Source: a virus
Virus record (IMG/VR): IMGVR_UViG_3300037502_002145
Coordinates: 1-64,000 of that record
Strand: one strand, 5' to 3'
Length of the DNA: 64,000 nt
Of this stretch, positions 1 to 64,000 are shown in pieces. Position numbers and translations under genes: made by a program. A model generated the notes under the pieces. The model ran no database searches, was not told the DNA's origin, and saw nothing but the letters and a program-made list of their open reading frames with translations. Each line of letters starts with the position of its first letter. Positions within the stretch are counted from its first letter, which is position 1.

Positions 1-11
1 CCAGTAAAACT

Positions 12-404
12 GTGGTAGATAACTATTTTAATGATGTAAGATTCTTTGATAATCTTGAATACATGGATAACGCATATGAAGTTTTAAACAGATTAAAAGA
101 GAATTATGCAATCTATTGTGTGTCTATGGGTAATACGGTTAATCTCGCACTGAAGAATACATGGCTAAGAAAGAATCTACCATTTGTTGAGTTTATAGGT
201 TGCAATTTTAATGAAGTAGAAGATAAGCGACATATAGATATGAGTGGTGGAATTTTAATTGATGATGTAGTTAAAAACTTAGAGACTTCAAATGCAGATG
301 TTAAATTGTTATTTGGAGATGAATACCAATGGAATGATAAATGGGATGGTATCAGGTGTTATAACTGGTACGATGTTGAAAAAGAATTAAGATGGAATTA
401 TTAG
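12..404 (+). CDS. HAD-family 5'(3')-deoxyribonucleotidase-like protein, probably 5'-truncated by the window edge
   Basis: K..WL...LPF, 'ILIDD...NL' HAD motif IV, 'WN...RCYNW' C-terminus typical of phage NT5C-like proteins; motif I absent, so probably upstream. Confidence 0.7.
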   Translation: MVDNYFNDVRFFDNLEYMDNAYEVLNRLKENYAIYCVSMGNTVNLALKNTWLRKNLPFVEFIGCNFNEVEDKRHIDMSGGILIDDVVKNLETSNADVKLLFGDEYQWNDKWDGIRCYNWYDVEKELRWNY

Positions 405-455
405 GAATAAAAGAACTGTTTTATACATAATTATGATTAAGGAAGATAAAGGGGC

Positions 456-605
456 GTGACTCATATAGAAAATACCAAAAGCATGGAAGAAATAATAAAA
501 GAAAAACGTAAGGTTGACGGATACAAAATTAAATTTAGCTATGAAAATAAATATACAGTAGAAGAAATGTTAAAGAGAATTATTAAGTCACATATAACTA
601 CATAA
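456..605 (+). CDS. Small basic protein upstream of the integrase (candidate recombination directionality factor)
   Basis: Not in ORF track; (V)THIENTKSMEEIIKEKRKVDGYKIKFSYENKYTVEEMLKRIIKSHITT*, preceded by AAGGGG RBS; start uncertain (456/465/483). Confidence 0.45.
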   Translation: MTHIENTKSMEEIIKEKRKVDGYKIKFSYENKYTVEEMLKRIIKSHITT

Positions 606-719
606 TTGAACAATAAATCAGCTTGTATTAATTTACAGGCTTTTTTATTTTACTATGCCGTAATAGTATGGTATAATATCTAAAGAAGACACCCATTTGC
701 ACATAGGAGGATAAGTAAC

Positions 720-2327
720 GTGGCAAGAATTAAAAACACAATAAGCAAGAACACATATAAGACAGCACTGTATATTCGTTTAAGTCGTGAAGACGGAGAC
801 GACAAGATTGAATCAAATTCAATTACAAATCAAAGAGATATGTTACAAAAATATATAAGTGAAAATAAAGAGTTTGAACTATACGACATATATTCAGATG
901 AAAATTACACCGGTACTAATTTTAATCGTCCCCGATTCAAAGAATTGATATCTGACATAGAAAATGGATTAGTTAATTGTGTTATATGTAAGGATTTATC
1001 AAGATTTGGAAGGGATTATATTGATACTGGATATTATTTAGAAAGATTTTTTCAAGATTATAATGTTAGATTTATCGCTATAAACGATGCCATCGATAGC
1101 CACAAACAAGCTTATGATATGTTACTACCCGTAAAAAATGTATTTAATCAACAATATGCAGTTGATATAAGCAAAAAAGTTCAAAGTGCATTCAAAATTA
1201 AGCAATCTAAGGGGTCATTCATCGGGGCTTTCGCTGGGTATGGATATTTAAAAGATGAACAGAATCACAATAAATTAGTTATAGATGAATATGCTGCTCA
1301 AATAGTAAGACGAATATTTAAGATGTATCTCGAAGGAATAGGCAAGATTAAAATAGCTAAAATACTTAATGAAGAGGGTGTAATGTGTCCAAGTGAATAC
1401 AAGGCTAACAATGGTTTAAATTATACAAACGGTCAAAAAATTGGTAGTACAACATACTGGACATATCCTACTATTCATAGATTGTTACAAAACGAAATGT
1501 ACATTGGTAATATGGTGCAAAATAAAACTGTTAGAAGAATGAAAGGTAAAGCTCGTGCATTACCTAAGGAAGATTGGATAATAGTAGAAAACACTCACGA
1601 TGCAATTATTGATAAAGCGACTTGGGACAAGACTCAAGCTTTACTAAACAAAGATACTAGACAAATTAATTTTAATCAAAATGTTAGTGTATTTGCTGGA
1701 TTTTTAAAATGTAACACTTGTGGTAGATCCCTTGCAAAAAATAAAAGGGGTAAGAATGTTTATTATATTTGTGGATCTTACAAAAGATATGGATCAACAA
1801 TATGTACACCACATACTATCATGCACGAAAAACTTGAAGAAATTGTTTTGGACTATCTAAATTTTATAATAGAAAGAACAAACCAGTTACAAAAGTTAGT
1901 TTTAACACAACAGGAAGGTATAACTAAAACTAATGGTAATATTAAAATTGAGTTGGAAAAAATTAAAATAGCACTTAATAAAATTTACACTTTAAAAAAA
2001 GGAATATATGAAGATTACCGAGAGGGGATACTGAGTAAAGAAGAATATTTACAATATAAAATTGACTACGAAAAAAATGAAGCTATGTATAAAGACAAAA
2101 TTAAAACCTTAGAAGATACCGAAAGTAAAAAACCTAATAATATACTTAATAACGAATGGGTGAAAAGATTTTTAGCAACTAAAAAAATAGACGTATTGAC
2201 AAGAGAAATAATGGCAGATTTTGTAAAAGTTATTAATGTAGACGAAGACAAGCAATTAGAAATAGTCTTAAATTGCAGTGATGAATTCAATGAATTATTA
2301 ACATCTATAGGTAGTGCCGATAAATAA
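720..2327 (+). CDS. Large serine recombinase (phage integrase)
   Basis: YIRLS catalytic Ser, DLSRFGR, recombinase domain, CxxCG...YYIC zinc ribbon, coiled coil; TG-TATAAT promoter at ~669-677. Confidence 0.95.
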   Translation: MARIKNTISKNTYKTALYIRLSREDGDDKIESNSITNQRDMLQKYISENKEFELYDIYSDENYTGTNFNRPRFKELISDIENGLVNCVICKDLSRFGRDYIDTGYYLERFFQDYNVRFIAINDAIDSHKQAYDMLLPVKNVFNQQYAVDISKKVQSAFKIKQSKGSFIGAFAGYGYLKDEQNHNKLVIDEYAAQIVRRIFKMYLEGIGKIKIAKILNEEGVMCPSEYKANNGLNYTNGQKIGSTTYWTYPTIHRLLQNEMYIGNMVQNKTVRRMKGKARALPKEDWIIVENTHDAIIDKATWDKTQALLNKDTRQINFNQNVSVFAGFLKCNTCGRSLAKNKRGKNVYYICGSYKRYGSTICTPHTIMHEKLEEIVLDYLNFIIERTNQLQKLVLTQQEGITKTNGNIKIELEKIKIALNKIYTLKKGIYEDYREGILSKEEYLQYKIDYEKNEAMYKDKIKTLEDTESKKPNNILNNEWVKRFLATKKIDVLTREIMADFVKVINVDEDKQLEIVLNCSDEFNELLTSIGSADK

Positions 2328-2359
2328 CATCACCATGGGGGAATGATATAATTAGGCAC
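2314..2359. other. Putative attP of the serine integrase
   Basis: 46-bp imperfect inverted repeat GTGCC...GGCAC (14 of 22 flanking positions pair) centred on TG at 2336-2337, overlapping the integrase stop. Confidence 0.65.
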
Positions 2360-2451
2360 AAGTAAAATCAAGGGTTTACTAAACTATTTAATACAAATAG
2401 TGCAAAATTAAACATACTATCAATCACACTATTTGTATTAAATTATGTTTA

Positions 2452-3639
2452 TTAACTAGAACAGTAATCACACCATAAAAATTTTGAGCCAATCTTTAAA
2501 TAGGAATAAACAGTATATAATGACAATTTAGTAATTTTAACAATAGTATTTGCATTATGGTTCAGATTCCATAAGTCACAAACTTCTCTGATTCTAGTAC
2601 TACATGAGTACTCATCACATTTATCCCAATCAATAACAGATAGATCGAATAATTCTGTTAAAACACTATTATTGATACTGTCTTTGATATATTCAAACCT
2701 ACTACCGCTATAATTACAATCTATTCTTATTAATTCAACGCCATTTTCGATTGCTAAATTATTCTTAATTGCATCAACTTTAATAAGCTTATCGATAGTA
2801 TCTTGTTTTTTATCAAAAGAATTATAGCCATGACCTAATCCACCATCCATTTCAATTATGTATTCTTTTTCTTCTATTTTAAAATAAAAATCAAAATAAT
2901 ATTTATCACACCAATCAAATGTTTTACGTGAAAGTTCTCTAATAAAGTTTACATTAAGTTGTTCTAAAATGTTATACATAAATTTATTTGGATACGAAAA
3001 TCCGTCACTGCACTTCGGACAAGAAAATCCTTCATGTTTTAGTTTGTGTGGGCTTATTTTCTTTAAAGTACCACATTCAGGGCATATACCATCAAAATAC
3101 TTTCCCGATCCCATTGAGTATTTTTTAGTATCTTCTATGTTTTTAAAATAAGGTACTGCCCATTTATCAGTGGTAAAGATATCATTGTAACCAGTGATAG
3201 TAATTGGATTGTGGCAACACAGTGGGCACCCCTTTTTTGCAACCAATGAATACTCTAATTTTGTCCCCACCCATCCATCTTTAATACATTTAACAACATA
3301 TGCTTTTTTCTTTTTATGAATTGTTTGCTCTAATATTACAAGTTCATTTACCACACTTCCTACTTCGTATTTGTAAATTCCATATAATTGATTTAATAAT
3401 AACCCAAGGTTGCAATTTTTAAGTATGTAAGTTCTCACTTCAACGCCACATTCGTCTGTGTATCCATTTATGTAAATATTAATTTTAGAATTAGTGCTGT
3501 TATAGCTATTTATTTTAATTTCTCCTATAACTTTGTCATAAACAAAATTTACAGTTTTCCCAGCACTATTTTTCCAATCAATGTATTCTTTGTTCCCATA
3601 TTTTCTAACTGGCAAATCATCTAAAAACACTTTTCTCAT
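2452..3639 (-). CDS. Zinc-ribbon plus DUF559/Vsr-like endonuclease (free-standing homing-endonuclease-like)
   Basis: Several CxxC pairs; 'FDFYF...IIEMDGGLGH...D..KN..A..NGVELIRI' nuclease motif; RBS favours MRKVF start. Confidence 0.7.
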   Translation of the reverse strand: MRKVFLDDLPVRKYGNKEYIDWKNSAGKTVNFVYDKVIGEIKINSYNSTNSKINIYINGYTDECGVEVRTYILKNCNLGLLLNQLYGIYKYEVGSVVNELVILEQTIHKKKKAYVVKCIKDGWVGTKLEYSLVAKKGCPLCCHNPITITGYNDIFTTDKWAVPYFKNIEDTKKYSMGSGKYFDGICPECGTLKKISPHKLKHEGFSCPKCSDGFSYPNKFMYNILEQLNVNFIRELSRKTFDWCDKYYFDFYFKIEEKEYIIEMDGGLGHGYNSFDKKQDTIDKLIKVDAIKNNLAIENGVELIRIDCNYSGSRFEYIKDSINNSVLTELFDLSVIDWDKCDEYSCSTRIREVCDLWNLNHNANTIVKITKLSLYTVYSYLKIGSKFLWCDYCSS

Positions 3640-3780
3640 AATATAACCTCGCATTCTTTCATTTGAATTTTAAATAATCGAAAATAGTAACCAATAGAAG
3701 CACAAAATTTCGATTAAAGTTACGTATTTTAGCACATTAAAAAAGCCGAAAACCATTGATTTTACTAGGTTTTCAGCCAT

Positions 3781-4320
3781 TTAGTCCTTCTTATTCTCAC
3801 TAATATTGCTCCACTTGCTACACTTAAATATATCAACTATTTCTTTTTCCATATCTGTACCACACATAAACAAATATGGATTAACAACATAATAATTTTT
3901 AGTTTTATCAGCATATTTATCAGATTGTCGTTTAACCTTTTTTAATACTAACTCTTTTTCTAGTTTTGGAATAATTTTTCTTATAGCATCATAATCCATT
4001 TCAAGTAAAACACTCATATCTTTTATGTTAATAGCAACTCCATCGTTTCTCAATATTCCGTCTTTATATGAAATATAGGGCATTAGAGCAGTTGATACAG
4101 CATATTCTCTCATTGTAAGTTCTTTCCACAGTTCTTTAATAGGATTTTTATACACTTTTACAAACAGCTCCTTTTTATTAAAATTTGTTATGTATTTGTT
4201 TGTATAATCGTTCTGAGATTCTCTTACTATTTTGTCACCTTCATATATTTCAGTAAGAATTAATCCATCGTCGTTAACTACAGTTCCAACTTTGTTTTTT
4301 GTATTATTTGAATTATTCAT
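3781..4320 (-). CDS. RepL-like winged-helix replication/maintenance protein
   Basis: 'FVKVY', HTH, 'YYVVNPYLFMCG' typical of the Firmicute RepL family. Confidence 0.6.
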   Translation of the reverse strand: MNNSNNTKNKVGTVVNDDGLILTEIYEGDKIVRESQNDYTNKYITNFNKKELFVKVYKNPIKELWKELTMREYAVSTALMPYISYKDGILRNDGVAINIKDMSVLLEMDYDAIRKIIPKLEKELVLKKVKRQSDKYADKTKNYYVVNPYLFMCGTDMEKEIVDIFKCSKWSNISENKKD

Positions 4321-4342
4321 TAGAATCACCTTTATCCTTTAA

Positions 4343-4525
4343 TTAGCGTCTATCAAGATATTCTTGAATAGCTGTTAATAGTTCAGGTGTTTCTTTAAAG
4401 AAAAATACATTTTTACCGTTGCCGTTTTTATTTGGCTTTAAATCTACTAAAATAAATCCGTTTAATTGTAAATAACCACATAATCTTTGATTGTATATGG
4501 TTTTCATTTTTATTGTTTTATCCAT
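4343..4525 (-). CDS. DUF5659-like small protein
   Basis: 'IYNQRLCGYLQLNGF...KNVFFFKETPELLTAIQEY'; AGGAGG RBS before MDKTIK. Confidence 0.7.
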   Translation of the reverse strand: MDKTIKMKTIYNQRLCGYLQLNGFILVDLKPNKNGNGKNVFFFKETPELLTAIQEYLDRR

Positions 4526-4600
4526 TTGAATCCTCCTAAAATAATTAATTTTGTTACTCAAGACTTTTGCCACTGCAAAAGGATTGAGAAGCGTCGCAGA

Positions 4601-4635
4601 CATAAAAAGAGCCGACCACAATCAGCCGACTCTTA
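4601..4635 (-). terminator. Intrinsic terminator after the endolysin
   Basis: AAGAGTCGGC-TGATTGTG-GTCGGCTCTTTTT on the minus strand. Confidence 0.7.
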
Positions 4636-4655
4636 GTGTTATATTCATATCATTG

Positions 4656-5543
4656 TTACATTTTATATGTTCCCAAAAGCACATCCCAAGACTTAGTCCC
4701 AATAACACTAGTAGGATTCTTAGCACCCATCACAACTTTCTTCATTTCAATAACTCCATTAGCAGTCTTAGAACCAAAGTCGCCATCAACCTTGCCACAG
4801 TCAAACCCTAACTCATTTAATCGCTCTTGTACTAGAGTAACTAATTCGTTCTTAGTTTTAATTTTTAATGCTTTGCATGCTGATTTAGTTTTAGATCCAA
4901 CTATTCCATCTACAACCAATTCTTTACCGTTAAAATCTTTATAGCCTAATTTATTTAGAGTAGATTGTAGACGTTTTACCCAGTCAGTTGATGGTTTAGT
5001 TAAAATAAAATCAACTTCATAATCAGGTCTACCATAACCGGCTATTCTAGGATTATTCAACGCATATGATTTTTCACATACTGCACCGCCATTAGGAATT
5101 ATATCTTTCCCACTTGAAGTGTTACCCTCAATTGTATATACAGTTGAATTTGTGACTTTTGCAACAATTCCGGTATGATTAATTCTTGCGCTGTTTTCAA
5201 AGAATATAATATCACCAACTTTAGGATTAGAAGTATGCCATCTATTCATTTTTTTAAAGTAGTTAGCAGAAGTAGGAGTATAAGCACTAAAACCGCCTAA
5301 TAATTCTTTTGCCTTATCTTTACCAAATGTCTCAGCGAAAATAACGTCTATGTACATATCACACCAAGCCTGACCTTGATAATTTACACCCGTTAGTTTT
5401 TCATATTCTCTTGCAAATCTGGTATAGTTTTCATCACCGGCATTAACCTTCATACTATCCAGTTGTTTGTTTGATTCTTTTTCTAAATAACCAACATATT
5501 TTTTAGCCGTTTTAATTACTTCTTTTGCAGTTACTTTACCCAT
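4656..5543 (-). CDS. Endolysin (CHAP domain plus two peptidoglycan-binding repeats)
   Basis: 'QAWCDMY', 'HTGIV', 'TIEGNT' CHAP motifs; 'LQ..LN.LG...VDG..G.KT' twice; RBS favours MGKVT. Confidence 0.92.
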   Translation of the reverse strand: MGKVTAKEVIKTAKKYVGYLEKESNKQLDSMKVNAGDENYTRFAREYEKLTGVNYQGQAWCDMYIDVIFAETFGKDKAKELLGGFSAYTPTSANYFKKMNRWHTSNPKVGDIIFFENSARINHTGIVAKVTNSTVYTIEGNTSSGKDIIPNGGAVCEKSYALNNPRIAGYGRPDYEVDFILTKPSTDWVKRLQSTLNKLGYKDFNGKELVVDGIVGSKTKSACKALKIKTKNELVTLVQERLNELGFDCGKVDGDFGSKTANGVIEMKKVVMGAKNPTSVIGTKSWDVLLGTYKM

Positions 5544-5603
5544 AATATCATTCCTTTCATATAAATAGGAGAGTAGTACAACACCACTCTCCATAATCAG
5601 TAG

Positions 5604-5957
5604 CTATTCAGTTTTACCAGTTACAACTTCTTTAACTTTTTCATTTTTCTCTAACATTTCACGCATTTCATCTAATGCTTCATCTACCCAAAAACTAAAC
5701 ATTTCAAATGAAACCAACTTAGCAGCAACTTTAAATCTAGTGGTAAACAAATCATAAACATATCTTAGCTTTAATTGACCCGTACCAGAACCTAATTCTT
5801 TTTCTGCTAATGTAACCCAGTATAACAACATCTTCTTAATTTTTATTACTTGTTCCTTAGTTGGTAATCCAGCAAACTTATATACAGCAAATACAACTCC
5901 AAACAATAAAGCCAATAAACCAACTACTATGTACCAATTTTCAATTAACCATTCCAT
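5604..5957 (-). CDS. Holin-like membrane protein
   Basis: N-terminal TM; 'V..AEKELGSGTGQLKLRYVYD' LL-H-like holin motif; adjacent to endolysin. Confidence 0.7.
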   Translation of the reverse strand: MEWLIENWYIVVGLLALLFGVVFAVYKFAGLPTKEQVIKIKKMLLYWVTLAEKELGSGTGQLKLRYVYDLFTTRFKVAAKLVSFEMFSFWVDEALDEMREMLEKNEKVKEVVTGKTE

Positions 5958-5960
5958 AAA

Positions 5961-6224
5961 TTATTCCTCCATTTCATTAACTTGATCAATAGTTTCTTTA
6001 CCATACTTTTTTAATAACTTAATTTCGTTTTCTTTCTTTGCCTTTGAAAAATAGAATCCAGTAGCAACGGACATTTCACCAAAGACGGAAGGTATTAAAT
6101 AGGAGAGAGCAGAACTATCTCCGGTTTTCCACATTAAAGCCATACTATAAATAATTACAACAACAGTAAAAATAGTAACCATGTAAAATATCTTCTTGCT
6201 AAATTCCATCTTAGTTTTCTTCAT
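5961..6224 (-). CDS. Two-TM lysis-cassette membrane protein
   Basis: Two hydrophobic segments, 'GFYF.KAKKEN' tail. Confidence 0.6.
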   Translation of the reverse strand: MKKTKMEFSKKIFYMVTIFTVVVIIYSMALMWKTGDSSALSYLIPSVFGEMSVATGFYFSKAKKENEIKLLKKYGKETIDQVNEMEE

Positions 6225-6671
6225 CTAATCACCTATCCTAATTTCTAATTTACGTACCCTATACATCAGAGTCGAAACGTAACTATTTCCTTTCAACACC
6301 TCAGTATACATAGTGTACATTTCTTCAAGTGACTGTAATTCTAATTGATCTATATAACCCTTTTCAATTGCTCTTGTACATGTATTAACTATTGTGTGTC
6401 GTGTTTGTATCTTGTTAATTTCAAATAACGTATCAATCATAGTGGCAACATTATCTAGCTTAATTTTAACTTCTTTTATCTCTGTATCATGTTTGGTAAC
6501 AGTGGAGTGAAAATCGTCGGATTGATGTTTCTTATTGTATGCCTTAATCCATAATTCTCTTAACTTTTTACCTATCTCATATACTGCAAATATGATTGCC
6601 AATGTTACAAATATTGACTTAAAAACTTCTCCTATTGTTAATTGTGTAATATCTATTGTTAATAATTCCAT
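6225..6671 (-). CDS. Lysis-cassette membrane/coiled-coil protein
   Basis: N-terminal TM, 'Y..LKGNSYV' motif common upstream of Firmicute phage holins. Confidence 0.55.
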   Translation of the reverse strand: MELLTIDITQLTIGEVFKSIFVTLAIIFAVYEIGKKLRELWIKAYNKKHQSDDFHSTVTKHDTEIKEVKIKLDNVATMIDTLFEINKIQTRHTIVNTCTRAIEKGYIDQLELQSLEEMYTMYTEVLKGNSYVSTLMYRVRKLEIRIGD

Positions 6672-6722
6672 CCCTCATCTACACCAATCCTTTCTTCTTT
6701 CATAAAATGTTACAATTTTACA

Positions 6723-6835
6723 TTTACAATTAGTTGGAAGAGTGCTATAATGTAGCTAACACTACTCCAATAGTGTTTGGACATATATTCGTGAAGTCAT
6801 CTCCTAAGTTGAACCTCTAATATATGTCCCCTTTC
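6723..6835 (+). ncRNA. Candidate small RNA with its own sigma-A promoter
   Basis: TTTACA-17-(TG)TATAAT at 6723-6751, then two hairpins AACACTA/TAGTGTT and GGACATATATT/AATATATGTCC. Confidence 0.5.
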
Positions 6836-6988
6836 AAAACTATTAAATATTTGGGCTTATATAAGCCATTAAAAATAATTAGGCAATAATTTATACCTAA
6901 ATGTATTTTAAATCGTTTTAAATAGCTTGTAGCGAATTCAGTTATGTTGCATATTGCGTAAAAATCCGTAGTCAATAAAACACCGATT

Positions 6989-9301
6989 TTATAGTATTCC
7001 ATATATACGCACACCTTTAGTGCTTGGAGAATATGAGGCAATACCACTAGATGTTAAATTTTGCCCATTTTGCATAGATGTGGTTACAGTTTTTCCACTA
7101 TAGGAAAATCGAACTTGATATGAAATACTAGATCCATCTGAATTTATATTTTTCCAAACAGCTTGTGTTTGCGACGTTTTGTTTATAGGGAAAGACTGAC
7201 TTATACCATTAATATTTAACTCAACAACCAGCATTGAGTAATAGTCTGGATAATCAACAAGTTCAAAAGTTGTTGGTATATCACTGGTGTTGGTATATAA
7301 TACGTTGCGACCAATTATAGTGCTATTCGGGTTTGTTTTTGTAATACCCGCATGTACTGCTGATTTATTAACATCTATTTTTGATTGATTGACGTTACAA
7401 GGCTTACTTATAGCACCGCTTATTGATATTAGCCCACCGAAGTTTGCATCTATAAAGTTAGCAGTTGAACAAGTTACGTTAAGCATAGAGACGTATGATC
7501 TTTCGCTTCTAATTGCATAAGCAGATAACGGGTTATTTTGAGTTACATTTATATTAAGTAATGAAATAGTACTATCTGTTATTAAAATACCCTTAACATC
7601 GGCGCTTGACGGAGCGTTTAAATACAAAGAATCTATGCCATGTATTCTTACACCAGAATAACTACCACTGCTAATTTCAACAACTACAGCACACCCAGAT
7701 TCTATTAATGGTATTGAATTTATTGCTTGCTGTATTTCTTTAAATGGGTTGGTGGCCGTGCCGTTCATCATAACCCCATTATAAGAGTTATCGACATATA
7801 ATGTAATTATTGGATTTGGTGCTGCATTTTGATATATTTGCTTTGTCCTATCAGATGTTTGGATATTAAAATCAGTCTTAGTTATAAACGTTTCAAAAAA
7901 ATTGCGCTCATTATTGGAAGGGGTGTTCCATCCAATATAAAAATTACCCGTTCCATCATTCGTTATAAATTCGCTTTCCATCAATACATGACGTTGTAGC
8001 TTGATAGGATTTTCAAAAATCTTTTGTATTGTCATATCAATCGTATTAACACAAATGCATATGTCTGGGGAAAAACACAGCATATATAATACGTGGTCGT
8101 GATAAGTCAATCCGCACCCATTTGTGCCTGTTTTTTTAGGCAGTCCTATATTCACATCTTTGACAAAATTCATCTCATTATCTAACACCTTAATGGTTAA
8201 ATATTCATTTGTACCTGTTGTTAATACATACCATTCATTATTATCTATATTATAAGTCAATGATATGCAATTATAATTTTTTACTATAGTATTTGTAAGA
8301 GTAAAAGTAGCGTAGTCTATTACATAAATATCTGTACCAGTTGATGTTATGTATAAGTTACCTTCCTTATATTCAATGTCGTTACCATGTCCTATGGGGA
8401 GTACAGCTTCTCTTATAGTGTTACCGGTATACAAATCAATTTCCACTAATTTTTGATAATCACCAACTTCATTGATAGTTGTAGCATAACATATCACTAA
8501 TGTTTCTTGGTTATCAATTTTAACATAGCATCCACCCTGCATTACCATATAATCATCACTGTATTTTATATAGTTATACATAACATTAGTTTTAAATTGA
8601 CCTATTATCGGCAGTTGTGATTTGTTGATTTTACCATTATCACTCAATGTCGATACACCATTAGGATTTCCCTTTTCAGACGAATTTATCTTATTTAATT
8701 CCAACTCATTGACAGCCCCCACCAAATCAGCGTTTGATGTTGTTTCTAAAAGCGATAAATCACCAATTTTTTCATCTGCATAAGCAAATACATCGGTCGC
8801 TTTACCTTGTGGATCATAAATCGAGGACATCATATCGCCTCCAACACCATCTGTTCCTTTAGCAGCAATACATTTCCACCAGGTATTATCAGTGTTATAA
8901 GTTGGGGCATTACCAATTGTTTCTAAAATACATTGATATGTCCCACCTTGATCTGTAACTTTATTACCTACTTTATATGCTTTATCTGGATCATAACTTT
9001 CTAATTTTTTATACTCGTTATAAAATTCTTGTCTTACAACCTCTGCGTCCGATACATTTTGAGCAACTGTATTAGCATTTGTAGCTGCGTTATTCGCATT
9101 AGTGGTAGCAGTATTTGTTGCATTTATCGCATTAGTAGTGTTTGTTTCTCTATCTATTTCAGCTAATTGTCTTTCAGCTTCACTTAATTGTCTTTCTGAT
9201 TCTTTTTGATTTATTAAATTATTTGTTTGTATTACATTACCAATTAACCGAGGAGATATTATTTCTTTATCGCCCCAATAAACCTTTTTTATTTCTGACA
9301 T
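6989..9301 (-). CDS. Tail fibre / receptor-binding protein
   Basis: Ala/Asn/Thr coiled coil, CBM-like 'Y.VG.KV...G..YQC...WW', hinge 'KGNPNGVSTL...GKI..SQLP', propeller-like 'GHGND' region, 'GT..NPFKEIQQAI' beta-helix start. Confidence 0.8.
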   Translation of the reverse strand: MSEIKKVYWGDKEIISPRLIGNVIQTNNLINQKESERQLSEAERQLAEIDRETNTTNAINATNTATTNANNAATNANTVAQNVSDAEVVRQEFYNEYKKLESYDPDKAYKVGNKVTDQGGTYQCILETIGNAPTYNTDNTWWKCIAAKGTDGVGGDMMSSIYDPQGKATDVFAYADEKIGDLSLLETTSNADLVGAVNELELNKINSSEKGNPNGVSTLSDNGKINKSQLPIIGQFKTNVMYNYIKYSDDYMVMQGGCYVKIDNQETLVICYATTINEVGDYQKLVEIDLYTGNTIREAVLPIGHGNDIEYKEGNLYITSTGTDIYVIDYATFTLTNTIVKNYNCISLTYNIDNNEWYVLTTGTNEYLTIKVLDNEMNFVKDVNIGLPKKTGTNGCGLTYHDHVLYMLCFSPDICICVNTIDMTIQKIFENPIKLQRHVLMESEFITNDGTGNFYIGWNTPSNNERNFFETFITKTDFNIQTSDRTKQIYQNAAPNPIITLYVDNSYNGVMMNGTATNPFKEIQQAINSIPLIESGCAVVVEISSGSYSGVRIHGIDSLYLNAPSSADVKGILITDSTISLLNINVTQNNPLSAYAIRSERSYVSMLNVTCSTANFIDANFGGLISISGAISKPCNVNQSKIDVNKSAVHAGITKTNPNSTIIGRNVLYTNTSDIPTTFELVDYPDYYSMLVVELNINGISQSFPINKTSQTQAVWKNINSDGSSISYQVRFSYSGKTVTTSMQNGQNLTSSGIASYSPSTKGVRIYGIL

Positions 9302-9316
9302 AGTTTAATACCTCCT

Positions 9317-10411
9317 CTATTTAACGAATTTGTATAATCTAAAATGTACTTTTTCACCACTTGGAATAGTCCAACCAGTTAAATTAATCGATTTGTAATC
9401 AGCCGAATGAGTATAGTTATCTGTTTCTTCTAAAACTACCCCTTTATATATAATCATCAAGTCATCTCGTGTTGGGTTGAAGTTAAGATTATGAGTTATG
9501 CTTGAAGTAGTAGCGGTAGTAGTGTAAGTAAAAATTCTCATTCTCTGTGCTATATTGTTACTAGACCAAGTTTGAACCGTATTTACATCATTGTCGTTTA
9601 TATTATTCTGCGATATTACTACTTGCTGAGCTGCCTCTTTTGCAGTATTTGTATCATTGATTAATGTTGTTAATTCATCGGCTAAATCATCATTACTTTC
9701 ACTATCTGAAATAAGATGGAAGTACAACAAATCATCTTTTTCAGTTTGAGTTAAAGCATCATATTCAGCCTGAGTCATGGTTAACCAATCTGGAATTCTA
9801 GCATCTTTTTCTACTCTTGCAGTTTCGGCTTGTTCACGACTTGCTTCGGCACTTGTCACATCTTGATTTAACTGAATCATTTCGTTAGTAGCGTTAATTG
9901 CATTAGTGGTAGCCGTTTCCATATCTGTTAACTTTTGATTAATTAATGTTATCAATCCAGTAATTGTATTAATCATTATCGTAAGAGTATCGAATTTACT
10001 AGAACCTACAACGGCATTTCTGTCTATGGCAGACTTCTCAACCAACACCTTAAAAGAGGTAGACTGAATTAATTCATCTTTTGTCGTATCACCTTCTGGA
10101 TCTGGTTTATACAATCCAATCTCAGCAACGACAGTTCCAGCTACAGCAGTTAAATCTTCGGTTACTGTATATATTATTTTATTAGTAGATATTTCACAGT
10201 CATTTAATATTGGCTCTCTACGTTCATTTGTTGCTTGAAATTTAGCCACGTATCCACTTGGTATTTCAAGTATATTTCCATCTTCATCTACAAACTCGAC
10301 TTCAATTTTACGTGAGTTTTTATCATTCTGTTTAACCGTGATAGCTTTGTAACCTAATTGACCATCACCACTTAAACCAACTTTTACATTTTTTATATCT
10401 GGAAAAGCCAT
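9317..10411 (-). CDS. BppU-family baseplate upper protein
   Basis: 'VKQNDKNSRKI', 'LTAVAG.V.AEI', 'F.V.VEKS' N-terminal domain. Confidence 0.8.
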   Translation of the reverse strand: MAFPDIKNVKVGLSGDGQLGYKAITVKQNDKNSRKIEVEFVDEDGNILEIPSGYVAKFQATNERREPILNDCEISTNKIIYTVTEDLTAVAGTVVAEIGLYKPDPEGDTTKDELIQSTSFKVLVEKSAIDRNAVVGSSKFDTLTIMINTITGLITLINQKLTDMETATTNAINATNEMIQLNQDVTSAEASREQAETARVEKDARIPDWLTMTQAEYDALTQTEKDDLLYFHLISDSESNDDLADELTTLINDTNTAKEAAQQVVISQNNINDNDVNTVQTWSSNNIAQRMRIFTYTTTATTSSITHNLNFNPTRDDLMIIYKGVVLEETDNYTHSADYKSINLTGWTIPSGEKVHFRLYKFVK

Positions 10412-10536
10412 ATTTTACCTCCCTTTTGTTGAATTTTTGGTCAAAAATGGATATAAATAGTATCAAATAATACCAAATATAGCCTATTTTTCACGATAAA
10501 AGTATTATTTTATTTACAGTGTTATATTAGTGTTCT

Positions 10537-10935
10537 TTACTCCGTATCATCCTCAATCATAAAGTCTAAATCGAAGAGTATAGCGGACTTAATTTTGTCT
10601 ATTTTTCTTAAATCAGAATATTTTATAGTTAAGAAATCAACTTCATTTACACATCTTAATAATTCACCTTGTTCTTTAGTGAACTTTTCTTTATTAGCTG
10701 GAGCAAATTTAGGCTGACCATTTTCTTCGTATCTAACTTTTAACTCATCATCTTTGATTGCATATTTTTGAACCAATTCACCTTCCATTTCTGAAAATGT
10801 CTTATATAGTGATTCTAGCTTTTTCATATTCTTTTTTAAATTCCAAGCTGTATCCATAGGTACTTCATAAGCCATTAACTGACGTAAAAGTTCCATGATG
10901 TTTAACATTTCAAGATTATTAATTTTCTTTACCAT
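10537..10935 (-). CDS. DUF1617-like phage tail-region protein
   Basis: 'AWNLKKN.K.L...LVQKYA.KD...F.KE..ELL'. Confidence 0.55.
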   Translation of the reverse strand: MVKKINNLEMLNIMELLRQLMAYEVPMDTAWNLKKNMKKLESLYKTFSEMEGELVQKYAIKDDELKVRYEENGQPKFAPANKEKFTKEQGELLRCVNEVDFLTIKYSDLRKIDKIKSAILFDLDFMIEDDTE

Positions 10936-10964
10936 TCAAATTCCTCCTATTTTTGGGCATAATA

Positions 10965-10994
10965 AAAGACACTCAACATGATAGAAGAGTGCCT
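10965..10994 (-). terminator. GGCACTC/GAGTGTCTTTT terminator family, copy 1 (others 13718-13745, 24353-24376, 26771-26794)
   Basis: Near-identical stem arms in four copies, each directly after an inserted accessory gene. Confidence 0.75.
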
Positions 10995-11003
10995 TAATTA
11001 TTT

Positions 11004-11315
11004 TTATTTAATTGTTTCAAGTTCAATGTTTCCATCTACTAGCTTTATTGTTATTGTATTGCCATTCTTAATTATCCCAACTAACCTATCTAAGTGGAAC
11101 ATATTTAATACATACGTCATATCTGTTTGTAAATAATTACCCATATCTTCAAACATGATAGTTCCGTCCGTATCTATTTCTGCAACGAGATTAGTAACTT
11201 CATATTCACGTTCTCCATTCACTGGAAATATTTCGGTTACTTTATAAATAGTAGGAGATTGCCAGTCATTGTTATCATCTAACAACTCGATTAATTCAAG
11301 TATACTTATATTCAT
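11004..11315 (-). CDS. Hypothetical moron protein, paralogue of 24387-24734
   Basis: GAGGT RBS; aligned motifs shared with the 24387 protein. Confidence 0.7.
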   Translation of the reverse strand: MNISILELIELLDDNNDWQSPTIYKVTEIFPVNGEREYEVTNLVAEIDTDGTIMFEDMGNYLQTDMTYVLNMFHLDRLVGIIKNGNTITIKLVDGNIELETIK

Positions 11316-11492
11316 ATTCGCTACCTCATTTCTAATTCTACAATGTGGTATAACTCTGATGAATATGGTTCTTTGAATGTTTCTATTTTATCTCTATCTA
11401 GGGTAGAAAAGTGGTGTTCATCAACAACTTGTGTCTCATATAATGGATCAATCTGTAATATAATAACTTTAATAAAAGCGGAAGAGGAGATA

Positions 11493-12395
11493 TTATGCAT
11501 TGGTAGATACCTCCTGTGACTCTACTTTTAAATCACAAAACAAATCAGATGGTTCTTTTTTATAATACAGACATAAGGCAGAAAAACTTTTTACAACATT
11601 GTTCCATTCTTCTTCTTTAACGTGTTGTAACCATGGTTGTTTACCTCTAGCTTTTAAATCCATATGATATTTATTCTTTAGTTGTTTATATAGTTCATTC
11701 CACAATGTGCCATAATTTTTATGTACTAGTTGAGCAAGTTTTCTTACTGCAAAATTAATTCGACTTCTATCTTCCCATTCAAGAATACCATTAGCCAACG
11801 CTTCATTTGACTTTTCTAGTTTCTTAATATGACGATTTTTAAAATTCATATAGTTAGTAGTAGCGATTATAATTGCATCTGGATTGCCAGAGCCGTAAGC
11901 CATACCTACTTCGATTTGAAGTTTTTGTTCCTCATTAATATCTAATAGTTTTGTTTCTGTTGTTGTTTTTTCTTCAATGTTTAAAAGTTGAGTACGGATC
12001 TCTTTCGCAATTAATGAGTCTCTAAGCAACATTCCAATCCTTAGTATTGCTCTACGAGGTATTAATGTGTTTGTTTTATTTGCGAATTTTAATCCGTCAG
12101 CCTCAAAATAACCTTTAAAGTTAGTAGGTTGTAGGTTGCAACTTACTAAATATTCTTTAGTTTCTACTCCTGATAGCTTTTTTATACCATCAAATAATAA
12201 TTCGTCTTCATGTCTAAATACTATTGTTTTAATAGCTTCTTCACTGACTTCGTAGTATTGAGACACCTGTTTAATAGTAGATAATTCGGTGTTAGATATT
12301 AATATTAATGACTTTACTTTTTCTAGAACATCCATTCTTTCTACTAGTTGATTTCTAAGTTCCTTACTTTCTAATAATTCTGTTTCATTTCTCAT
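11493..12395 (-). CDS. Antirepressor-like phage DNA-binding protein
   Basis: 'V..YYEV..EAI', 'RRAILRIGMLLRDS.IAKEIR..LL', C-terminal 'INFAVRK...WNELYK.L..KY..DL.AR'. Confidence 0.55.
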   Translation of the reverse strand: MRNETELLESKELRNQLVERMDVLEKVKSLILISNTELSTIKQVSQYYEVSEEAIKTIVFRHEDELLFDGIKKLSGVETKEYLVSCNLQPTNFKGYFEADGLKFANKTNTLIPRRAILRIGMLLRDSLIAKEIRTQLLNIEEKTTTETKLLDINEEQKLQIEVGMAYGSGNPDAIIIATTNYMNFKNRHIKKLEKSNEALANGILEWEDRSRINFAVRKLAQLVHKNYGTLWNELYKQLKNKYHMDLKARGKQPWLQHVKEEEWNNVVKSFSALCLYYKKEPSDLFCDLKVESQEVSTNA

Positions 12396-12428
12396 AATAA
12401 TATCATCCTTTCATATTTGTATTGACAT

Positions 12429-12538
12429 TTGACATCTATACAAAGGTTTGATATAATTATAGACAGATATAGCCTAGCTATATTAATTATGTAGAGGCAG
12501 TCATTTGTTCTTTGGTCGGAGCGATGACTGTCTTTTTA
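12429..12538 (+). ncRNA. Candidate antisense sRNA in the RHH-antirepressor intergenic region
   Basis: TTGACA-17-(TG)TATAAT at 12429-12457; short hairpin; GGCAGTCAT/ATGACTGTC stem plus T-run. Confidence 0.55.
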
Positions 12539-12540
12539 GT

Positions 12541-12711
12541 TTATTCTGAATAATCATTTAAATTAATTAGCTCATCAGAATATGCCTTCATTAATATTTC
12601 TAAAACCTCATTCATATCAAGTTTATTTTTGACACACGCAACTTTAAAATTCAAAATAATATCTTCATCTATAGTGGTCATAAACCTCTTCCTTGATTTG
12701 CTATCTGACAT
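12541..12711 (-). CDS. Ribbon-helix-helix DNA-binding protein
   Basis: 'RKRFMTTIDEDI..NFK..C.....DMNEVLE.LM'; own TTGACA-17-TATATT promoter. Confidence 0.75.
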   Translation of the reverse strand: MSDSKSRKRFMTTIDEDIILNFKVACVKNKLDMNEVLEILMKAYSDELINLNDYSE

Positions 12712-12798
12712 ATAATTCTCACCTTTCATATATCATACATGTAATATATCATGTTTATGTTTAACTGTCAATACAAAATATGAAAATTTTTCTAATTA

Positions 12799-13005
12799 TT
12801 ATCCTATTTTAATTTCAATAGTATCTATCTGACTTATTTCTTTCTTTGTTATTATAGATAAAAATACATAATAAATTAAAAATAATAATACTCCGATATA
12901 ATATCGGCTTGATATAAGTAAATACAATCCAAGTGGCAATAATGAAATAGAAATTAAGGCTAATACAACCAAGCTTATAAGTTTTATTTTTATTAAATTT
13001 TTCAT
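12799..13005 (-). CDS. Small two-TM membrane protein, possibly LexA-regulated
   Basis: AAGGAG RBS, two hydrophobic helices; GAAC-N4-GTTT box at 13051-13062. Confidence 0.55.
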   Translation of the reverse strand: MKNLIKIKLISLVVLALISISLLPLGLYLLISSRYYIGVLLFLIYYVFLSIITKKEISQIDTIEIKIG

Positions 13006-13135
13006 TTAAATCTCCTTTTTTAAAGTAGTATTTTTTATACAAAATGAACAAAACTGATGTTCTAACTTCCATAATATACCAATATAAGATAATATATTAA
13101 TATTACTTGTAGGTGCAGGTGAAAGGAAGTTTACA

Positions 13136-13228
13136 ATGGAAGAAATTTGCCTCATTATCAACACAGTAGTACTTACAATAGGCTTGATTCGTAGCCTATA
13201 TAAAGATTTTAAAGAAACATATAGATAA
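13136..13228 (+). CDS. Candidate type I toxin peptide (30 aa)
   Basis: MEEICLIINTVVLTIGLIRSLYKDFKETYR*, AAAGGA RBS, hydrophobic core plus charged tail; not in ORF track. Confidence 0.5.
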   Translation: MEEICLIINTVVLTIGLIRSLYKDFKETYR

Positions 13229-13360
13229 ACATTTTCATGAATAATATATCTCAAAGTCAATATAAATGTGAACGAAGTCTAGCCCACTTCAAGATACAAA
13301 TTAAAATCCTGTACTTATCACATGGAAGTAGTGACGATGAATATATTAATCATGAAAATA

Positions 13361-13510
13361 TTGCTTTTTATCTATATGTATGCTACAATTACTTTAGGCA
13401 AAATCCATTAAAAACTATTTTATCCTTTTAGCACAACGGGCGACGTGCTACTTACGAGAGGAAGTAGTATATGAACTAGAATAAGCATCTGAATAATCGG
13501 GTGCTTATTT
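13361..13510 (+). ncRNA. Candidate small RNA with promoter and terminator
   Basis: TTGCTT-17-(TG)TACAAT; hairpins TAGCAC/GTGCTA and CTACTT/AAGTAG; AATAAGCATCTGA/TCGGGTGCTTATTTT terminator. Confidence 0.45.
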
Positions 13511-13524
13511 TAGTGTAATGCTAA

Positions 13525-13704
13525 TTACTTTTTTCTTTTTTCAAGCTTATATGATGTATAGAATAACAATGATATTAATAAACATAAGCTAAATTTAAAG
13601 TACTCTTGCTTAGACAAATAATTAAGAGACAAAAGTAAATCAGTTATAATTAAAATTGCATAATAAATCTTACTTGTTAATATTTTATTTTTTATTATAT
13701 TCAT
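13525..13704 (-). CDS. Small two-TM membrane protein
   Basis: GGAGG RBS before MNIIK; two hydrophobic segments, basic tail. Confidence 0.5.
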   Translation of the reverse strand: MNIIKNKILTSKIYYAILIITDLLLSLNYLSKQEYFKFSLCLLISLLFYTSYKLEKRKK

Positions 13705-13755
13705 TTTTCCTCCATTAAAAAAGACACCCATATTTCAGAGTGCCTTTTACTTTTA

Positions 13756-14718
13756 TTATTCAGTTACATAAACTTTACAACTTAAAACAATAATTTCTTT
13801 TCCAGTATTAATTGTACAATATACTGTAGCTTCACCAACACCAGTAGCAGTAACTTTTCCGTTTGCTGAGTTTACTTTAGCTATTTTACGATCAGATGTA
13901 GACCATTTATATTTTGATCCTTTAATTTTGTTCTCGATATTAAGGTCAAATAAATTTTCAACTTCTAAATCTAAAACAGTTTCAGTTAACAGTGGAAAAT
14001 TATCATCAATACCAACAATTACATCTGAAGATAATTCGTAAGTTTCTTTATCTGGCGTTGTTACTTTACATGTTATTTTGGCTTTACCTTCTTTGATTGC
14101 TGTAACGTTTCCTTTTTTATCAACCTTTGCAACCTTAGTGTTTGATGAAGACCATTCGTAGGTTGAACCACTTACTTTATCTACTAAATTTATGTCATAA
14201 GTTGATTCTTCATTTAATAGAATAGTATTAGCTGTTAGAGTAGTGGAAAAGGATTGGATGGATTGAGTTTCAAATAAGGACATATCTTCATTTGTTGGGT
14301 CGTTATCTATTATCACTTGTTCATCAATAAAATCTTTAGAATTTATATTTATTTTTACCTTCAGGCTAGTGCCATCATCTAAGTAAAAAATAAGATTAAC
14401 ATCTTGAGTTCCTTTTGTAATTGTGTATTCTGGGTTTTCCCATGCATAATCTGAATTCACGATACCATAATAACTTTTATTTGTATTTTCATCATACACT
14501 TTTTTCTTTAATGAGTACACAATATTAAAGTCCTTTAGTTTCTGACCGGAATAAATCGTATCAACTGCTCCAGTTGTCTTATTTTGAATACGCATTAAGA
14601 GTTTGTATGAGTTATCCGATAAACCGTCAATAGTAAAAGTATCGTATGCATACACATTATTAACATTAACAAACAATATGCAAAGCATTATAGACAATAA
14701 TAAAATTAATTTCTTCAT
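13756..14718 (-). CDS. Secreted Ig-like (Big_2) domain protein (moron)
   Basis: Signal peptide ending VYA; two 'WSSSN.KVAKVD..G.VTA..EG.A.ITC' repeats; own promoter and terminator. Confidence 0.85.
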   Translation of the reverse strand: MKKLILLLSIMLCILFVNVNNVYAYDTFTIDGLSDNSYKLLMRIQNKTTGAVDTIYSGQKLKDFNIVYSLKKKVYDENTNKSYYGIVNSDYAWENPEYTITKGTQDVNLIFYLDDGTSLKVKININSKDFIDEQVIIDNDPTNEDMSLFETQSIQSFSTTLTANTILLNEESTYDINLVDKVSGSTYEWSSSNTKVAKVDKKGNVTAIKEGKAKITCKVTTPDKETYELSSDVIVGIDDNFPLLTETVLDLEVENLFDLNIENKIKGSKYKWSTSDRKIAKVNSANGKVTATGVGEATVYCTINTGKEIIVLSCKVYVTE

Positions 14719-14802
14719 ATTAAACACCTCCTACAACTAATATACCATAATTTCCAAAATTATTCAATAGAATAACTATTAGTATATTCAATTGTTATAA
14801 AT

Positions 14803-17800
14803 TTATACTGAAATTAATTCTTTTAAATTGTTTATTTCTAACTTCATTTCATCAATTAAGATTTTTTGACTACCTATAATATTGTCTTGGTTTTGTACGA
14901 TTTTATATAAGTTTTGAATTTTACTTAAGTTCAAAGTAATTAAATTTATATAGTTTAACCTATGTGTTTTATCAGAAACATATTGTCCATCATCTGTATA
15001 TTTTCTAACATCAGTAATGTCAAATAAATTATAATTATTAGGATCTAAACCATATTGACTAAATAAGTTTTCAACTTGTTGACTAACAAGACCAAAACAA
15101 ACACCTTTGGGGTAAGAATCTAATTTGTATTCAAACTGTTTTGGTTTTAATTGCATATATATTTCGTCAGAAATATCACTCAAAGAGTTTATATTTTTTT
15201 TTAGTCGTAAATCAGATGCGGTTTTTGTTTGGAAATTCGCTTGTACCCAGTTCACGCCTGCGGCATTATCAAAACCTTGTAAATTTATATTGCCATATCC
15301 GGTGTCTGACGCTATAATCGATGTTGAATCTAATGTTAAATTACTGCGAAGTGCCGACAATAAACTGTTAGAACCAACAGTGATTCCGCTTAATGTGTCG
15401 ACAGTTAAATAATCGCAAAATACAAAACTTGTTTCAAACCCATTGATCCACATTCTGCTCAATTGAACTCCACTGTTGTTTTTAATATACAACCCATTTG
15501 AATCTATCGTTACATTATTATCACCACCACCAAATTTGGCTGTTGATGCATATAAATCACCAGTGTTAGACACTGTAAAAGCATTGTTGATGTTCATTGT
15601 ACCACCTGTAATATTACCTATAAAATTACCGTTAATACAAGTCATTGTTCCGTCAGCTGTTAATTTAAAATTTGTGCTATTAACTATTAATCCATTAGAA
15701 TTTATAGTAACTAGACCATTGGCATCAACAGTAAAACGATTATTCCCAATGTTTATTGAACCACCAGACAACAACCCAGAGAATGTACCAGTAGCAGCAC
15801 TTAATGATCCACTAAACGTTCCACTGGCTGCCGATAAATGACCACTAAAAACCAATCTATTGTTTGCAGTATCAATATAAAATTTATTAACTCCATTCAC
15901 TTTAACATTAATTATTTCAGTGGGAACACTTGGATTAAACCCAGCAGAATACACAACTCCTCCAACAGTAGCACTGGCATTGAATCCGTTATCATTAATA
16001 GTATAATTTCCACTGGCATTTTCTACAAATAAATTTTCAGATATAACAACCTTACCGATTAAATAATCAGTATTGATACCCATAATTTCTTCACCAGTAG
16101 GAGTTACAAGTAATCCAAATGCAGAATTTGCAGTTCTGAATCCGTCATTAGAAAACATCATTACATTAGAATTAAGCCATAATTGTTTATCACTATATTT
16201 ATTTTGATCTTGTAGCCACCTTCTACCTCTTAACCCATATTCGTCTATTTCAATTTCTTCGTTGGCATTAGATACCATCCTATTTAAAGTTGCGTTAAAT
16301 ATACCATTTCTAAATTGTACTAAATCAGATATATTGTCAGCAGCTTTATTATACATGTATTTACCAATCGAAAAACTGCTAGATGTTCTATTTGCTTGAC
16401 CAATTACTTCTGCTAGTTGTGTAAGCTTATCGTCCATTCTAGTCTTGTCACTAAAAACTAATTTAATATCTGAAAGATTATTAAAATCAAATTCTATAGA
16501 CATTAACCTAACAGTAATCCAATAATCATCACGCAAGAATAAAGTAATTAAATTACCAACTTGACAATCATCTTGCCAGTCATCGTAAGCATTATCAATC
16601 ATAGAATATAGATTATTTAGAGTAGTCTCAATAGTAAATTGCGGTCTTGACACTTTTGATAAGAAAGCCTCTGCATTGGCTTTTAATTCTAACTTTGATT
16701 CAATAATTTCTTCTTCCGTCATTGTGTCAGTAGCAATGAACGTGTCATCAATATAATCATCGCCCTGCATAATAAAAGAGTCTAGTTCTACTAATTGTTC
16801 CTGTGTAAAATAAGAGTTAATGTCTAAATTAAAACTTATATCGTCTAATTGTGCAGTTGTGTTATTAATCTGTATTTTTTTATTTGCTATTTCGCTTTGC
16901 TTAGCGTTTTTTTGAGCTTGATATGTATCCATGTCAGTTATAGTTTGTTGATATAATGTATAAACTGAATCAGATGGAGTAGGAGTTCTACCGTTTAAGC
17001 CATCAACATATGACCCATTTAACAACTTTGCGTTATTGTAGTTAGTTTGAATTGTAACTAATTCAGACTCTAAAACTGTTAATTCCCCTTGATATTGTTT
17101 TAATGTGTTTAATATAGTAGAATACTGAGTAGCATAACTGTCATATGCCAGTTGATATGAATCCAGCGCATCCACTAAACCTTGTGTCATCCAACCCTCT
17201 TTAGTAATCGGATCAAATGGCACTTTATAAAAACTTACATCAATGATTTCAGTAGAACCATCTGGATTAATTGCCCTAATATCAAACTGTGTACCGTCGC
17301 TGTTGACAGCGCCTTTGACTCTAATTTTAGTTATTATATTATCTCCGTTTGAAGACTTAGAGAATTGTTTTAATATGTTTTTATTTGATATTGTAATATT
17401 GGTCAATTTACCAAAGTTTTCAATAGTAAAAGCGTTTATTTCTTTCGTGTATGTATCAAATTGAAAAACACATCCAAAAGATTCTGCAACATCCGTGTTT
17501 AATAATGTATAAATCCTACTAGAGTCAATTGAAAAATTTCTATATTTGCCTAACAATTCTGGATCAATATGATTAACTTTCCAGTTACAGTATTTCATTA
17601 TAATATGTAATAAGCTTTTATCTTGATTTGCAACATCATATAATGAATATACTCCTACTATATTATCAACAATTTTGTTTATTAATTCGTTTTCAATAGT
17701 AAAACAAGTTACATTTTTATACATTACACTAGAATCTTCGTCGTGAGTTTCTAATGGTTCTTGAATTTGAAACCATCCAATATATTGTAGTTCAATTAAT

Positions 17801-18009
17801 CTTTTATCTAAAATTAAGTCATAATATTCATTTCTTTCCCCATCTTCATATTCATATATATTAAATGATAATTCAGATAGGCTATTAGCATTTACAATAA
17901 ATTTTAAATCTTTGACTCCATTTAGTACACCGATATAATTTCCTTGAGGATTAGCTAAAAATAATTGGCTATCTTTTAAATTTCCATAAGTATCTTTACT
18001 AAGTATCAT
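14803..18009 (-). CDS. Tail spike / Tal-like baseplate protein with C-terminal intramolecular chaperone (peptidase S74)
   Basis: Prophage endopeptidase-like N-terminus, Gly-rich beta repeats, 'SDLRLKKNI...FGLVSQQVE...LNY'. Confidence 0.88.
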   Translation of the reverse strand: MILSKDTYGNLKDSQLFLANPQGNYIGVLNGVKDLKFIVNANSLSELSFNIYEYEDGERNEYYDLILDKRLIELQYIGWFQIQEPLETHDEDSSVMYKNVTCFTIENELINKIVDNIVGVYSLYDVANQDKSLLHIIMKYCNWKVNHIDPELLGKYRNFSIDSSRIYTLLNTDVAESFGCVFQFDTYTKEINAFTIENFGKLTNITISNKNILKQFSKSSNGDNIITKIRVKGAVNSDGTQFDIRAINPDGSTEIIDVSFYKVPFDPITKEGWMTQGLVDALDSYQLAYDSYATQYSTILNTLKQYQGELTVLESELVTIQTNYNNAKLLNGSYVDGLNGRTPTPSDSVYTLYQQTITDMDTYQAQKNAKQSEIANKKIQINNTTAQLDDISFNLDINSYFTQEQLVELDSFIMQGDDYIDDTFIATDTMTEEEIIESKLELKANAEAFLSKVSRPQFTIETTLNNLYSMIDNAYDDWQDDCQVGNLITLFLRDDYWITVRLMSIEFDFNNLSDIKLVFSDKTRMDDKLTQLAEVIGQANRTSSSFSIGKYMYNKAADNISDLVQFRNGIFNATLNRMVSNANEEIEIDEYGLRGRRWLQDQNKYSDKQLWLNSNVMMFSNDGFRTANSAFGLLVTPTGEEIMGINTDYLIGKVVISENLFVENASGNYTINDNGFNASATVGGVVYSAGFNPSVPTEIINVKVNGVNKFYIDTANNRLVFSGHLSAASGTFSGSLSAATGTFSGLLSGGSINIGNNRFTVDANGLVTINSNGLIVNSTNFKLTADGTMTCINGNFIGNITGGTMNINNAFTVSNTGDLYASTAKFGGGDNNVTIDSNGLYIKNNSGVQLSRMWINGFETSFVFCDYLTVDTLSGITVGSNSLLSALRSNLTLDSTSIIASDTGYGNINLQGFDNAAGVNWVQANFQTKTASDLRLKKNINSLSDISDEIYMQLKPKQFEYKLDSYPKGVCFGLVSQQVENLFSQYGLDPNNYNLFDITDVRKYTDDGQYVSDKTHRLNYINLITLNLSKIQNLYKIVQNQDNIIGSQKILIDEMKLEINNLKELISV

Positions 18010-18010
18010 A

Positions 18011-18790
18011 TTAACCACCTACCCTTATTGGCAAACGATAACTTATTTTTATACTAAAATTTCCGGTAAGTGTTATGTTGTTTATTCCATTTTTTAAGTA
18101 AATAAACTTTTTATTCCAATCATCTAACAAAACACGACCGCTACTGGATTTAATTATATTCTTTAAATTATCGATTATTATAGATTCACTTGTAACACAA
18201 TTATTTAACGTCAGAGTATTATTTGTAGTATTGTTTGTAATACTTAAATTACCATTAATCAACGGTGTAATTTCAAACAATGGTTTTAATTCATATTCAT
18301 CATAATCGTTTGAATTATTTAAATTAAAAGTTAAAGTTCCACTTGATGTAGTATAAGTCTTTTGTTTAAGGCTACTCCACGCATGACCAGAATCACATAT
18401 TACGTCAAAAGTCATACCGCCACTATATTTGCCTATACTTATTTTTCTTGGGTTTATAAAAATACAATTATAAAATATGTCATACATGTCATCTTGATCT
18501 ATTTGTAACCAAAATCTCTTTTTTTTACAAAGCCATTTTTTTAAATCCCTTTCCTTATATGAATCTATAAAAGACCCATCTTTGTTACATATGGTTAATT
18601 TATACTGCAATGGAGCAGTTTTTTCTAATCCATGAAAATTCCACGTATCTATAAATGGAGTAGTAGATGTTATAATCTGAGATTCTTCATCATTGCTTTC
18701 TGTATTAACTGTACCAATATCGCATAATATAACTCCAAATTCTTCAGATGTTCTATTTGCGTATATAAAATTACTATCATATATAGTCAT
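18011..18790 (-). CDS. Distal tail protein (Dit)
   Basis: Between TMP and Tal; 'F.Y..RTSEEFG', 'LKNGINNI'. Confidence 0.85.
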   Translation of the reverse strand: MTIYDSNFIYANRTSEEFGVILCDIGTVNTESNDEESQIITSTTPFIDTWNFHGLEKTAPLQYKLTICNKDGSFIDSYKERDLKKWLCKKKRFWLQIDQDDMYDIFYNCIFINPRKISIGKYSGGMTFDVICDSGHAWSSLKQKTYTTSSGTLTFNLNNSNDYDEYELKPLFEITPLINGNLSITNNTTNNTLTLNNCVTSESIIIDNLKNIIKSSSGRVLLDDWNKKFIYLKNGINNITLTGNFSIKISYRLPIRVGG

Positions 18791-18856
18791 TCTTTTTTTC
18801 TCCTCCCTTCTTTAATAGAAAAGCTCCTACTCCGATGAAAGAGTAGAAGCCTGTAT

Positions 18857-21800
18857 TTATTTTACTTGTCTATAAGCATTATTAATTTTATTTATTACAT
18901 CATCACTCGCAGATCTAATTTGATTAGCTGCATTAACACCAGTCACTGTACCTGTAATGTTAATCATATTATCAAAATTAAATACAGGGGTATTATTACT
19001 AGTAGCTAATTTAGTAAAGTCTGGATAATTAGGTTTAAATTGTTGAACAATGTTTTTCATTAGTGGTATAAACTGTTGAAATGTTTTACTGTCAGTCTGA
19101 TTTAATATTATTTCACGATTTTTAACAAATACGGCTTTATCTTCACCTGATAATCTAATACCATCTTCGAGAATCATACCGCCAGTAGTAAAACTAGCCT
19201 TTTTTAAAGCTTCTAAAATACGGTTTATATTAACCCTACCATCAGTAGTATCTTGAACATCTTCAACTCCATCAATATCAGTTAATCCTAAGGCTTGTGC
19301 AATCTCAACCATTTGTTTCTTGGTGATAGTATTGTAACCTTTACTACCAAGATATTGATTTAATTGGCTTAAACCACTTGTATCAGCATTATTAGAACCA
19401 GATTGACCTAGAATAGATGACACTTTAGATATTCCACTAACAGAAGAGCCAGTAGAAGAGTAAACGTTTGCAAGATCACTTGACATAGATAATCCGTACT
19501 GTGATAATGTAGCATTGATTGAATCAAAAGCCTTGGAAAATTCAGTAGCAGTAAGATTAGCGGCTTCAATGATAAAATTCTTTTCTGTCTCATATAGCAA
19601 GTTAATCTTAGACATTTTATCATCGTGAACCTGTTGAACTTTAGTCTTTTCACCGTCATAATATGACTCCATATCTGATATTTGTTTATTCATCATCTCT
19701 TCGTATGCATTATAAGACTCATCTAAAGCATCTTCCGCCAAATCTACTTCTCTGTCTTTTTGAAGTTTAGCTAACGCTTTCTTTTCGTCGTCAAGTTGTT
19801 TTTCTAACTCTGTTTTTTCTTTAATAGCAGAACGGTCGCCATCTCTAACAGCACGATTAAGCAGTTCTAGTCTGGACTCCATTGCAGAAATAGAAGAATT
19901 GTATTCAGCTACTTCTTCGTTGTAATTGTCTGTCTCCTGCTCATCTCTTAAAGCTTTTTTACGTGCGTCAACTATGTCCTTATATTTTTTTATTTGGTCG
20001 TTAAGTGCATCGATAGTAGCTTTTCTAGCAGTCTCAATAGCGTCAAGTTCTGTCTTGAGAGTATCTTCAATCATATCTTTTTGGTCATCGTATCGTTTCT
20101 TCATGTTAGATATGATGGAATCTTGATATGATTTCATAGCACTAGAAGAATCATATAGTTGGGATGTTAAATCCTCTAATCGTTCTGTATAATCTTTTGG
20201 CTCAATTTTACCTTTAGCAAATTTTTTATTTAACTTAGCTATCTCGTCGTTTAACTGTTTAGTTTTCTCAGACGCTTGTTCATATCCGGTTTGCAATAAG
20301 ATTATTTGTTCAACACTGCCGTCATCAAAATACTTAGTAAGTTTGTCTGTTTCTGATAACGTCTTATTAATATTGTTTATAGCCTTATCGAATTCTTCAA
20401 AACTAGCATTTAGTTTAATGTCGGCTAATTTTTCAGTGTTTTCGGCTATTTTAATAGTAGTATCATTAGCACTGTCTAAGGCGTCTTGCCATTGTTTATA
20501 AATGGATAATGCACTAGTTATCTGATTATATAACTGTTCTTGTGCGCCTTTTGATAAACCTTCAAAGTCTTGAATGGAAAATGAACCACCGTTTTTTATC
20601 CTGTCAACATATTTTTTATCTAAGCCTTTGATAGCGTCATCAAACTCAGTTTTATATGTCTTTGCTTGTTCCTTATAACCTTTTTCTAAACTCTTTTGTA
20701 GCGATATTAAAGTTTTTAAATCTTCAATTTGCTTACTATATGGATTTGAATCATCGAGTGTTGACGAAAAGTCCGATACTGCTTTATTGAGTTTATCTAC
20801 TGATTCTTTTGACCAGTCTATTTGGTTAGAAAAGGTGGATTCTTTTGTTTCTTTAGAAGATTTACTAGCATTTGTTTTTTGAGTTCCTCTAACAGAACCA
20901 ATTGAACCACCAGATGTTCCACCACCAGTAATATCAGACAGTCTGCCTTTTAATGATTCTAAGTTGGTAAGCGCAGATTGATACGATTGTATTTCAGCCC
21001 ATAACTCTGGGTTCATAGTAGAAAGAGATTGCTTACCAATACCAAGTTCTTGTTGCTTACGCATTTCATCGCCAGCTCTAAAGTTAGCTAAATCCTGTAA
21101 TGTTTTAATTTCTATACCATAAGCTTCAAGTCTTTTAGCTGTTTCAGATGCAACAAAATCAGTCATCAAAGCTTCTGCATTTTGGAATTGAGTACTTAAA
21201 TCTGTAACAGATCCATATAATAAATCAACGGCTTCTTTTTCAATTGCCCAACCATCAGCAGTACGATATATAGCAGATTCTAATTCAGGATATTTCTTTC
21301 TTAATTCTTCAATTTCATCGTAGCTGTATGAATAAGAATCATTAAGATTATCTTGCATTTCTTCGATGTCTGCTAATTTAGATGGAAGTTCATTAATAGT
21401 TTCTTCTAAATCGCTTAAAGCAGTGTTAACTTCAATAATACCATTTGTTTTTACATCGTTTGACTCTACAGATATAGCATTGATATGAGATGCAACTTCT
21501 TCAGCAGAAAAGCCAGTTTCTTCTAATAATTTTTTATATTCAGCAGTAGAAGATAATACCTCAGGAGTTAATTCCCCAGCTCTAGCAAGTTTTTCTAGCT
21601 CTTTTTTTGCATTACTAAATTGTTCAGAATTGTAAATCTCATCAAACTCCTTGATTTGGTACGACTCTGGGTTTAAAGTCTTATCTATTAGAGTTGCAAA
21701 ATCTCTCCAACTTTGACTAGTCTCATCATCAATTTTATATCTATCGGCGTAGTCCACATATTTTACACCTATATCAACTAACTCTTTACGAATTTCTTCA

Positions 21801-24229
21801 TAATATGATTTTTCTTCTTCTGAAAGTTCAACACCTTGTTTGCGTTTTTCGTTGTATTGCTCAATCAGGTCAATCATGTTCTTAGCATAATCTTCTTCAC
21901 TAGTTGTTATAAATTCTTTTACGGTAACGGCTTCACCACGAGACGCAACTTGTGTTGTACCTCCAGTCCAATATGTACGTTCTGTATTATTGTTAGTAAA
22001 GTCTTTACTGAACTCTGTAGCTACTGAATCAGCAATTTCACGTTGTTTAATTAATGCTTGTTCTTCAAGGAGTCTTTTTTGAGTTTCTAATAGGTCGTTA
22101 GTTTCTTTTAATTTTTCAAGCTCACCTTGTTCAACCAGTGTTAAATTGTCTTTATCGTTTAATTCATCAATTTTATCACCAACAGTAGATAATTCAGTTT
22201 CAATGCTTGACAATTCAGTTTGTAACTCGCTATACTCAGACTCTAAATTTTTTGTTATTTCTTTTTGCTCTGTAAGTGATACGTTTAATGCATCATAAGC
22301 CATTACTGTTCCAGCAATAATTGCTCCAATTCCTAATAACGGGGCAATGGATGAAATCAAACCTTTAGCTGCTGTAGCCCCCAATGATAAAGCACCATTA
22401 AGACCAGTTTGAGCCACTATTTGAGACATAGTTGATGCCGTTACGCCAGTATTCGCTAATAATAAATTACCCATACTCTTAACGATAACAGGTAGTAATA
22501 ATTTGTTAGCTGTAAAAGCACCTGCTAAAGTACCTAATACCGGAATTAAACCGCCTATAGATGTTGTTATATTTACTATTATGTTTGATACATCTAAAAA
22601 CCCTTTTACCCACTCACTATTTATCGTAGTAGATGCTAACTCTTGAAATGAAGCTTTCAATCTATCGGCAGAGTATTCAATACCCTCCATATATTTTTGC
22701 TGTTCAGCCATAGCACTACCAACTGAATTGATAGAATCCTCAAGTGCTTTCTGTGCTTGACCAGACTGAAAAGATTGAATAAGCGCAGCTATACTATTAC
22801 CTCTTTGCTTACCCGCTATGGTTTCAAGTAAAGCAGCTTGATCGGTTTGAGCCAACTGATCCCATACACCAGCAATATCTTTTATTATTTCATAAGTAGA
22901 CTTAAACTTGGTCGGATCTAACTCATCCATAATATTAACCACGCCATCAGTTAAGTTATATATTTGAGTTTGTATTTTACTTACAGATTCAATATTTTCA
23001 TATTCTTCGCCAATAGCTTGTAATTCACCCTTCATACCACGAAGACGCATAGATAATACTTTCAATGCATTACCCATTTCACTAGCATTTTGAGTAATCT
23101 CGGTTCCACCAGTAATCAATGCGAGTGATTCATTTATATCATTACCAGCTAAAGCCAAAGCTGAGGCAGCATTAGATAAACCTTCCCCTAAGGACGCTGC
23201 ATCGGTTGCATATTTATTTCCTAAATTATTAAGTGAGTCAGCAATTTTTATTGCATCTGTTGATTCTATGTTGTATGCTTTCATTGCAGTAACCAAATCA
23301 CCAACAGCTTTACTTGTGTCAGTAATTTCAGCAACATTGGCATAAACAGTACTTACTTCAGCTAATTGACTAGCTTGTTCTATTTCATATCCAAGTTTTG
23401 CCCATGTAGCTGTCATTTCTACTATATCACTTATATTTGAACCAAGAGCTTTAGCATTGTTTGTAGCCGTTTGAAGGAATCTTTTATAAACTTCATCGGT
23501 TTCATCTGTAACCTTACGAAGAGAAATAAAAGCCTTATCCAAATCTTTTACAGCATCAATCATACTACGCACGGCGTTAACTCCACCCATTATCAGAGTT
23601 CCTGCTCCTAAGAATGTAATAAAATTTTTCAAATCAGCAGTAAAGTTACCAAGTGCACTTTTCCCAGTTTGACCAAGAGCCGTCGCTTCAGATTTTAAAT
23701 TAGAGAATTCTTTTCTTGCATTACGTAAACCAGTTACGTCTACATTCTTTAACCTACCTTGAATATCGATTAGTTGATTCTTGAAGTCAGACGACAATTT
23801 AGTATTTTCTTTTAAGTATGTCGTTATCTGATTATTTAATGTGGTTTTTCCAAAATTCAATCCTATTGCAGCTTGATTTTCTTTCTCTAAATCCCTATAA
23901 TACTGTGCCATTTTCTTTAACTCAGTATTAGTAGCAGTAATAGAAGCTACGGATTCTTTTCTCCTGTTAGACCACATTTTTGATTCTTGTTGTTCTAATT
24001 GTTTAGATTGTTTTTTATAGTTATCTTGTTCCTTTAAAGCACTTTTCCAGAGGTTAACATAATCCTTTTTTACATTGTTAATAGATTGTTTTGCAGTTTT
24101 GTCGTCTATATCAACGTCAAACTTTAACTTAACATCATTCTTAACTTTTTCAATATCTGATTTTAATTTCTTATTGGCGTTAGAGAGGTTATAAGCCGCC
24201 TCAAGTATCAATTTATATTGATCATTCAT
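18857..24229 (-). CDS. Tape measure protein (TP901-type core)
   Basis: 1790 aa, 'LDKA...LRKVTD', 'GNALKVLSMRLRG', 'IAGKQR' core, long coiled coils. Confidence 0.95.
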   Translation of the reverse strand: MNDQYKLILEAAYNLSNANKKLKSDIEKVKNDVKLKFDVDIDDKTAKQSINNVKKDYVNLWKSALKEQDNYKKQSKQLEQQESKMWSNRRKESVASITATNTELKKMAQYYRDLEKENQAAIGLNFGKTTLNNQITTYLKENTKLSSDFKNQLIDIQGRLKNVDVTGLRNARKEFSNLKSEATALGQTGKSALGNFTADLKNFITFLGAGTLIMGGVNAVRSMIDAVKDLDKAFISLRKVTDETDEVYKRFLQTATNNAKALGSNISDIVEMTATWAKLGYEIEQASQLAEVSTVYANVAEITDTSKAVGDLVTAMKAYNIESTDAIKIADSLNNLGNKYATDAASLGEGLSNAASALALAGNDINESLALITGGTEITQNASEMGNALKVLSMRLRGMKGELQAIGEEYENIESVSKIQTQIYNLTDGVVNIMDELDPTKFKSTYEIIKDIAGVWDQLAQTDQAALLETIAGKQRGNSIAALIQSFQSGQAQKALEDSINSVGSAMAEQQKYMEGIEYSADRLKASFQELASTTINSEWVKGFLDVSNIIVNITTSIGGLIPVLGTLAGAFTANKLLLPVIVKSMGNLLLANTGVTASTMSQIVAQTGLNGALSLGATAAKGLISSIAPLLGIGAIIAGTVMAYDALNVSLTEQKEITKNLESEYSELQTELSSIETELSTVGDKIDELNDKDNLTLVEQGELEKLKETNDLLETQKRLLEEQALIKQREIADSVATEFSKDFTNNNTERTYWTGGTTQVASRGEAVTVKEFITTSEEDYAKNMIDLIEQYNEKRKQGVELSEEEKSYYEEIRKELVDIGVKYVDYADRYKIDDETSQSWRDFATLIDKTLNPESYQIKEFDEIYNSEQFSNAKKELEKLARAGELTPEVLSSTAEYKKLLEETGFSAEEVASHINAISVESNDVKTNGIIEVNTALSDLEETINELPSKLADIEEMQDNLNDSYSYSYDEIEELRKKYPELESAIYRTADGWAIEKEAVDLLYGSVTDLSTQFQNAEALMTDFVASETAKRLEAYGIEIKTLQDLANFRAGDEMRKQQELGIGKQSLSTMNPELWAEIQSYQSALTNLESLKGRLSDITGGGTSGGSIGSVRGTQKTNASKSSKETKESTFSNQIDWSKESVDKLNKAVSDFSSTLDDSNPYSKQIEDLKTLISLQKSLEKGYKEQAKTYKTEFDDAIKGLDKKYVDRIKNGGSFSIQDFEGLSKGAQEQLYNQITSALSIYKQWQDALDSANDTTIKIAENTEKLADIKLNASFEEFDKAINNINKTLSETDKLTKYFDDGSVEQIILLQTGYEQASEKTKQLNDEIAKLNKKFAKGKIEPKDYTERLEDLTSQLYDSSSAMKSYQDSIISNMKKRYDDQKDMIEDTLKTELDAIETARKATIDALNDQIKKYKDIVDARKKALRDEQETDNYNEEVAEYNSSISAMESRLELLNRAVRDGDRSAIKEKTELEKQLDDEKKALAKLQKDREVDLAEDALDESYNAYEEMMNKQISDMESYYDGEKTKVQQVHDDKMSKINLLYETEKNFIIEAANLTATEFSKAFDSINATLSQYGLSMSSDLANVYSSTGSSVSGISKVSSILGQSGSNNADTSGLSQLNQYLGSKGYNTITKKQMVEIAQALGLTDIDGVEDVQDTTDGRVNINRILEALKKASFTTGGMILEDGIRLSGEDKAVFVKNREIILNQTDSKTFQQFIPLMKNIVQQFKPNYPDFTKLATSNNTPVFNFDNMINITGTVTGVNAANQIRSASDDVINKINNAYRQVK

Positions 24230-24386
24230 CTATTATTTACACTCCTTTCAGTAAATTTGGGCATTAAAAAACGCCCACTAAAAGCGAGCGTGTATTTTCT
24301 ACAATAAAAAAGAGCCAATAAAACGACTCATTTATTTATACTTATACAAAGCAAAAGACACCCATAGAAGAGTGCCTCGCTTGTTT

Positions 24387-24734
24387 TTAAACTAACATTT
24401 CTTTGATTCTTACAGTACCATCATTAAAATTTATCTCCCCGACGGTTAGCCCATCTATTATAAATTTATGAATAGAAACGATACTACTTTTTAAAAACAT
24501 CATTAAATTGTATCTGTTACTCGAAATTACTTCATCTTTATCACAGCAACAGACTTCGTCGTTCTCAATTTCAATGTGTAAATCGTGCAGTATGTAAGAA
24601 CGTTTACCATTTTTCTTGAATTCTTCAGTTACTTTAAAGCAATTAACCCCTTGTTCCCAAATTAGCATATCAACTTCCTCTGCTAACTCTTCGATTGTTA
24701 ACTCCTTCTCATTTTGTACCTCATTAATACTCAT
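24387..24734 (-). CDS. Hypothetical moron protein, paralogue of 11004-11315
   Basis: Perfect TTGACA-17-TATAAT promoter (24821-24793, minus strand), RBS, terminator family copy downstream. Confidence 0.75.
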   Translation of the reverse strand: MSINEVQNEKELTIEELAEEVDMLIWEQGVNCFKVTEEFKKNGKRSYILHDLHIEIENDEVCCCDKDEVISSNRYNLMMFLKSSIVSIHKFIIDGLTVGEINFNDGTVRIKEMLV

Positions 24735-24974
24735 CCTCTTTTGCCCTCCTAGATGTAAAAATATTACAGATTGTGGAAATAGTAACAATGTAATTATAAA
24801 ACCATTTCCTAATACTGTCAATATAGTTTTTAAACAAATTTATTATATGCGATATAATTGTGTACACAATAAACTTTGAATATCCAACTAATTACCTACT
24901 TATTGTATAGATTCATAATTATTGACAATACTGGTAAATAATGTTAAGATTTTGAATGTGAGGAGGATATAAAT

Positions 24975-25184
24975 ATGTACGTAAACTTGCTCAATGTAAT
25001 CCACAAAAAAGGAATCAGTATGAGTAGTTTATCAAAGGAGGTAGGCTGTACTTGCGCTAATTTAAACAGATTAGCAAATAATAAAACCAAAAGTGTACAT
25101 TTCGATTTACTTCAACGACTATGTGATGTATTAGAATGTGAGATACAAGATATATTGATATTGGAAAATAGTGAGAGAGAGTAA
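24975..25184 (+). CDS. XRE/Cro-like HTH regulator
   Basis: 'LSKEVG...NLNRL.NNK..SV.FD.L.RLC.VLEC.I.DIL'; TTGACA-17-TAAGAT promoter. Confidence 0.9.
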   Translation: MYVNLLNVIHKKGISMSSLSKEVGCTCANLNRLANNKTKSVHFDLLQRLCDVLECEIQDILILENSERE

Positions 25185-25210
25185 CGAGGTCGGCATTACT
25201 CTCAACTTCA

Positions 25211-25435
25211 CTATATCCTAACTTTGCGCCAATCGAGGTGGAATACTTCCCATGCGTCCATTTTCAAAGCACGACACAAATAAAGAATTGTGGTCTGCTT
25301 AGGGATAGTATTTCCATTTTCGATATTGTCAATAGTTACGTGTGACACCCCTGACAGTTTGGCTAGTTGTCTTTGGGTTAATCCCCTTGATTCTCGTATA
25401 CTCCTCAGGTTGTTCAATACTTTTAAAACGATCAC
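25211..25435 (-). CDS. XRE-family HTH regulator
   Basis: 'LRSIRESRGLTQRQLAKLSGVS..TI.NIENG..P'. Confidence 0.9.
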   Translation of the reverse strand: MIVLKVLNNLRSIRESRGLTQRQLAKLSGVSHVTIDNIENGNTIPKQTTILYLCRALKMDAWEVFHLDWRKVRI

Positions 25436-25661
25436 TCCTTTGTGGGTTTTTAAAAGTATACATGAAATATTTGTAATAGAATAACATATAACCTGTTAAG
25501 TTTGTTTAACAAGGTTAAAGTTTTTCTAAAATATTTCAAGGTATACTATCCGGGGCACACTTGTATTATATCATGGGTAAACGGTCGTTCATAGTGATTT
25601 TGTCATTGTTTGTAGTATTTTGGCATATTTACCAATGACTTTGGCATTATGTGGAAGAAGA

Positions 25662-26681
25662 TTAGTCCACAAATAATTCGTCAGATTCTTCACTGTCATC
25701 ATCCTTTATTACATAAATCTGAGTTGTTTCGCTCGAGGCATGACCTAATAGTCTTTGAGCGGCTTCAATATTCTTACCATCTTCAACAACAATTGATGTA
25801 GCACGAGCTTCTCTTAGTATATGAGGATGAAATCTTCTACCGAGCAATGGAGTAAAGATATCACTAGCCCACAAATTAAATGTAGTCCTAGATACTTGTT
25901 TTACTTCTCCTTTGTATTTAGTAACAAACATATACTCACAATCATCATCACCACGTACCTCTAACCATTTTTTAAATGCATCCATAGCATAGTCAGAGAA
26001 TTTTAACTGACGAATTTTTCCGGTTTTCCCTTGACCTTTACACCTCAATTTAGGTGTTAAATAATATTTAACTTCTTTTTCTTCTTCATTCCCATCTTCA
26101 TTTTTAACTTTTATGGTTTTAACAATTGGCTTTGCATTAATTATATCTTTTCGTATCTGCATTGTTTCTGAACGTCTACATCCAGTTTCAAAAGTAAACT
26201 TTAGATATGCAATTTTCATGTACTTATCCTTTATATCACTTTCTTCGAGTTTGTCTAACATCATTTGAAGTTCAGCTTTAGTAGGTGGGATTTTTTCATT
26301 AACAAAAGCCTTTTCAGGTTTCTTTATACCCTTATTAATAAACTGTCTAAATGTCGGGTAATCGTCTTCATAATAAAGTAGTATGTAGTTGTTCAAAGAG
26401 CTAACAGCCGCTCTTTTATTTGCTATATCAGAAGAAGAATGACCTAAATTGATAAGCCAGTTTTGATATCTTTTAAATTCTATGCTTTTAACTTCAACAT
26501 GTTTTTTATTATTTAAATTTTCTCTTACCCAATTAAACCAGATTGCTAAATTAGACTTGTAAGCCTTTAAGCTGTCATCTGATAATTCCACTGAGTTATT
26601 TATAAATTCATCTCGTAAATTTCTATTAAATTCATTACATTGTAACCATTGCTGTTCTGTTATTGGTTTTAACCTCTCCAT
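25662..26681 (-). CDS. Tyrosine recombinase within the tail operon
   Basis: All catalytic residues visible: TGCRRSE (R), KG.GK (K), HILR, LLGH, TQIY. Confidence 0.92.
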   Translation of the reverse strand: MERLKPITEQQWLQCNEFNRNLRDEFINNSVELSDDSLKAYKSNLAIWFNWVRENLNNKKHVEVKSIEFKRYQNWLINLGHSSSDIANKRAAVSSLNNYILLYYEDDYPTFRQFINKGIKKPEKAFVNEKIPPTKAELQMMLDKLEESDIKDKYMKIAYLKFTFETGCRRSETMQIRKDIINAKPIVKTIKVKNEDGNEEEKEVKYYLTPKLRCKGQGKTGKIRQLKFSDYAMDAFKKWLEVRGDDDCEYMFVTKYKGEVKQVSRTTFNLWASDIFTPLLGRRFHPHILREARATSIVVEDGKNIEAAQRLLGHASSETTQIYVIKDDDSEESDELFVD

Positions 26682-26804
26682 AAATTATTCCCCTTTCTTT
26701 TTGTAATATAAAAAGAGCAGCAAGATAGTGAGTCTTACCACTCTTGATTAATAGTTTATTTTTACGCATTAAAAAAGACACTCCGAAGAGTGCCTTAATA
26801 GTCT

Positions 26805-27098
26805 TTAATAGCTGCAAATTACTAGAGATATTTTGTAATCCCCAATATCAATAACAACTTCGTTACTAATATCACATGGCTGTATGAAGATATTGATAAT
26901 ATTAGACTTATGAATTACTATCTCAAAATCAGTGTTATCCTCTAGTCGTATCTTGTTACCAGTATCGTATACTTCTAAATTACTAGACGATAGCTTTATA
27001 GGACAGACACAATCAATAGAAATAATCACTTCTTTTTGCTCACAGTAAACATCTTCAAATAATTTAACCAATTCTTCACATGTTATCACCTTACCCAT
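26805..27098 (-). CDS. Hypothetical moron protein
   Basis: GAGGG RBS; followed by terminator family copy; N-terminus resembles the other two moron proteins. Confidence 0.65.
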   Translation of the reverse strand: MGKVITCEELVKLFEDVYCEQKEVIISIDCVCPIKLSSSNLEVYDTGNKIRLEDNTDFEIVIHKSNIINIFIQPCDISNEVVIDIGDYKISLVICSY

Positions 27099-27242
27099 AC
27101 ATTACCCTCTGCCTTTCTCGTTTGCAAGTAAAAAAGTTACTATCTATACTATTATTCGTAGTAGGATAGTTATATTGTGGGGTAAGTAGGTAAATTAGGT
27201 AATTATTACTACATATGTAGAAAAGATAAAACGGTGATTCTA

Positions 27243-27680
27243 TTATGTATATACGGTAAATCCTTTACTTTTTAAATAAGCAATACAATCAAGTAATAAT
27301 TGACCACTACCAATAGTTTCCTCAATAGCATCATCCCATACTTTAGTATTTGTTCCAACATTCATGCCACCGTGTAAACCATTGTTAGCCCATGTAACAA
27401 CATCGTATCCAGTTGCATCTTTGTAATTGTCTAATGACTCATAATCTATTCCTACTTCTGCAACAAACGAATTACCTACCTTTTTTACATTTGTCTTAAA
27501 AGCCGAGTGTAACATGTCATATGATCTTTGATATTGTACAGGAGTCCATTCTTCATAGTACTGATTCAAGAAGAAATTTACAGCTTCATATACTTCATTA
27601 GCCATTAATTCGCAAAGTTGTTTGGCATGTTGCTCCATGATTTTCTGTAAGTCTGATGGTTTGATATTTATAACTGCCAT
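27243..27680 (-). CDS. Putative tail completion / neck protein
   Basis: Position in tail operon; 'YY...P..Y.RSY' motif. Confidence 0.5.
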   Translation of the reverse strand: MAVINIKPSDLQKIMEQHAKQLCELMANEVYEAVNFFLNQYYEEWTPVQYQRSYDMLHSAFKTNVKKVGNSFVAEVGIDYESLDNYKDATGYDVVTWANNGLHGGMNVGTNTKVWDDAIEETIGSGQLLLDCIAYLKSKGFTVYT

Positions 27681-27682
27681 AA

Positions 27683-28279
27683 CTACGCCTTTTTATCAGC
27701 TAATACGTTCTTAGCTTTTTCATTATTCTCATATTGCCTAAGTTTTTTACCTAGTTCTTGTATAGCATTATCTCTAACATCGTTACCGATACCAAATTTC
27801 TGATAGGCTTTAAATATCTCTTGTGGATTAAGTTTCTTTAAAATCTTCTCTAATTTCTTAACGTCTAATTCTTGAGCCTTAGAGTTGAGCGTAGTAAGTA
27901 ATGTATTTAAACTTGCAAACATATCATCCATAGCAGAAGAGTGTATTAATTGTTCTTTCTTGAGGTATATTTCGTCGTCGATAGCATTAACAAGTTTATA
28001 GTATTGATCCTCATTAAACCCATCTGATACTATAATTATATCAACAAAGTCCTTGTAATCTTTGTAGTTTGAATAAAGTGTTTCTAAGTCTGGTGACTCT
28101 AAATCTGTATAATATGTAATGAAATATTTTACTAAGCCTAGGTCATATAATAGTGGAGTATAAGACTTATCTTCTAATGAAACAGTGTCATCAACTACAG
28201 ATTGGACAAATGCAATTGATTCTACTAGTGTTAAACTTTCTTTTACGTTAATGTCTTTATCTTGAAATTTAATTATCAT
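27683..28279 (-). CDS. Hypothetical tail-region protein (possible tail assembly chaperone)
   Basis: Position between major tail and TMP genes; GGAGG RBS. Confidence 0.45.
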   Translation of the reverse strand: MIIKFQDKDINVKESLTLVESIAFVQSVVDDTVSLEDKSYTPLLYDLGLVKYFITYYTDLESPDLETLYSNYKDYKDFVDIIIVSDGFNEDQYYKLVNAIDDEIYLKKEQLIHSSAMDDMFASLNTLLTTLNSKAQELDVKKLEKILKKLNPQEIFKAYQKFGIGNDVRDNAIQELGKKLRQYENNEKAKNVLADKKA

Positions 28280-28303
28280 TTAATATCCTCCATTTATTTT
28301 AAT

Positions 28304-28663
28304 TTAAACAGTTTCAAATATAACAGTGTAAACAGGACAGCTACCAGTGTCGGTATAAGTATTAAACTCAGTAATTTTAAAATAGTCACCATAGCGAAAC
28401 ATTCTTTCTACAACTTCCATGTTATCTATACGAGTATTTTCTGATCTTTTAACTATCATTTTAGTTAATTCCTTATGTTTAAATGCTTTATATAGTCCGT
28501 GCATATACGTAGATAGTCGCAACTCAATTATAGTATTACCATCTCTATCCTCACGAATATCTTCTCCAATGATAGAATCGATTAATATTTTTTCATCAGA
28601 AATAAGCGTTACGGTATAATCAAGCACATGTTTTTGAACTTCTTGTTTATTATAAACTTCCAT
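28304..28663 (-). CDS. Hypothetical protein
   Basis: GGAGG RBS before MEVYNK. Confidence 0.55.
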   Translation of the reverse strand: MEVYNKQEVQKHVLDYTVTLISDEKILIDSIIGEDIREDRDGNTIIELRLSTYMHGLYKAFKHKELTKMIVKRSENTRIDNMEVVERMFRYGDYFKITEFNTYTDTGSCPVYTVIFETV

Positions 28664-28699
28664 TTTAAATCCTCCATTTTTCACATAAAAATAAGACAA

Positions 28700-29182
28700 C
28701 TATTTGCTGTCTTTCTTGGTTGTTTTATTCTTTTTATTTTGCCTACGAATCTTTTGTAATTCATCGTACTCTATCCATCCAGTAGTGGAAGAGTGAGTCA
28801 CCCATTCAAAGTCTATTTCAGGATAGTAGTATTTCATGAGTTTAGCCTTGATTTTTGAGTCTGCCGTAGCCCTACCTTTAGTGTCTATCACCTTAAACGA
28901 TCCATCTGAGTACCATACATCAAAATCACTGACATAGCAAATCTCACGGATAGTTTTATCTTTGTATTTAAATGATGGTGTAAGTTTATATTTTTGTTGT
29001 AATTTATATGTAGAAATAGTACCGTCCTTCAAACCTTTAATGACAACTTCTTCGTAATATTTACGCTCAAGTTCACTATCAAAGATGATGGTTTCTCCAG
29101 TAAAATAGTCTTGAGATGTTCTTTTTTTGACTCCGGATTCTGTCATATCTACACCAAATTTACTTCTTTTTCTTTTAGCCAT
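28700..29182 (-). CDS. DUF1064 family PD-(D/E)xK nuclease-like protein
   Basis: 'FDSELE..YY', 'LQ.KY.L', 'YVSDF.V', 'VIDTKG'. Confidence 0.85.
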   Translation of the reverse strand: MAKRKRSKFGVDMTESGVKKRTSQDYFTGETIIFDSELERKYYEEVVIKGLKDGTISTYKLQQKYKLTPSFKYKDKTIREICYVSDFDVWYSDGSFKVIDTKGRATADSKIKAKLMKYYYPEIDFEWVTHSSTTGWIEYDELQKIRRQNKKNKTTKKDSK

Positions 29183-29194
29183 TTGTATCCTTTC

Positions 29195-29371
29195 TTAACT
29201 ATTACTTTTTCCAAATGATCCACTACATTTCCAAATACTTGGGTTAGGAGAGTAGATACGTTTAACCTTTTCTTTGCATAGTGGACATTCCATTTCTTCT
29301 TTGACTTCTGACATTTTTAGGTTTAATATCATTTCACCGTGTTTCTCACAGTAATAAAAATAATTTGCCAT
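29195..29371 (-). CDS. FmdB-like zinc-ribbon protein
   Basis: 'Y.YYCEKHG...CPLC....KRIYS...WKCSG'. Confidence 0.7.
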   Translation of the reverse strand: MANYFYYCEKHGEMILNLKMSEVKEEMECPLCKEKVKRIYSPNPSIWKCSGSFGKSNS

Positions 29372-29461
29372 TTTACCTCCATATAACTCTAAAATAATCA
29401 CACAGTATGTGATAAATCGTTACTTAAATTTCATGTTTTGTGGATAAATGTTGTATTTTAT

Positions 29462-29662
29462 TTATAATTCATGTTTACACCATTTATCGTATAAATCCTT
29501 TGTATCTTCTTTTGAAAATGCAACAACAATTGAATCTCTACTAGAGAAAAAATCATAAACTACCGCTTCATTATCCATATACTTAGCTATTTGTTTGGGA
29601 TTCACAATAAATACCATTTTATCAGGATTGTATAATTTTCCTGTTGTTTTAGATTTAATCAA
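29462..29662 (-). CDS. Conserved hypothetical phage protein
   Basis: 'TGK.Y...I.NPKQ...Y...F.KE.TK.LY.KW'. Confidence 0.6.
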   Translation of the reverse strand: MIKSKTTGKLYNPDKMVFIVNPKQIAKYMDNEAVVYDFFSSRDSIVVAFSKEDTKDLYDKWCKHEL

Positions 29663-29754
29663 ATTTCATTCCTCCGTTATTTTAATAATCGTAAAAAATA
29701 GGGGCAATACCTCAAACTATTACTAAATAGTGAAGTATGCCCCTAATGTTTAAT

Positions 29755-30015
29755 TTACTCAATCTCTTCACTATTTTTTGCAACACTTTTCTTTCTATTA
29801 GAACTCTTTACTTCTGAAATATTGATAGAATTTTCTTCTATTTCAGCTTTAGGATTATCTCGTTCATCAATAATTCTTATGTATTCTTTAAAACACTCGG
29901 GAGAACAACACAAACTTCTCCAATTAATTCCCTTCCCTTTATCACAATCATCACATGCAAAATACTCTTTCATGCATGACGGATTTTTACAAGTGTGATT
30001 TGGTTCATATGCCAT
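29755..30015 (-). CDS. Cys-rich hypothetical protein
   Basis: 'C..EYFAC..C...WR..CCSPECF'. Confidence 0.6.
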   Translation of the reverse strand: MAYEPNHTCKNPSCMKEYFACDDCDKGKGINWRSLCCSPECFKEYIRIIDERDNPKAEIEENSINISEVKSSNRKKSVAKNSEEIE

Positions 30016-30072
30016 GTTATTACCTCATTTCAAAAAAGGGATAAACTTTTACATCTATCCCTTAAATTAGTA

Positions 30073-30867
30073 TTATTCAACTATAAACCAAGTCCAATAT
30101 GTTTTATCTTTTGAACATGGATCAGTTAAACTTTCAGCCGCAAAGTTATGTACCGCTGGTTCTCCTCCAACTGAAATTGATACATTCATGTCAGGTTTTG
30201 CGTTGTGATAAACCTTTTTGGTGTGATATACGATCGAGTTGTCACATACGTCACGGCATAATAGGTCGATAATTAATTTAACATTTTTAGAATATTTTTC
30301 AGAGTTATTGATAAGTGCCTTACCAACAGTAGTCTCATATTCATAAGCAATTATAATTGCGTCACCAGTTTCAAAGTCACCAACTGGAAAAGTAGCAGTA
30401 GATCCAGATAAAGTAAATTTACCTGCACCAGCAGTTGCATCAACTTCATATTTTGTTCCTTGTGTCATATCTTTATTTGCCTTATAAGCATATTTAACAG
30501 AAGATACGATAGGAGTATCCGGTAAAGTTGCAACACCGTCAACCACTGTTACTGTTTCTACAGTAGGAACTACTAACTTATTAGTATCACTAGCTACACT
30601 TACATCTGCACCAATTTGAGCAGCTAAAGCAGAAGCTATAACATAACCATTATTGAACGTAATTCTAGAAGTTTTGTTTTGATCCATAGCGGATATTCTA
30701 CGTCCACCTGCACCTGTACCGAATACAGTTTCGCCACCATTTTCAAGTGTTGCATCTTTAATTTCATCAAACATGAAATCTAATTCACCTGTAGTTCTGT
30801 CTAATCCTGTAACAGACATAACTTTATCAATAACCAATTTGTCAAAATCAATAGCTGTAAGAGCCAT
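30073..30867 (-). CDS. Major tail (tube) protein
   Basis: Size, Thr/Gly/Ala-rich beta character, position after tail terminator, own downstream terminator (30035-30064). Confidence 0.7.
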   Translation of the reverse strand: MALTAIDFDKLVIDKVMSVTGLDRTTGELDFMFDEIKDATLENGGETVFGTGAGGRRISAMDQNKTSRITFNNGYVIASALAAQIGADVSVASDTNKLVVPTVETVTVVDGVATLPDTPIVSSVKYAYKANKDMTQGTKYEVDATAGAGKFTLSGSTATFPVGDFETGDAIIIAYEYETTVGKALINNSEKYSKNVKLIIDLLCRDVCDNSIVYHTKKVYHNAKPDMNVSISVGGEPAVHNFAAESLTDPCSKDKTYWTWFIVE

Positions 30868-30911
30868 ATTTTATACCTCCTTAAAGTTTTGTGTAAAATA
30901 AAAAACCTTAA

Positions 30912-31643
30912 TTATTTATCAAGGTTTCCTAGCCAATTTAATTCTTCCTGATTTAATTTTTTAGCATCAACACATCCGTTGTAAATACCACTGTATAGAT
31001 TTTCGGAATGCTTGATTTTTTGAATTCTCTGAACTGAATCATAAAAAGTATAGATAGGTAAATCCCAAACTGTTTCATGATTATATTTAAACCCTGAGCT
31101 ATTAACCATAGCCGATATTAATGGATTTAAGACTGATTCAAATTTTTTATTTCTTTGTCTCTTTTGTTTACGTCTTTCTGTTTCTATTAAATATTTCTTA
31201 GTGTGAGCATTACCTGCTTTATCAACTCTCTTTGGTATATAGTGCAGAGTACGAATATAATCAGTGATTAACCTATGTATATTAGTGTCTATCACAATAT
31301 CTTGGTCTTCACTGTAATAGAAAATATCGTCGTTTTGTTTATTTAAATATGGTTTAAATGATTTTATGTTTAGATCTCCTAGTAAAATCTTAGATTCACT
31401 TATCGGAATGTCTTTACATATCATGAAAAACAAATCTAAATCTTTTACATTTTCATAATCTATTCCAGCATCATCTAATTGAACTTTGTAATCAAAAGGT
31501 CGAGCAACTAATGCATTAACAAACATCCAATAACTCTGTTCACCATAATCACATATTTGTTCTAACTTAGGGTGTTCAATTGTGATTCTTGAATTTAGTT
31601 CATAAGGTTGACCTCTAAATAATCTGAGTTGGTCAAATCCCAT
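30912..31643 (-). CDS. Conserved tail-region protein (chaperone-like)
   Basis: 'VWDLPIYTFYDSV.RI..I....GIY.G.VD.KK...LNW'. Confidence 0.5.
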   Translation of the reverse strand: MGFDQLRLFRGQPYELNSRITIEHPKLEQICDYGEQSYWMFVNALVARPFDYKVQLDDAGIDYENVKDLDLFFMICKDIPISESKILLGDLNIKSFKPYLNKQNDDIFYYSEDQDIVIDTNIHRLITDYIRTLHYIPKRVDKAGNAHTKKYLIETERRKQKRQRNKKFESVLNPLISAMVNSSGFKYNHETVWDLPIYTFYDSVQRIQKIKHSENLYSGIYNGCVDAKKLNQEELNWLGNLDK

Positions 31644-32115
31644 ATCTCTTCACCCCATTTTTCATACTATTAGATACTGTATTAGTGAACTGCAATTCTC
31701 TTGCATAATAATCTTTTTCCCAAATACTTTCTTTATCAATAGTTAATTCCAACTGAAATCCCAATAAATTACTCCAATTAAACATGTCAACTAATACACC
31801 GCCTAAAACATCATGTCTAGACCCCCAAATAGTATTAATCTCATCTTTGTGGCATAGTACTACCATGTTGATTATTACAGTTTTATAAATATCGTTATAC
31901 TTGTTTTCTTTCGAATTATAATCAAAGCATATGTAATTCTTTACTGTAGTTGTTGTATCTGGTATTTTTATACGGGGGAACAAATTTTCTTTAGTTAATT
32001 TTTCAGGATTATCTGTTGAGATATTAGGATTGTTAATTAGAGTTAATACATCTTGGTTTTGGACTAATTGATTCATAATTTTATTTTTGTATTTAATTAC
32101 ATCAGAAATTACCAT
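31633..32115 (-). CDS. Putative tail terminator protein
   Basis: Position and size; 'R.D.L...L..MFN'. Confidence 0.55.
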   Translation of the reverse strand: MVISDVIKYKNKIMNQLVQNQDVLTLINNPNISTDNPEKLTKENLFPRIKIPDTTTTVKNYICFDYNSKENKYNDIYKTVIINMVVLCHKDEINTIWGSRHDVLGGVLVDMFNWSNLLGFQLELTIDKESIWEKDYYARELQFTNTVSNSMKNGVKRYGI

Positions 32116-32129
32116 CTATCCACCCCCCC

Positions 32130-33146
32130 TTAATAACCAATACTAATTGATAATTCTAATTCGCCAACATATCCACCAATACCATCACTAACAGAAATAT
32201 TTATTACCTTACCTAATAAATCATAATTCTCCAATACTTGTATCGTACAAGTCTTATCAACATAACTAACTATTATATCTGAGTCGTAACCAACAGGTTT
32301 AGTAATTACCCATATTGGCACGATAGTATCATTAATAGAACCATCAGCGTTATAGAAAGTAGGAGTGATAGTACGTTTACTTCCACCAACGGATAAAGCA
32401 CCACTAGCTTTTAATGTGGAATATGTATCGATAGGAGTCGGAGGATTAACATTAGGCTCAAAATAATCACATATACCTAAATCAGGTCTATCATCGGTTT
32501 TAGCTTGATCCTCAACACAGTAAATTTCAATTAAACCTTTTTCTCCGTAATTTAAAGCAGTAGTATCGACAAACGTAATCCTATAAGGTCTTGGTTCAGT
32601 AGGGTGTTTATCAAGATAAAAGCGGTCATCATTTCTCAATAAAAGTGTGTTTTCATCACATGGTAAAACAACCTTTTTTCTACCATCTGGAAGCGTCATT
32701 ATATCACTTTCTTTATCTCCAGTTCCTTGTATTCTGTTTGTTGATATACACGGATAGGAGAGGATAGTACCATCTGATGATTGGAATTTGATGGTAAAGT
32801 TACAAAGTTGGATTTTACCTTCCTTAATTATGTCTCCAATATTATAAATTTCAATGCAAAGCCAGTACTTATTTTCTTTTGTGTCGTAAATAATATCTCC
32901 AATATCTAAAGTCGAATCTTTTAAGACTTGAAATGAAGCAGTAACTATTTTTGAAACAGTTTTCTCATCGTAAATTCTACATTTAACTTGGGCATTATCT
33001 TTCCAGTGTATAATATTTAAATTAGCAGATGCATCATCTTCAAACAAAGCTTCGGTTATTCGCTTACTATCGTTTATTATGTTTTCACGATAAGTATTTC
33101 CTCCGGTTAATTCCATTCGTTTTTTAAACTTTTCATATGCCGTCAA
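32130..33146 (-). CDS. Head closure / head-tail joining protein
   Basis: 'GD.I....WLC......G....CN..IK'; position after adaptor. Confidence 0.6.
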   Translation of the reverse strand: MTAYEKFKKRMELTGGNTYRENIINDSKRITEALFEDDASANLNIIHWKDNAQVKCRIYDEKTVSKIVTASFQVLKDSTLDIGDIIYDTKENKYWLCIEIYNIGDIIKEGKIQLCNFTIKFQSSDGTILSYPCISTNRIQGTGDKESDIMTLPDGRKKVVLPCDENTLLLRNDDRFYLDKHPTEPRPYRITFVDTTALNYGEKGLIEIYCVEDQAKTDDRPDLGICDYFEPNVNPPTPIDTYSTLKASGALSVGGSKRTITPTFYNADGSINDTIVPIWVITKPVGYDSDIIVSYVDKTCTIQVLENYDLLGKVINISVSDGIGGYVGELELSISIGY

Positions 33147-33161
33147 TGATACACCCCCTTT

Positions 33162-33572
33162 TTATTTTTTCCATGCATATCTAACTAATAAAGTTTCATT
33201 TTCGCTTAAAAATGTCTTATGCATCAACATTAACTTGTCTAGAAAGTTTGCTGGAGAAAAAGCATGAAAATCTTTAGATGATAAATTAGCTTTTAAAATA
33301 GTAGGAACTCTTATATAATTTGAATCTAGAAATGAAAGTACCATAAAATTTGATAATATTTCAATTTCATCGTCATTGAGATCTACATTAAATTGGCTTA
33401 AGTCGTCATCTCTATTTGTAAGATCTTTTTTGCAAGAATAAAACGATACAATAGCTGGTCTTAAATAATCGTGCAACATCTCGTAAACATCTTCAATTGT
33501 CATTACTGGTATATCAAAATCCTTAAATTTGGGTAATATATTTGAATATAGTGATTCATAAGGAGTTGCCAT
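33162..33572 (-). CDS. Head-tail adaptor
   Basis: 'TPY..LY', 'FN.DL.DDEIEILS..M', 'FSPAN.L..L'. Confidence 0.7.
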   Translation of the reverse strand: MATPYESLYSNILPKFKDFDIPVMTIEDVYEMLHDYLRPAIVSFYSCKKDLTNRDDDLSQFNVDLNDDEIEILSNFMVLSFLDSNYIRVPTILKANLSSKDFHAFSPANFLDKLMLMHKTFLSENETLLVRYAWKK

Positions 33573-33581
33573 AAGCACCTC

Positions 33582-34163
33582 CTATAAATCTAAAAGATCA
33601 AACAAGTCGATTTGTAATAATTTTTCTAAATGCTTTACAACTTTAACATCTGATATTTCACCGTTAGCAACCATATCTTTGATTTTTGATACAATACTTA
33701 ACTTTATTCCTCTTGGTGGTAAAGCATCAAACTTATCTTTAATCGCATCAATGTTATCCAATGTATAAATATCACCACTCATTAAATCGGCATAATTTTT
33801 ATATGTAGATTCTAATCCAAATGCTTTGACAACTCTATCATCCATAGGTTTTAACCATAAATCTTTAAAGTAAGACTTATAATTTCTATTCATATCTTTT
33901 AAAGTAGCGTAATTCATTGGTTCTTCGTGACCAACTTCATTCCATTCATAAAAGTCATTGTTTTTAGCATCTTTATATGAAACGTTTGGAATTAATGATA
34001 CTACTAAGATTTCATCATCATCTTTTAATGGTTTTTTAGTTTCTACTATTTTTTCCTCTGCCACAACAATTTTTTCAGTTTTAACTACCGCAGAATCGTC
34101 TACGGTAGTCTTAACTGTACTAGCTTTTGTTGTGGTCTTTTTTGTTGAACTTGTATTCGCCAT
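33582..34163 (-). CDS. Conserved protein downstream of the capsid gene
   Basis: Low-complexity N-terminus; 'W..VG.EE.M..L', 'GEI.D...V..LEK.L..DL'. Confidence 0.55.
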   Translation of the reverse strand: MANTSSTKKTTTKASTVKTTVDDSAVVKTEKIVVAEEKIVETKKPLKDDDEILVVSLIPNVSYKDAKNNDFYEWNEVGHEEPMNYATLKDMNRNYKSYFKDLWLKPMDDRVVKAFGLESTYKNYADLMSGDIYTLDNIDAIKDKFDALPPRGIKLSIVSKIKDMVANGEISDVKVVKHLEKLLQIDLFDLLDL

Positions 34164-34199
34164 TAATTAAACCACCTTTTTATTTTATTTTTTTATTTT

Positions 34200-35240
34200 T
34201 TAAGCAAATGTAAATACGCCAAAGTAAGGAGGAAGTAATAATCCCATACCTAACTTAGTTTGGATTTGAATATCAACAGATTGATCGTTATTCTTTTTAC
34301 CTGTTGTATCCATTTCTGATCTTGTGTCGCCGATGTATTCTAATTTAATAGGTTTAACATCTCCACCCATGATAAATATCTTAGAATCATCTAATGCTAA
34401 TTCAAAAGTACCAGATTTAAGTGTTTGAGGAATAACCATTAAGGAATTACCTTCCCAATCACCAATTGAACCTGTACTAGCTTTAGCTTCTTTTTGAGAA
34501 TTAGCAAACATTTTATCAGGAACAATGTTAGCAACTTTTCTTAATGCACCCTTAGTACCAGCTAAAGTGATAGAACCATATCCCCCAGCAGCTTGAACTA
34601 AATCAACTAAAGAACCAAGAGCTTCTTCGCTGTTACCTTGTTTAGCAAATTCTGTAGGAACGGCATTTGCTACATTTTGGAATTGAGCATATAATCTATC
34701 TTGAATGTATTTGTTTACAGACTTATAAATCTTATCCATAATTTTTTCAAGACCAGTAATACCAAGTAAGAATCTTTCTAAATCTTCATAAACATGAACA
34801 TAAATCCATTCACTAGGAAGAGTTACTTCTTGACCTACATCAATAGCTTGACGATTAGTATCCCAGTGATTACCAGCAAAACTAGCAACTGATAATAAAC
34901 CACCTTCAGAATAGAAAGCTGTTTTGTCTCCTAAAGCTCTGTTTTTTACTTCAACAAAAGCGTCAATAAATGGAGAGTTTAATACGTTTTCTCCAATTGT
35001 TATATTAGTGATTTCTTCCATTATTTCAAATACAACTAAATTGTTTCTTCTGAAAGCTTGATATAAAGTTTTACCTTGTAAGATTTCTTTGTTGATTTTA
35101 TCTCTTAAGTAGTTTTCTAAATCTGTTCTAGATAATTTTTCATTATCAATATGTAAAGAAAAGTCGCCCCTTGCTAAGTCTAGGGTTAAATCATAAACAT
35201 TTGTTTGTTCCTTAGTGAAGTTTAATTTACTTCCGTACAT
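34200..35240 (-). CDS. Major capsid protein
   Basis: 346 aa after protease/decoration genes; 'RRN..VFEIMEE', 'FVEVKN.ALGD...F', 'KPIKL...GD'. Confidence 0.85.
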   Translation of the reverse strand: MYGSKLNFTKEQTNVYDLTLDLARGDFSLHIDNEKLSRTDLENYLRDKINKEILQGKTLYQAFRRNNLVVFEIMEEITNITIGENVLNSPFIDAFVEVKNRALGDKTAFYSEGGLLSVASFAGNHWDTNRQAIDVGQEVTLPSEWIYVHVYEDLERFLLGITGLEKIMDKIYKSVNKYIQDRLYAQFQNVANAVPTEFAKQGNSEEALGSLVDLVQAAGGYGSITLAGTKGALRKVANIVPDKMFANSQKEAKASTGSIGDWEGNSLMVIPQTLKSGTFELALDDSKIFIMGGDVKPIKLEYIGDTRSEMDTTGKKNNDQSVDIQIQTKLGMGLLLPPYFGVFTFA

Positions 35241-35265
35241 AATTCAGTACCTCCTTTTATTTTAA

Positions 35266-35808
35266 TTAAGCTAATGTGGTTACTTTTGCTTCAAATAACT
35301 CAGTAGAGTAACCATATGTGTTTGCAGTTGTAACAAGAGTAGCTCCTTGAACTCTTTTTCTCATAACTTGAGCTTCAAAAACAGGTGTAGTAGCCGCAGT
35401 TGCAGAAGCCACTAATTTACCAGTAGAATCAATTGTTAAATATGCGTTAACTAATAATGCGGCTTGAGTTGCAGTTGTCACACAAGCTTTGTTAATAGCA
35501 AATTCATCAGTTAAAGCTATAACTCTAACTCTAAATTTTGTACCTGCTGGGATAATATATTGATCTTTTCTTTGTTTTGAACGTAGACTTTCATCTTCAG
35601 TCCAAGCTGGATTATCAACAACAACTATTTCTGAACCAGCATTAGTACCTACTTCAAAATTGTAAGTTACGGATTCTCCTGTTGCTAAACCATTTAAATA
35701 ACCAAATGTACCATTTTCAATATCAGATGTTGATACAGCATCAAAAACTCTTTCAGCACCCTTAGTGCTTTTCATATTTGTAGATTCAAATACACCATAA
35801 ATAGCCAT
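35266..35808 (-). CDS. Head decoration / minor capsid protein
   Basis: Between protease and MCP; 'DIENG', 'I.AG...R'. Confidence 0.65.
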   Translation of the reverse strand: MAIYGVFESTNMKSTKGAERVFDAVSTSDIENGTFGYLNGLATGESVTYNFEVGTNAGSEIVVVDNPAWTEDESLRSKQRKDQYIIPAGTKFRVRVIALTDEFAINKACVTTATQAALLVNAYLTIDSTGKLVASATAATTPVFEAQVMRKRVQGATLVTTANTYGYSTELFEAKVTTLA

Positions 35809-35825
35809 AATTTAATTTCCTCCTT

Positions 35826-37298
35826 TTATTTACGCACTTTAATTGCGCCATATTTTGTTTGTATAATTCCATCATCATTAAGTGAATTATCAACTAGGTC
35901 GGCAACTAAAGAATCATCGTTTTTAGTTTTCTTTGTAAAATTTGCGTTTAAATTTTTTTGGGTAAACAGAATTGCACATTTTGATTCAATAACTTCTAAA
36001 GGTAGATTTTCTTTGTCTTCCTTAAGTGCAACATAGTCTGTAACATCAGATAAATGTTCATCAAATTTTGCAAAACATTCATCTTTCTTTTGTTCAGTTT
36101 CTTTCTTTACTCTTTCTTCAGCCTCTTTAACGAAATCATCGTATTTTGGTTTGATTTCATCGTAATCTGTTTTAATAGTGGAATAATTTGTTTCTGCTGT
36201 TTCCTTTTCGCTAGAAATTGTTTCAATTTTTCCATCAGCAACAATACAAAAATCCTCTAATTCTTTTGCAAAAGAAAAAGCACCGTCAATTGATTGAGTG
36301 CCTTCTACGAAATTTGCATATTCAATTTTCTTTTTTACTCTTGTTGCAAAGTCAATTTCTGGTTTATCACCATTCATTGCGAATGTGAAACCGTAATAAT
36401 TATAATTATCTGCCCTATCAATACAAATTACTTCGTTGTCCTGAATATCCACGATGGAATATCTAATACGCATATCCCCCCAACGATCTCTATACTGTTC
36501 ATGCGCAGATAAAATACCGTCTAATTCACTGTACTGTTGCATAACAGTTAATGAAAAATCAGTATTTGCATTATCTGGTTTTGCCATTTGTGTACCTCCT
36601 TCATTATTTTGGGTTGCCTTTAAAAAATCTGTGTAAGTCTTTAATTTATTTGACAATTCACTCTGAACACCTTTAACAAAATCATTCATTGTAAATTGGA
36701 CTTCAATGGTTGAGTTATGCATTCCGGGTTCTTGATCAATACCTAAAATACATGCAGCTCTGAATGAAAATTTAGTAAAATGAAATATATTATTTTCATC
36801 TTCATATCCTTCAACGGATGGTGGATGTAACTCCATGCTATGAGATTTAACCATATCTCGGTTCATAATTTCTGAACTCTTGTCAAACATATTCCACATA
36901 ACACCATCTACTACTAAAAATGTCCTAGTAACTCCATCATCACAGAGTCTATCTTCATAATGAGCATTATTATCCTCTGAACTAAGTATTACACCGTATG
37001 CAGTACCAGCATATTTTCTTTCTTTCTCCCCGTCTTTTCGCACTATAATATATCTGTGGTCAGAAAAATCATCATCTTTAATAGAATTTTTTTCTATAAA
37101 TCCAACTATTGGTATATATTCTAGTGATCCAATAGCGTCATCTACAACACTTTGCTCAAACATACTTGAATTAAAGTTTTCGCCTAAGTGCATCATCCAT
37201 ATTCTTACTTTTGTGAATCTACCATCAGTAGTATCCATTTCATCGAGTTTTTGAAACATTACTGGGACTGAATATTTTCCATACTGAATTAATTCCAT
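35826..37298 (-). CDS. Prohead protease / scaffolding protein
   Basis: 'H.GEN.N.S', 'IPIVG', 'SHSMEL', 'CILG...EPGM' then acidic coiled coil; AAGGTGG RBS before MELIQ. Confidence 0.8.
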   Translation of the reverse strand: MELIQYGKYSVPVMFQKLDEMDTTDGRFTKVRIWMMHLGENFNSSMFEQSVVDDAIGSLEYIPIVGFIEKNSIKDDDFSDHRYIIVRKDGEKERKYAGTAYGVILSSEDNNAHYEDRLCDDGVTRTFLVVDGVMWNMFDKSSEIMNRDMVKSHSMELHPPSVEGYEDENNIFHFTKFSFRAACILGIDQEPGMHNSTIEVQFTMNDFVKGVQSELSNKLKTYTDFLKATQNNEGGTQMAKPDNANTDFSLTVMQQYSELDGILSAHEQYRDRWGDMRIRYSIVDIQDNEVICIDRADNYNYYGFTFAMNGDKPEIDFATRVKKKIEYANFVEGTQSIDGAFSFAKELEDFCIVADGKIETISSEKETAETNYSTIKTDYDEIKPKYDDFVKEAEERVKKETEQKKDECFAKFDEHLSDVTDYVALKEDKENLPLEVIESKCAILFTQKNLNANFTKKTKNDDSLVADLVDNSLNDDGIIQTKYGAIKVRK

Positions 37299-37317
37299 TT
37301 TAATATCACCACCTTTC

Positions 37318-38817
37318 TCATCGTTTATCGTTAGCCTCAGTATCACGGGTAATTTCACCAGAATCAGATAATTCATCTTGCTCAGGTCTACCAGCCTCAC
37401 TTGAACCACTTTGAGTATAAGAAGAAGATAGTGGTATCATGTTTTCTTGGAAATTAAAAACCTTTTGTTGCAATATAAAAGCACCTTCAATTTTAGAAGG
37501 TGTTATATCTAAAGCTGCTAACCATCTAGGAATTAATGGAGCACCAAAGCTACAACTTTTTTGATATCTATCTATAACTTTATCTCTGTTATATATTGTG
37601 ATATCCAATAAGAACATTGCGAATTTATAGTTCTGTTTATTGTATTTGCCTATTTTGATACATCTGTTAATCCACCTCTCAAACTGGCGATAAACTGCAT
37701 AAATAAGTCCAGAATCATTTTCAATAGAATTAGTTAATGCAGTACCACTAGAAGATCCATTAAACATTTCTTTTGAAACACCACCAGAGTTATATATGTC
37801 ATCTGTTGAATCGGCTACATTGTTTCTTGTGTTACTACTATCTTTGAAAGATATCGCCTCACCTTTTGATCCTAAAGTATGAATTATACCTATATCATCT
37901 GACATACTTTCTCTGTTTAATTCCGCAAAAACTCCTAAAGTGTCTGGTGTTAATAAAGGCTTGTCAATTGTAGAATCATCAATTGGAACTTCAACCATTA
38001 TAGCCTTATAATTATCAGTTCTAGCAGATTGCAATTTTAATTTTTTATAGGTATCTAAATCAAAAATATCCCTAACCGTTGATATAAGCAAAGGATAAGG
38101 ATAAGTTAAGTGACTATTCAATTTAATACATATTTGTTTATCTGATGGGGGTATATACCAATTAGGAATATCTCCGTTTTTATAATCTAAGTATGCTCTT
38201 TGTAAAAACTCAGGATATGCACCGATATTTATTGGATTAATAGATGACAAGTTTACTTTGTAATTAAACAACCCATCTTGTGTTTTACATAATTTACACA
38301 TTCTATTATCAAGAGGTTGTATAAAGTAATCTTGATTACTATCAAAGACAACTCCATAAAAAACATCTTGGTATGGTAATACTTTCATTATCTTTGAAAA
38401 CTCATGTTTAATATTCATTTTCTCTAGATATGAAGCTAGTGCAAAATAGTGTTTTTTTAGAGTTTCTACGTTATAATTTTCTCTAACATCATACAAGTCA
38501 ATTCCCCAATCAAATACAGCCATGTTACTAAAATATGTATTTAAACGATTGTAATGAGGTGAAATACGCATTAAAAAATCACTAGTAGAAACTAATACAT
38601 CAGACATTGAATTTGGATATTCTAATGCGTTGTTAATTTCTTCAAGTGAATAATTTCCACACCTAAATGTTTCTATGATGTTATTTACACATAAATCATG
38701 AATCATAAGCCTTTTAAACCCTGTCCAGTCAACTGGTTTATTTTCATCTATAGACTTATTAAAATTATCTTCATCGTTCTGATATGCTTTTTTAGTGTAT
38801 ATTGTTTTATTTGGCAA
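37318..38817 (-). CDS. Portal protein
   Basis: 499 aa after TerL; 'GVS..MFN', 'QFERWIN', 'PLSSSYTQS...GRP'. Confidence 0.85.
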   Translation of the reverse strand: MPNKTIYTKKAYQNDEDNFNKSIDENKPVDWTGFKRLMIHDLCVNNIIETFRCGNYSLEEINNALEYPNSMSDVLVSTSDFLMRISPHYNRLNTYFSNMAVFDWGIDLYDVRENYNVETLKKHYFALASYLEKMNIKHEFSKIMKVLPYQDVFYGVVFDSNQDYFIQPLDNRMCKLCKTQDGLFNYKVNLSSINPINIGAYPEFLQRAYLDYKNGDIPNWYIPPSDKQICIKLNSHLTYPYPLLISTVRDIFDLDTYKKLKLQSARTDNYKAIMVEVPIDDSTIDKPLLTPDTLGVFAELNRESMSDDIGIIHTLGSKGEAISFKDSSNTRNNVADSTDDIYNSGGVSKEMFNGSSSGTALTNSIENDSGLIYAVYRQFERWINRCIKIGKYNKQNYKFAMFLLDITIYNRDKVIDRYQKSCSFGAPLIPRWLAALDITPSKIEGAFILQQKVFNFQENMIPLSSSYTQSGSSEAGRPEQDELSDSGEITRDTEANDKR

Positions 38818-38836
38818 TTTAGTATTTCACCTCCTT

Positions 38837-40537
38837 CTAATACATTTTTGGTTTATGATTTAACTTTGATAGTGATTTTGCATAATCTTGGGCATTGAAA
38901 TTATTTTTTTGTATAAAAGAAGTGTATTCTGTAATATACCATATTAAATATGCTAATGCCGAAAAACGATCCTTGTCTAATTTTTTAACAACTTTTTCCA
39001 CAGACAAAGCACCGTTATTCATATTCTTAAGTTTAAGATTAGCAATTTCTTCAAATAATAAATCTGTTTGAACATAAGGTAATATGTTTAATTCCACATT
39101 CTCTCTATCTTTTGAAGTAAAATCACCTTCTTGTTTTTTTGCTAATAATCTCAATTGTCCACTGTCAACTGAATTTATAAAATTTGTAATTACTTTGCTT
39201 TGATATGATTGGGCTTTCATGTCAAATAAACATTGTTCTGCTCCAATAGTTTCGGGCTGATTATCCGTATTCATTGTGTCCCAACAACCCAAATATTCAC
39301 CAGTTATAGGGTCATATGAATCTTTTAATAATTCATCTATAAGACCACTACCCAATCCATTACCATCGGCAATAACAGCTTTCGCATTAAAAGAATTTTT
39401 AGTCTTTTTTACAATACACGCCTGAGCTGTAAAATTCAATGAATTAGATATAGTTATTATATTTGGTATTTCTACAGACAATATTCTATTTGTATCTTTA
39501 TTTCTTATAACCCTTCCAACAGCAATGGAAGATTGGTTATTTGAACTTTTTTGAGATCTTGCAACATCGACACCAAGATAAAATTCTTCATCATTTTTAT
39601 TTTTGTTTATCATTGGAGTAGTAAGAGTCCGACATCTCATTAATTTATTAATATCAACTAACGCTCCGTCTGAACTTCCCACCCATTCTTGCTCGTAGTT
39701 TTGAGCAAAAGCAATAGGTGCGCTATTACGTTTCTTTTTAAGAATCTGACTTTTATTACTACCTCTACCAAACCAACATGGTAACATCCAATTAGAACCT
39801 AAGACTATTTGTCCTTTTAAATCACACATGTCGTCGTACATTTTTATACTTCTATAATATTCGTCTGATCCTCTAAACCCAGAAGTAGTAAAGAAGTGAA
39901 TCTGCTGATTTAATTCCTCTGGATCTACTAATCCTAATTTTCCCACAGTATATCTAGGCACTTCTGTAACAGGTTCTAATGCGTCTTCAAACAGGACATT
40001 GTTTAATAAGGCAGCTTCTTCAATTTTTAGTCTTCTTCTTCTTTGACCTTTTGTGCTTTGTGCATTTGCAATTGCATCCACAGTAGAACCATTTTTAAAT
40101 GTAATTAAAGCATCACCTTTTATAAATTTAGGCTCACACGCTAATTCATTTTCAATAAGCGGGTATTTTTTTCTAATTTCATTAAACTTAGATTTTAATA
40201 AGTCGGCTGCATTTTCTTTTGTTTGAGCAGAAATTGCCAATTCCATTTCAGGAAACAAAATTGCCACAATAACACAAGATAAAACTTCATTAAATGTCTT
40301 TGCGTAACCCCTACTAAAAACCCCGTACATATTCATAAATCGTACGTCGGTTCTTAAAAATACCCTTTGATCAAGATGAAGGTTAAAGTTACTCTTATCA
40401 GTTTTTAACAAATCGATAAATAAATCTGGATACCACCTTGCCCAACTAATAAAGTCATAGTAGTTATATAAGTTTTTACCAAACACCGTATCATCCTGAA
40501 GCTCTTGTATCCGTTTTTTTATAGACTCATCCGTCAT
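38837..40537 (-). CDS. terL: Terminase large subunit
   Basis: Walker A 'SRGYAKT', Walker B 'KIEEA', 'F.QNYE..W', nuclease 'GVDVAR', 'D.NGLG', 'KDRFSA'. Confidence 0.93.
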   Translation of the reverse strand: MTDESIKKRIQELQDDTVFGKNLYNYYDFISWARWYPDLFIDLLKTDKSNFNLHLDQRVFLRTDVRFMNMYGVFSRGYAKTFNEVLSCVIVAILFPEMELAISAQTKENAADLLKSKFNEIRKKYPLIENELACEPKFIKGDALITFKNGSTVDAIANAQSTKGQRRRRLKIEEAALLNNVLFEDALEPVTEVPRYTVGKLGLVDPEELNQQIHFFTTSGFRGSDEYYRSIKMYDDMCDLKGQIVLGSNWMLPCWFGRGSNKSQILKKKRNSAPIAFAQNYEQEWVGSSDGALVDINKLMRCRTLTTPMINKNKNDEEFYLGVDVARSQKSSNNQSSIAVGRVIRNKDTNRILSVEIPNIITISNSLNFTAQACIVKKTKNSFNAKAVIADGNGLGSGLIDELLKDSYDPITGEYLGCWDTMNTDNQPETIGAEQCLFDMKAQSYQSKVITNFINSVDSGQLRLLAKKQEGDFTSKDRENVELNILPYVQTDLLFEEIANLKLKNMNNGALSVEKVVKKLDKDRFSALAYLIWYITEYTSFIQKNNFNAQDYAKSLSKLNHKPKMY

Positions 40538-41637
40538 GTATCTTCCTCCTCATCGGAATCCGCATCGGCATTATAATCCTTAGGAAGAGTGATGAATTTT
40601 TCAATATTCTGTCTGTTATTCAAAGTAGTATCATTAGTAAATATACCATGTGGATCACCATATTGTTTTAAATATTCAGATACTTTGTCATCGTAAAACT
40701 TATAGACTTCTTCATATTCTACAGTCGGTAGTCCTTTTAATTTTCTTGCATAATTAATATAACAATAAATAATAAAATCTGCGGAATCATGAGGTTGATT
40801 TTTATACTTTGGTAAAACACTAATTACATCCGTAGCTTGTTCAATTGCTAACCCTAATTCGCTAAAACTATTAACACCTTTTTGCAGGTCTGCTTGTGTG
40901 AGCTGTTTAGGTGTCAGTTTTGCTTTATCTGCTGCGTCTTGTGCTGCCTTGCTCCACTTTTCAGCTTCTCCAACATTACCGGCGGCAGTTGCCAATTCTT
41001 CTTTAACTTTAAATCGTACATATGTAGCAAGAGCTTCTTGATGTAGGTTGGTTTGCATTGTGTAATTTACTTTTAATGTATCATACTTTTTCTTCATCAA
41101 TCGATATTCATTTTTTGTAAATCCTTCACCAAACAAATCCAGCAAATCGTCCGTAACAACAAAATCATCGACTTGCTTAACATAAACTTCTTCTTTATCT
41201 TTTTGTTTCTTTTCAGCAGTCGTGACAGCAGATGAAATGGAAGTTCCATTATCCAATAAAGCTATTGATTCTAAAAATGACATCTTCGAATATTGTGGAA
41301 GAGAGGCTATATTCTTCATATAATTGCCTACCAAGTCTTTACGACCTTTTCCAGTAGAAATAGCTGTATTAGTTTCTTCTATAGCACTATCAATTGCAAT
41401 GGGTACAAAAGGTTTATCCATTAACATTAACATATGTTTAAATCCTTCTATATTTAAGCTACCATCAGGATTTAATGATCCCTGTTTCACACAAGCCTTA
41501 CACACATTGACAGTCTTACCATCACTTGAAGTTGCTGGATTAGAAGCTATGTAGTAATTAGTGAGGTTTTTAACTTTTCTACAATTGGTACATTTCTTTT
41601 CGCCAACGGGTGGCTTTTGTCTTGCTTTTTGTGGCAA
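40534..41637 (-). CDS. Terminase small subunit (SPbeta-type, N-terminal zinc finger)
   Basis: CxxC...CKAC, 'MDKPF', 'FG.GF...EY'; directly upstream of terL. Confidence 0.7.
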   Translation of the reverse strand: MPQKARQKPPVGEKKCTNCRKVKNLTNYYIASNPATSSDGKTVNVCKACVKQGSLNPDGSLNIEGFKHMLMLMDKPFVPIAIDSAIEETNTAISTGKGRKDLVGNYMKNIASLPQYSKMSFLESIALLDNGTSISSAVTTAEKKQKDKEEVYVKQVDDFVVTDDLLDLFGEGFTKNEYRLMKKKYDTLKVNYTMQTNLHQEALATYVRFKVKEELATAAGNVGEAEKWSKAAQDAADKAKLTPKQLTQADLQKGVNSFSELGLAIEQATDVISVLPKYKNQPHDSADFIIYCYINYARKLKGLPTVEYEEVYKFYDDKVSEYLKQYGDPHGIFTNDTTLNNRQNIEKFITLPKDYNADADSDEEEDT

Positions 41638-41717
41638 TATAGACACCTCCTTATTTATATTTTTTACATAGAAAAAGCAACCGATATTTCACAGTTGCTT
41701 TTCGTTTTATGTATTAT

Positions 41718-42608
41718 TTAAGCACTCATACCAAATGGAAGAGTACTATCGTTTGTTTTGCTTTTCAGTTCTTCTACATATTTTCGTTTATTCTCTATTA
41801 TATCTTTTATATCTGAATCATCAACTAATTGTTTTGCATTTGGAAACATCGCTTCAAAATATTTAGACAACATAACGTGTCTTTGATATCTGTTATATCC
41901 CATATTTAAATAAGCTATATTTTGTTCTTGCAAACTCCTTATGTATTCATTATAAGTTTTATTGAGACTATCTCTTGTTATCTTGTCTTTGCAGTCTAAA
42001 TAGTGCCTTATTTCACTTGCAATCATACCAGTGCAAATCATGTTTATAGAATTTGATTCATATATCCTATCCCATTTATCAATATTTCTGTTTTGAGTTT
42101 TAACAAGATAATCGTCTAATGCTTTACACATTCTATTGAATCCTTCTTTTTCAGGATTTCTAGTTTCTTCCCATTTAATATTGTTAATAATAGCTTCTTC
42201 CATATAAATGAAATATTTTCTTGCTATTTTACTATTTTCTTTTAGTTTGTGTGATGTACGCCCACCTTTTATACCAGATACCATGGCTATTTCTTTAGCT
42301 GTAGAAATTTTTATATTATAATCTATAGTAGGTCTTCCACCAACTGGTGAGGTTTTCCCCTTTGAAGGGGAATCGATAATATAGTCAATAAACTCTTCTA
42401 AATACATATCTTCAATTTGTTGTTTTATCCATGTTGAAAAATCTCTACCAACACCCAATTGTTCATGTAGTTTCCTAGCATCAACCCAAGTATCATTATC
42501 TTCTAGTAAAATTGGTAATCTTTTTTGGTACTCCAATATTAATTGTGTCTTTTCTGCATTAAATCCTAATTGTTCTTGTAGCTGTTTTCTTGTAAATTTT
42601 TTAATCAT
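41718..42608 (-). CDS. AntA/AntB antirepressor-family protein
   Basis: 'VDARKLHEQL.V.RDFSTWIK', 'GGRP.IDY.I....AKEIAM', 'ARKYFI..E'. Confidence 0.85.
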   Translation of the reverse strand: MIKKFTRKQLQEQLGFNAEKTQLILEYQKRLPILLEDNDTWVDARKLHEQLGVGRDFSTWIKQQIEDMYLEEFIDYIIDSPSKGKTSPVGGRPTIDYNIKISTAKEIAMVSGIKGGRTSHKLKENSKIARKYFIYMEEAIINNIKWEETRNPEKEGFNRMCKALDDYLVKTQNRNIDKWDRIYESNSINMICTGMIASEIRHYLDCKDKITRDSLNKTYNEYIRSLQEQNIAYLNMGYNRYQRHVMLSKYFEAMFPNAKQLVDDSDIKDIIENKRKYVEELKSKTNDSTLPFGMSA

Positions 42609-42928
42609 TTAACATCTCCTTTACTTTATTTTTGGTTAATAGTAAAGGAGAATAGTCTTATTAGTGTCATCACGACATGTGCTATTCTCCAACATAGGAT
42701 TCAACATTTCGTTTTATCCATAGTCAAAGATGGCGAGTAATTATCTCGCAAATCTAAGTATGAGCCGTTGGTACATAATCCAACAATTAGTCACTCATTT
42801 GCATTTACTCTCACCAATGCTGTATTCTCTGTACGTGTACTTTTGCACACAAAAAGAGCCATACGCTTTGACACGTACCGCCCCTGATTTGAATAGAATT
42901 ATCCTTTTATAGTATTATATTAATGTCG

Positions 42929-43384
42929 TTATACATTACCTAATGAGAAAATATCAATCTCACTATCACTTTCCATTTGATGTACAATTAGCTCATCATC
43001 GCATTCTACGTCAATATAACAATGATGTTCACCAAAATATTTATAACAACTATCTTCATCCATTGCTTTTTCAATTGACAAGATAATATGTGGAACATCA
43101 AATTGCTCCATATAAATTGTAATTGCATATTCTTTAGCATAGTCAACTTTATCTAAGTCTACTTTTTCAACATCAAAACAAACTTCATCAACGTTACGTA
43201 AAGATAAGAATGTCTCCAATATATTTTCAGCTAAATATTCGCCACCAAAAATAACAACAGAAGAGTATTCTCCGTCACGCATTTTATTTATGTATCTCAA
43301 TGTATCGAGTGCATCCTCTAAAAGGCAACTGTCACAACAAAAATCGATTACTTCGTATTCTGCTAGTAAATCCATATTCACCAC
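42929..43384 (-). CDS. Acidic hypothetical protein
   Basis: ORF with coding-like composition in the late operon. Confidence 0.6.
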   Translation of the reverse strand: MVNMDLLAEYEVIDFCCDSCLLEDALDTLRYINKMRDGEYSSVVIFGGEYLAENILETFLSLRNVDEVCFDVEKVDLDKVDYAKEYAITIYMEQFDVPHIILSIEKAMDEDSCYKYFGEHHCYIDVECDDELIVHQMESDSEIDIFSLGNV

Positions 43385-43409
43385 TTTCTTGCATAATTAT
43401 GCATGTTTA

Positions 43410-44633
43410 TTAATTTAAAACTATTTTATAAGTTTCTGTATGACCGTTATAATAGTCGAATCCAAATATCTTACAAGCCGCTTTAGAGCCTCTCATAATT
43501 GAATCACTATAAGGATCGCTACCTATAAAGGAAGGGCACACTAATACTTCTGAATCACCAACAATAGATTCTCCAACAACTGTTTCAGAACCACCATGAA
43601 AATGAGCTAAGAAGATGAAGTCATAGAACTTTCTATGTAATTGACTTAAGTTCTTTAATGAATTTTTAATATCTCTTATTTGATGACCGTGTAATGCAGC
43701 ACACTCAAAATCTAGTATCGGAATATTAATATATTGCTTACCAATATTTAAATTTATTGTCACTCTATCATTACTAGCAAGAACATCTTTAATGTAGTTT
43801 GATATAACATATTCAACATCTTCAGAAACAATTTCACTTGCTTTTGTACCTAATGGTCTTGTTTGGCTATGATTGGATGTAGGTACATGATAATAATCGA
43901 TGTAACAATAAGCAGATAACTCATTTAGAAATTGAGATATTACCCTTGAAATAAACACTGTAGCCTCTACAACACTTGACTCATTTAGTTTTAAATCAGA
44001 AACTCGTAATAAACCTTGAATTGTATCACCCATTTCCACGATTTTTAACTTCGATATTCCCTTGTCTTGTACGAACTTTATTGTATCTCCTAGTAACCTA
44101 TCAAACCTATCTTTGCATATATCAAGTGAATATTGATTATTTTCACTAACAAAATTTGCTCCGGCGTGAATATCAGCAATAGTTAGAACATACTCTTTTA
44201 TTTCTTCTAATTCACATGATACAGGATATAACTCTGGAAGTGGAAGAGTAGTGATAGCATCTTTAACATTTTCATAAAACAACTCAAATCTGCTTTGTTG
44301 TCTTATATTTCTTGTATATTCAACCTTTGTAGCATTCAGTTTTTGACGTTCTTTTTCTAATTCTAATTTCTTTAATTCAATTTCTTTTATGTAAGAATCT
44401 TCTGATACATTAGACTCTTTATCACGGTTTACTATGTCAAGTGTCTGTTTACTTCCGTAAAACTCTCTACGAGCTACATCAGAACTTAATCTTTGACCAT
44501 ATGCAACTTCTGATAAATCTGTATAATCTTCATCTGATAATGTTTTATCAACTAATTTTCCATATATAATTCTTTTATGGTGTTCTAGTTCAGTTTCATT
44601 TTCTCTTCTTAATAACTCTGGATTAATAATCAC
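43410..44633 (-). CDS. Calcineurin-like metallophosphoesterase
   Basis: DIH, GD, SNH, HGH and HFH metal-binding motifs. Confidence 0.88.
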   Translation of the reverse strand: MIINPELLRRENETELEHHKRIIYGKLVDKTLSDEDYTDLSEVAYGQRLSSDVARREFYGSKQTLDIVNRDKESNVSEDSYIKEIELKKLELEKERQKLNATKVEYTRNIRQQSRFELFYENVKDAITTLPLPELYPVSCELEEIKEYVLTIADIHAGANFVSENNQYSLDICKDRFDRLLGDTIKFVQDKGISKLKIVEMGDTIQGLLRVSDLKLNESSVVEATVFISRVISQFLNELSAYCYIDYYHVPTSNHSQTRPLGTKASEIVSEDVEYVISNYIKDVLASNDRVTINLNIGKQYINIPILDFECAALHGHQIRDIKNSLKNLSQLHRKFYDFIFLAHFHGGSETVVGESIVGDSEVLVCPSFIGSDPYSDSIMRGSKAACKIFGFDYYNGHTETYKIVLN

Positions 44634-44647
44634 CAGTCCCTTCTTTA

Positions 44648-44833
44648 TTAAATTTCAATTTCTTCTCTTACCTGAACAGCGAGAGATATATTTGCCCCGT
44701 TAAAGTCCTTTAATAGCTCAAGTAAATTCTTTGTTTCACCCTCAACTTCAATTGTTCCGTTATCTGTATCAATAAGACCAACTGCTGATAATTTAGTAAC
44801 AGTGGTTCTTGTATATTTGAATTCTTTAGACAT
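44648..44833 (-). CDS. YonK-like small protein
   Basis: 'G.ID...IEVE......L.ELLKDFNG..ISL.V..E'. Confidence 0.55.
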   Translation of the reverse strand: MSKEFKYTRTTVTKLSAVGLIDTDNGTIEVEGETKNLLELLKDFNGANISLAVQVREEIEI

Positions 44834-44926
44834 TTAAAATTCCTCCATAAATTTGTTGACTTTAGCTAGATTATGTGGTAATGTTATGTTGGATAAATAG
44901 ACTTTGAATTTGATAAAAATAAAAAA

Positions 44927-45220
44927 TTAACGATGAAATCCCATTTTGATTTTACTTTTCTTTTTATCCTCAAAATCATCATCCTCAATATAATCATATT
45001 CATCATCACCATTGTACACAAAACCCATAGCCTGAGTTGATATTTCCTCTTGTTGTGCTTGTAAATCCAATAACTCTTTATTTACTTTTAATACTGGTTT
45101 ACTTACTAATCCTTTTACATATTCCAATGAAGTAACAATAACTTCACATAATTGTTCTACCAACGGAATAAAAAGTAGTATGGTAAGCATACCTAATATA
45201 AATGATTTTAAATTTTTCAA
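44927..45220 (-). CDS. Hypothetical membrane-anchored protein
   Basis: N-terminal hydrophobic segment, 'MGF' repeats, acidic tail. Confidence 0.55.
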   Translation of the reverse strand: MKNLKSFILGMLTILLFIPLVEQLCEVIVTSLEYVKGLVSKPVLKVNKELLDLQAQQEEISTQAMGFVYNGDDEYDYIEDDDFEDKKKSKIKMGFHR

Positions 45221-45248
45221 TAGGAGAGTACCTCCGTTTTCTTAATAT

Positions 45249-46232
45249 TTACTCGTTTGAGCATAATAAAAGAGAGTCTTGTCGGCTCTCAATATCGATT
45301 TCAATTATTTTTTGTTGTTCTGGATTATACCTAAAATCTCCGTATTCATCAATCTCTAATTGCTGTCTAAATTTAATAGCATCTATAAAATTATCAAAAC
45401 TACCCCTAAACTTTTTTAAAATATATACGTCATACCTATTATCATTAATTTTATATATTCCCACTGGATTATCTGGTGTACAATAGGATTGTCGTTTGTT
45501 TCTGGCATTTTCAACATCAGTTGCTATTCTTAAATTAGACTTTCTACAATCATACCTAACTAAATTTTTATGATCAACATTAACATTTTCTCTGTCTTCA
45601 ATATTCATCACTACACGATGCATTCTAATGATTTTGGTTGTATATTTATCATCCTTTAAAGAATGTGCTGTTACATATTTACCATCATACCACCATGAAT
45701 AATTTTTGATTTTATAATAATCTTCTTTATCGAAGAAAAAGTGTGTTCCATTATCGCAGTAACCAACACCATATTCATAAGTATTTAGATCGTAAGTGTT
45801 ATAATTTTTAGAAGCTTCTCCCCTTGTTTCTATGTAAATACATCCGCAAGATTTAGTTTCACCGCTTCTTAATGTTTCACCACAAACAGTATGATTGTTT
45901 CCACAATCACAAATACAGTCGTACATTAATTTTTGTCTTTTTCCTGATTTTTGTTTTGATTCTTTTATAACCGTTAATCTACCAAAGCGCTTTCCTATCA
46001 TGTCAACTTTTTTAAAAGTTTTTTTAAGTTTTGCGTTGTTTTCTTTTCTTATACAGCCACAACTTTCTGTTTTATTTGTTTTTCTTAAAAGAGATTGAGC
46101 TGCTACACTTACTTTATTTCCACAATCACATTTACACATCCAGTATGTTCTTACATTAGATTTTGGATTATCGAAATCTCGATATAACACTTCAAGCCTT
46201 CCAAACTTTTTCCCAGTTAAGTCTTTAAACAT
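45249..46232 (-). CDS. HNH/AP2 homing endonuclease
   Basis: Two 'G.KFGRL.V...C.CDCGN...SCGC' repeats; 'VDHKN..R.DCRKSNLR..T..EN..N'. Confidence 0.9.
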   Translation of the reverse strand: MFKDLTGKKFGRLEVLYRDFDNPKSNVRTYWMCKCDCGNKVSVAAQSLLRKTNKTESCGCIRKENNAKLKKTFKKVDMIGKRFGRLTVIKESKQKSGKRQKLMYDCICDCGNNHTVCGETLRSGETKSCGCIYIETRGEASKNYNTYDLNTYEYGVGYCDNGTHFFFDKEDYYKIKNYSWWYDGKYVTAHSLKDDKYTTKIIRMHRVVMNIEDRENVNVDHKNLVRYDCRKSNLRIATDVENARNKRQSYCTPDNPVGIYKINDNRYDVYILKKFRGSFDNFIDAIKFRQQLEIDEYGDFRYNPEQQKIIEIDIESRQDSLLLCSNE

Positions 46233-46257
46233 ATTATCACCTATAATTTAACCTTTC

Positions 46258-46431
46258 TTATTTTTGTGCATAAAAAATCTCCAAAGCACGAAACAACTCA
46301 GGAGTTTTTGCATACTTATATGTATTTACTTCATTCAACACTTTTACAAAGTTATATCTAATACCCACACTTTCAAGATATTTCATTTCGGGTGTGTATT
46401 GCGTTGAGTATTCTTTGTCAAATTTTTTAAT
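46258..46431 (-). CDS. Second DUF5659-like protein, ATT start
   Basis: GAGGTG RBS then IKKFDKEYSTQYTPEMKYLESVGIRYNFVK...YKYAKTPELFRALEIFY; missed by ORF track. Confidence 0.6.
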   Translation of the reverse strand: MKKFDKEYSTQYTPEMKYLESVGIRYNFVKVLNEVNTYKYAKTPELFRALEIFYAQK

Positions 46432-46441
46432 ATTATCACCT

Positions 46442-47671
46442 CTAATCCAATAAGTCAGCTAATGCAGCCGTTTCGCTACGTTCAGTTTTTATTAATTTAA
46501 CATATCCAAATTTTTCATGTCCTTTTAGTTTATTAACGGTTTCAAGCAAGCCATTATTACTTTCGAAGATATAAGTATCGGTTTGTTTAAAGTCGCCGTT
46601 TAACCAAAGAGCAGATCCTTCTCCAATACGACCAATAAGCAGCTGTACATGTTCTTTAGTCATGTTTTCAGCTTCACTACATATGATTATTGTATTCTTA
46701 TAATCTCTACCTCGTATAAAGCCTAGATGTTCAATTTCTATTTTTCCTTGCATCATAAACATGTCAAGACCATCTTTGCCACCTAAATGATCAGCCATAA
46801 TCATAGCAAAAGGTAATAATTTATCGTGCATACTTCCGGGCAAAAAGCCAATTGATTTAGTATTTTTTACTTCTATGGTATTTCTTACCCACAGTATTTT
46901 GTCATATTTACCTTGCTTTATTAATTCTAATGCATTAGATATCATTAAATAATCTTTACCTGTTCCATATTTACCGGTAAGAACTTTAATTGTCTCATTT
47001 TTATTTTGTAACATATCAAACGCTATTACTTGCTGTTCATTTCTTGGTTTAATACGACCACTAAAATCACTATTTATTTGTTTGTAAGATAGAGTGGTGT
47101 ATTTTTCTCCATCCCACCTACGCCTATCAGTTACTTCGTTTTTACTATTTTTAATAATTAAATACTCATTTAGAAGGCTGTTATATAAATTTTTATCTAT
47201 ATTGTTGTAGAAATAATTCATTTCATCATCAGACAAAATTACTTCTTTGTATCCAGCATATTCCTCTGTATTTTTTATATCTAAATCGTTAATTCCCTTA
47301 ACTTTTAAGCCGAAAATTTCTTTTGCGATGCACTTACAATTAATATCATCACTTACAAAAATTATTTGCTCTTTATCTTTATTCCACAAATATGCAGTTG
47401 CTATTATTATATTATCTGGGGATACATCGAGATTGAATGATTTTATAACATCGAAAATATCATTCGTAACTATTGAAACATTGTATTTGTCATTTTCATC
47501 TAGTAGATGTGATAACTTTCTTGCCTTGAATTTAACGTCTTCACTTTTTGTACCCGATGACTTAATTGACTCAATTTCTTGAAGCGTTTTGCTTGATATT
47601 ACAAATTCTTCATTAAATGCCTTATCTAATAGATTTAACAAGGCGTTTGTATCATAAAATAATTTAAAGAT
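46442..47671 (-). CDS. PIN-domain PhoH-family ATPase (PhoH2-like)
   Basis: PIN 'FYDTNAL', 'DN.II', 'SDD'; Walker A 'GKYGTGKD', 'IGFLPG', 'IRGRD', 'EAEN'; frame extends to an ATC start. Confidence 0.88.
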   Translation of the reverse strand: MFKLFYDTNALLNLLDKAFNEEFVISSKTLQEIESIKSSGTKSEDVKFKARKLSHLLDENDKYNVSIVTNDIFDVIKSFNLDVSPDNIIIATAYLWNKDKEQIIFVSDDINCKCIAKEIFGLKVKGINDLDIKNTEEYAGYKEVILSDDEMNYFYNNIDKNLYNSLLNEYLIIKNSKNEVTDRRRWDGEKYTTLSYKQINSDFSGRIKPRNEQQVIAFDMLQNKNETIKVLTGKYGTGKDYLMISNALELIKQGKYDKILWVRNTIEVKNTKSIGFLPGSMHDKLLPFAMIMADHLGGKDGLDMFMMQGKIEIEHLGFIRGRDYKNTIIICSEAENMTKEHVQLLIGRIGEGSALWLNGDFKQTDTYIFESNNGLLETVNKLKGHEKFGYVKLIKTERSETAALADLLD

Positions 47672-47703
47672 AGTAATAACCCTCTTTCCATAATGTATTT
47701 TTG

Positions 47704-47865
47704 TTATTTAACTATGATTGATTTTCTGTACTTCTCTAAAAACTGTAATACACTTTGTTTCTCTACCACCAGTTTACGATGATATGTTCCGTGGCCACAT
47801 ATAACATATTTAGCCATACCATTTGATCTTAAAACTTCTGCTTCTTTGTCTGTAATAGGTTTTAT
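47704..47865 (-). CDS. Small conserved-type phage protein, ATA start
   Basis: AAGGA RBS then IKPITDKEAEVLRSNGMAKYV...VVEKQSVLQFLEKYRKS. Confidence 0.45.
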   Translation of the reverse strand: MKPITDKEAEVLRSNGMAKYVICGHGTYHRKLVVEKQSVLQFLEKYRKSIIVK

Positions 47866-47911
47866 AAATTATTCCTTCTTTCTTTTTAAATTTTCTCACG
47901 ATAGGAGAGAG

Positions 47912-47995
47912 CGGAAGATGAGGGAATTGAACCCCCAGTACTGTTACGTATCACTAGATTTCAAGTCTAGCTCCTTACCATTAGGATAACCTTCC
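47912..47995 (-). tRNA. tRNA-Ser (anticodon UGA)
   Basis: GGAAGGT/ATCTTCC acceptor, TCCT-AATGGTA-AGGA D arm, CTAGA-CTTGAAA-TCTAG anticodon arm, long variable arm, GGGGG-TTCAATT-CCCTC T arm, G discriminator, no encoded CCA. Confidence 0.93.
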
Positions 47996-48407
47996 ATAAT
48001 AAAAAGACTCCCATTTCTGAGAGTCCTTATTGTTGGGATTTCACTCCCTAATTGCACTATGTTGAGATTTCAGTCTCGATTCTTTGTTTAAAAACCGGTA
48101 AATGCATTACATAAACCGTGGTCTTATTCTACACATGGTAGAAAAGATAATATCTTAACTGTAAGTCCGGAGAGCATTACAGTGTGATCCGCTTTTATTG
48201 CAGTGAGCATGTTGTATTTAGCACCACACCCACTGCGAGAGGAGAGTATATGAAAATCTTATGTAGACTTGAAGTTGAATGAAAGAGATGTTTTATAGTT
48301 TTATATTAATATTCTATATCATAAGTTAAGAAAAAATATAATGCGTGTAAACCCAGTAAAATCAAGGGTTATAGCGATTTTAACTTTTTAAAACAACTGA
48401 CCACAAA

Positions 48408-49364
48408 TTATTGATTTTCACGTATTTTACGCATAGTTTCTGTTTTTTTCTTTCTGCGATATGTCTTATAACATTCATCACATCTTGTTTTTGTCATGTT
48501 TCTTGCATCTACTTCAACTTTTACACCACAATCAGTGCATTGTATCTCTTTGGTTTCAATAGGAATATAATATTGTTTATGCTCACTGCAATATAATATA
48601 TCATGTTTCGTTTGTTTAAATGGTTGATTACAGTGCTTACATAGTTTTATATTAATTACATTGCTGTAAAAATCATAGTACCAGCCTATATTATCAAAGT
48701 TTTTAATAGTTATACAGACGTTACAATCATTGCCTGTCTTGCTTTCTTTTAAATTATTCAAATCATCCATGAAATTTAGTTTAATTAAACCATTGAACAA
48801 TACAGTAATTATCCCTGACTGCCCAAGTGAGTATATTATATCATCATTAATTTTAATTTTATCATTAATTTTTGATGCTTTTTTTAGATCATTATATTTT
48901 TTATTTCCGCCTTTAAAATATAACCCTTTTGATTCTTCACCGTTTTTTTGTTTACTTATATGTTTATTTAATTTCATTAGACACAATAAAGTAAAAACTA
49001 CTTTTTTGCAATCGTAACTAAATTTTACAATTTCACCATCTTCGTTACATATCTGCAAAGTATCAATATAAGCAAGTTCATAATCATAAACAGTAATTTC
49101 ATCAACCTTTATTAATGCGCTACCTTTTTTGCAGGCTTGATTTATTGCTCTGTTTATAATCTTATAGTGCTTAACTTTATTATATTCAGGTATGTATTTA
49201 CTACAAAAGTTATACATGACCTCTCTCAAGTCTTTTGGTTTATAATTTAAATATCTACGTAAGTATGTAGCAACCAATCTTAATTCTGTTACAATGTGTT
49301 TAGTTTGAAACCCATTTTCGTATATCGTCTTTGCATACTCTAATTCGTTATATTTGTAGTTCAT
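48408..49364 (-). CDS. RNAP-linked protein with C-terminal zinc fingers
   Basis: Starts 1 nt after the RNAP stop; C-terminal CxxC/CxxH/CxxC/CxxC. Confidence 0.7.
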   Translation of the reverse strand: MNYKYNELEYAKTIYENGFQTKHIVTELRLVATYLRRYLNYKPKDLREVMYNFCSKYIPEYNKVKHYKIINRAINQACKKGSALIKVDEITVYDYELAYIDTLQICNEDGEIVKFSYDCKKVVFTLLCLMKLNKHISKQKNGEESKGLYFKGGNKKYNDLKKASKINDKIKINDDIIYSLGQSGIITVLFNGLIKLNFMDDLNNLKESKTGNDCNVCITIKNFDNIGWYYDFYSNVINIKLCKHCNQPFKQTKHDILYCSEHKQYYIPIETKEIQCTDCGVKVEVDARNMTKTRCDECYKTYRRKKKTETMRKIRENQ

Positions 49365-49365
49365 T

Positions 49366-52281
49366 TTATATAGTTACCTCCTTCAATGTATAATTGTAAC
49401 CTAGATAGCTTAAATCTACTGTATCTCCAGTATTAGATTGAAATGGAAATAATACAGATGATTTATTTGTATTCTGCTTAATATTGTTGTATATTATTTT
49501 CCCATATGTAGACCACAACAAATCCTTATTACTAGAAGGCTTTTCTTTATAAAAGTAATCTACTAAACAGTTTACGATAATAATTTGATTACTACACACA
49601 TTCTTTAACCTATCGTAAAGGTTATCTGAATCAATTTTATATTCTTCGACTACATTTGATATGTCTTCAGCTTCATTTTCGTCGTCGCTTATTGATTGTT
49701 TGTCAAACTTTTTACTAACCATAAAGCTTTTTAATTCTTCTACGACTTTATCGTAATACTTCGCATATTCAAATGATTCATTTTTATACAATCTGTACAC
49801 TTCTTCATCTGTTTTAATTTTTGTGTGTTGAGATATATCAAAGTTAATCCCCTCAATATATTCGCATAATAAGTTCATAGAACTTTCACTATGTATTACA
49901 GGAGAGTGAGCATAAAAGTTATTTATAAATTCTTTTTGTATCTTAGTCTTTCTATTGAGATTTTTTAAGTCGCTAAATGGCATTTGAAATTTTTGTCTAC
50001 ATGTTATATCGTACTCTTCATAATATTTTTTATATTGTCTATTTGTGTCTTTATAAACATATCTAAAAAAATAAGGATATTTGTCTAGTAAAATGTTGTT
50101 ATACAATTGTTTTTTTCTTAATTTTCTACATTTGGTTAATTTTTTTGGATTCTTTGGTAATTTAATATAATTAACCCAAACCTTAGGGATACCCTTTACT
50201 GCCTTGCCTATTTTAGCCTTATCTATCTGAGCTGATTGAGCTTTACAGCATTGTTGAAGTCTGGACTTTAATAACTTATATTCAGTACTTTCAATACCAT
50301 ATTTTTTAATGATGTTTGGCAATAGAGCATATCCGTTACTTGATTTATTTGTTATAGACCCTATAATTGAACCAAATGAAAAAGTGTCTGATTCATATAA
50401 ATCTGCATCTGTAAATTTAATTTTCTTTGGTTTTGGAGCATCATATACGACTGGCAACTCATCTTTATAAACGTTATTCAATATACTTTTGTGAGATACT
50501 GTTGCTAAAATATCCATATCAAAATCACAGCCCGCGAAATTAACACATTCGTGACCAAAATAATTTAAAATAATTCCCAGTTCACAGTATTTATACCACT
50601 TGTTCACCTCATCGTCGTCTCTCAGGTTTAATATCACATGTTCAGACATATAGGTGAGAGGTGATCTCATTGCGTCTACTTGTTTTATATTTCTTTTGTT
50701 CCAATAATTAGAATAATATTCACCTTTTTTGAGTAAACCAGTTACTTCTAAGCCACAAACGTGTTGCATAAAGCCAAATGGATCAGATACAATAACTTGA
50801 AAATTTCCATCTACATAAATATCACCCTTACATGCGTTTTCAATTTTATGTCTAATCAAATCACGTATTTTTGAGCGTACATATTTATCACTTTTGATAT
50901 CATGATTAACAATTAAACTTTTAACTAAATAATTATCACTACTTGATAAAAAGTTGTTGATTTTATCGTTATCGTTGTTTACACCTAATAAAAATAGTAG
51001 CATGTAATAAACATTATCATAAGACACACCATTTATCCAGTCGACAAATTGACTTGCTAAATTCTCTACATCTTCTTTTGATAAATTTAATGTTTGTATA
51101 AACTGATAATTTAATTTCATCATATGCTTAGCTGCTTTTGGTGTATGAAGAGCGACCCCCCAATACAACTTATTCTTATGGCAATTATTAATGTATTCTT
51201 CCAGTGAATTGTAGCTATCCCATAATTTAAATTGTGATTCTGTAATTATAACTTCATAATCTCTTAAATCAGCTTTTATATAGTTACCATCATCACCTTT
51301 GTATATAGTGTCTACAATATAACTGCCATTATTAACTTCTTCGCAAAAATCATGAATAGGAAAAACACACAACATTCCTTTCATAAAACTTTGTCGTATA
51401 CAAAACTGAGAAGGGACATAGTCCAAACCTAAATCTTTAGCCCATATAGAAGCCTGTTTTGGAGATATTAAACCCATCCCATCAGTTCTATTCATTTTCA
51501 TATCTTTAATCTCTTTTTGTATTATGGTGTCATCAACATTCCAACCATTTTCAATTACGTAATTTGCTGTAAAGGTGTCAGTATTCTCAAAATCTTTAAC
51601 AACAATAAACTTAGGTTCACTAACAATCTTTGTCGCAGATCCGTACAAGCCAAAGTATGCATTAAATTTGCTTGGTGAAAATGATTTTTCTTTATTTCTG
51701 CCATTATCAAGTCTTTCTTTTACTAAATCAATTATTTCCGTATTGCAGAATATAACAGTAGATACTCTAGCTTGACTAGCAGAACAACTTAATCGTTTAT
51801 ATTCCTTGCCATTAATTATGAATCCGTTTTTATAGAGGTGGTCATATTGTTTTAGATTATCCATCACTACAACAACATAATCTTCAATAAACATTGTACG
51901 ATTAATTTTATCTTGAATTCTTTGAGCTTCATTGTTATAAACAGTTACGTCAAGGTACTTATTTTTCAATCTTTCAATTATCTTAGAATTGTTATTTACT
52001 TTTTTTATTTTGTTATTTATGATTTCTGTATATTTATTGTTTCTTTGTTGATATGTATTAGAATATTTATAATGATCACGAATTTTTATCAATAACTCTA
52101 TTTTTTTTCTGTCTACGCACTTATTTCTTATATCTCTTATAGTGCGTAGTATCTGATTATCAGAAAGTCCTATTATTTCTTTAAGATCTTTTGATTCATT
52201 AAATGTATTATTAATATTGTAGTCAAATTCTTTTAATCTACCTGAATGAAATTTACGCACATATAATGGTCTATTTGTCAT
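49366..52281 (-). CDS. Single-subunit YonO-like (RdRP-fold) DNA-dependent RNA polymerase
   Basis: 'S.SQ.R', 'RTDGMGLISP', 'FCIR..FMKG', 'RSP', catalytic 'GCDFDMD', 'IG.ITN', 'QIDKAK'; GGAGGT RBS before MTNRP. Confidence 0.85.
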   Translation of the reverse strand: MTNRPLYVRKFHSGRLKEFDYNINNTFNESKDLKEIIGLSDNQILRTIRDIRNKCVDRKKIELLIKIRDHYKYSNTYQQRNNKYTEIINNKIKKVNNNSKIIERLKNKYLDVTVYNNEAQRIQDKINRTMFIEDYVVVVMDNLKQYDHLYKNGFIINGKEYKRLSCSASQARVSTVIFCNTEIIDLVKERLDNGRNKEKSFSPSKFNAYFGLYGSATKIVSEPKFIVVKDFENTDTFTANYVIENGWNVDDTIIQKEIKDMKMNRTDGMGLISPKQASIWAKDLGLDYVPSQFCIRQSFMKGMLCVFPIHDFCEEVNNGSYIVDTIYKGDDGNYIKADLRDYEVIITESQFKLWDSYNSLEEYINNCHKNKLYWGVALHTPKAAKHMMKLNYQFIQTLNLSKEDVENLASQFVDWINGVSYDNVYYMLLFLLGVNNDNDKINNFLSSSDNYLVKSLIVNHDIKSDKYVRSKIRDLIRHKIENACKGDIYVDGNFQVIVSDPFGFMQHVCGLEVTGLLKKGEYYSNYWNKRNIKQVDAMRSPLTYMSEHVILNLRDDDEVNKWYKYCELGIILNYFGHECVNFAGCDFDMDILATVSHKSILNNVYKDELPVVYDAPKPKKIKFTDADLYESDTFSFGSIIGSITNKSSNGYALLPNIIKKYGIESTEYKLLKSRLQQCCKAQSAQIDKAKIGKAVKGIPKVWVNYIKLPKNPKKLTKCRKLRKKQLYNNILLDKYPYFFRYVYKDTNRQYKKYYEEYDITCRQKFQMPFSDLKNLNRKTKIQKEFINNFYAHSPVIHSESSMNLLCEYIEGINFDISQHTKIKTDEEVYRLYKNESFEYAKYYDKVVEELKSFMVSKKFDKQSISDDENEAEDISNVVEEYKIDSDNLYDRLKNVCSNQIIIVNCLVDYFYKEKPSSNKDLLWSTYGKIIYNNIKQNTNKSSVLFPFQSNTGDTVDLSYLGYNYTLKEVTI

Positions 52282-52371
52282 TAGATTTACCTCCAATTCT
52301 CCTTAAATATTATTTGTTTATTTAATGCCATTATCAAACCTCCAATTTCTTTGTTAGATATATTTAAAGTT

Positions 52372-52638
52372 TTATATTAGTTTCGTTTTAGCTTGTTCTT
52401 CTAAAACCTTAAAAATATAATTTACTTTTCCATATGAACTTGTGATAGTAGCAATTCTTTTAATTAAATATGATTTATAATCTTCATAAATGGTCAATAA
52501 AAGAGATAAATCATAATTTTGTGTTAAAATTTTTATTTTCTTACCAACGTATCCATTCAGTGCCGTATTATTATTTAATAATTCCTCTATAATACCCTTA
52601 TGTAGTTGAATTCTTAATTCTTTATTTACGTTATCCAT
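52372..52638 (-). CDS. Hypothetical protein
   Basis: AGGAG RBS; in the helicase-RNAP operon. Confidence 0.6.
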   Translation of the reverse strand: MDNVNKELRIQLHKGIIEELLNNNTALNGYVGKKIKILTQNYDLSLLLTIYEDYKSYLIKRIATITSSYGKVNYIFKVLEEQAKTKLI

Positions 52639-52651
52639 TAACTCTCTCCTT

Positions 52652-53866
52652 TTAATGTTTTATATTAGTGCCGTTAGATACTTCATCAATCCATTGTATA
52701 AGTAGTTTTCTCATTCTACTACTTGGTATGTATAACCAAATTTCTTTATTTTCTCTTATTGCAGATCTCCATATAAACTGTAGCATTTCACTTACGGCAT
52801 AAGCATCTTCCTCAACAGTAATACCATTCTGTGTAAAGAAATTCTTAATGCAAGGATTAAAATATTTGTTAATCAAGTAAGCAACAGCAATTCTATCTCT
52901 ATATTCATTTGTTGCTCTAACATTGGAAGATACAAAGCCTTTGGCATAACCTTTACCTGCTACCAATGGTTTAAATTTTTTGAACGTAGTCCATAAGTTT
53001 TCACTTGATTTTGTTTTTGTATAATTCTTAAAATAATTACCGGTTGCATTCTTTAGTTGTTTCATTAATTGATTATTCTGATTCCTTAAATACCAAGTTT
53101 TTGAGAGGGATGATTCCATATCTCCTATACGATTAAGCTTTGCATTATCGCAAATATGTATTAATTTATTATAATCAGGTACTTTGTAATCAACAACCTC
53201 AGTAGTAAACTCATAGTTGTTTATATTGTCGCCCTTAATGTACAAATATGTATACTCAACCCCGTAGTAGTCATAGTAATACTTTTGAGTTTGAGCATTG
53301 AACATGTAGGTTAATATATAAATATTTCTAAATGCTCTAAAAGTAGTAATAGGGAACAACCACAACATAGCAACATCACTATATATGGCTAAACAATGTA
53401 AATCACATAACCTTTTTTCATCTTGAAATTTACCATCGTAATCTTTAGCATGCCAATTTAATAATCCATTCTCATCAACATGAACATATTTGTCTAGCAT
53501 AGTGTTTAAATCATCTTTAGATATCTCGTATGGTTCTATGACATCAGCCACCTCATCCATAATTAACGTATAATTATTAGCATAAGCAAGATCAATTATT
53601 TCTTCATCAAACATACTAAACAGTGAATGAGTAGATACAATATTGTATCCTTTCTCAAACAGATGTTTAATACCATTTAATTTACTTCCATATGTCTCTG
53701 GTTGTTTAAAATTTTTATTAACACAACTAGTCATTATTCTTTTTACTTCTGTCAGATATGGGGTTATGTATAAAAACTTTACATCATCATCTGAATTGTT
53801 AATAAAGTTTATACTACTGCTGGTCTTACCAGCTCCCATAACTGCATCAATTACATTTACATTCAT
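52652..53866 (-). CDS. Compact SF2 helicase-like protein
   Basis: Walker A 'MGAGKT', 'YITPY', 'STH.LF', 'IMDEV', 'ILTY', motif VI 'QFIWRSAIR'. Confidence 0.8.
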   Translation of the reverse strand: MNVNVIDAVMGAGKTSSSINFINNSDDDVKFLYITPYLTEVKRIMTSCVNKNFKQPETYGSKLNGIKHLFEKGYNIVSTHSLFSMFDEEIIDLAYANNYTLIMDEVADVIEPYEISKDDLNTMLDKYVHVDENGLLNWHAKDYDGKFQDEKRLCDLHCLAIYSDVAMLWLFPITTFRAFRNIYILTYMFNAQTQKYYYDYYGVEYTYLYIKGDNINNYEFTTEVVDYKVPDYNKLIHICDNAKLNRIGDMESSLSKTWYLRNQNNQLMKQLKNATGNYFKNYTKTKSSENLWTTFKKFKPLVAGKGYAKGFVSSNVRATNEYRDRIAVAYLINKYFNPCIKNFFTQNGITVEEDAYAVSEMLQFIWRSAIRENKEIWLYIPSSRMRKLLIQWIDEVSNGTNIKH

Positions 53867-54231
53867 TCAATTCTCCTTTCATTTTTCTAGAACCTTTTTT
53901 CTCTGATTTGGTTCTAACTCATTTTTAAAGAATGTAGTGTTTAATAGGGTTGTAGCGATTCGGATTTTATGGTTAAAAACATTAAAAGTTCTAAAATTTT
54001 TTACAAACCTAGTAAAATCAATGGTTGTAGCCTATACCCTTTAAGAGAGAAGGATATAAAAGTACTAAAATATAAAAATAATAATTATCTCTCTGAGAAA
54101 TGGCGTCTTTTTGCCATTTGGAAGAGACAGACATCGTTTGGCTTTTTCAAACGGTGGTTGCTATGTTTACACTAGTTATCCGTCTAAGATTAATTTTATC
54201 AATTTAACACCTCCTATGTTGAATAATTTTC

Positions 54232-54298
54232 AGTTTTATATTAATCTCATTAAACTATATCATACCAATGATTAGGTTGTCAACAGTTTTATATTAAT
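54232..54298 (-). promoter_or_regulatory. Sigma-A promoter of the helicase-RNAP operon, flanked by two ATTAATATAAAACT sites
   Basis: TTGACA (54283-54278)-18-(TG)TATAGT; identical 14-mers at 54232 and 54285. Confidence 0.7.
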
Positions 54299-54361
54299 TT
54301 CCTTAAATATTTTTAGTTCATTTTCTTTCTGTAGAGAAAGATATAAGCCATTGTAATTCTA

Positions 54362-54430
54362 TAGGTATATTAGTTATCCTTTTCATAGTTAAAATAGCTC
54401 TACCAAACTCACAGAAAGCCTAGGGATATT
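54362..54430 (+). repeat. 69-bp degenerate direct repeat, copy A (B 58605-58673, C 58794-58862)
   Basis: TAGGTA, AAAAT (+29), TCTAC (+37) and TAGGGATATT (+59) at identical offsets in all three copies. Confidence 0.8.
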
Positions 54431-54494
54431 CCTACATCATTATCTTAGGTGGTATTTCTATATAAATTGATAATAAGTACAAGCAGTTGATATT

Positions 54495-54599
54495 TTTCAT
54501 GTAAAATCATTAAATTACAGTCACATTTCATGTAAGTTTCTCATATAGTGTATTAACAAATCAAAATTATCAACAAATGTAGCATGATATTTCATGTAA
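54495..54599 (+). promoter_or_regulatory. parC-like repeats overlapping the parM promoter
   Basis: TTTCATGTAA at 54495, 54526 and 54590; ACA-16-CATAnnnT at 54523-54549. Confidence 0.55.
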
Positions 54600-54624
54600 T
54601 TACATTAATTTTCAAGGAGGCTAT

Positions 54625-55545
54625 ATGAGTAAGATTAAAGGATTGGATCATGGTTATCTCTATACTAAGGACAATGAGAAGCGTATATTTAGGTCAGCAT
54701 TTACTAAGTCAGGTTTAGCTATGGGAGCAACATCATTTATCACTATTAATGGAGTTGACCATTCTGTTGGTACTGGTAATAGAACAATTTCATTTGATAA
54801 AACTGATTCTGATATGAATGAGGTGGGAACATTAACAATGTTAGCTATGGACGGAGACAATGATTATTATCTTGTAGTTGGATTGCCTATAAGCCAATAT
54901 CAATCTCAAAAGGATAAGTTTAAGAAAATGATTATGGGATACAACGATAGAGAAGTAATATACCGTGGTAAGAAGATGGATATTAAGATTAACGATGTAT
55001 ATGTATTACCACAGGGAGTAGGAGCATTACTTAGTCTTGATGAGTTAAAGGGTAATATCGTTATATTTGACTTTGGTGGTTTAACTATTGATATTGCCAG
55101 TATAGAAATTGTATATGGCAATCCAGTGTTGAAGAAATATGATACATGGACTGAGGGAATACAGAAGATTTATTCTAGAGTGGTTAATGCAGTTAATGAG
55201 AAATATAATCTAACACTTGATGTATCAGAGGCAGAGAATATATTAGTTAATGGTTTAACTTTATATGGGGAGAAAGTGTCAACTGATTTTCTTGAGCCAG
55301 TATTAAGACAATATCTTGACCCTATACTAACCAATTTCAAAGTTAACTTTACCGATATTAATTCACAAGTTTATCTATGTGGTGGTAGTGCTATTATATT
55401 TGAGAGTTTGTTTAAAACACATTTTCCACATGCAAGGTTAATGTACAATAGTCAATTTGCTAATGCAATCGGATATCATAAGTGTGGCTTACAAAAGTAC
55501 GGACATTTATGTGACATTAAACCACAGCCGATATGTAGGAGGTAA
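54625..55545 (+). CDS. parM: ParM/StbA-family actin-like ATPase
   Basis: 'GLDHG...TK', 'VVGLP', 'PQG', 'FDFGGLTID', 'LCGGSA', 'ANA.GY'. Confidence 0.9.
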   Translation: MSKIKGLDHGYLYTKDNEKRIFRSAFTKSGLAMGATSFITINGVDHSVGTGNRTISFDKTDSDMNEVGTLTMLAMDGDNDYYLVVGLPISQYQSQKDKFKKMIMGYNDREVIYRGKKMDIKINDVYVLPQGVGALLSLDELKGNIVIFDFGGLTIDIASIEIVYGNPVLKKYDTWTEGIQKIYSRVVNAVNEKYNLTLDVSEAENILVNGLTLYGEKVSTDFLEPVLRQYLDPILTNFKVNFTDINSQVYLCGGSAIIFESLFKTHFPHARLMYNSQFANAIGYHKCGLQKYGHLCDIKPQPICRR

Positions 55546-55550
55546 TTGTT

Positions 55551-55844
55551 ATGGGTAAGAAGAAAATTAAGTCTGAAGATGATAGGCTAAAAATTGAAGT
55601 GACATTTAAGAAAACAGAATTTGAAAGAGATTTGTACTCACGTATAGATATGAGCAGTATAATGATTGGTAAAGCAGTGTGGATGAAAATAGCAGCATTA
55701 GAGAAATTGGAAAGAGATGAGAATCAATCATTTTATAGGCAATCAGATGAATATAAAAATAATCAATATATTCAACAAGAACATAAAGATGATATTCCAT
55801 TAGCAGAAGAAGGATTAAATAACTTGTTGAGTATGTTTAGCTAA
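55551..55844 (+). CDS. ParR-like adaptor
   Basis: Directly after parM; N-terminal beta-strand/helix 'IEVTFKK...E.DLY', low-complexity acidic tail. Confidence 0.55.
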   Translation: MGKKKIKSEDDRLKIEVTFKKTEFERDLYSRIDMSSIMIGKAVWMKIAALEKLERDENQSFYRQSDEYKNNQYIQQEHKDDIPLAEEGLNNLLSMFS

Positions 55845-55856
55845 AGGAGGTCTTCA

Positions 55857-57119
55857 ATGGCAGCAAAGAAAAGTTTTAAGAAGAATATCGTTACTAACAG
55901 TATGTATTCATTACTAAGTGGAGTTGGATTACAGGCTTTAATGCCTATGTTTGTTGAGAATGGAGGTGGTACTGAAAATCTATTGTTATATCTGTTAAAG
56001 GCATTTGGTATATTGGGTATATTCTATTATGCATGGACTTGGAGTAAATTTGATAAGCTATTTGAGAATTTAGGGCTAGGTATAGATGGTGCTTACCCTA
56101 TAATGAAAAGTAAGCGTAAGACAGATTATAGCGAGATATATAAGTTTACATTACCTAGAGGATTGAGTTTGGCTGACTTTGATAAGCATAAAGATGCGAT
56201 TGAACAATTCCTCGGCAGAAAGATAGATATTAAGTATACTTACAAGGAGATTTATATTGAGGTGTACAACGAGAATCAGAAGACGTTGTATGAATATGTA
56301 CCTACTAAAATTAAAGGTGAAGTTCCTATTATGGTGGGATATGACCGTAAGGGTGAATTACATGGTTGTGATTTATCAGATGGTGAACCACATATGGGTA
56401 TCTATGGAGAAACTGGTAGTGGAAAAAGTACCGTGCTTAGAGCTATAATAACCAATTTAATTCTTATGTCGAATGTTATACTTCATCTAGTGGATCTTAA
56501 AAATGGTGCAGAACTTAATATTTTCCGTAAGTCTAGTAAGGTTAAAAGTTTTTGTAGGAGTATTAATGAAACAGAAAAGTTACTCGAAGATTTAGTTTCT
56601 GAGGTTGATAGACGATATGATTTGTTTTATGAAAATGATGTTAAGGACATAAAAGAGTATAATAAAAAATTCAAAAATAAGAAAATGAATTATCAGGTGT
56701 TAGTTATAGATGAGTTTGCAGACTTAAAGCCAAAGTCCGATAGTATGAAGAGCTTAAAAGAACTAGGACGTAAAAGTAGAGCATCAGGAGTCCACATCAT
56801 AATTGCGACTCAAAGACCTTCATCTACAGTGTTAGATGGAGATATTAAAGCCAACGTAACCTCTATACTTGGCTTAAAAACCATGAATGGAACAAATAGC
56901 TCAGTAGCCATGGATGAAACTGGATTAGAAAAATTAAGAGGTAAAGGTCATGGTATATTTAAGCGTGGGGGAAAAGTTGAGATTCAAGCTCCATTCTTAG
57001 ATCCGGATAGAGCTAGAGATCTAATTAAGCATACGTTTATTGATAAGAAAGTTGAAAAAGAAGTCAAGAATGGTAATGTATCAGAGGATAGTATATTAGA
57101 GGCGGTGAGTAATTTATGA
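55857..57119 (+). CDS. Membrane-anchored FtsK/SpoIIIE-family ATPase
   Basis: Two N-terminal TMs; 'PH..I.GETGSGKS', 'VDLK.G.E', 'VIDEFA', 'ATQRP', 'L.GKGHG'. Confidence 0.92.
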   Translation: MAAKKSFKKNIVTNSMYSLLSGVGLQALMPMFVENGGGTENLLLYLLKAFGILGIFYYAWTWSKFDKLFENLGLGIDGAYPIMKSKRKTDYSEIYKFTLPRGLSLADFDKHKDAIEQFLGRKIDIKYTYKEIYIEVYNENQKTLYEYVPTKIKGEVPIMVGYDRKGELHGCDLSDGEPHMGIYGETGSGKSTVLRAIITNLILMSNVILHLVDLKNGAELNIFRKSSKVKSFCRSINETEKLLEDLVSEVDRRYDLFYENDVKDIKEYNKKFKNKKMNYQVLVIDEFADLKPKSDSMKSLKELGRKSRASGVHIIIATQRPSSTVLDGDIKANVTSILGLKTMNGTNSSVAMDETGLEKLRGKGHGIFKRGGKVEIQAPFLDPDRARDLIKHTFIDKKVEKEVKNGNVSEDSILEAVSNL

Positions 57120-57676
57120 CAACTAGAGATAGTGCGATTGTTAATTTTCTAAGTGATTGTAAAGTGGCTAGAACATCTACAATTGCTGAGATATTCTTTC
57201 CAAGTCCACATGCGTGTTATAAACGACTACAGGTGTTGTATAAAAATAAAAAGGTTAAGAGGACGAGAGATTTTGTATCATGTGAGTATGTATATCATTA
57301 TAAAAAGAATCTACCCCAACAATTAACACATAGTTTGCTGGTTACTGACTTTTATCGTGAGCTGCATAGGAAGTGTGAGGTGTTAAGCTTTAAGATTGAG
57401 CCTGTAATGGATAATATACGACCAGATGCAGTATTTGGCTATAAGTTTCATGGTAAGCCTTATATGGGGCTATTAGAGGTTGAAATAAGCAATAAAGGAT
57501 TTAATAGTGGTAAGTATGAAAAATTTTATTCTAGTGGCGATTATAAGAAGTTTTTACCGGTTATGCCTACTATATTTGTTGTTGGGAATAAGGAGAAGAT
57601 TAAATTACCAAAGGACAGTAAAGTTAACTATAACGTAATAGACTTGGAATTTAATGAGTTTAGACTATATGTATAA
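57116..57676 (+). CDS. Replication-relaxation (Replic_Relax) family protein
   Basis: 'T.RD..I..FL', 'RL..L', 'H.L.V.DFY', 'IRPDA', 'LEVE'; overlaps the FtsK stop. Confidence 0.75.
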   Translation: MTTRDSAIVNFLSDCKVARTSTIAEIFFPSPHACYKRLQVLYKNKKVKRTRDFVSCEYVYHYKKNLPQQLTHSLLVTDFYRELHRKCEVLSFKIEPVMDNIRPDAVFGYKFHGKPYMGLLEVEISNKGFNSGKYEKFYSSGDYKKFLPVMPTIFVVGNKEKIKLPKDSKVNYNVIDLEFNEFRLYV

Positions 57677-57683
57677 AAGACTT

Positions 57684-57722
57684 AAAGGGTGGATGTAAAA
57701 TAATCCCCCCTTTATTTTTTTT
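57684..57722 (+). terminator. Intrinsic terminator after the par/FtsK operon
   Basis: AAAGGGTGGAT...ATCCCCCCTTT plus T-run. Confidence 0.7.
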
Positions 57723-57768
57723 GTTTATTTGTTTTAATATTGGACATACTGTGGGTGAGGTGAAGTCT

Positions 57769-58302
57769 ATGGAAGAGTTAATAATTTTAGTATTGATATT
57801 ATATTGTATGTATGCATTTGGTAATCAGTTTACTAAGATAGAATATCAAAAATTTAAGAATAATAAGCCAGTAGGAGATATTGGTGAGAAAATAGTTAAG
57901 AGTAGACTAGATAGATTATCTGATGAATTTGTTGTTTCTCATGATGTTTATTTTGGTAATGCCCAGATAGATCATCTAGTTGTTAGCCATGAGAAGAATA
58001 TTATATTTGTGATTGAGACTAAGATGTGGGGAGGTATTATTACTGGGGAATGTAATGATGCTAAGTGGGAACAGAATAAGGGTGGTCAGATTAAGTATTT
58101 AGATAATCCTATGATGCAGAATAAATATCATTGTAGGGTGGTAAGAAAGTATTATCCGGACTATAAAGTTTACAATGTTGTTGTCTTTGTGAGAAATACA
58201 AACGTACCAAATTACCCTAGCGTTATGAATGAGAATAATTTAGTTGATTATATTTATAGGGTATCTAAAAAGGTATCTAATAGGGTTATAATTGGGGTAT
58301 AA
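57769..58302 (+). CDS. NERD-domain nuclease-like protein with N-terminal TM
   Basis: 'G..GEK.V', 'QIDHLVV', 'FVIETK..GG', 'NP..QN..H'; GAGGTG RBS. Confidence 0.88.
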   Translation: MEELIILVLILYCMYAFGNQFTKIEYQKFKNNKPVGDIGEKIVKSRLDRLSDEFVVSHDVYFGNAQIDHLVVSHEKNIIFVIETKMWGGIITGECNDAKWEQNKGGQIKYLDNPMMQNKYHCRVVRKYYPDYKVYNVVVFVRNTNVPNYPSVMNENNLVDYIYRVSKKVSNRVIIGV

Positions 58303-59480
58303 ACAGATTGGTTGTCTATATCCCTACATATCTAGCTTTTATCATATTTAGGACAAACTTTATTAATCCTTTATCATCATTTTTACTGCTGCTACTACTT
58401 CCCCCTCTCTCAACCCTTTAGTCTGTGGTTTGCCTTTTCCCGTTTGCACACTCTGTTGTTTCCCAGTAGCGTACATTTATGTATTCATTCATTATAGTTA
58501 TAGTATTGACATAATGACGATGAATTATACTTGTTTGTAGAATGTAATATATGGAAATTTTAAAAGTAGTTTTATATGGGCTGTTTTAAGCGTTTATTTT
58601 TGTTTAGGTATAGTAGATATCCTAAAATGATTTAAAATGTGTCTACGGACGTGTAGGAAAGCGTAGGGATATTGTTATACATAAAGATTTAGTGTGGAGA
58701 TTAGATATTAGATAAATGAGATTTATATGCTGGTTGATTGTGGTAATTAAAATATATTAAATATTTGAAAGGATTTAAGCTAGTTTTATATTGTAGGTAA
58801 GGTTTATATCACCCAAGTGGTAAAAATGGCTCTACGGGCTTATACGGAAGTCTAGGGATATTATAAATTAATTATATATGTGGTGATTACAATTAAGCAG
58901 ACCTTTTGGTAATATGATCTGCTTATTGTGTTGATGATAATTTGTGGGGAGTATATCAAAAATATCACTGGGATAGTTTAAAGGATTATTTGGGTTAAGT
59001 CAATGGTAATAATTTGAAAACTTCGGTGATGGTATAGTTTGAAGTTGGAGTTTTGTTAGTCGTGATAAGGGTTTGAGGGGATTTTATGGTGTGATATATT
59101 GGGTTAAGTTTGAGTGATAAAAGTTGTAAATTTGGGTGATTTGGGTATGATTCGGAGAAAAGCCAGTGTTTATAAGGGTTTGAGAGATTTGTGGTGATTT
59201 TGGTGAAGTCGGGTAATTGAGTAGGAAAAGTGTGGAGATGGTTGATTTTACTAGGGTTGTCGGATTTTAGGGTTGTATAATTATACATAATGGGAGTGAG
59301 TTTGGTGGGTGAGTTAAAATGGCTGGAATGGTTGATTTTAGTGGGTTTTACCGAAGTGGGTATCGAATAAAAATGGGGGAAATTTGGGGGAAATTGGGAT
59401 GGGAGTTGGATTTTTGAGGTAAGAGGTGAGTGGAATAGATAGGGGCTATTTGGCTATAGAAAAAGTGTCTAAAAATGTAA

Positions 59481-59497
59481 ATATACCCGGGGTATAT
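59481..59497. other. Palindrome ATATACCC-G-GGGTATAT at a strand-composition switch
   Basis: G/T-rich plus strand to the left, C/A-rich to the right. Confidence 0.55.
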
Positions 59498-59749
59498 AGA
59501 TAAATAATGTCATACATTAGTATAGTAATATATGATATTTACTAGTGTTTTAAAGGTTAATATGGTTTTATGTAATTTTACCATATTAACTATTATGTGA
59601 TATTAGTTGAATTGTGACAGTAAGTGGGATCAAGCTTAAAATGTATAGTATACTTTGCATTATTATCATTAATCTGGTATGGTTGATATTAATAATTGAC
59701 AGTGCCAGAGTTCGTTTTAGTCACTTTACTTTTTCAAGTTACTAAAAAG

Positions 59750-59845
59750 TTATCCACAATCTATCCACATTTCTATCCACAATATTCATCTCAATCACAA
59801 AAGTTATCCACATTATCCACATAGTTATCCACCGGTTTATCCACA
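59750..59845 (+). promoter_or_regulatory. Cluster of seven co-oriented DnaA boxes
   Basis: TTATCCACA at 59750, 59804, 59813, 59837; one-mismatch boxes at 59761, 59773, 59825. Confidence 0.85.
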
Positions 59846-60263
59846 ATACATTATGAATAACTATTCACTATAAAGCATAATATTACATCTATGTATATCC
59901 TACTAATTTACTCAGATATAAACTTTACTGACTACTTACCACAATTCAGTCACTATAATATTCATATCAATTTACTATGCATACTATATATTAATAATCT
60001 ATTTAGACAACTATCGAATTAGTTTATCGCTCTAACCATAATCCTAACTGGAAATAAAATATATCAATATTAATCCAATACTATTATACCACACCAAGTC
60101 AACCGGTTACACCAAACTTGATCCAAAATCCATTCTATCACCTACAATATATAGTACCCAATCCCAAGTAATCCCACTCATAACCACTATATATAGCATA
60201 GCAAACTGCACAAATAATAACTATATATACCCAATATATTTGGTAATAATTACACCAATAAAA

Positions 60264-60306
60264 CTAATATAAAACTATAGACAAATAAGTTGAACTATGA
60301 TATAAT
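60264..60306 (+). promoter_or_regulatory. Early-region sigma-A promoter with upstream CTAATATAAAACT site
   Basis: TAGACA-17-(TG)TATAAT at 60278-60306. Confidence 0.75.
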
Positions 60307-60597
60307 AAAGATAGTTAAAGAAGAGATACACAAGTAACCAACAAACCCAATAAGTCGCAAGTCGCACACACTGTACAATGATAATTGAATATAGGTTTTA
60401 AATTAACAACAGTAATATAACACAATGTAATTATATCATACTAGCAACTTATAACTGAAATAATCTTGATACCTGAATCAGAGTAGGATATACACGAAAA
60501 GATGGAGGATAAAACAACAGCAAAAATAAATTGTTATGACTTGTTAGTATTAATAAATACATTGTAACAAACAAAAAATATAATGGAGGTATTCACT

Positions 60598-60984
60598 ATG
60601 AAAAGTAAAAATGAGAAATACAACTACATTATTACAAACTATGATAAATATAACCTTGAATTAACTAATGAGTATGACATGTTAATGCTGTTAAACAAAC
60701 TAGAAGCATACGGAGAAACATTAGATAGTTTACACGATCTTGACGGTAACATGGACGGTTTTTGTGATTTAGTAGTAACAAATAACAGTTTATACACTGA
60801 TTCAGAAGTTGCAAACGCCGTTATGGAATGTAATGCATTTTATGAAAGTAAAGAACAGTATTTAAAATATACAGAAGAAGAAGGAGAAGACTTAGAGTTT
60901 TTATCTGAATTATGGGATAATCAATTAGAAGATGGAACAATAGTAAAAACAACAGATGGTTATGTTGAATTAGCAATCGTATAG
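60598..60984 (+). CDS. ArdA-like acidic antirestriction / DNA-mimic protein
   Basis: Very Asp/Glu-rich; 'YIITNYD...EYD.L..LN.L' and 'G.IVKT.DGYV' resemble the ArdA termini. Confidence 0.5.
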   Translation: MKSKNEKYNYIITNYDKYNLELTNEYDMLMLLNKLEAYGETLDSLHDLDGNMDGFCDLVVTNNSLYTDSEVANAVMECNAFYESKEQYLKYTEEEGEDLEFLSELWDNQLEDGTIVKTTDGYVELAIV

Positions 60985-61002
60985 AAAAGGGGTAAACAGA
61001 AT

Positions 61003-61143
61003 ATGAAACGTGAAACATTGGAACAAATAGCAGTCGATATTTTATCTCTATCAATGGAACACAATGGAGAAGAAGATCAAATAATAGAAGAAGTTAAAAA
61101 CTTATCTGATGAAGAATTACAAAGATTTGTAAACGAATTATAA
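61003..61143 (+). CDS. Small acidic early protein
   Basis: AAGGGG RBS, 46 aa. Confidence 0.55.
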   Translation: MKRETLEQIAVDILSLSMEHNGEEDQIIEEVKNLSDEELQRFVNEL

Positions 61144-61184
61144 ATTGAACTAACATTTTATTCATATTTTAGGAGGTACAGGCA

Positions 61185-61364
61185 ATGAAAAAATATACCT
61201 ATAGTCAACTACCTGCAAGCGGTAAAAAATTAGCACTAGACAATTATCGTTGCATAGTTGAACGTAAAGCAAGTAATAAAGAAGCCCAAGAGTATTATAA
61301 TATGGGTGACGGTTACAATCCTATATTATTTAATAGTGAAGGGAATGAGGTAGACAACGATTAA
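61185..61364 (+). CDS. Small early protein
   Basis: AGGAGG RBS, 59 aa. Confidence 0.6.
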   Translation: MKKYTYSQLPASGKKLALDNYRCIVERKASNKEAQEYYNMGDGYNPILFNSEGNEVDND

Positions 61365-61411
61365 CAGTAAATAGAATTAAGAATTTATCAATATTATAGG
61401 AGGATCTATCC

Positions 61412-61525
61412 ATGAAAGAAAATCAAATAATCGTAGGTTATAAAGAAGGCAAGAAAGTTAAAATTAAAGGTAGTAAGTTAAAATGGAACGTATTAGAACC
61501 TATTACCCTAACAGTTGTAAAATAG
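61412..61525 (+). CDS. Small basic early protein
   Basis: AGGAGG RBS, 37 aa. Confidence 0.5.
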   Translation: MKENQIIVGYKEGKKVKIKGSKLKWNVLEPITLTVVK

Positions 61526-61620
61526 TTAGTCATAGCATAACGGACGGCGTTTTAAATTGGTTCAATTCCAATAATGCTATTATGAAATAAATATAAAACA
61601 TAAAAGGAGATTAAGACAAT

Positions 61621-62289
61621 ATGAAAAACACTAAAATTTTAGAAATGATTAACAATGGAGAAATTGAAGAACTAAAAGCACTATTACAAGATGAAATTTA
61701 CAATGATACGCTAAACAGTAAAGCAGGATCAAAACAACGTTATGCGGCTATGAAACGTTATCAATCAAGTATTGGTAAATATGATAATGAATTATTTAAA
61801 CGTGTAGGCACTAACATTGATATTAAAGGAGAAAATTACAATTGTTTTATTGACGGTGTATGCCTTGCATTAACAACTGAAAACATTGGTGAACTAGAAA
61901 AACATGATAACAATAAACACGGTGAATATTTTAAAGTCGAAAGAATGATACCTGATTTATACATACCTCACGGTAAAGTTAATTATAAAGAAATTCTAGC
62001 AGAAGCAAAACAATTAGGATATAAATTCTCTAAGGTAGCTAAAAATAATAAAATCACTGTTAAAATAAGCAATGAACACTTAAACGTTGCTCTATTAGAA
62101 AAAGCATATAGCATAATAGATGATGGAGAAGAAGCAGAAATATTTATACCTAATGATAATGGAAAAAGTCCAGTAATATTTAAAACTTCAATTGGTATTT
62201 GTTTAGTGTTACCGATTAATATTAACAGCGATAATAATTTAGACTTAGTTATATTTGAAACAGAAATAAAAAATAAAAAAGTAGCTTAA
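61621..62289 (+). CDS. Early protein with a beta-clamp-like C-terminal region
   Basis: 'N..LL.KA..II....EIFI....SPVIFK....LVLPI' resembles the DnaN C-terminal domain. Confidence 0.5.
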   Translation: MKNTKILEMINNGEIEELKALLQDEIYNDTLNSKAGSKQRYAAMKRYQSSIGKYDNELFKRVGTNIDIKGENYNCFIDGVCLALTTENIGELEKHDNNKHGEYFKVERMIPDLYIPHGKVNYKEILAEAKQLGYKFSKVAKNNKITVKISNEHLNVALLEKAYSIIDDGEEAEIFIPNDNGKSPVIFKTSIGICLVLPININSDNNLDLVIFETEIKNKKVA

Positions 62290-62327
62290 TGAAATAAATA
62301 TAAAACATAAAAGGAGGTAATAATATT

Positions 62328-62468
62328 ATGGATCTTGAAAAATTTTTAATAGAGTATGGGTTTTCAAATGAACAAATAAAAACACTTATAAAAAAACGTA
62401 CACTTAAAACAATGCACGGGGCTTATAAGTTAGATAAAAACAACAAGTTAACACTTAAAAGATATTAA
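62328..62468 (+). CDS. Small basic early protein
   Basis: AAGGAGGT RBS, 46 aa. Confidence 0.55.
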   Translation: MDLEKFLIEYGFSNEQIKTLIKKRTLKTMHGAYKLDKNNKLTLKRY

Positions 62469-62519
62469 ATAGACTATAAAATCCTTGTTTTGTTGACAAG
62501 GTAGAAAAGAGGTAAACAG

Positions 62520-62711
62520 ATGCAAAACATTAGAAGAAAGTTAGTTGATAAACTTTGTCAGAACTGGAAATTTGATATAAATAATTTTGATAACATCATC
62601 ATTACAGTAAATAATAAAGGCTATTCAAGAAAAATATATAATCGTTTCTATCCTGAACATGCATATATTAATTTTAAAGGTGAAAAGTATTATTTTGAGA
62701 AGGAGAGGTAA
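62520..62711 (+). CDS. Small early protein
   Basis: GAGGT RBS. Confidence 0.55.
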   Translation: MQNIRRKLVDKLCQNWKFDINNFDNIIITVNNKGYSRKIYNRFYPEHAYINFKGEKYYFEKER

Positions 62712-62718
62712 ACAAATT

Positions 62719-62961
62719 ATGAAAACGGTTGATAATGATAAAATGACAATTACCTATGAAGATGAAAAGCTATCATGTAAGAAATTTATTTATTTAACTT
62801 ATGCAGATAGTAGCGACATAACATTTATCATGGAAGATATAATTGATATAAAATCAGGGCAATACGTTAGCATGGAAGTAAAAGGCTTTTTCTTTGGTGA
62901 ACCAACAATGGAAGGACTAAACGAATATTATAATAAGTTAAAAGCAGAATTCACATTATAA
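62719..62961 (+). CDS. Small early protein
   Basis: GAGGT RBS before MKTVD; 'GFFFGEP' motif. Confidence 0.6.
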   Translation: MKTVDNDKMTITYEDEKLSCKKFIYLTYADSSDITFIMEDIIDIKSGQYVSMEVKGFFFGEPTMEGLNEYYNKLKAEFTL

Positions 62962-62982
62962 AATGAAAGGAAATAATAATAT

Positions 62983-63180
62983 ATGATTATTCAAGCAAGT
63001 AAAACAGAGGAAAATATTTATTTCAACTATGGAGAAGTTAACGAAACAGATCTAGAAAAATTAAAAGATATAGCAGAAGACATATTTCCTATACTGTGCA
63101 ATTCATGGAATTGCGATGATATTACATTCAGATTTGTAAATAACAAAAAAATAATCGATACATTTAGATTATGGAGTTAA
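62983..63180 (+). CDS. Small early protein
   Basis: AAAGGA RBS. Confidence 0.55.
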   Translation: MIIQASKTEENIYFNYGEVNETDLEKLKDIAEDIFPILCNSWNCDDITFRFVNNKKIIDTFRLWS

Positions 63181-63231
63181 ACAGAAACAGTAAACAAAAC
63201 AATTATTTGATTTAAATAGAAGGAGTTTAAC

Positions 63232-63405
63232 ATGATAACAAAAAGTGATATAGAAATGAAAACTTATGCAATATGGAAAGATCAGAAAGTAATAGGTTAT
63301 ATTGAACTAACAGAAGAACAAGCAAACAAATTAAACAGTAATCCTTTAACTGGTTTATATTTTGGTTTTGACAGAGTAACGAATCCAGAAAAGTATGTAC
63401 ATTAA
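63232..63405 (+). CDS. Small early protein
   Basis: AAGGAG RBS; 'IGYIELTEEQA..LN....GLYFG'. Confidence 0.55.
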   Translation: MITKSDIEMKTYAIWKDQKVIGYIELTEEQANKLNSNPLTGLYFGFDRVTNPEKYVH

Positions 63406-63444
63406 TAGAAAGGCTATTTGATCTTATAAGGAGGTTATAAAACA

Positions 63445-63681
63445 ATGTTTGAAATTGACAAAGATTATTTTGCAGACAATCCGCGAAATTATGATGATTG
63501 GATTAAGTATCCGATTACAGTATTCAAAAGAACAAAAAATTATTTATGGATTTACCACAAACACACGTTAAAAGATGAAGAGACTATAAGCGAGGATAAG
63601 TGCAAAAAGGTTAAAATTTATATGACAAATGGAGGATATGAGGGAATAAAAGTTAATGATGCATATTTTTATGCAGCATGA
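63445..63681 (+). CDS. Small early protein
   Basis: AAGGAGG RBS; 'ITV.KRT'. Confidence 0.6.
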   Translation: MFEIDKDYFADNPRNYDDWIKYPITVFKRTKNYLWIYHKHTLKDEETISEDKCKKVKIYMTNGGYEGIKVNDAYFYAA

Positions 63682-63718
63682 AAGGGTTATTTTATCACTA
63701 GGAAGGAGATATTGAACA

Positions 63719-64000
63719 ATGATTAAAGAAGAGTTAAAACAGAAAATAGAAGAACATAAACAGGAAAATATAAGATTATATAACATTTTCCAATATAGAT
63801 TACATGATGAAGAAATGCAAACTCTAATTAATCAATGGAGAGAAGGTAGCGCAAAATTAAAAGCATTAGATAATGAATTGAATCAACTGGAAATGAAAGA
63901 ACGTGACGAAAAACTAGCAAGCAAAGGTAATAAACAGGAAACAAAAACTTTTATAAATGGTTACGGAGAATCAACAAACAAATATATAACAAGTTCAACA
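63719..64000 (+). CDS. Early coiled-coil protein, runs off the window
   Basis: AAGGAG RBS; open to the end of the window. Confidence 0.6.
   Translation, partial: MIKEELKQKIEEHKQENIRLYNIFQYRLHDEEMQTLINQWREGSAKLKALDNELNQLEMKERDEKLASKGNKQETKTFINGYGESTNKYITSST

Follow-up and report, generated by a model that had tools for sequence, protein, structure and literature searches.

A phage-specific dyad with copy-specific centres at gene junctions of SPbeta-like phages, a putative joint for cassette exchange

RESULTS

The gene junctions of the phage analyzed here carry a dyad with the core TAAAA-N6-TTTTA (usually ATAAAA-N6-TTTTAT in this phage), which is a phage-specific site. We consider it somewhat probable that the dyad is a symmetric protein site on double-stranded DNA and acts as an "addressed" joint in cassette exchange, with a putative binder and a putative reaction. 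The window, that is, the whole stretch of 64,000 nucleotides that was analyzed, covers the first 64 kb of a phage genome of 116 kb. The phage belongs among the SPbeta-like phages because it encodes a YonO-type RNA polymerase (Table 1); homologues of SPbeta YonO, the family marker polymerase, are present in many Bacillota genomes. No paper describing the dyad was found in the literature searchable for this analysis.

Sequence, number, and placement of the dyad

Only 10 to 12 bases of the dyad are fixed, to which a copy-specific six-base centre is added. The conserved arms are 5 bp long and reach up to ~13 bp in the Bacillus phages compared here, in which the half-site consensus stretches to ~32 bp. 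Single arm mismatches, A-C included, are frequent. Perfect cores number 15 in this phage, 37 in Bacillus phage BUCT082, and 34 in Bacillus phage SPbeta, nearly all of them intergenic, and within each genome all of their centres are distinct (15/15, 37/37, and 34/34). No conservation was found in the flanks of the copies. A REP/MITE-type repeated element was rejected on the grounds of these differing centres and nonconserved flanks.

The perfect copies that the first-pass annotation had placed at 407, 6975, and 10496 are all present, three where 0.20 would be expected, a number attained in none of 100 shuffles. Copies with at most one mismatch number 12 in the window (4.7 expected; matched in 0 of 100 shuffles). 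At up to two mismatches the whole-window count of 52 shows no excess over the expected 51.8, so that a two-mismatch copy is unconvincing by sequence alone. The window sites were scored with a weight matrix trained solely on dyad copies outside the window. Nine sites were strong (13 to 17.6 bits), three moderate (10.3 to 11.5 bits), and two marginal (6.5 to 7.1 bits). Among the sites that had been claimed with one or two mismatches, six are thus strong and three moderate, whereas those at 61144 and 63194 are only marginal. Two further window copies, absent from the earlier list, lie within a coding sequence (32639) and over a ribosome-binding site (34166), and both are probably due to chance.

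In the whole genome, the N6 spacing gives 13 perfect copies and 37 with at most one mismatch, compared with 0 to 3 and 4 to 18 at other spacings. The same hexamers in reversed or direct-repeat arrangement, used as controls, were not enriched. The motif is not equally frequent inside coding sequences: 33 of the 37 copies with at most one mismatch are intergenic, although noncoding DNA makes up 16% of the genome and its A+T content is nearly equal to that of coding DNA. When only intergenic copies are counted, the 33 at N6 compare with 0 to 6 at other spacings. The claimed placement at or just past stop codons and in short intergenic gaps also holds. Relative to the upstream stop codon, dyad starts range from −4 to +9 nt, the TAA of ATAAAA often being that stop, and early-region dyads end ~17 to 26 nt ahead of the next start codon.

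TABLE 1 Dyad copies and enzyme genes in the window
Feature	Position	Strand	Spacer	Weight-matrix score (bits) and class	Location and remarks
Perfect dyad	407..424	.	GAACTG	16.5, strong	2 nt past stop of ORF 12-404
Perfect dyad	6975..6992	.	CACCGA	17.6, strong	Arm TAA is the stop of the 770-aa gene 6989-9301(-)
Perfect dyad	10496..10513	.	GTATTA	16.2, strong	Gap between 10537-10935(-) and 9317-10411(-)
1-mismatch dyad	24318..24335	.		13.0, strong	Gap upstream of tape-measure gene
1-mismatch dyad	27226..27243	.		14.4, strong	Abuts stop of 27243-27680(-)
1-mismatch dyad	29444..29461	.		13.2, strong	Immediately past stop of 29462-29662(-)
1-mismatch dyad	42893..42910	.		13.6, strong	18 nt past stop of 42929-43384(-); adjoins TAATATAAAAC near-copy
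1-mismatch dyad	48279..48296	.	CATCTC on minus strand (GAGATG on plus strand)	14.1, strong	On the minus strand directly downstream of perfect TAATATAAAAC copy; head of late-gene block
Marginal 2-mismatch copy	61144..61161	.		6.5, marginal (at threshold)	Fitting position
2-mismatch copy	61371..61388	.		10.4, moderate	Gap from stop to ribosome-binding site, small early genes
1-mismatch copy	62476..62493	.		11.5, moderate	Between small early genes
Marginal 2-mismatch copy	63194..63211	.		7.1, marginal (at threshold)	Fitting position
2-mismatch copy	63405..63422	.		10.3, moderate	Overlaps stop of 63232-63405
1-mismatch copy	63678..63695	.		14.7, strong	Overlaps stop of 63445-63681
Large serine recombinase	720..2327	+			Probable integrase, SprA-like role
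YomM-family tyrosine recombinase	25662..26681	-			Late operon; R-K-H-R-H-Y catalytic set intact
YonO-type single-chain RNA polymerase	49366..52296	-			Basis for SPbeta-like placement

Spread among phages and hosts

In an unbiased dyad scan the motif was top-ranked in this genome (13 copies, 0.55 expected) and in BUCT082 (15 copies, 0.37 expected). The core is likewise the top dyad in SPbeta and in two groups among the relatives of the phage studied here. Host chromosomes showed no excess of the motif over a control pattern, and the surplus copies in Bacillus rugosus are concentrated on a prophage contig.

A symmetric site probably read on double-stranded DNA

Mirrored positions of the dyad vary independently of each other, and the spacers are not self-complementary and pair less often than expected by chance. 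Predicted folds of the 18-mers are no more stable than those of shuffled sequence (minimum free energy ~0 kcal/mol for both), and for the 32-mers the energies are only −1.5 to −2.6 kcal/mol. The two-fold symmetry, the strict 6-bp spacing, and the absence of a hairpin signature fit a dimer on double-stranded DNA, and the dimer-type geometry proposed in the first-pass annotation is thereby upheld.

Homology breaks at shared centres

Alignment of related phages, which had been suggested as a check, revealed homology breaks and cassette replacements at dyads. Twenty-three six-base centres are identical between SPbeta and BUCT082, against 0.6 expected, and they follow one another in the same order in both genomes. 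Both flanks are homologous at 7 of these, one flank at 9, and neither at 7, so that one or both flanks are unrelated at 16 of the 23. The flanks of the last seven, which we call islands, are unrelated at the protein level too. Among intergenic ends of blast blocks, 12 of 53 fall on dyads (3.1 expected), with offsets that stack at core positions 0 and 15 to 19. When three SPbeta junctions were compared with ~30 phages, homology stopped at query positions 105, 117, 117, 106, or 100, which are the core edges, and all four combinations of left- and right-flank homology were seen. In phi3T, the left arm of one SPbeta dyad is joined to the spacer of the next, which means that the yoqH-yoqI cassette was precisely lost or gained. 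Some junctions break 5 to 12 nt off the dyad, namely, in Goe11 and, at query position 95, in the phi3T group.

The closest relatives of the phage studied here are distant, the best having ~75% nucleotide identity. Direct evidence for this phage therefore consists of two shared spacers and the comparison of two relatives, L006 and L007. Of eight block ends between these two, three are no more than 2 nt away from the edge of a dyad. The 6975 site occurs as an identical 16-mer in both, and the 48279 site has the same six-base centre in both, each time between unrelated flanks. Since the intergenic gaps are very short, viable junctions necessarily lie near a dyad, and selection for gene integrity thus adds to the coincidence of breakpoints and dyads. 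The spacers shared among Bacillus subtilis phages could be identical through recent descent from a common ancestor, and not through selection on an "address."

DISCUSSION

Proposed explanation

The dyad is phage-specific and two-fold symmetric, and we suggest that it is read as double-stranded DNA by a putative phage protein, probably a dimer. It is placed in almost any noncoding gap, where the TAA of its arm often doubles as the upstream stop. Each dyad carries its own six-base centre, and the order of the centres is kept across related phages while the intervening genes are replaced, lost, or gained. Unique centres in a kept order with changing genes between them suggest that dyads behave as in-register crossover joints between related phages. 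A protein probably binds the dyad, and exchange within it may be carried out at the spacer borders by a tyrosine recombinase or may result from short-homology annealing across the ~16 to 32 bp of shared site. The dyads of this phage presumably work like those of the better-sampled Bacillus phages.

A more specific version, natural recombinase-mediated cassette exchange in SPbeta-like phages, is put forward tentatively and appears doubtful to us. Here the unique centre would be a heterospecific overlap, and a YomM-family or other recombinase-fold phage protein would swap only equivalent junctions of coresident phages, preserving gene order. The protein encoded at 25662-26681 is a YomM orthologue (34% identity) that keeps all six tyrosine-recombinase catalytic residues, and the large serine recombinase at 720-2327 is probably the integrase of the phage; the earlier description of an intact tyrosine recombinase that is not needed for integration is consistent with both observations. 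The proposed link of the 25662-26681 recombinase with the dyad is unsupported, as SPbeta YomM has a Lys in place of the second catalytic Arg (Arg II), and a YomM orthologue of 70% identity is present in the relative G007, which shows no dyad excess. Judged from its sequence, the enzyme is only a candidate for acting at the dyad.

Alternative explanations

A purely regulatory or architectural site, on which a phage-encoded dimer would act as a silencer, transcription roadblock, or genome organizer and from which recombination would arise as a by-product because no other sequence is conserved in every gap, as with the PeSLs of T4-type phages, is possible but in our estimate rather unlikely. The two-fold symmetry, the independent variation of mirrored positions, and the long half-site consensus in Bacillus phages would suit it, as would the confinement of the site to phages without excess in host chromosomes. 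About half of the codirectional gaps of 30 to 70 nt carry a dyad, genuine copies also lie in convergent and divergent gaps, and some adjoin promoter-like motifs. Moreover, the conservation of the arms in distant phages is easier to explain by first-order selection on a binding function than by selection on evolvability. However, most copies lie within operons, and no conserved −35 or −10 element was found near the dyads. SPbeta's two known genome-wide binders do not explain the dyad either, the MrpR/SroF box being different and asymmetric (PMC10516654; bioRxiv 10.1101/2025.11.27.690993). The designation "master operator" was dropped on these grounds. By itself, a regulatory site also leaves unexplained the 16-bp islands, in which the unique centre is kept and the genes on both sides have been replaced.

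It could also be argued that the dyad is an RNA hairpin between stop codon and ribosome-binding site, functioning as a weak terminator, processing site, or translational operator. Copies in the early region do lie immediately past stops and ~8 nt before Shine-Dalgarno sequences, and a few long, perfect SPbeta versions were annotated as stem-loops by the depositors. However, the folding energies given above, the lack of compensatory changes at mirrored positions, the below-chance pairing of the spacers, and the common single arm mismatches, such as A-C, make this very unlikely, as do the copies that lie in divergent or convergent gaps or have no start codon nearby. An intrinsic terminator, which would have a G+C-rich stem and then a U run, was rejected, as the arms of 5 to 6 bp are A-U only, the energy is ~0 kcal/mol, and no T run follows.

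An integron-like system, in which folded attC-type sites are recombined by an IntI-type integrase encoded beside an attI/Pc platform, is highly improbable. An attC site is ~57 to 141 bp long, has R''-L''/L'-R' boxes with a GTTRRRY core, and folds as a single-stranded hairpin. Like attC, which is also found just past the stops of single-gene cassettes, the dyad follows ORF stops and borders cassettes of single small genes in one orientation, and the phage encodes tyrosine recombinases. It departs from attC in length (16 to 18 bp against 57 to 141 bp), consensus (no GTTRRRY box), and folding (no stable fold). Both tyrosine recombinases best match Xer-type chains, and IntI4 was matched only at E = 0.09. 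Of the original reading of the sites as crossover points or regulator-binding sites, the dimer-like geometry and the breaks at dyads have stood, while the integron-like character, the master operator, and the recombinase link have not.

A chance product of A+T-rich intergenic DNA, with which the two-mismatch window count agrees, is refuted by the enrichment at N6 and in the inverted arrangement only, by the intergenic bias despite nearly equal composition, and by the top dyad rank in independent genomes, and we regard its probability as negligible.

Significance

Whether phage mosaicism arises through special linkers or through random joining followed by selection has been debated since the modular theory of the 1970s. 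The dyad offers a defined, short, and countable site with ~35 copies in SPbeta, a genetically tractable model phage of B. subtilis, which makes the question directly testable by ordinary phage crosses and binding assays. It marks swap points of accessory genes, including those of the lysis-lysogeny and host-interaction regions. In SPbeta-like phages and prophages it also provides a practical mark by which cassettes of accessory genes can be delimited. Should a dedicated enzyme take part, engineered cassette exchange would have a natural counterpart here.

Comparison with known systems

The tyrosine-recombinase-fold repressor MrpR/YopR/SroF of SPbeta reads its operator, SPBRE, as a monomer over 24 to 26 bp, and the operator has ~10 bound copies at promoters (PMC10516654; bioRxiv 10.1101/2025.11.27.690993). 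In SPbeta, seven MrpR target regions have in common a box that reads approximately AAAAAATATGTATATA. Both sites are dispersed in the intergenic DNA of the same phage family, and SPBRE is bound by a recombinase-fold protein. However, SPBRE, taken for this comparison as a box of 15 to 26 bp, is asymmetric and located at promoters, whereas the dyad is palindromic, ~3 times more numerous, and mostly inside operons. Identity with the MrpR/SroF operator was rejected for these reasons.

In T4-type phages, each PeSL (promoter-early stem-loop), as described by Arbiol et al. (2010; PMC2839356), consists of a sigma70-like promoter and a terminator stem-loop and acts through homology. PeSLs resemble the dyad in being intergenic repeats between small nonessential genes of plastic regions, where recombination between copies drives insertion, deletion, and replacement. 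They differ from it, according to that description, in that the dyad has neither a conserved promoter nor a stable stem-loop. Identity of the two was rejected, since no conserved −35/−10 and no stable stem-loop were found at dyads.

The pdif/dif modules of Acinetobacter plasmids are, in the account of Mindlin et al. (2019; PMC6449649), XerC/XerD sites, many of them dispersed, that flank accessory genes. On that account they resemble the dyad in being short and dispersed through accessory regions, with inverted arms around a 6-bp centre, and the flanked genes are found in varied contexts. The pdif arms, as described there, are 11 bp long, recognized by host XerC/XerD, and similar to chromosomal dif, whereas those of the dyad are 5 bp (to ~13 bp in the Bacillus phages compared here) and read TAAAA/TTTTA. 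Host chromosomes have no dyad excess, but this is uninformative for a single-copy dif.

The dyad has the geometry of tyrosine-recombinase core sites, inverted arms around a spacer of 6 to 8 bp, with a spacer that is strictly N6. In the lox and FRT sites of Cre and Flp, inverted arms of 13 bp flank an asymmetric spacer of 6 to 8 bp. The lox/FRT systems differ from the dyad in their 13-bp arms and in being engineered uses of single natural sites, and catalysis by a recombinase at the dyad is putative. Cassette exchange between heterospecific lox or FRT sites relies on the same geometry, in which differing spacers would limit exchange to equivalent sites, and such spacer-restricted exchange matches the ordered, unique dyad centres that are kept between phages.

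Phage identity and genome content

The record in IMG/VR is 115,871 bp long and is rated 81% complete, and the window represents its first 64 kb. The G+C content is 30%. The window encodes a portal protein, a 1,790-aa tape-measure protein, a large serine recombinase, and a tyrosine recombinase (table), and an anaerobic ribonucleotide reductase is present in the region outside it. A 976-aa protein matches the Pfam RdRP family PF05183, and its best phage relatives are YonO-type RNA polymerases, that of the Bacillus phage BUCT082 with 46% identity and, more distantly, that of SPbeta with 25%; on this basis the phage is classed as SPbeta-like. The phage collection yielded no nucleotide match to the window, and relatives were reached through proteins instead; the species-representative genomes contained no close relative of this YonO.

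An actin-like segregation protein, an FtsK/SpoIIIE-like ATPase, and a NERD nuclease adjoin the divergent early region, a combination that might point to plasmid-like maintenance as an option besides integration. Two IS605 OrfB/TnpB-type genes lie inside the early region. In the relative L007, homologues of the last genes of the record are followed by a homologue of its first ORF and then by an integrase, so that both ends of the "linear" record are adjacent there; judged from this gene order, the record may be circularly permuted, or may lack little across its ends.

Coordinates of features in the phage record and in related phages
Feature	Genome	Position	Strand
Perfect dyads	window	407; 6975; 10496	
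ORF homologous to that preceding the L007 integrase	window	1-404	
Large serine recombinase	window	720-2327	
Conserved segment 3' of the serine-integrase gene	window	2313-2361	
Tyrosine recombinase (YomM orthologue)	window	25662-26681	
ORF-free stretch (about 770 nt)	window	47642-48407	
976-aa YonO-type protein	window	49366-52296	
Actin-like protein (ALP_N/MreB-like)	window	54625-55545	
FtsK/SpoIIIE-like ATPase	window	55857-57119	
NERD nuclease	window	57721-58302	
IS605 OrfB/TnpB-type genes	record, outside window	70616-71836; 87507-88538	
Second tyrosine-recombinase-family protein (Pfam Phage_integrase)	record, outside window, early region	72438-73427	
Same	record, outside window (L046 numbering)	8438-9427	
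Last genes	record, outside window	115044-115761	
Homologues of last genes and first ORF, then integrase	L007 (relative)	4869-6173	
TAATATAAAAC, perfect	window	48298-48308; 48644-48654; 52369-52379; 52657-52667; 54233-54243; 54286-54296	minus
TAATATAAAAC, perfect	window	60265-60275	plus
TTTAGAATAAAAATAAAAT-like repeat	SPbeta	113680-113700; 132763-132783	
TTTAGAATAAAAATAAAAT-like repeat	BUCT082	63327-63351; 77586-77610; 97694-97718; others	

A dyad of fixed spacing at gene junctions

The three perfect copies of ATAAAA-N6-TTTTAT reported in the first-pass annotation are present in the window, where 0.2 are expected. With one mismatch allowed the window holds 12 copies (4.7 expected), and with two the count is at chance level (52 versus 51.8 expected). 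The case is much stronger from the whole genome: at the six-base spacing there are 13 perfect copies and 37 with at most one mismatch, compared with 0-3 and 4-18 at the other spacings tested across 0-20, and reversed or direct arrangements of the same hexamers show no enrichment genome-wide. When scored with a weight matrix trained on copies outside the window only, 12 of the 14 sites that had been listed between 407 and 63678 score well and two are only marginal.

Placement at stop codons and gene junctions, which had also been proposed, is borne out. Non-coding DNA, which forms 16% of the genome and has almost the same base composition as coding DNA, holds 33 of the 37 copies. In the early region, on the plus strand, the first base of the dyad lies at -4 to +9 nt relative to the upstream stop codon, its own TAA often being that stop, and ends about 17-26 nt ahead of the next start codon; in the late region it still lies beside a stop codon, and the next start may be 40-300 nt off.

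Among all pairs of a k-mer and its reverse complement, scanned without bias, the dyad ranks first in this genome and in BUCT082, and in two groups of IMG/VR relatives of this phage no dyad ranks above the 16-bp core TAAAA-N6-TTTTA. Perfect cores number 15 in this phage, 37 in BUCT082, and 34 in SPbeta, nearly all of them intergenic, compared with 0-7 copies when the same arms are set at other spacings, and about half of the co-directional gaps of 30-70 nt contain a dyad. The dyad is unmentioned in the searchable literature on SPbeta and its relatives. Another repeat, approximately TTTAGAATAAAAATAAAAT, immediately adjoins several dyads in Bacillus phages.

Dyads as probable boundaries of gene cassettes

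SPbeta and BUCT082 have 23 identical six-base centres in common (0.6 expected), in conserved order, and within a genome every centre is used once only. Both flanks are homologous at seven of these centres; at nine only one flank is, the gene on the other side being unrelated; and at the remaining seven neither flank is, and the 16-bp site is all that persists there, with unrelated genes on both sides. Protein-level comparison agrees with this division. Ends of blast blocks between the two genomes fall on dyads at 12 of 53 intergenic ends (3.1 expected), about four times as often as at other intergenic positions, with left ends at -3 to +2 and right ends at 15-19 relative to the core.

For three SPbeta junctions, queries in which the core occupies positions 101-116 were run against the phage collection. 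Homology in phage groups stops at 105, 117, 117, and 106 or begins at 100, and all four combinations of left and right flanks were found. In the Bacillus phage phi3T, the yoqG end and TAAAA run directly into AGACTG, the centre of the following SPbeta dyad, so that the yoqH-yoqI cassette is precisely absent; the left and right contexts of the AGACTG site reassort among SPbeta, Goe11, phi3T, and BUCT082. Arm variants stay with the neighbouring flank, and the centre is common. Breaks also occur off the dyads, 12 nt away in Goe11 and 6 nt ahead of the 95129 site in the phi3T group.

In this phage's own lineage the best nucleotide identity is approximately 75%, a distance at which breakpoints in the window are not mappable. 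In the relatives L006 and L007, TAAAACACCGATTTTA, the 16-mer of the dyad at 6975, was found again between unrelated flanks, as was the centre of the 48279 site (GAGATG, plus strand), which in this phage has one mismatch in its left arm. Of the eight block ends in the comparison of L006 with L007, three are at most 2 nt from a dyad edge. The centre GGGTTA, common to the relative L059, is not syntenic there and was treated as a coincidence.

Just 3' of the serine-integrase gene is a conserved segment in which CATGGGGGAATGATATAAT is bracketed by an inverted repeat (GTGCCG ... GGCAC). L006, L007, and L008 have this segment too, all homology ends after it, and it is a candidate attachment site. The homology end near 2362, where a weak dyad exists in the window only, more likely reflects an attachment region and was therefore left out of the breakpoint count.

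Nature of the element

The downstream flank of the dyad is the mirror image of the upstream flank, and in Bacillus phages the symmetry reaches outward to about 32 bp. Mirrored positions vary independently (counts at one pair: CG 9, TA 7, CA 6, TG 5), self-pairing among the six central bases is below chance, and the folding energy is about 0 kcal/mol for the 18-mers, as for shuffled sequence, and only -1.5 to -2.6 kcal/mol for the 32-mers. Genuine dyads also occur in convergent gaps, which have a stop codon but no ribosome-binding site, and in divergent gaps, which have a ribosome-binding site but no stop codon. The lack of covariation, the weak folding, and these convergent and divergent copies disfavour a hairpin, a terminator, or a translational operator. 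A promoter is likewise rejected, since no conserved promoter element was found upstream of the dyads and the -10-like downstream flank would put the start of transcription inside the Shine-Dalgarno sequence. These properties fit a two-fold symmetric, putative protein site on double-stranded DNA, placed in whatever non-coding space is available.

The five host genomes analyzed have no dyad excess on their chromosomes, four showing counts equal to or barely above those of a control pattern, and the surplus dyads of Bacillus rugosus are located on the contig with an SPbeta-like prophage; this makes a host factor unlikely as the binder. A phage HU-type protein was also set aside as the common binder, as the record, at 81% completeness, has zero matches to PF00216.

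DISCUSSION

The first-pass annotation offered two options for the dyads, crossover points for cassette gain and loss or binding sites of a dimeric phage regulator. Centres shared between unrelated flanks, block ends on dyads, and two-fold symmetry are what stand of this proposal; the dyad is unlike the MrpR box of SPbeta and has no conserved promoter element upstream. On the comparative evidence, we suggest that the dyad is probably, if by no means securely, an addressed crossover joint on a protein-bound double-stranded site. A regulatory or architectural site at which recombination is incidental is possible but doubtful.

The crossover might be made by a tyrosine recombinase acting at the core site, each copy being specified by its six-base centre, since the inverted arms and asymmetric six-base centre of the dyad have the geometry of a tyrosine-recombinase core site. 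The intact tyrosine recombinase of the window had been proposed to act on these sites. It does keep the full catalytic set and is an orthologue (34% identity) of SPbeta YomM; however, in SPbeta YomM a Lys replaces the second catalytic Arg, and dyads are not in excess in the relative G007 despite its 70%-identical orthologue, and the link to YomM as the cognate enzyme is therefore weak. The second tyrosine-recombinase-family protein (table) apparently keeps Arg, His-x-x-Arg, His, and Tyr, and comparison with SPbeta YopP and YopR gave no clear orthology. Alternatively, short-homology annealing across a shared 16-32 bp site would give identical products; SPbeta YorG is annotated as a Sak4-like annealing protein. 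Because of the weak enzyme link and this second route, we commit only to an addressed crossover joint, and consider a dedicated site-specific reaction, as one part of that reading, rather unlikely.

Brady et al. (2023, Cell Host & Microbe) reportedly described the sro repressor operon. The operator already known from SPbeta, SPBRE, is the binding site of MrpR/YopR/SroF (PMC10516654). A 2025 preprint describes SroF as a monomer reading 24-26 bp and the role of SroE as still unclear (bioRxiv 10.1101/2025.11.27.690993). The box that we derived from seven published MrpR target regions reads approximately AAAAAATATGTATATA and is unrelated to the dyad, which is thus a different element from SPBRE.

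A second repeated motif of this phage, TAATATAAAAC, often has AAGGAnAT ahead of it. Seven perfect copies occur in the window (0.46 expected) and 22 genome-wide, 15 of them outside the window, nearly always in sense orientation relative to the local genes. One copy, followed at once by a dyad, forms the head of an ORF-free stretch downstream of the YonO operon. The motif may serve as the operator for the master repressor of this phage, or else as a phage-specific promoter. It sits immediately ahead of a Shine-Dalgarno sequence or of a TTGACA-N17-TATAAT promoter. SPBRE occupies the same two positions in the SPbeta genome, where it precedes the yopM ribosome-binding site and the -35 element of aimR.

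Follow-up and report, generated by a model that had tools for sequence, protein, structure and literature searches.

A conserved phage island joining a ParM-type partition cassette to a membrane DNA motor and putative nucleases

Introduction

Operons combining an actin-like protein with a coupling ATPase and a MobC-like relaxase were described for Bacillus phages by Pathria et al. in 2012, where the "DNA translocation operon" comprises orf200-207 of phage 0305phi8-36 and gp27.9-gp27.3 of SPO1 (PMC3357382). A deletion within the operon of 0305phi8-36 was without phenotype in the laboratory, i.e., the operon is dispensable there (PMC3357382). A pair of genes encoding an FtsK/SpoIIIE-type ATPase and a "replication-relaxation" protein is furthermore carried by gamma/Wbeta/BtCS33-type Bacillus phages, DLc1, 268TH007, and c-st (CST193/194) as well as by many Bacillus and Priestia plasmids, and an association of such pairs with partition systems has been noted (PMC9658697). 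Type II ParMRC systems (R1, pSK41, and the clostridial Cbc-ParM and Alp12) and AlpAC of CGP3 share one build, with repeats in front of the genes for an actin-like ATPase and a small adaptor bearing a C-terminal tail. CGP3 is an integrated prophage using this partition-type system (PMC4446434, PMC8026635), which contradicts the premise of a preliminary description of the locus investigated here that an integrating phage does not need partition.

Two further groups of DNA motors are relevant for comparison. TcpA of pCW3 combines N-terminal transmembrane (TM) segments with an FtsK-like ATPase, while in CloDF13 MobB/MobC and the modules of integrative and mobilizable elements (IMEs) the coupling-protein gene lies directly upstream of a "relaxase" built from a helix-turn-helix (HTH) and a PD-(D/E)xK domain. 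The family PF13814 represents the MOBC relaxases, and coupling protein, relaxase, and serine integrase form a known IME layout, in which TcpA is paired with RCR-type relaxases and MobC with VirD4 (PMC5357655). The SpoIIIE/FtsK translocases are membrane-anchored members of the PF01580 superfamily with four N-terminal TM segments and a C-terminal gamma domain that directs pumping by sequence.

Results

Layout of the island and its carrier phage

The analyzed window, a stretch of 64,000 nucleotides, is part of a 116-kb phage genome whose contig reads as a circle. It hosts a conserved five-gene block in which an actin-type system for DNA positioning is joined by a DNA motor of the membrane and a pair of nucleases (Table 1). 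The open reading frames of this ParM-ParR-FtsK-relaxase-NERD island were confirmed at the coordinates of the preliminary description, and the five domain assignments were supported by sequence and structure comparisons, weakly so for the adaptor. The first four genes form an operon closed by an intrinsic-terminator-like hairpin, which separates the gene of the Replic_Relax/MobC-like protein (RR) from that of the NERD nuclease.

Table 1. Features of the island and its boundaries in the analyzed window.
Feature	Position	Strand	Basis or detail
69-bp repeat copy 1 (TAGGTA ... AAAAT ... TCTAC ... TAGGGATATT)	54362..54430	+	marks the upstream edge of the island
parC-like centromere/operator, three exact TTTCATGTAA repeats	54495..54599	+	copies at 54495, 54526, and 54590
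Conserved promoter element GTCACA-N-CATATAGT	54520..54554	+	AC 17 nt ahead of CATA; between repeats 2 and 3
Four-gene operon (ParM, adaptor, FtsK, RR)	54625-57676	+	open reading frames
ParM-type actin-like ATPase, 306 aa	54625..55545	+	Pfam, PHROG, PDB relatives, motifs
ParR-like adaptor, 97 aa	55551..55844	+	RHH-like core (~13-57), linker, predicted C-terminal helix 86-96 (GLNNLLSMFS)
TcpA-like FtsK/SpoIIIE membrane ATPase, 420 aa	55857..57119	+	PF01580, motifs, TM segments
RR, N-terminal winged helix and PD-(D/E)xK nuclease core, 186 aa	57116..57676	+	distant Replic_Relax/MobC relative
Terminator-like hairpin and U-run	57676-57724	+	dG -15.8 kcal/mol, z -3.3; closes the four-gene operon
Membrane-anchored NERD (PD-(D/E)xK) nuclease, 177 aa	57769..58302	+	PF08378, TM segment, motifs
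69-bp repeat copies 2 and 3	58605-58673, 58794-58862	+	downstream boundary of the island

The carrier is a large, temperate, SPbeta-like phage with a host group among anaerobic Firmicutes of the Clostridia type. The serine integrase proposed earlier is present as a large serine recombinase of the SPbeta/Ccr type (720-2327), accompanied by an MrpR-like repressor and the phage's own DnaB and Pol III. A cluster of seven DnaA boxes and a GC-skew flip are located 1.4 kb downstream. A search of the phage for sporulation genes (SASP, sigma factors) retrieved none. Likewise, the phage encodes no channel proteins (VirB4, VirB6, pilin-like); the FtsK P-loop itself is the only match of the VirB4/AAA_10 kind within the 116-kb genome, and among the five island proteins there is neither a channel-type Pfam match nor a match to VirB6/TrbL-type families.

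The partition cassette

The assignment of the first gene as an actin-like ParM is substantiated by the Pfam domains ALP_N (3.7e-15) and MreB-like_C (1.2e-7), PHROG 691 "partition protein" (2e-47), and Cbc-ParM (4e-11) and Alp12 as closest PDB relatives. The motifs for phosphate and adenosine (DHG, DFGG, and GGS) are all present, leaving nucleotide binding intact on motif level. The repeats reported upstream of the operon were recovered as exact copies of TTTCATGTAA, a near-palindrome centered on CATG. Three copies are clustered within 105 bp; the remainder of the 64-kb window has none, and the 116-kb genome as a whole contains a single additional copy. Relatives carry repeats of their own at the same place, each in two copies (TTTCATGAAA in L050, TTTCGTGAAA in L051, AAGTTATAAAT in L052, and TAAATTTCTATGAATT in L074), and these operator-like repeats co-vary with the adaptor. 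Together with the ParM motifs and the position of the adaptor gene between parM and the ATPase gene, they sustain the ParMRC reading. The standard gene order is shared with ParMRC and AlpAC, but the operon of this phage continues beyond the adaptor gene with the genes of a DNA motor and a nuclease.

The adaptor itself has no close homologue in a library of 5.8 billion proteins and no sequence match in Pfam, PHROG, or PDB. The ESM Atlas led to RHH/MetJ/CopG proteins, the AlphaFold2 (AF2) model contains a strand-helix-helix core (pLDDT 87-93), and a fold search returned RHH proteins only among weak matches (Z <=4.3), which weakly suggests an RHH-like core fold. A family alignment (A5) comprises 13 members. 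All 11 distinct ParM-linked adaptors continue into an extension of 20-40 aa ending in a hydrophobic motif, corresponding to the predicted C-terminal helix of the adaptor studied here. The family also occurs ahead of FtsK-RR pairs without ParM, a difference to ParMRC, and these adaptors, compared at three loci (L056, L082, and L060, the latter truncated by a contig end), stop after the core without a tail. As judged from the alignment, the hydrophobic/amphipathic tail is restricted to ParM-linked adaptors, and this comparison qualifies it as a putative ParM-engaging peptide.

The membrane ATPase

The motor protein belongs to PF01580 (5e-26) and displays the Walker A motif GETGSGKS, the Walker B motif VLVIDE, and TQRP. 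A RAAG-like motif, RASG, is embedded in SRASGVHIIIATQRP and covered by the alignment to TcpA. Hydrophobic segments were found at residues 42-60 (strong) and ~14-33 (weaker); the two TM segments ascribed to this protein are thus plausible, although only one of them passes a strict threshold. We established the closest solved structure (6o1w-6o1z) to be TcpA of pCW3, with 32% identity over 260 aa (E 6e-31) and a higher score than FtsK (98.8 versus 77 bits). Compared with SpoIIIE/FtsK, the protein is half the size, contains at most two TM segments, is closer to TcpA, and gave no Pfam match to FtsK_gamma at E values up to 0.01.

The RR and NERD nucleases

The reported overlap of the FtsK and RR genes was confirmed (4 nt, 57116-57119). 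The affiliation of RR with Replic_Relax is supported by PF13814 annotations in a precomputed table on many homologues of 60-67% identity, while the protein itself stays below the cut-off (20.5 versus 25.3 bits) and matches in the N-terminal HTH part only. An alignment of 31 sequences (A3) revealed D104, E121, S125, and K127 to be invariant and H72, E95, and E123 to be nearly so. The AF2 model (pLDDT 94.6) matches winged-helix (wHTH) folds with Z 8-10, Foldseek returned weak matches to the nuclease folds of Bax1, FokI, McrC, and NucS, and PHROG matches were 9996 and 9381. From these sequence and fold comparisons, RR is a wHTH plus PD-(D/E)xK protein of the Replic_Relax/MobC kind and a putative nuclease. 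Names of Anaerocolumna (Lachnospiraceae) are attached to RR homologues. NERD corresponds to its earlier description as TM-anchored, with PF08378 at 1.1e-22 (81.1 bits, cut-off 22.1), an N-terminal TM segment at residues 3-22, and the D..ExK motif in the form of DHL and ETK.

Comparison with described phage modules

The island is the kind of module already described for Bacillus phages in 2012 (PMC3357382). In both cases, the gene for an actin-like protein comes first, followed by genes for small proteins and for a coupling-type ATPase with a P-loop; the last gene encodes a MobC-like wHTH-nuclease and overlaps the ATPase gene. RR is a remote homologue of SPO1 gp27.3 (hhalign E 2.8e-5), as is ParM of gp27.9. 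The SPO1 order is matched, whereas the ATPases are non-homologous: a 420-aa TM-anchored FtsK/TcpA-type protein here, a 906-aa VirD4/TraG-like protein in the case of gp27.4. Further differences are the lack of a VirB6-like or pilin-like gene in the island, its additional NERD gene, clear centromere repeats, and RHH-like adaptor with a putative ParM tail, as well as the Clostridia-type host range and temperate, SPbeta-like nature of the phage. The Bacillus-type FtsK-RR pairs resemble the island in their overlapping genes, a small gene ahead, and the conserved RR motifs H..EP..PD..EVxxS. Their small upstream protein differs: in place of an RHH-like adaptor, these phages encode either a membrane protein with two TM segments or an HTH protein of the XRE type, and the phage-borne pairs are devoid of ParM and NERD.

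Conservation and distribution

Comparison of multiple loci corroborated the proposal that the five genes belong together, as a real conserved functional neighborhood: at least 12 diverged loci of viral or metagenomic origin have kept the block. The four-gene operon is found in L050-L054, L062-L065, L070, L072, and L074/75, although ParM is as little as 35% identical among them. NERD is linked to the block in nine loci and in two arrangements, either after RR (L062, L063/64, L065, L067, L070, and L071) or divergently upstream of parM (L050 and L051). The identities of FtsK and RR co-vary (rho 0.79, p 0.004), without such a relation between ParM and FtsK (rho 0.10); cassettes have therefore been swapped while their linkage persists. 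FtsK-RR pairs without any partition system (BtCS33, DLc1, L005, L007, and L008) show that coupling to ParM is optional. Elsewhere the pair adjoins a partition system: TubZ/TubR (TubZRC) in c-st, which is a plasmid prophage, ParABS in RBClin15, and ParM in a Paraclostridium plasmid of 35 kb.

Within the searched databases, every FtsK-RR pair detected belonged to a phage or plasmid of an endospore-former. Bacillus-type RR was detected in 26 phage and 348 plasmid records, all from endospore-forming genera, and the RR type of this phage only in Clostridium phages. This restriction could also reflect simple phylogenetic confinement and the limited reach of tblastn. MOB-suite classified 228 of the 348 plasmids carrying the Bacillus-type pair as non-mobilizable.

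Promoter elements

Two promoters resembling those of sporulation sigma factors had been assigned, sigK/E-like ahead of parM and sigF/G-like ahead of NERD. Both strings were found in place, and both occur at chance level as single sites: 5 matches against 5.5 expected for ACA-N16-CATANNNT and 1 against 0.57 expected for GTTTA-N14/15-GGNNANANT. The consensus of sigK and sigE in B. subtilis is CATAnnnT(A), preceded at a distance of 13-17 nt by AC or a kmATAww box. For parM, the assignment gains support from conservation of AC-N16/17-CATAnAnT without a sigA-type -35 across a set of 15 relatives and the Clostridium phage c-st. CATAnnnT is located 16-100 nt ahead of parM in 10 of 12 loci (background 13%) and AC 16/17 nt upstream of CATA in 9 of 15 (background 10.7%), while TTGACA was not enriched ahead of parM in relatives. 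The version of this phage, cACa-N17-CATATAGT, fits the B. subtilis sigK/E consensus and is likewise picked up by a sigA scan, as a weak site (GTCACA-18-TATAGT, 9/12). The NERD promoter, by comparison, had to be abandoned: besides its chance frequency, its -10 ends at 57750, 6 nt ahead of the Shine-Dalgarno sequence (57757-57762; ATG at 57769), so that the start site would sit within the Shine-Dalgarno sequence, and neither L050 nor L051 has the motif ahead of its NERD gene.

Discussion

We favor, with a probability of roughly 60%, that the island unites a type II ParMRC cassette with a "DNA translocation operon" in a minimal, Clostridia-type version, the parts working as one unit. The adaptor would bind the TTTCATGTAA repeats while the phage genome is circular, be it excised or never integrated, and its tail would recruit ParM filaments pushing the DNA toward the pole or the membrane, where a membrane-anchored hexameric TcpA/FtsK-like motor may act on the same DNA. 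The co-evolving RR, as a site-specific wHTH nuclease (MobC-type "relaxase"), and the membrane-bound NERD would work with this motor to cut or nick the DNA and to translocate or clear it. The DNA might end up in the daughter cell while the septum closes, in the forespore, or, given a helper channel, in a neighboring cell. Transcription would start at the conserved promoter, and since this is sigK/E-like rather than sigA-like, a particular state of the cell, and not the usual lytic growth, is probably when the module is put to use. Several observations weigh against this reading: the silent deletion in 0305phi8-36, the weak RHH matches of the adaptor, the size of the ParM-less comparison (three loci), the lack of channel proteins in the phage, and the optional coupling to ParM. 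Moreover, the FtsK gene of phage Fah has been reported to be a delayed gene of lytic growth transcribed by the sigA RNA polymerase (PMC4113786).

Plasmid-type maintenance alone is a possible though doubtful explanation. Here, ParMRC would partition a low-copy circular plasmid prophage, the ATPase would clear septum-trapped copies, and RR and NERD would aid replication start, multimer resolution, or decatenation near the origin. The circular reading of the contig, the nearby DnaA cluster and skew flip, and the partition systems adjoining the pair in c-st, RBClin15, and the Paraclostridium plasmid are in line with it, as are ParM and RHH adaptor systems being typical for plasmid prophages (PMC8026635). 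Conversely, the phage possesses a large serine integrase and an MrpR-like repressor, the same pair is found in integrating and lytic phages, and RR is not required as an initiator since the phage provides its own DnaB and Pol III.

Delivery into the forespore, as envisaged in the preliminary description, appears unlikely. Sporulation sigma factors would switch on the operon, ParM would carry the phage genome up to the polar septum, RR would cut or nick it, and the motor would pump it from the mother cell into the forespore. The conserved promoter with its sigK/E-defining bases, found in c-st as well, the confinement of the pair to phages and plasmids of endospore-formers, and the Lachnospiraceae names among RR homologues argue for such a route. 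The same applies to the related operon, which vegetative growth in the laboratory does not require and which is present in lytic phages, where plasmid maintenance would be senseless. Yet sigK is the late mother-cell sigma factor and acts after engulfment, which is why a sigK-type promoter fits this route poorly. The consensus strings are those of B. subtilis and their single-site matches are at chance, the NERD promoter fails, the taxonomic pattern could have the simpler origin given above, and neither SASP nor sigma factor genes were found in the phage. The motor, too, is nearest to a conjugative coupling protein, with two instead of four TM segments and no Pfam FtsK_gamma.

This kinship with pCW3 TcpA leads to conjugative mobilization, in which the ATPase would be a TcpA-type coupling protein, RR would serve as relaxase of the MOBC type, and the RHH-like adaptor as accessory factor of the relaxosome. 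Jointly they would allow the phage DNA to exploit the mating channel provided by a resident conjugative element, comparable to CloDF13 MobB/MobC and streptococcal IMEs. Even though PF13814, the serine integrase, and the coupling-protein gene upstream of and overlapping the relaxase-like gene agree with this layout, we consider it improbable: T4SS components are not encoded in the phage, the TcpA-type/MobC-type combination differs from the pairings of IMEs (PMC5357655), the module is present in lytic phages, most plasmids with the Bacillus-type pair were called non-mobilizable, and no oriT was identified in the phage.

That the membrane ATPase and the two PD-(D/E)xK nucleases, one of them membrane-bound, destroy incoming foreign DNA (defense or superinfection exclusion) is highly improbable, as the generic matches of NERD and FtsK to SspH, MADS, and PglW concern shared domains only, no PADLOC system model fits the gene set, and defense offers no role for the kept linkage to ParM, an adaptor, and centromere repeats.

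The 69-bp repeats at the island's boundaries gave no Rfam match and nothing significant on folding, and were not found around the islands of relatives. Their three plus-strand copies, sharing TCTAC-N-TAGGGATATT, are all that exist in the 116-kb genome and represent candidate oriT sites.

Gene content of the island

All five genes of the island (54362-58862) were found as ORFs where the preliminary description had placed them, and most of its assignments held. ParM is clearly an actin-like partition protein, the ATPase belongs to the FtsK/SpoIIIE family, in which the Walker A, Walker B and arginine-finger regions are intact and the N-terminus has hydrophobic segments, and the product of the last gene is unambiguously a NERD protein anchored by one N-terminal TM segment. 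The reported repeat TTTCATGTAA is indeed present three times, exactly, with no other exact copy in the window and one more in the whole genome. For the Replic_Relax assignment of the fourth protein (hereafter RR) the outcome was mixed, since its own Pfam match stays below threshold and runs via the N-terminal HTH, but many of the 72 detected homologues are flagged PF13814. A stable hairpin followed by a U-run lies directly 3' of RR, so that NERD would join the four-gene transcript by read-through only.

Among solved structures the ATPase is closest to 6o1w-6o1z (98.8 bits, compared with 77 for FtsK), which a search of pCW3 TcpA against the PDB identified as TcpA residues 99-462; the two proteins share 32% identity over 260 residues. 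The predicted fold of RR (pLDDT 94.6) joins a winged helix at the N-terminus to an alpha/beta core. The winged helix matches MarR-type domains with Z 8-10, and the core gave weak Foldseek matches to the wHTH-nuclease proteins Bax1, FokI, McrC and NucS, none with E < 1e-3; a wide list of fold matches (VIA) was dominated by the wHTH domain and barely covered the nuclease domain. Across 31 homologues there is no variation at residues D104, E121, S125 and K127, which fits the published placement of Replic_Relax in the PD-(D/E)xK superfamily (PMC3424549) and its equation with MOBC relaxases (PMC5357655). Searched as DNA against phage records, the island gave no match, a PADLOC scan gave shared-domain matches only, and NCBIfam added nothing more specific.

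Conservation of the gene block

Searches seeded with the ATPase returned close ATPase-RR pairs without ParM in three loci, preceded by a holin (L005), a LexA-type HTH (L007) and a tyrosine integrase (L008), and in the Bacillus phages BtCS33, DLc1 and 268TH007 the pair stands behind a small membrane protein. These membrane proteins were considered as relatives of the 97-aa adaptor but are not homologous to it. As the closest FtsK loci lacked ParM, the joining of ParMR and FtsK-RR was first read as an accidental juxtaposition; this reading was dropped because searches with an RR profile gave 12 full-operon loci. The order ParM, small ORF, ATPase, RR recurs in L050-L054, L062, L063/64, L065, L070, L072 and L074/75, with ParM identity to the window falling from 67% to 35%. 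RR is followed by a NERD homologue in L062, L063/64, L065, L067, L070 and L071; in L050 and L051 the NERD gene instead stands immediately upstream of parM in divergent orientation, with the repeat-bearing intergenic region between the two genes. Measured relative to the window, identities of ATPase and RR co-vary (Spearman 0.79, p 0.004), whereas those of ParM and ATPase do not (0.10), which indicates that the two halves are exchanged by recombination while their linkage is kept. After the RR stop codon, L050 (9545-9577) and L051 (9553-9585) carry a conserved GGTGTAGGGAAACTTAC, and GTAGGGATA-type motifs occur after NERD in the window.

The adaptor and its repeats

No close homologue of the 97-aa adaptor was present in a library of 5.8 billion proteins. 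Nevertheless, the small ORFs that take its place in related loci form one alignable family with the core VSFK..E..LY..I...S..W(I/V)KD. The ESM Atlas pointed to RHH, MetJ and CopG proteins, and AF2 with the family alignment predicted a strand-helix-helix core with confidence and, apart from it, a helix at the C-terminus (86-96); as the fold search gave no significant match, we only infer an RHH fold.

All adaptors that follow parM carry an extension of 20-40 residues with a terminal hydrophobic motif (LLSMF, LLGVF, LLDSF, LLDF, DLF, IMF, PMF or ILGI). In contrast, adaptors preceding ATPase-RR pairs without ParM (L056, L082 and L060, the last at a contig end) stop directly after the core and have a Q-rich N-terminal extension instead of the tail. 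The upstream repeats vary with the adaptor, from TTTCATGTAA in the window to TTTCATGAAA in L050 and TTTCGTGAAA in L051, with unrelated repeats in L052 and L074. Such a tail together with co-varying repeats is the behaviour expected of ParR and its centromere, and the family comparison shows the adaptor to be as much a part of the motor-nuclease module as a partner of ParM.

The parM promoter

Taken as single sites, the sigK-like and sigF-like motifs carry no weight, with 5 matches in the window compared with 5.5 expected for the former and 1 compared with 0.57 for the latter. The sigF/G promoter proposed for NERD was abandoned: beyond its chance frequency, it is badly placed, its -10 reaching to 57750 with six bases left to the Shine-Dalgarno sequence, and the motif is absent upstream of NERD in L050 and L051, the former having a sigA-like TTGTAT-18-CATAAT instead.

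The sigK/E reading of the parM promoter fared better, since its element is conserved across relatives. A CATAnnnT placed 16-100 nt ahead of the start codon is shared by 10 of 12 ParM loci (13% of equal-size background windows), and in ParM-less loci the element (CATATATT) precedes the adaptor gene. An 'AC' 16 or 17 nt upstream of CATA was seen in 9 of 15 aligned loci compared with 10.7% of 338 background CATAnAnT sites, and a kmATAww box matching at least 5 of 7 positions in 14 of 15 compared with 50% of background sites, while TTGACA-like boxes were not enriched (3/15 loci, 14% in the background). The loci in this comparison are related to one another, so that binomial values overstate its significance. 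Even the distant Clostridium phage c-st, whose RR is 25% identical, has GTCACACATTT ... CATAGTATA 49 nt before CST192; the conserved CATA element was not seen in the Bacillus phage cassettes examined. In five loci (L053, L070, L054, L063, L074) the element before parM has a TGGTAT(C) motif 6 or 16 nt further upstream.

A scan for sigA promoters likewise gives a weak match at the parM site, and positions 3-8 of the element would also fit a sigA -10 (TAnAnT, often TATATT). For the sigma factors, the consensus strings of B. subtilis were applied here to a Clostridia-type phage. It is a fair conclusion from the alignments that the parM promoter is real and conserved, without a sigA-type -35, and that by the B. 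subtilis consensus its conserved bases would be those of mother-cell (sigE/sigK) promoters. Alternatively, it may depend on an activator or another polymerase.

Relation to known systems and distribution

In the island we see a minimal form of the DNA translocation operon that Pathria et al. described in 2012 from the Bacillus phage 0305phi8-36, where it encodes a MobC-like relaxase, a coupling ATPase, a VirB6-like protein and an MreB/actin-like protein; SPO1, GBSV1 and the gamma/Wbeta/Fah group have it in part, and deletion of the operon caused no growth defect (PMC3357382). New here are the shared adaptor with its ParM-dependent tail, the conserved NERD partner and the conserved sigK/E-like promoter in the Clostridia branch. 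We confirmed the SPO1 layout as gp27.9 (actin-like), four small proteins, gp27.4 (ATPase) and the overlapping gp27.3. The latter is a remote homologue of RR with aligning PD and EVE motifs, whereas the SPO1 ATPase shows no homology to that of the window beyond the P-loop. In c-st (L045 1285-6591), FtsK-like CST193 and RR-like CST194 are divergent and adjoin TubZ/TubR, and their leader has the promoter type of the window (GTCACA...CATAnnnTA). Replic_Relax and FtsK genes also adjoin partition systems in plasmid prophages (PMC9658697; PMC11526630).

Bacillus-type RR was detected in 26 phage records and 348 plasmids. The phages have Bacillaceae hosts except for two with wrong-looking labels, and the plasmids belong without exception to endospore-forming Bacillales genera, with none from Staphylococcus, Enterococcus, Listeria or lactic acid bacteria. 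The two exceptions, HE614281 (SpaA1) and MW302330 (TS-12), are labelled as Staphylococcus and Stenotrophomonas phages, and their FtsK-RR are 100% and 69% identical to B. cereus-group phages; these host labels look unreliable. Window-type RR matched solely Clostridium botulinum phages, and its named homologues come from Anaerocolumna (Lachnospiraceae, Clostridia), the remainder mostly from bioreactor and digester metagenomes. This confinement to elements of spore-formers fits the link to sporulation drawn in the preliminary description, but phylogenetic confinement combined with the limited reach of tblastn could equally explain it. A PF13814 census, positive in 66 of 401 genomes of one class, was uninformative on spore-formers versus non-spore-formers. 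LIS04, a 'Listeria' phage with FtsK, was rejected as a non-spore-former case, being an SP-15-type virus by classification and lacking an annotated RR.

Possible functions

Overall, the observation behind the preliminary description was confirmed and its interpretation partly supported. We take the island as one machine, in which the adaptor would mark the circular phage genome at the repeats, ParM would move the marked genome, and the membrane-anchored TcpA/FtsK-like motor, its cognate wHTH nuclease and the membrane NERD nuclease would process or translocate DNA. Plasmid-type maintenance is a tentative reading of this machine, possible in view of the adjacent DnaA-box cluster and skew flip. 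That an integrating phage should need no partition, a premise of the preliminary description, is contradicted by AlpAC of CGP3 (PMC4446434; PMC8026635).

A role of phage FtsK/SpoIIIE in sporulation was suggested earlier without data (PMC4113786). In this sense, the operon could serve the phages and plasmids of endospore-formers as a rescue device expressed in the mother cell (probability about 0.2): after asymmetric septation, ParM filaments would bring the adaptor-bound circle to the septal pole, and the self-sufficient motor with its nuclease would move a copy into the forespore, giving spore carriage without virions or integration. The parM promoter type, the host range and the presence in lytic phages combined with laboratory dispensability speak for forespore delivery, and the failure to find SASP or sigma factor genes in the phage speaks against it. 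Conjugative mobilisation, suggested by the family ties to TcpA and MOBC, is quite improbable, as channel parts were not found in the phage genome.

Hundreds of phages and plasmids of Bacillus and Clostridium have genes annotated as FtsK/SpoIIIE-like or 'replication-relaxation', and the sole reported deletion of such genes had no laboratory phenotype. The island is a compact five-gene version with direct handles, namely an operator repeat, a ParM-tracking adaptor tail, a co-evolving motor-nuclease pair and a conserved promoter. Should the promoter reading be true, the old speculation that phage FtsK serves spore carriage is open to direct experiment; should it be false, the module still exemplifies a partition system sharing its centromere-binding adaptor with a DNA translocase.

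Surroundings of the island

The record (115,871 bp, G+C 30%), whose first 64 kb are covered by the window, is classed as linear in IMG/VR with a CheckV completeness estimate of 81%. When its ends are joined (115728-115871 to 1-404), a 182-aa HAD-type (DxDGT) ORF is coherent across the junction, so the assembly is probably a circle despite this class. The phage is SPbeta-like and encodes an MrpR-like repressor together with a DnaB-type helicase and Pol III alpha subunit of its own; searches of its genome for SASP, a sigma-70 factor and VirB4 or channel parts found none.

Features of the island and its surroundings
Feature	Position	Strand	Remarks
Large serine recombinase	720-2327		535 aa
318-aa protein	48408-49364	-	directly after YonO-type polymerase; no Pfam match
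YonO-type single-subunit RNA polymerase	49366-52296	-	Pfam RdRP 5e-17; 46% identity to Bacillus phage BUCT082
Near-consensus sigA promoter	54254-54283	-	TTGACA-18-TATAGT; extended -10
69-bp direct repeats (n=3)	54362-54430, 58605-58673, 58794-58862		blocks TAGGTA, AAAAT, TCTAC, TAGGGATATT at fixed offsets
ParM, adaptor, ATPase, RR operon	54625-57676	+	
NERD	57769-58302	+	
DnaA boxes (n=7)	59750-59845		co-oriented, 4 perfect, within 96 bp
Near-consensus sigA promoter	60278-60306	+	TAGACA-17-TATAAT; extended -10
TnpB-type (OrfB_IS605/Cas12f-like) gene, early region	70616-71836		L047:6616-7836 (further piece of the genome)
TnpB-type (OrfB_IS605/Cas12f-like) gene, early region	87492-88538		L048:3492-4538 (further piece of the genome)

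The 69-bp repeats bracket the island, one upstream and two downstream, with no further such copies in the 116-kb genome. Rfam gave no match (53800-60500 scanned), folding was no better than that of shuffles, and the motif has no counterpart around the islands of relatives; the repeats could be binding sites, promoters or insertion scars. The DnaA boxes, 1.4 kb downstream of NERD, stand in a gene-poor stretch of 2.3 kb and form a candidate origin or DnaA-titrating site. Between 58800 and 60200 the GC skew climbs to +0.8 and then flips to -0.59. Both sigA promoters are directed outward, with the island and the gene-poor stretch behind them and the late and early gene blocks ahead.
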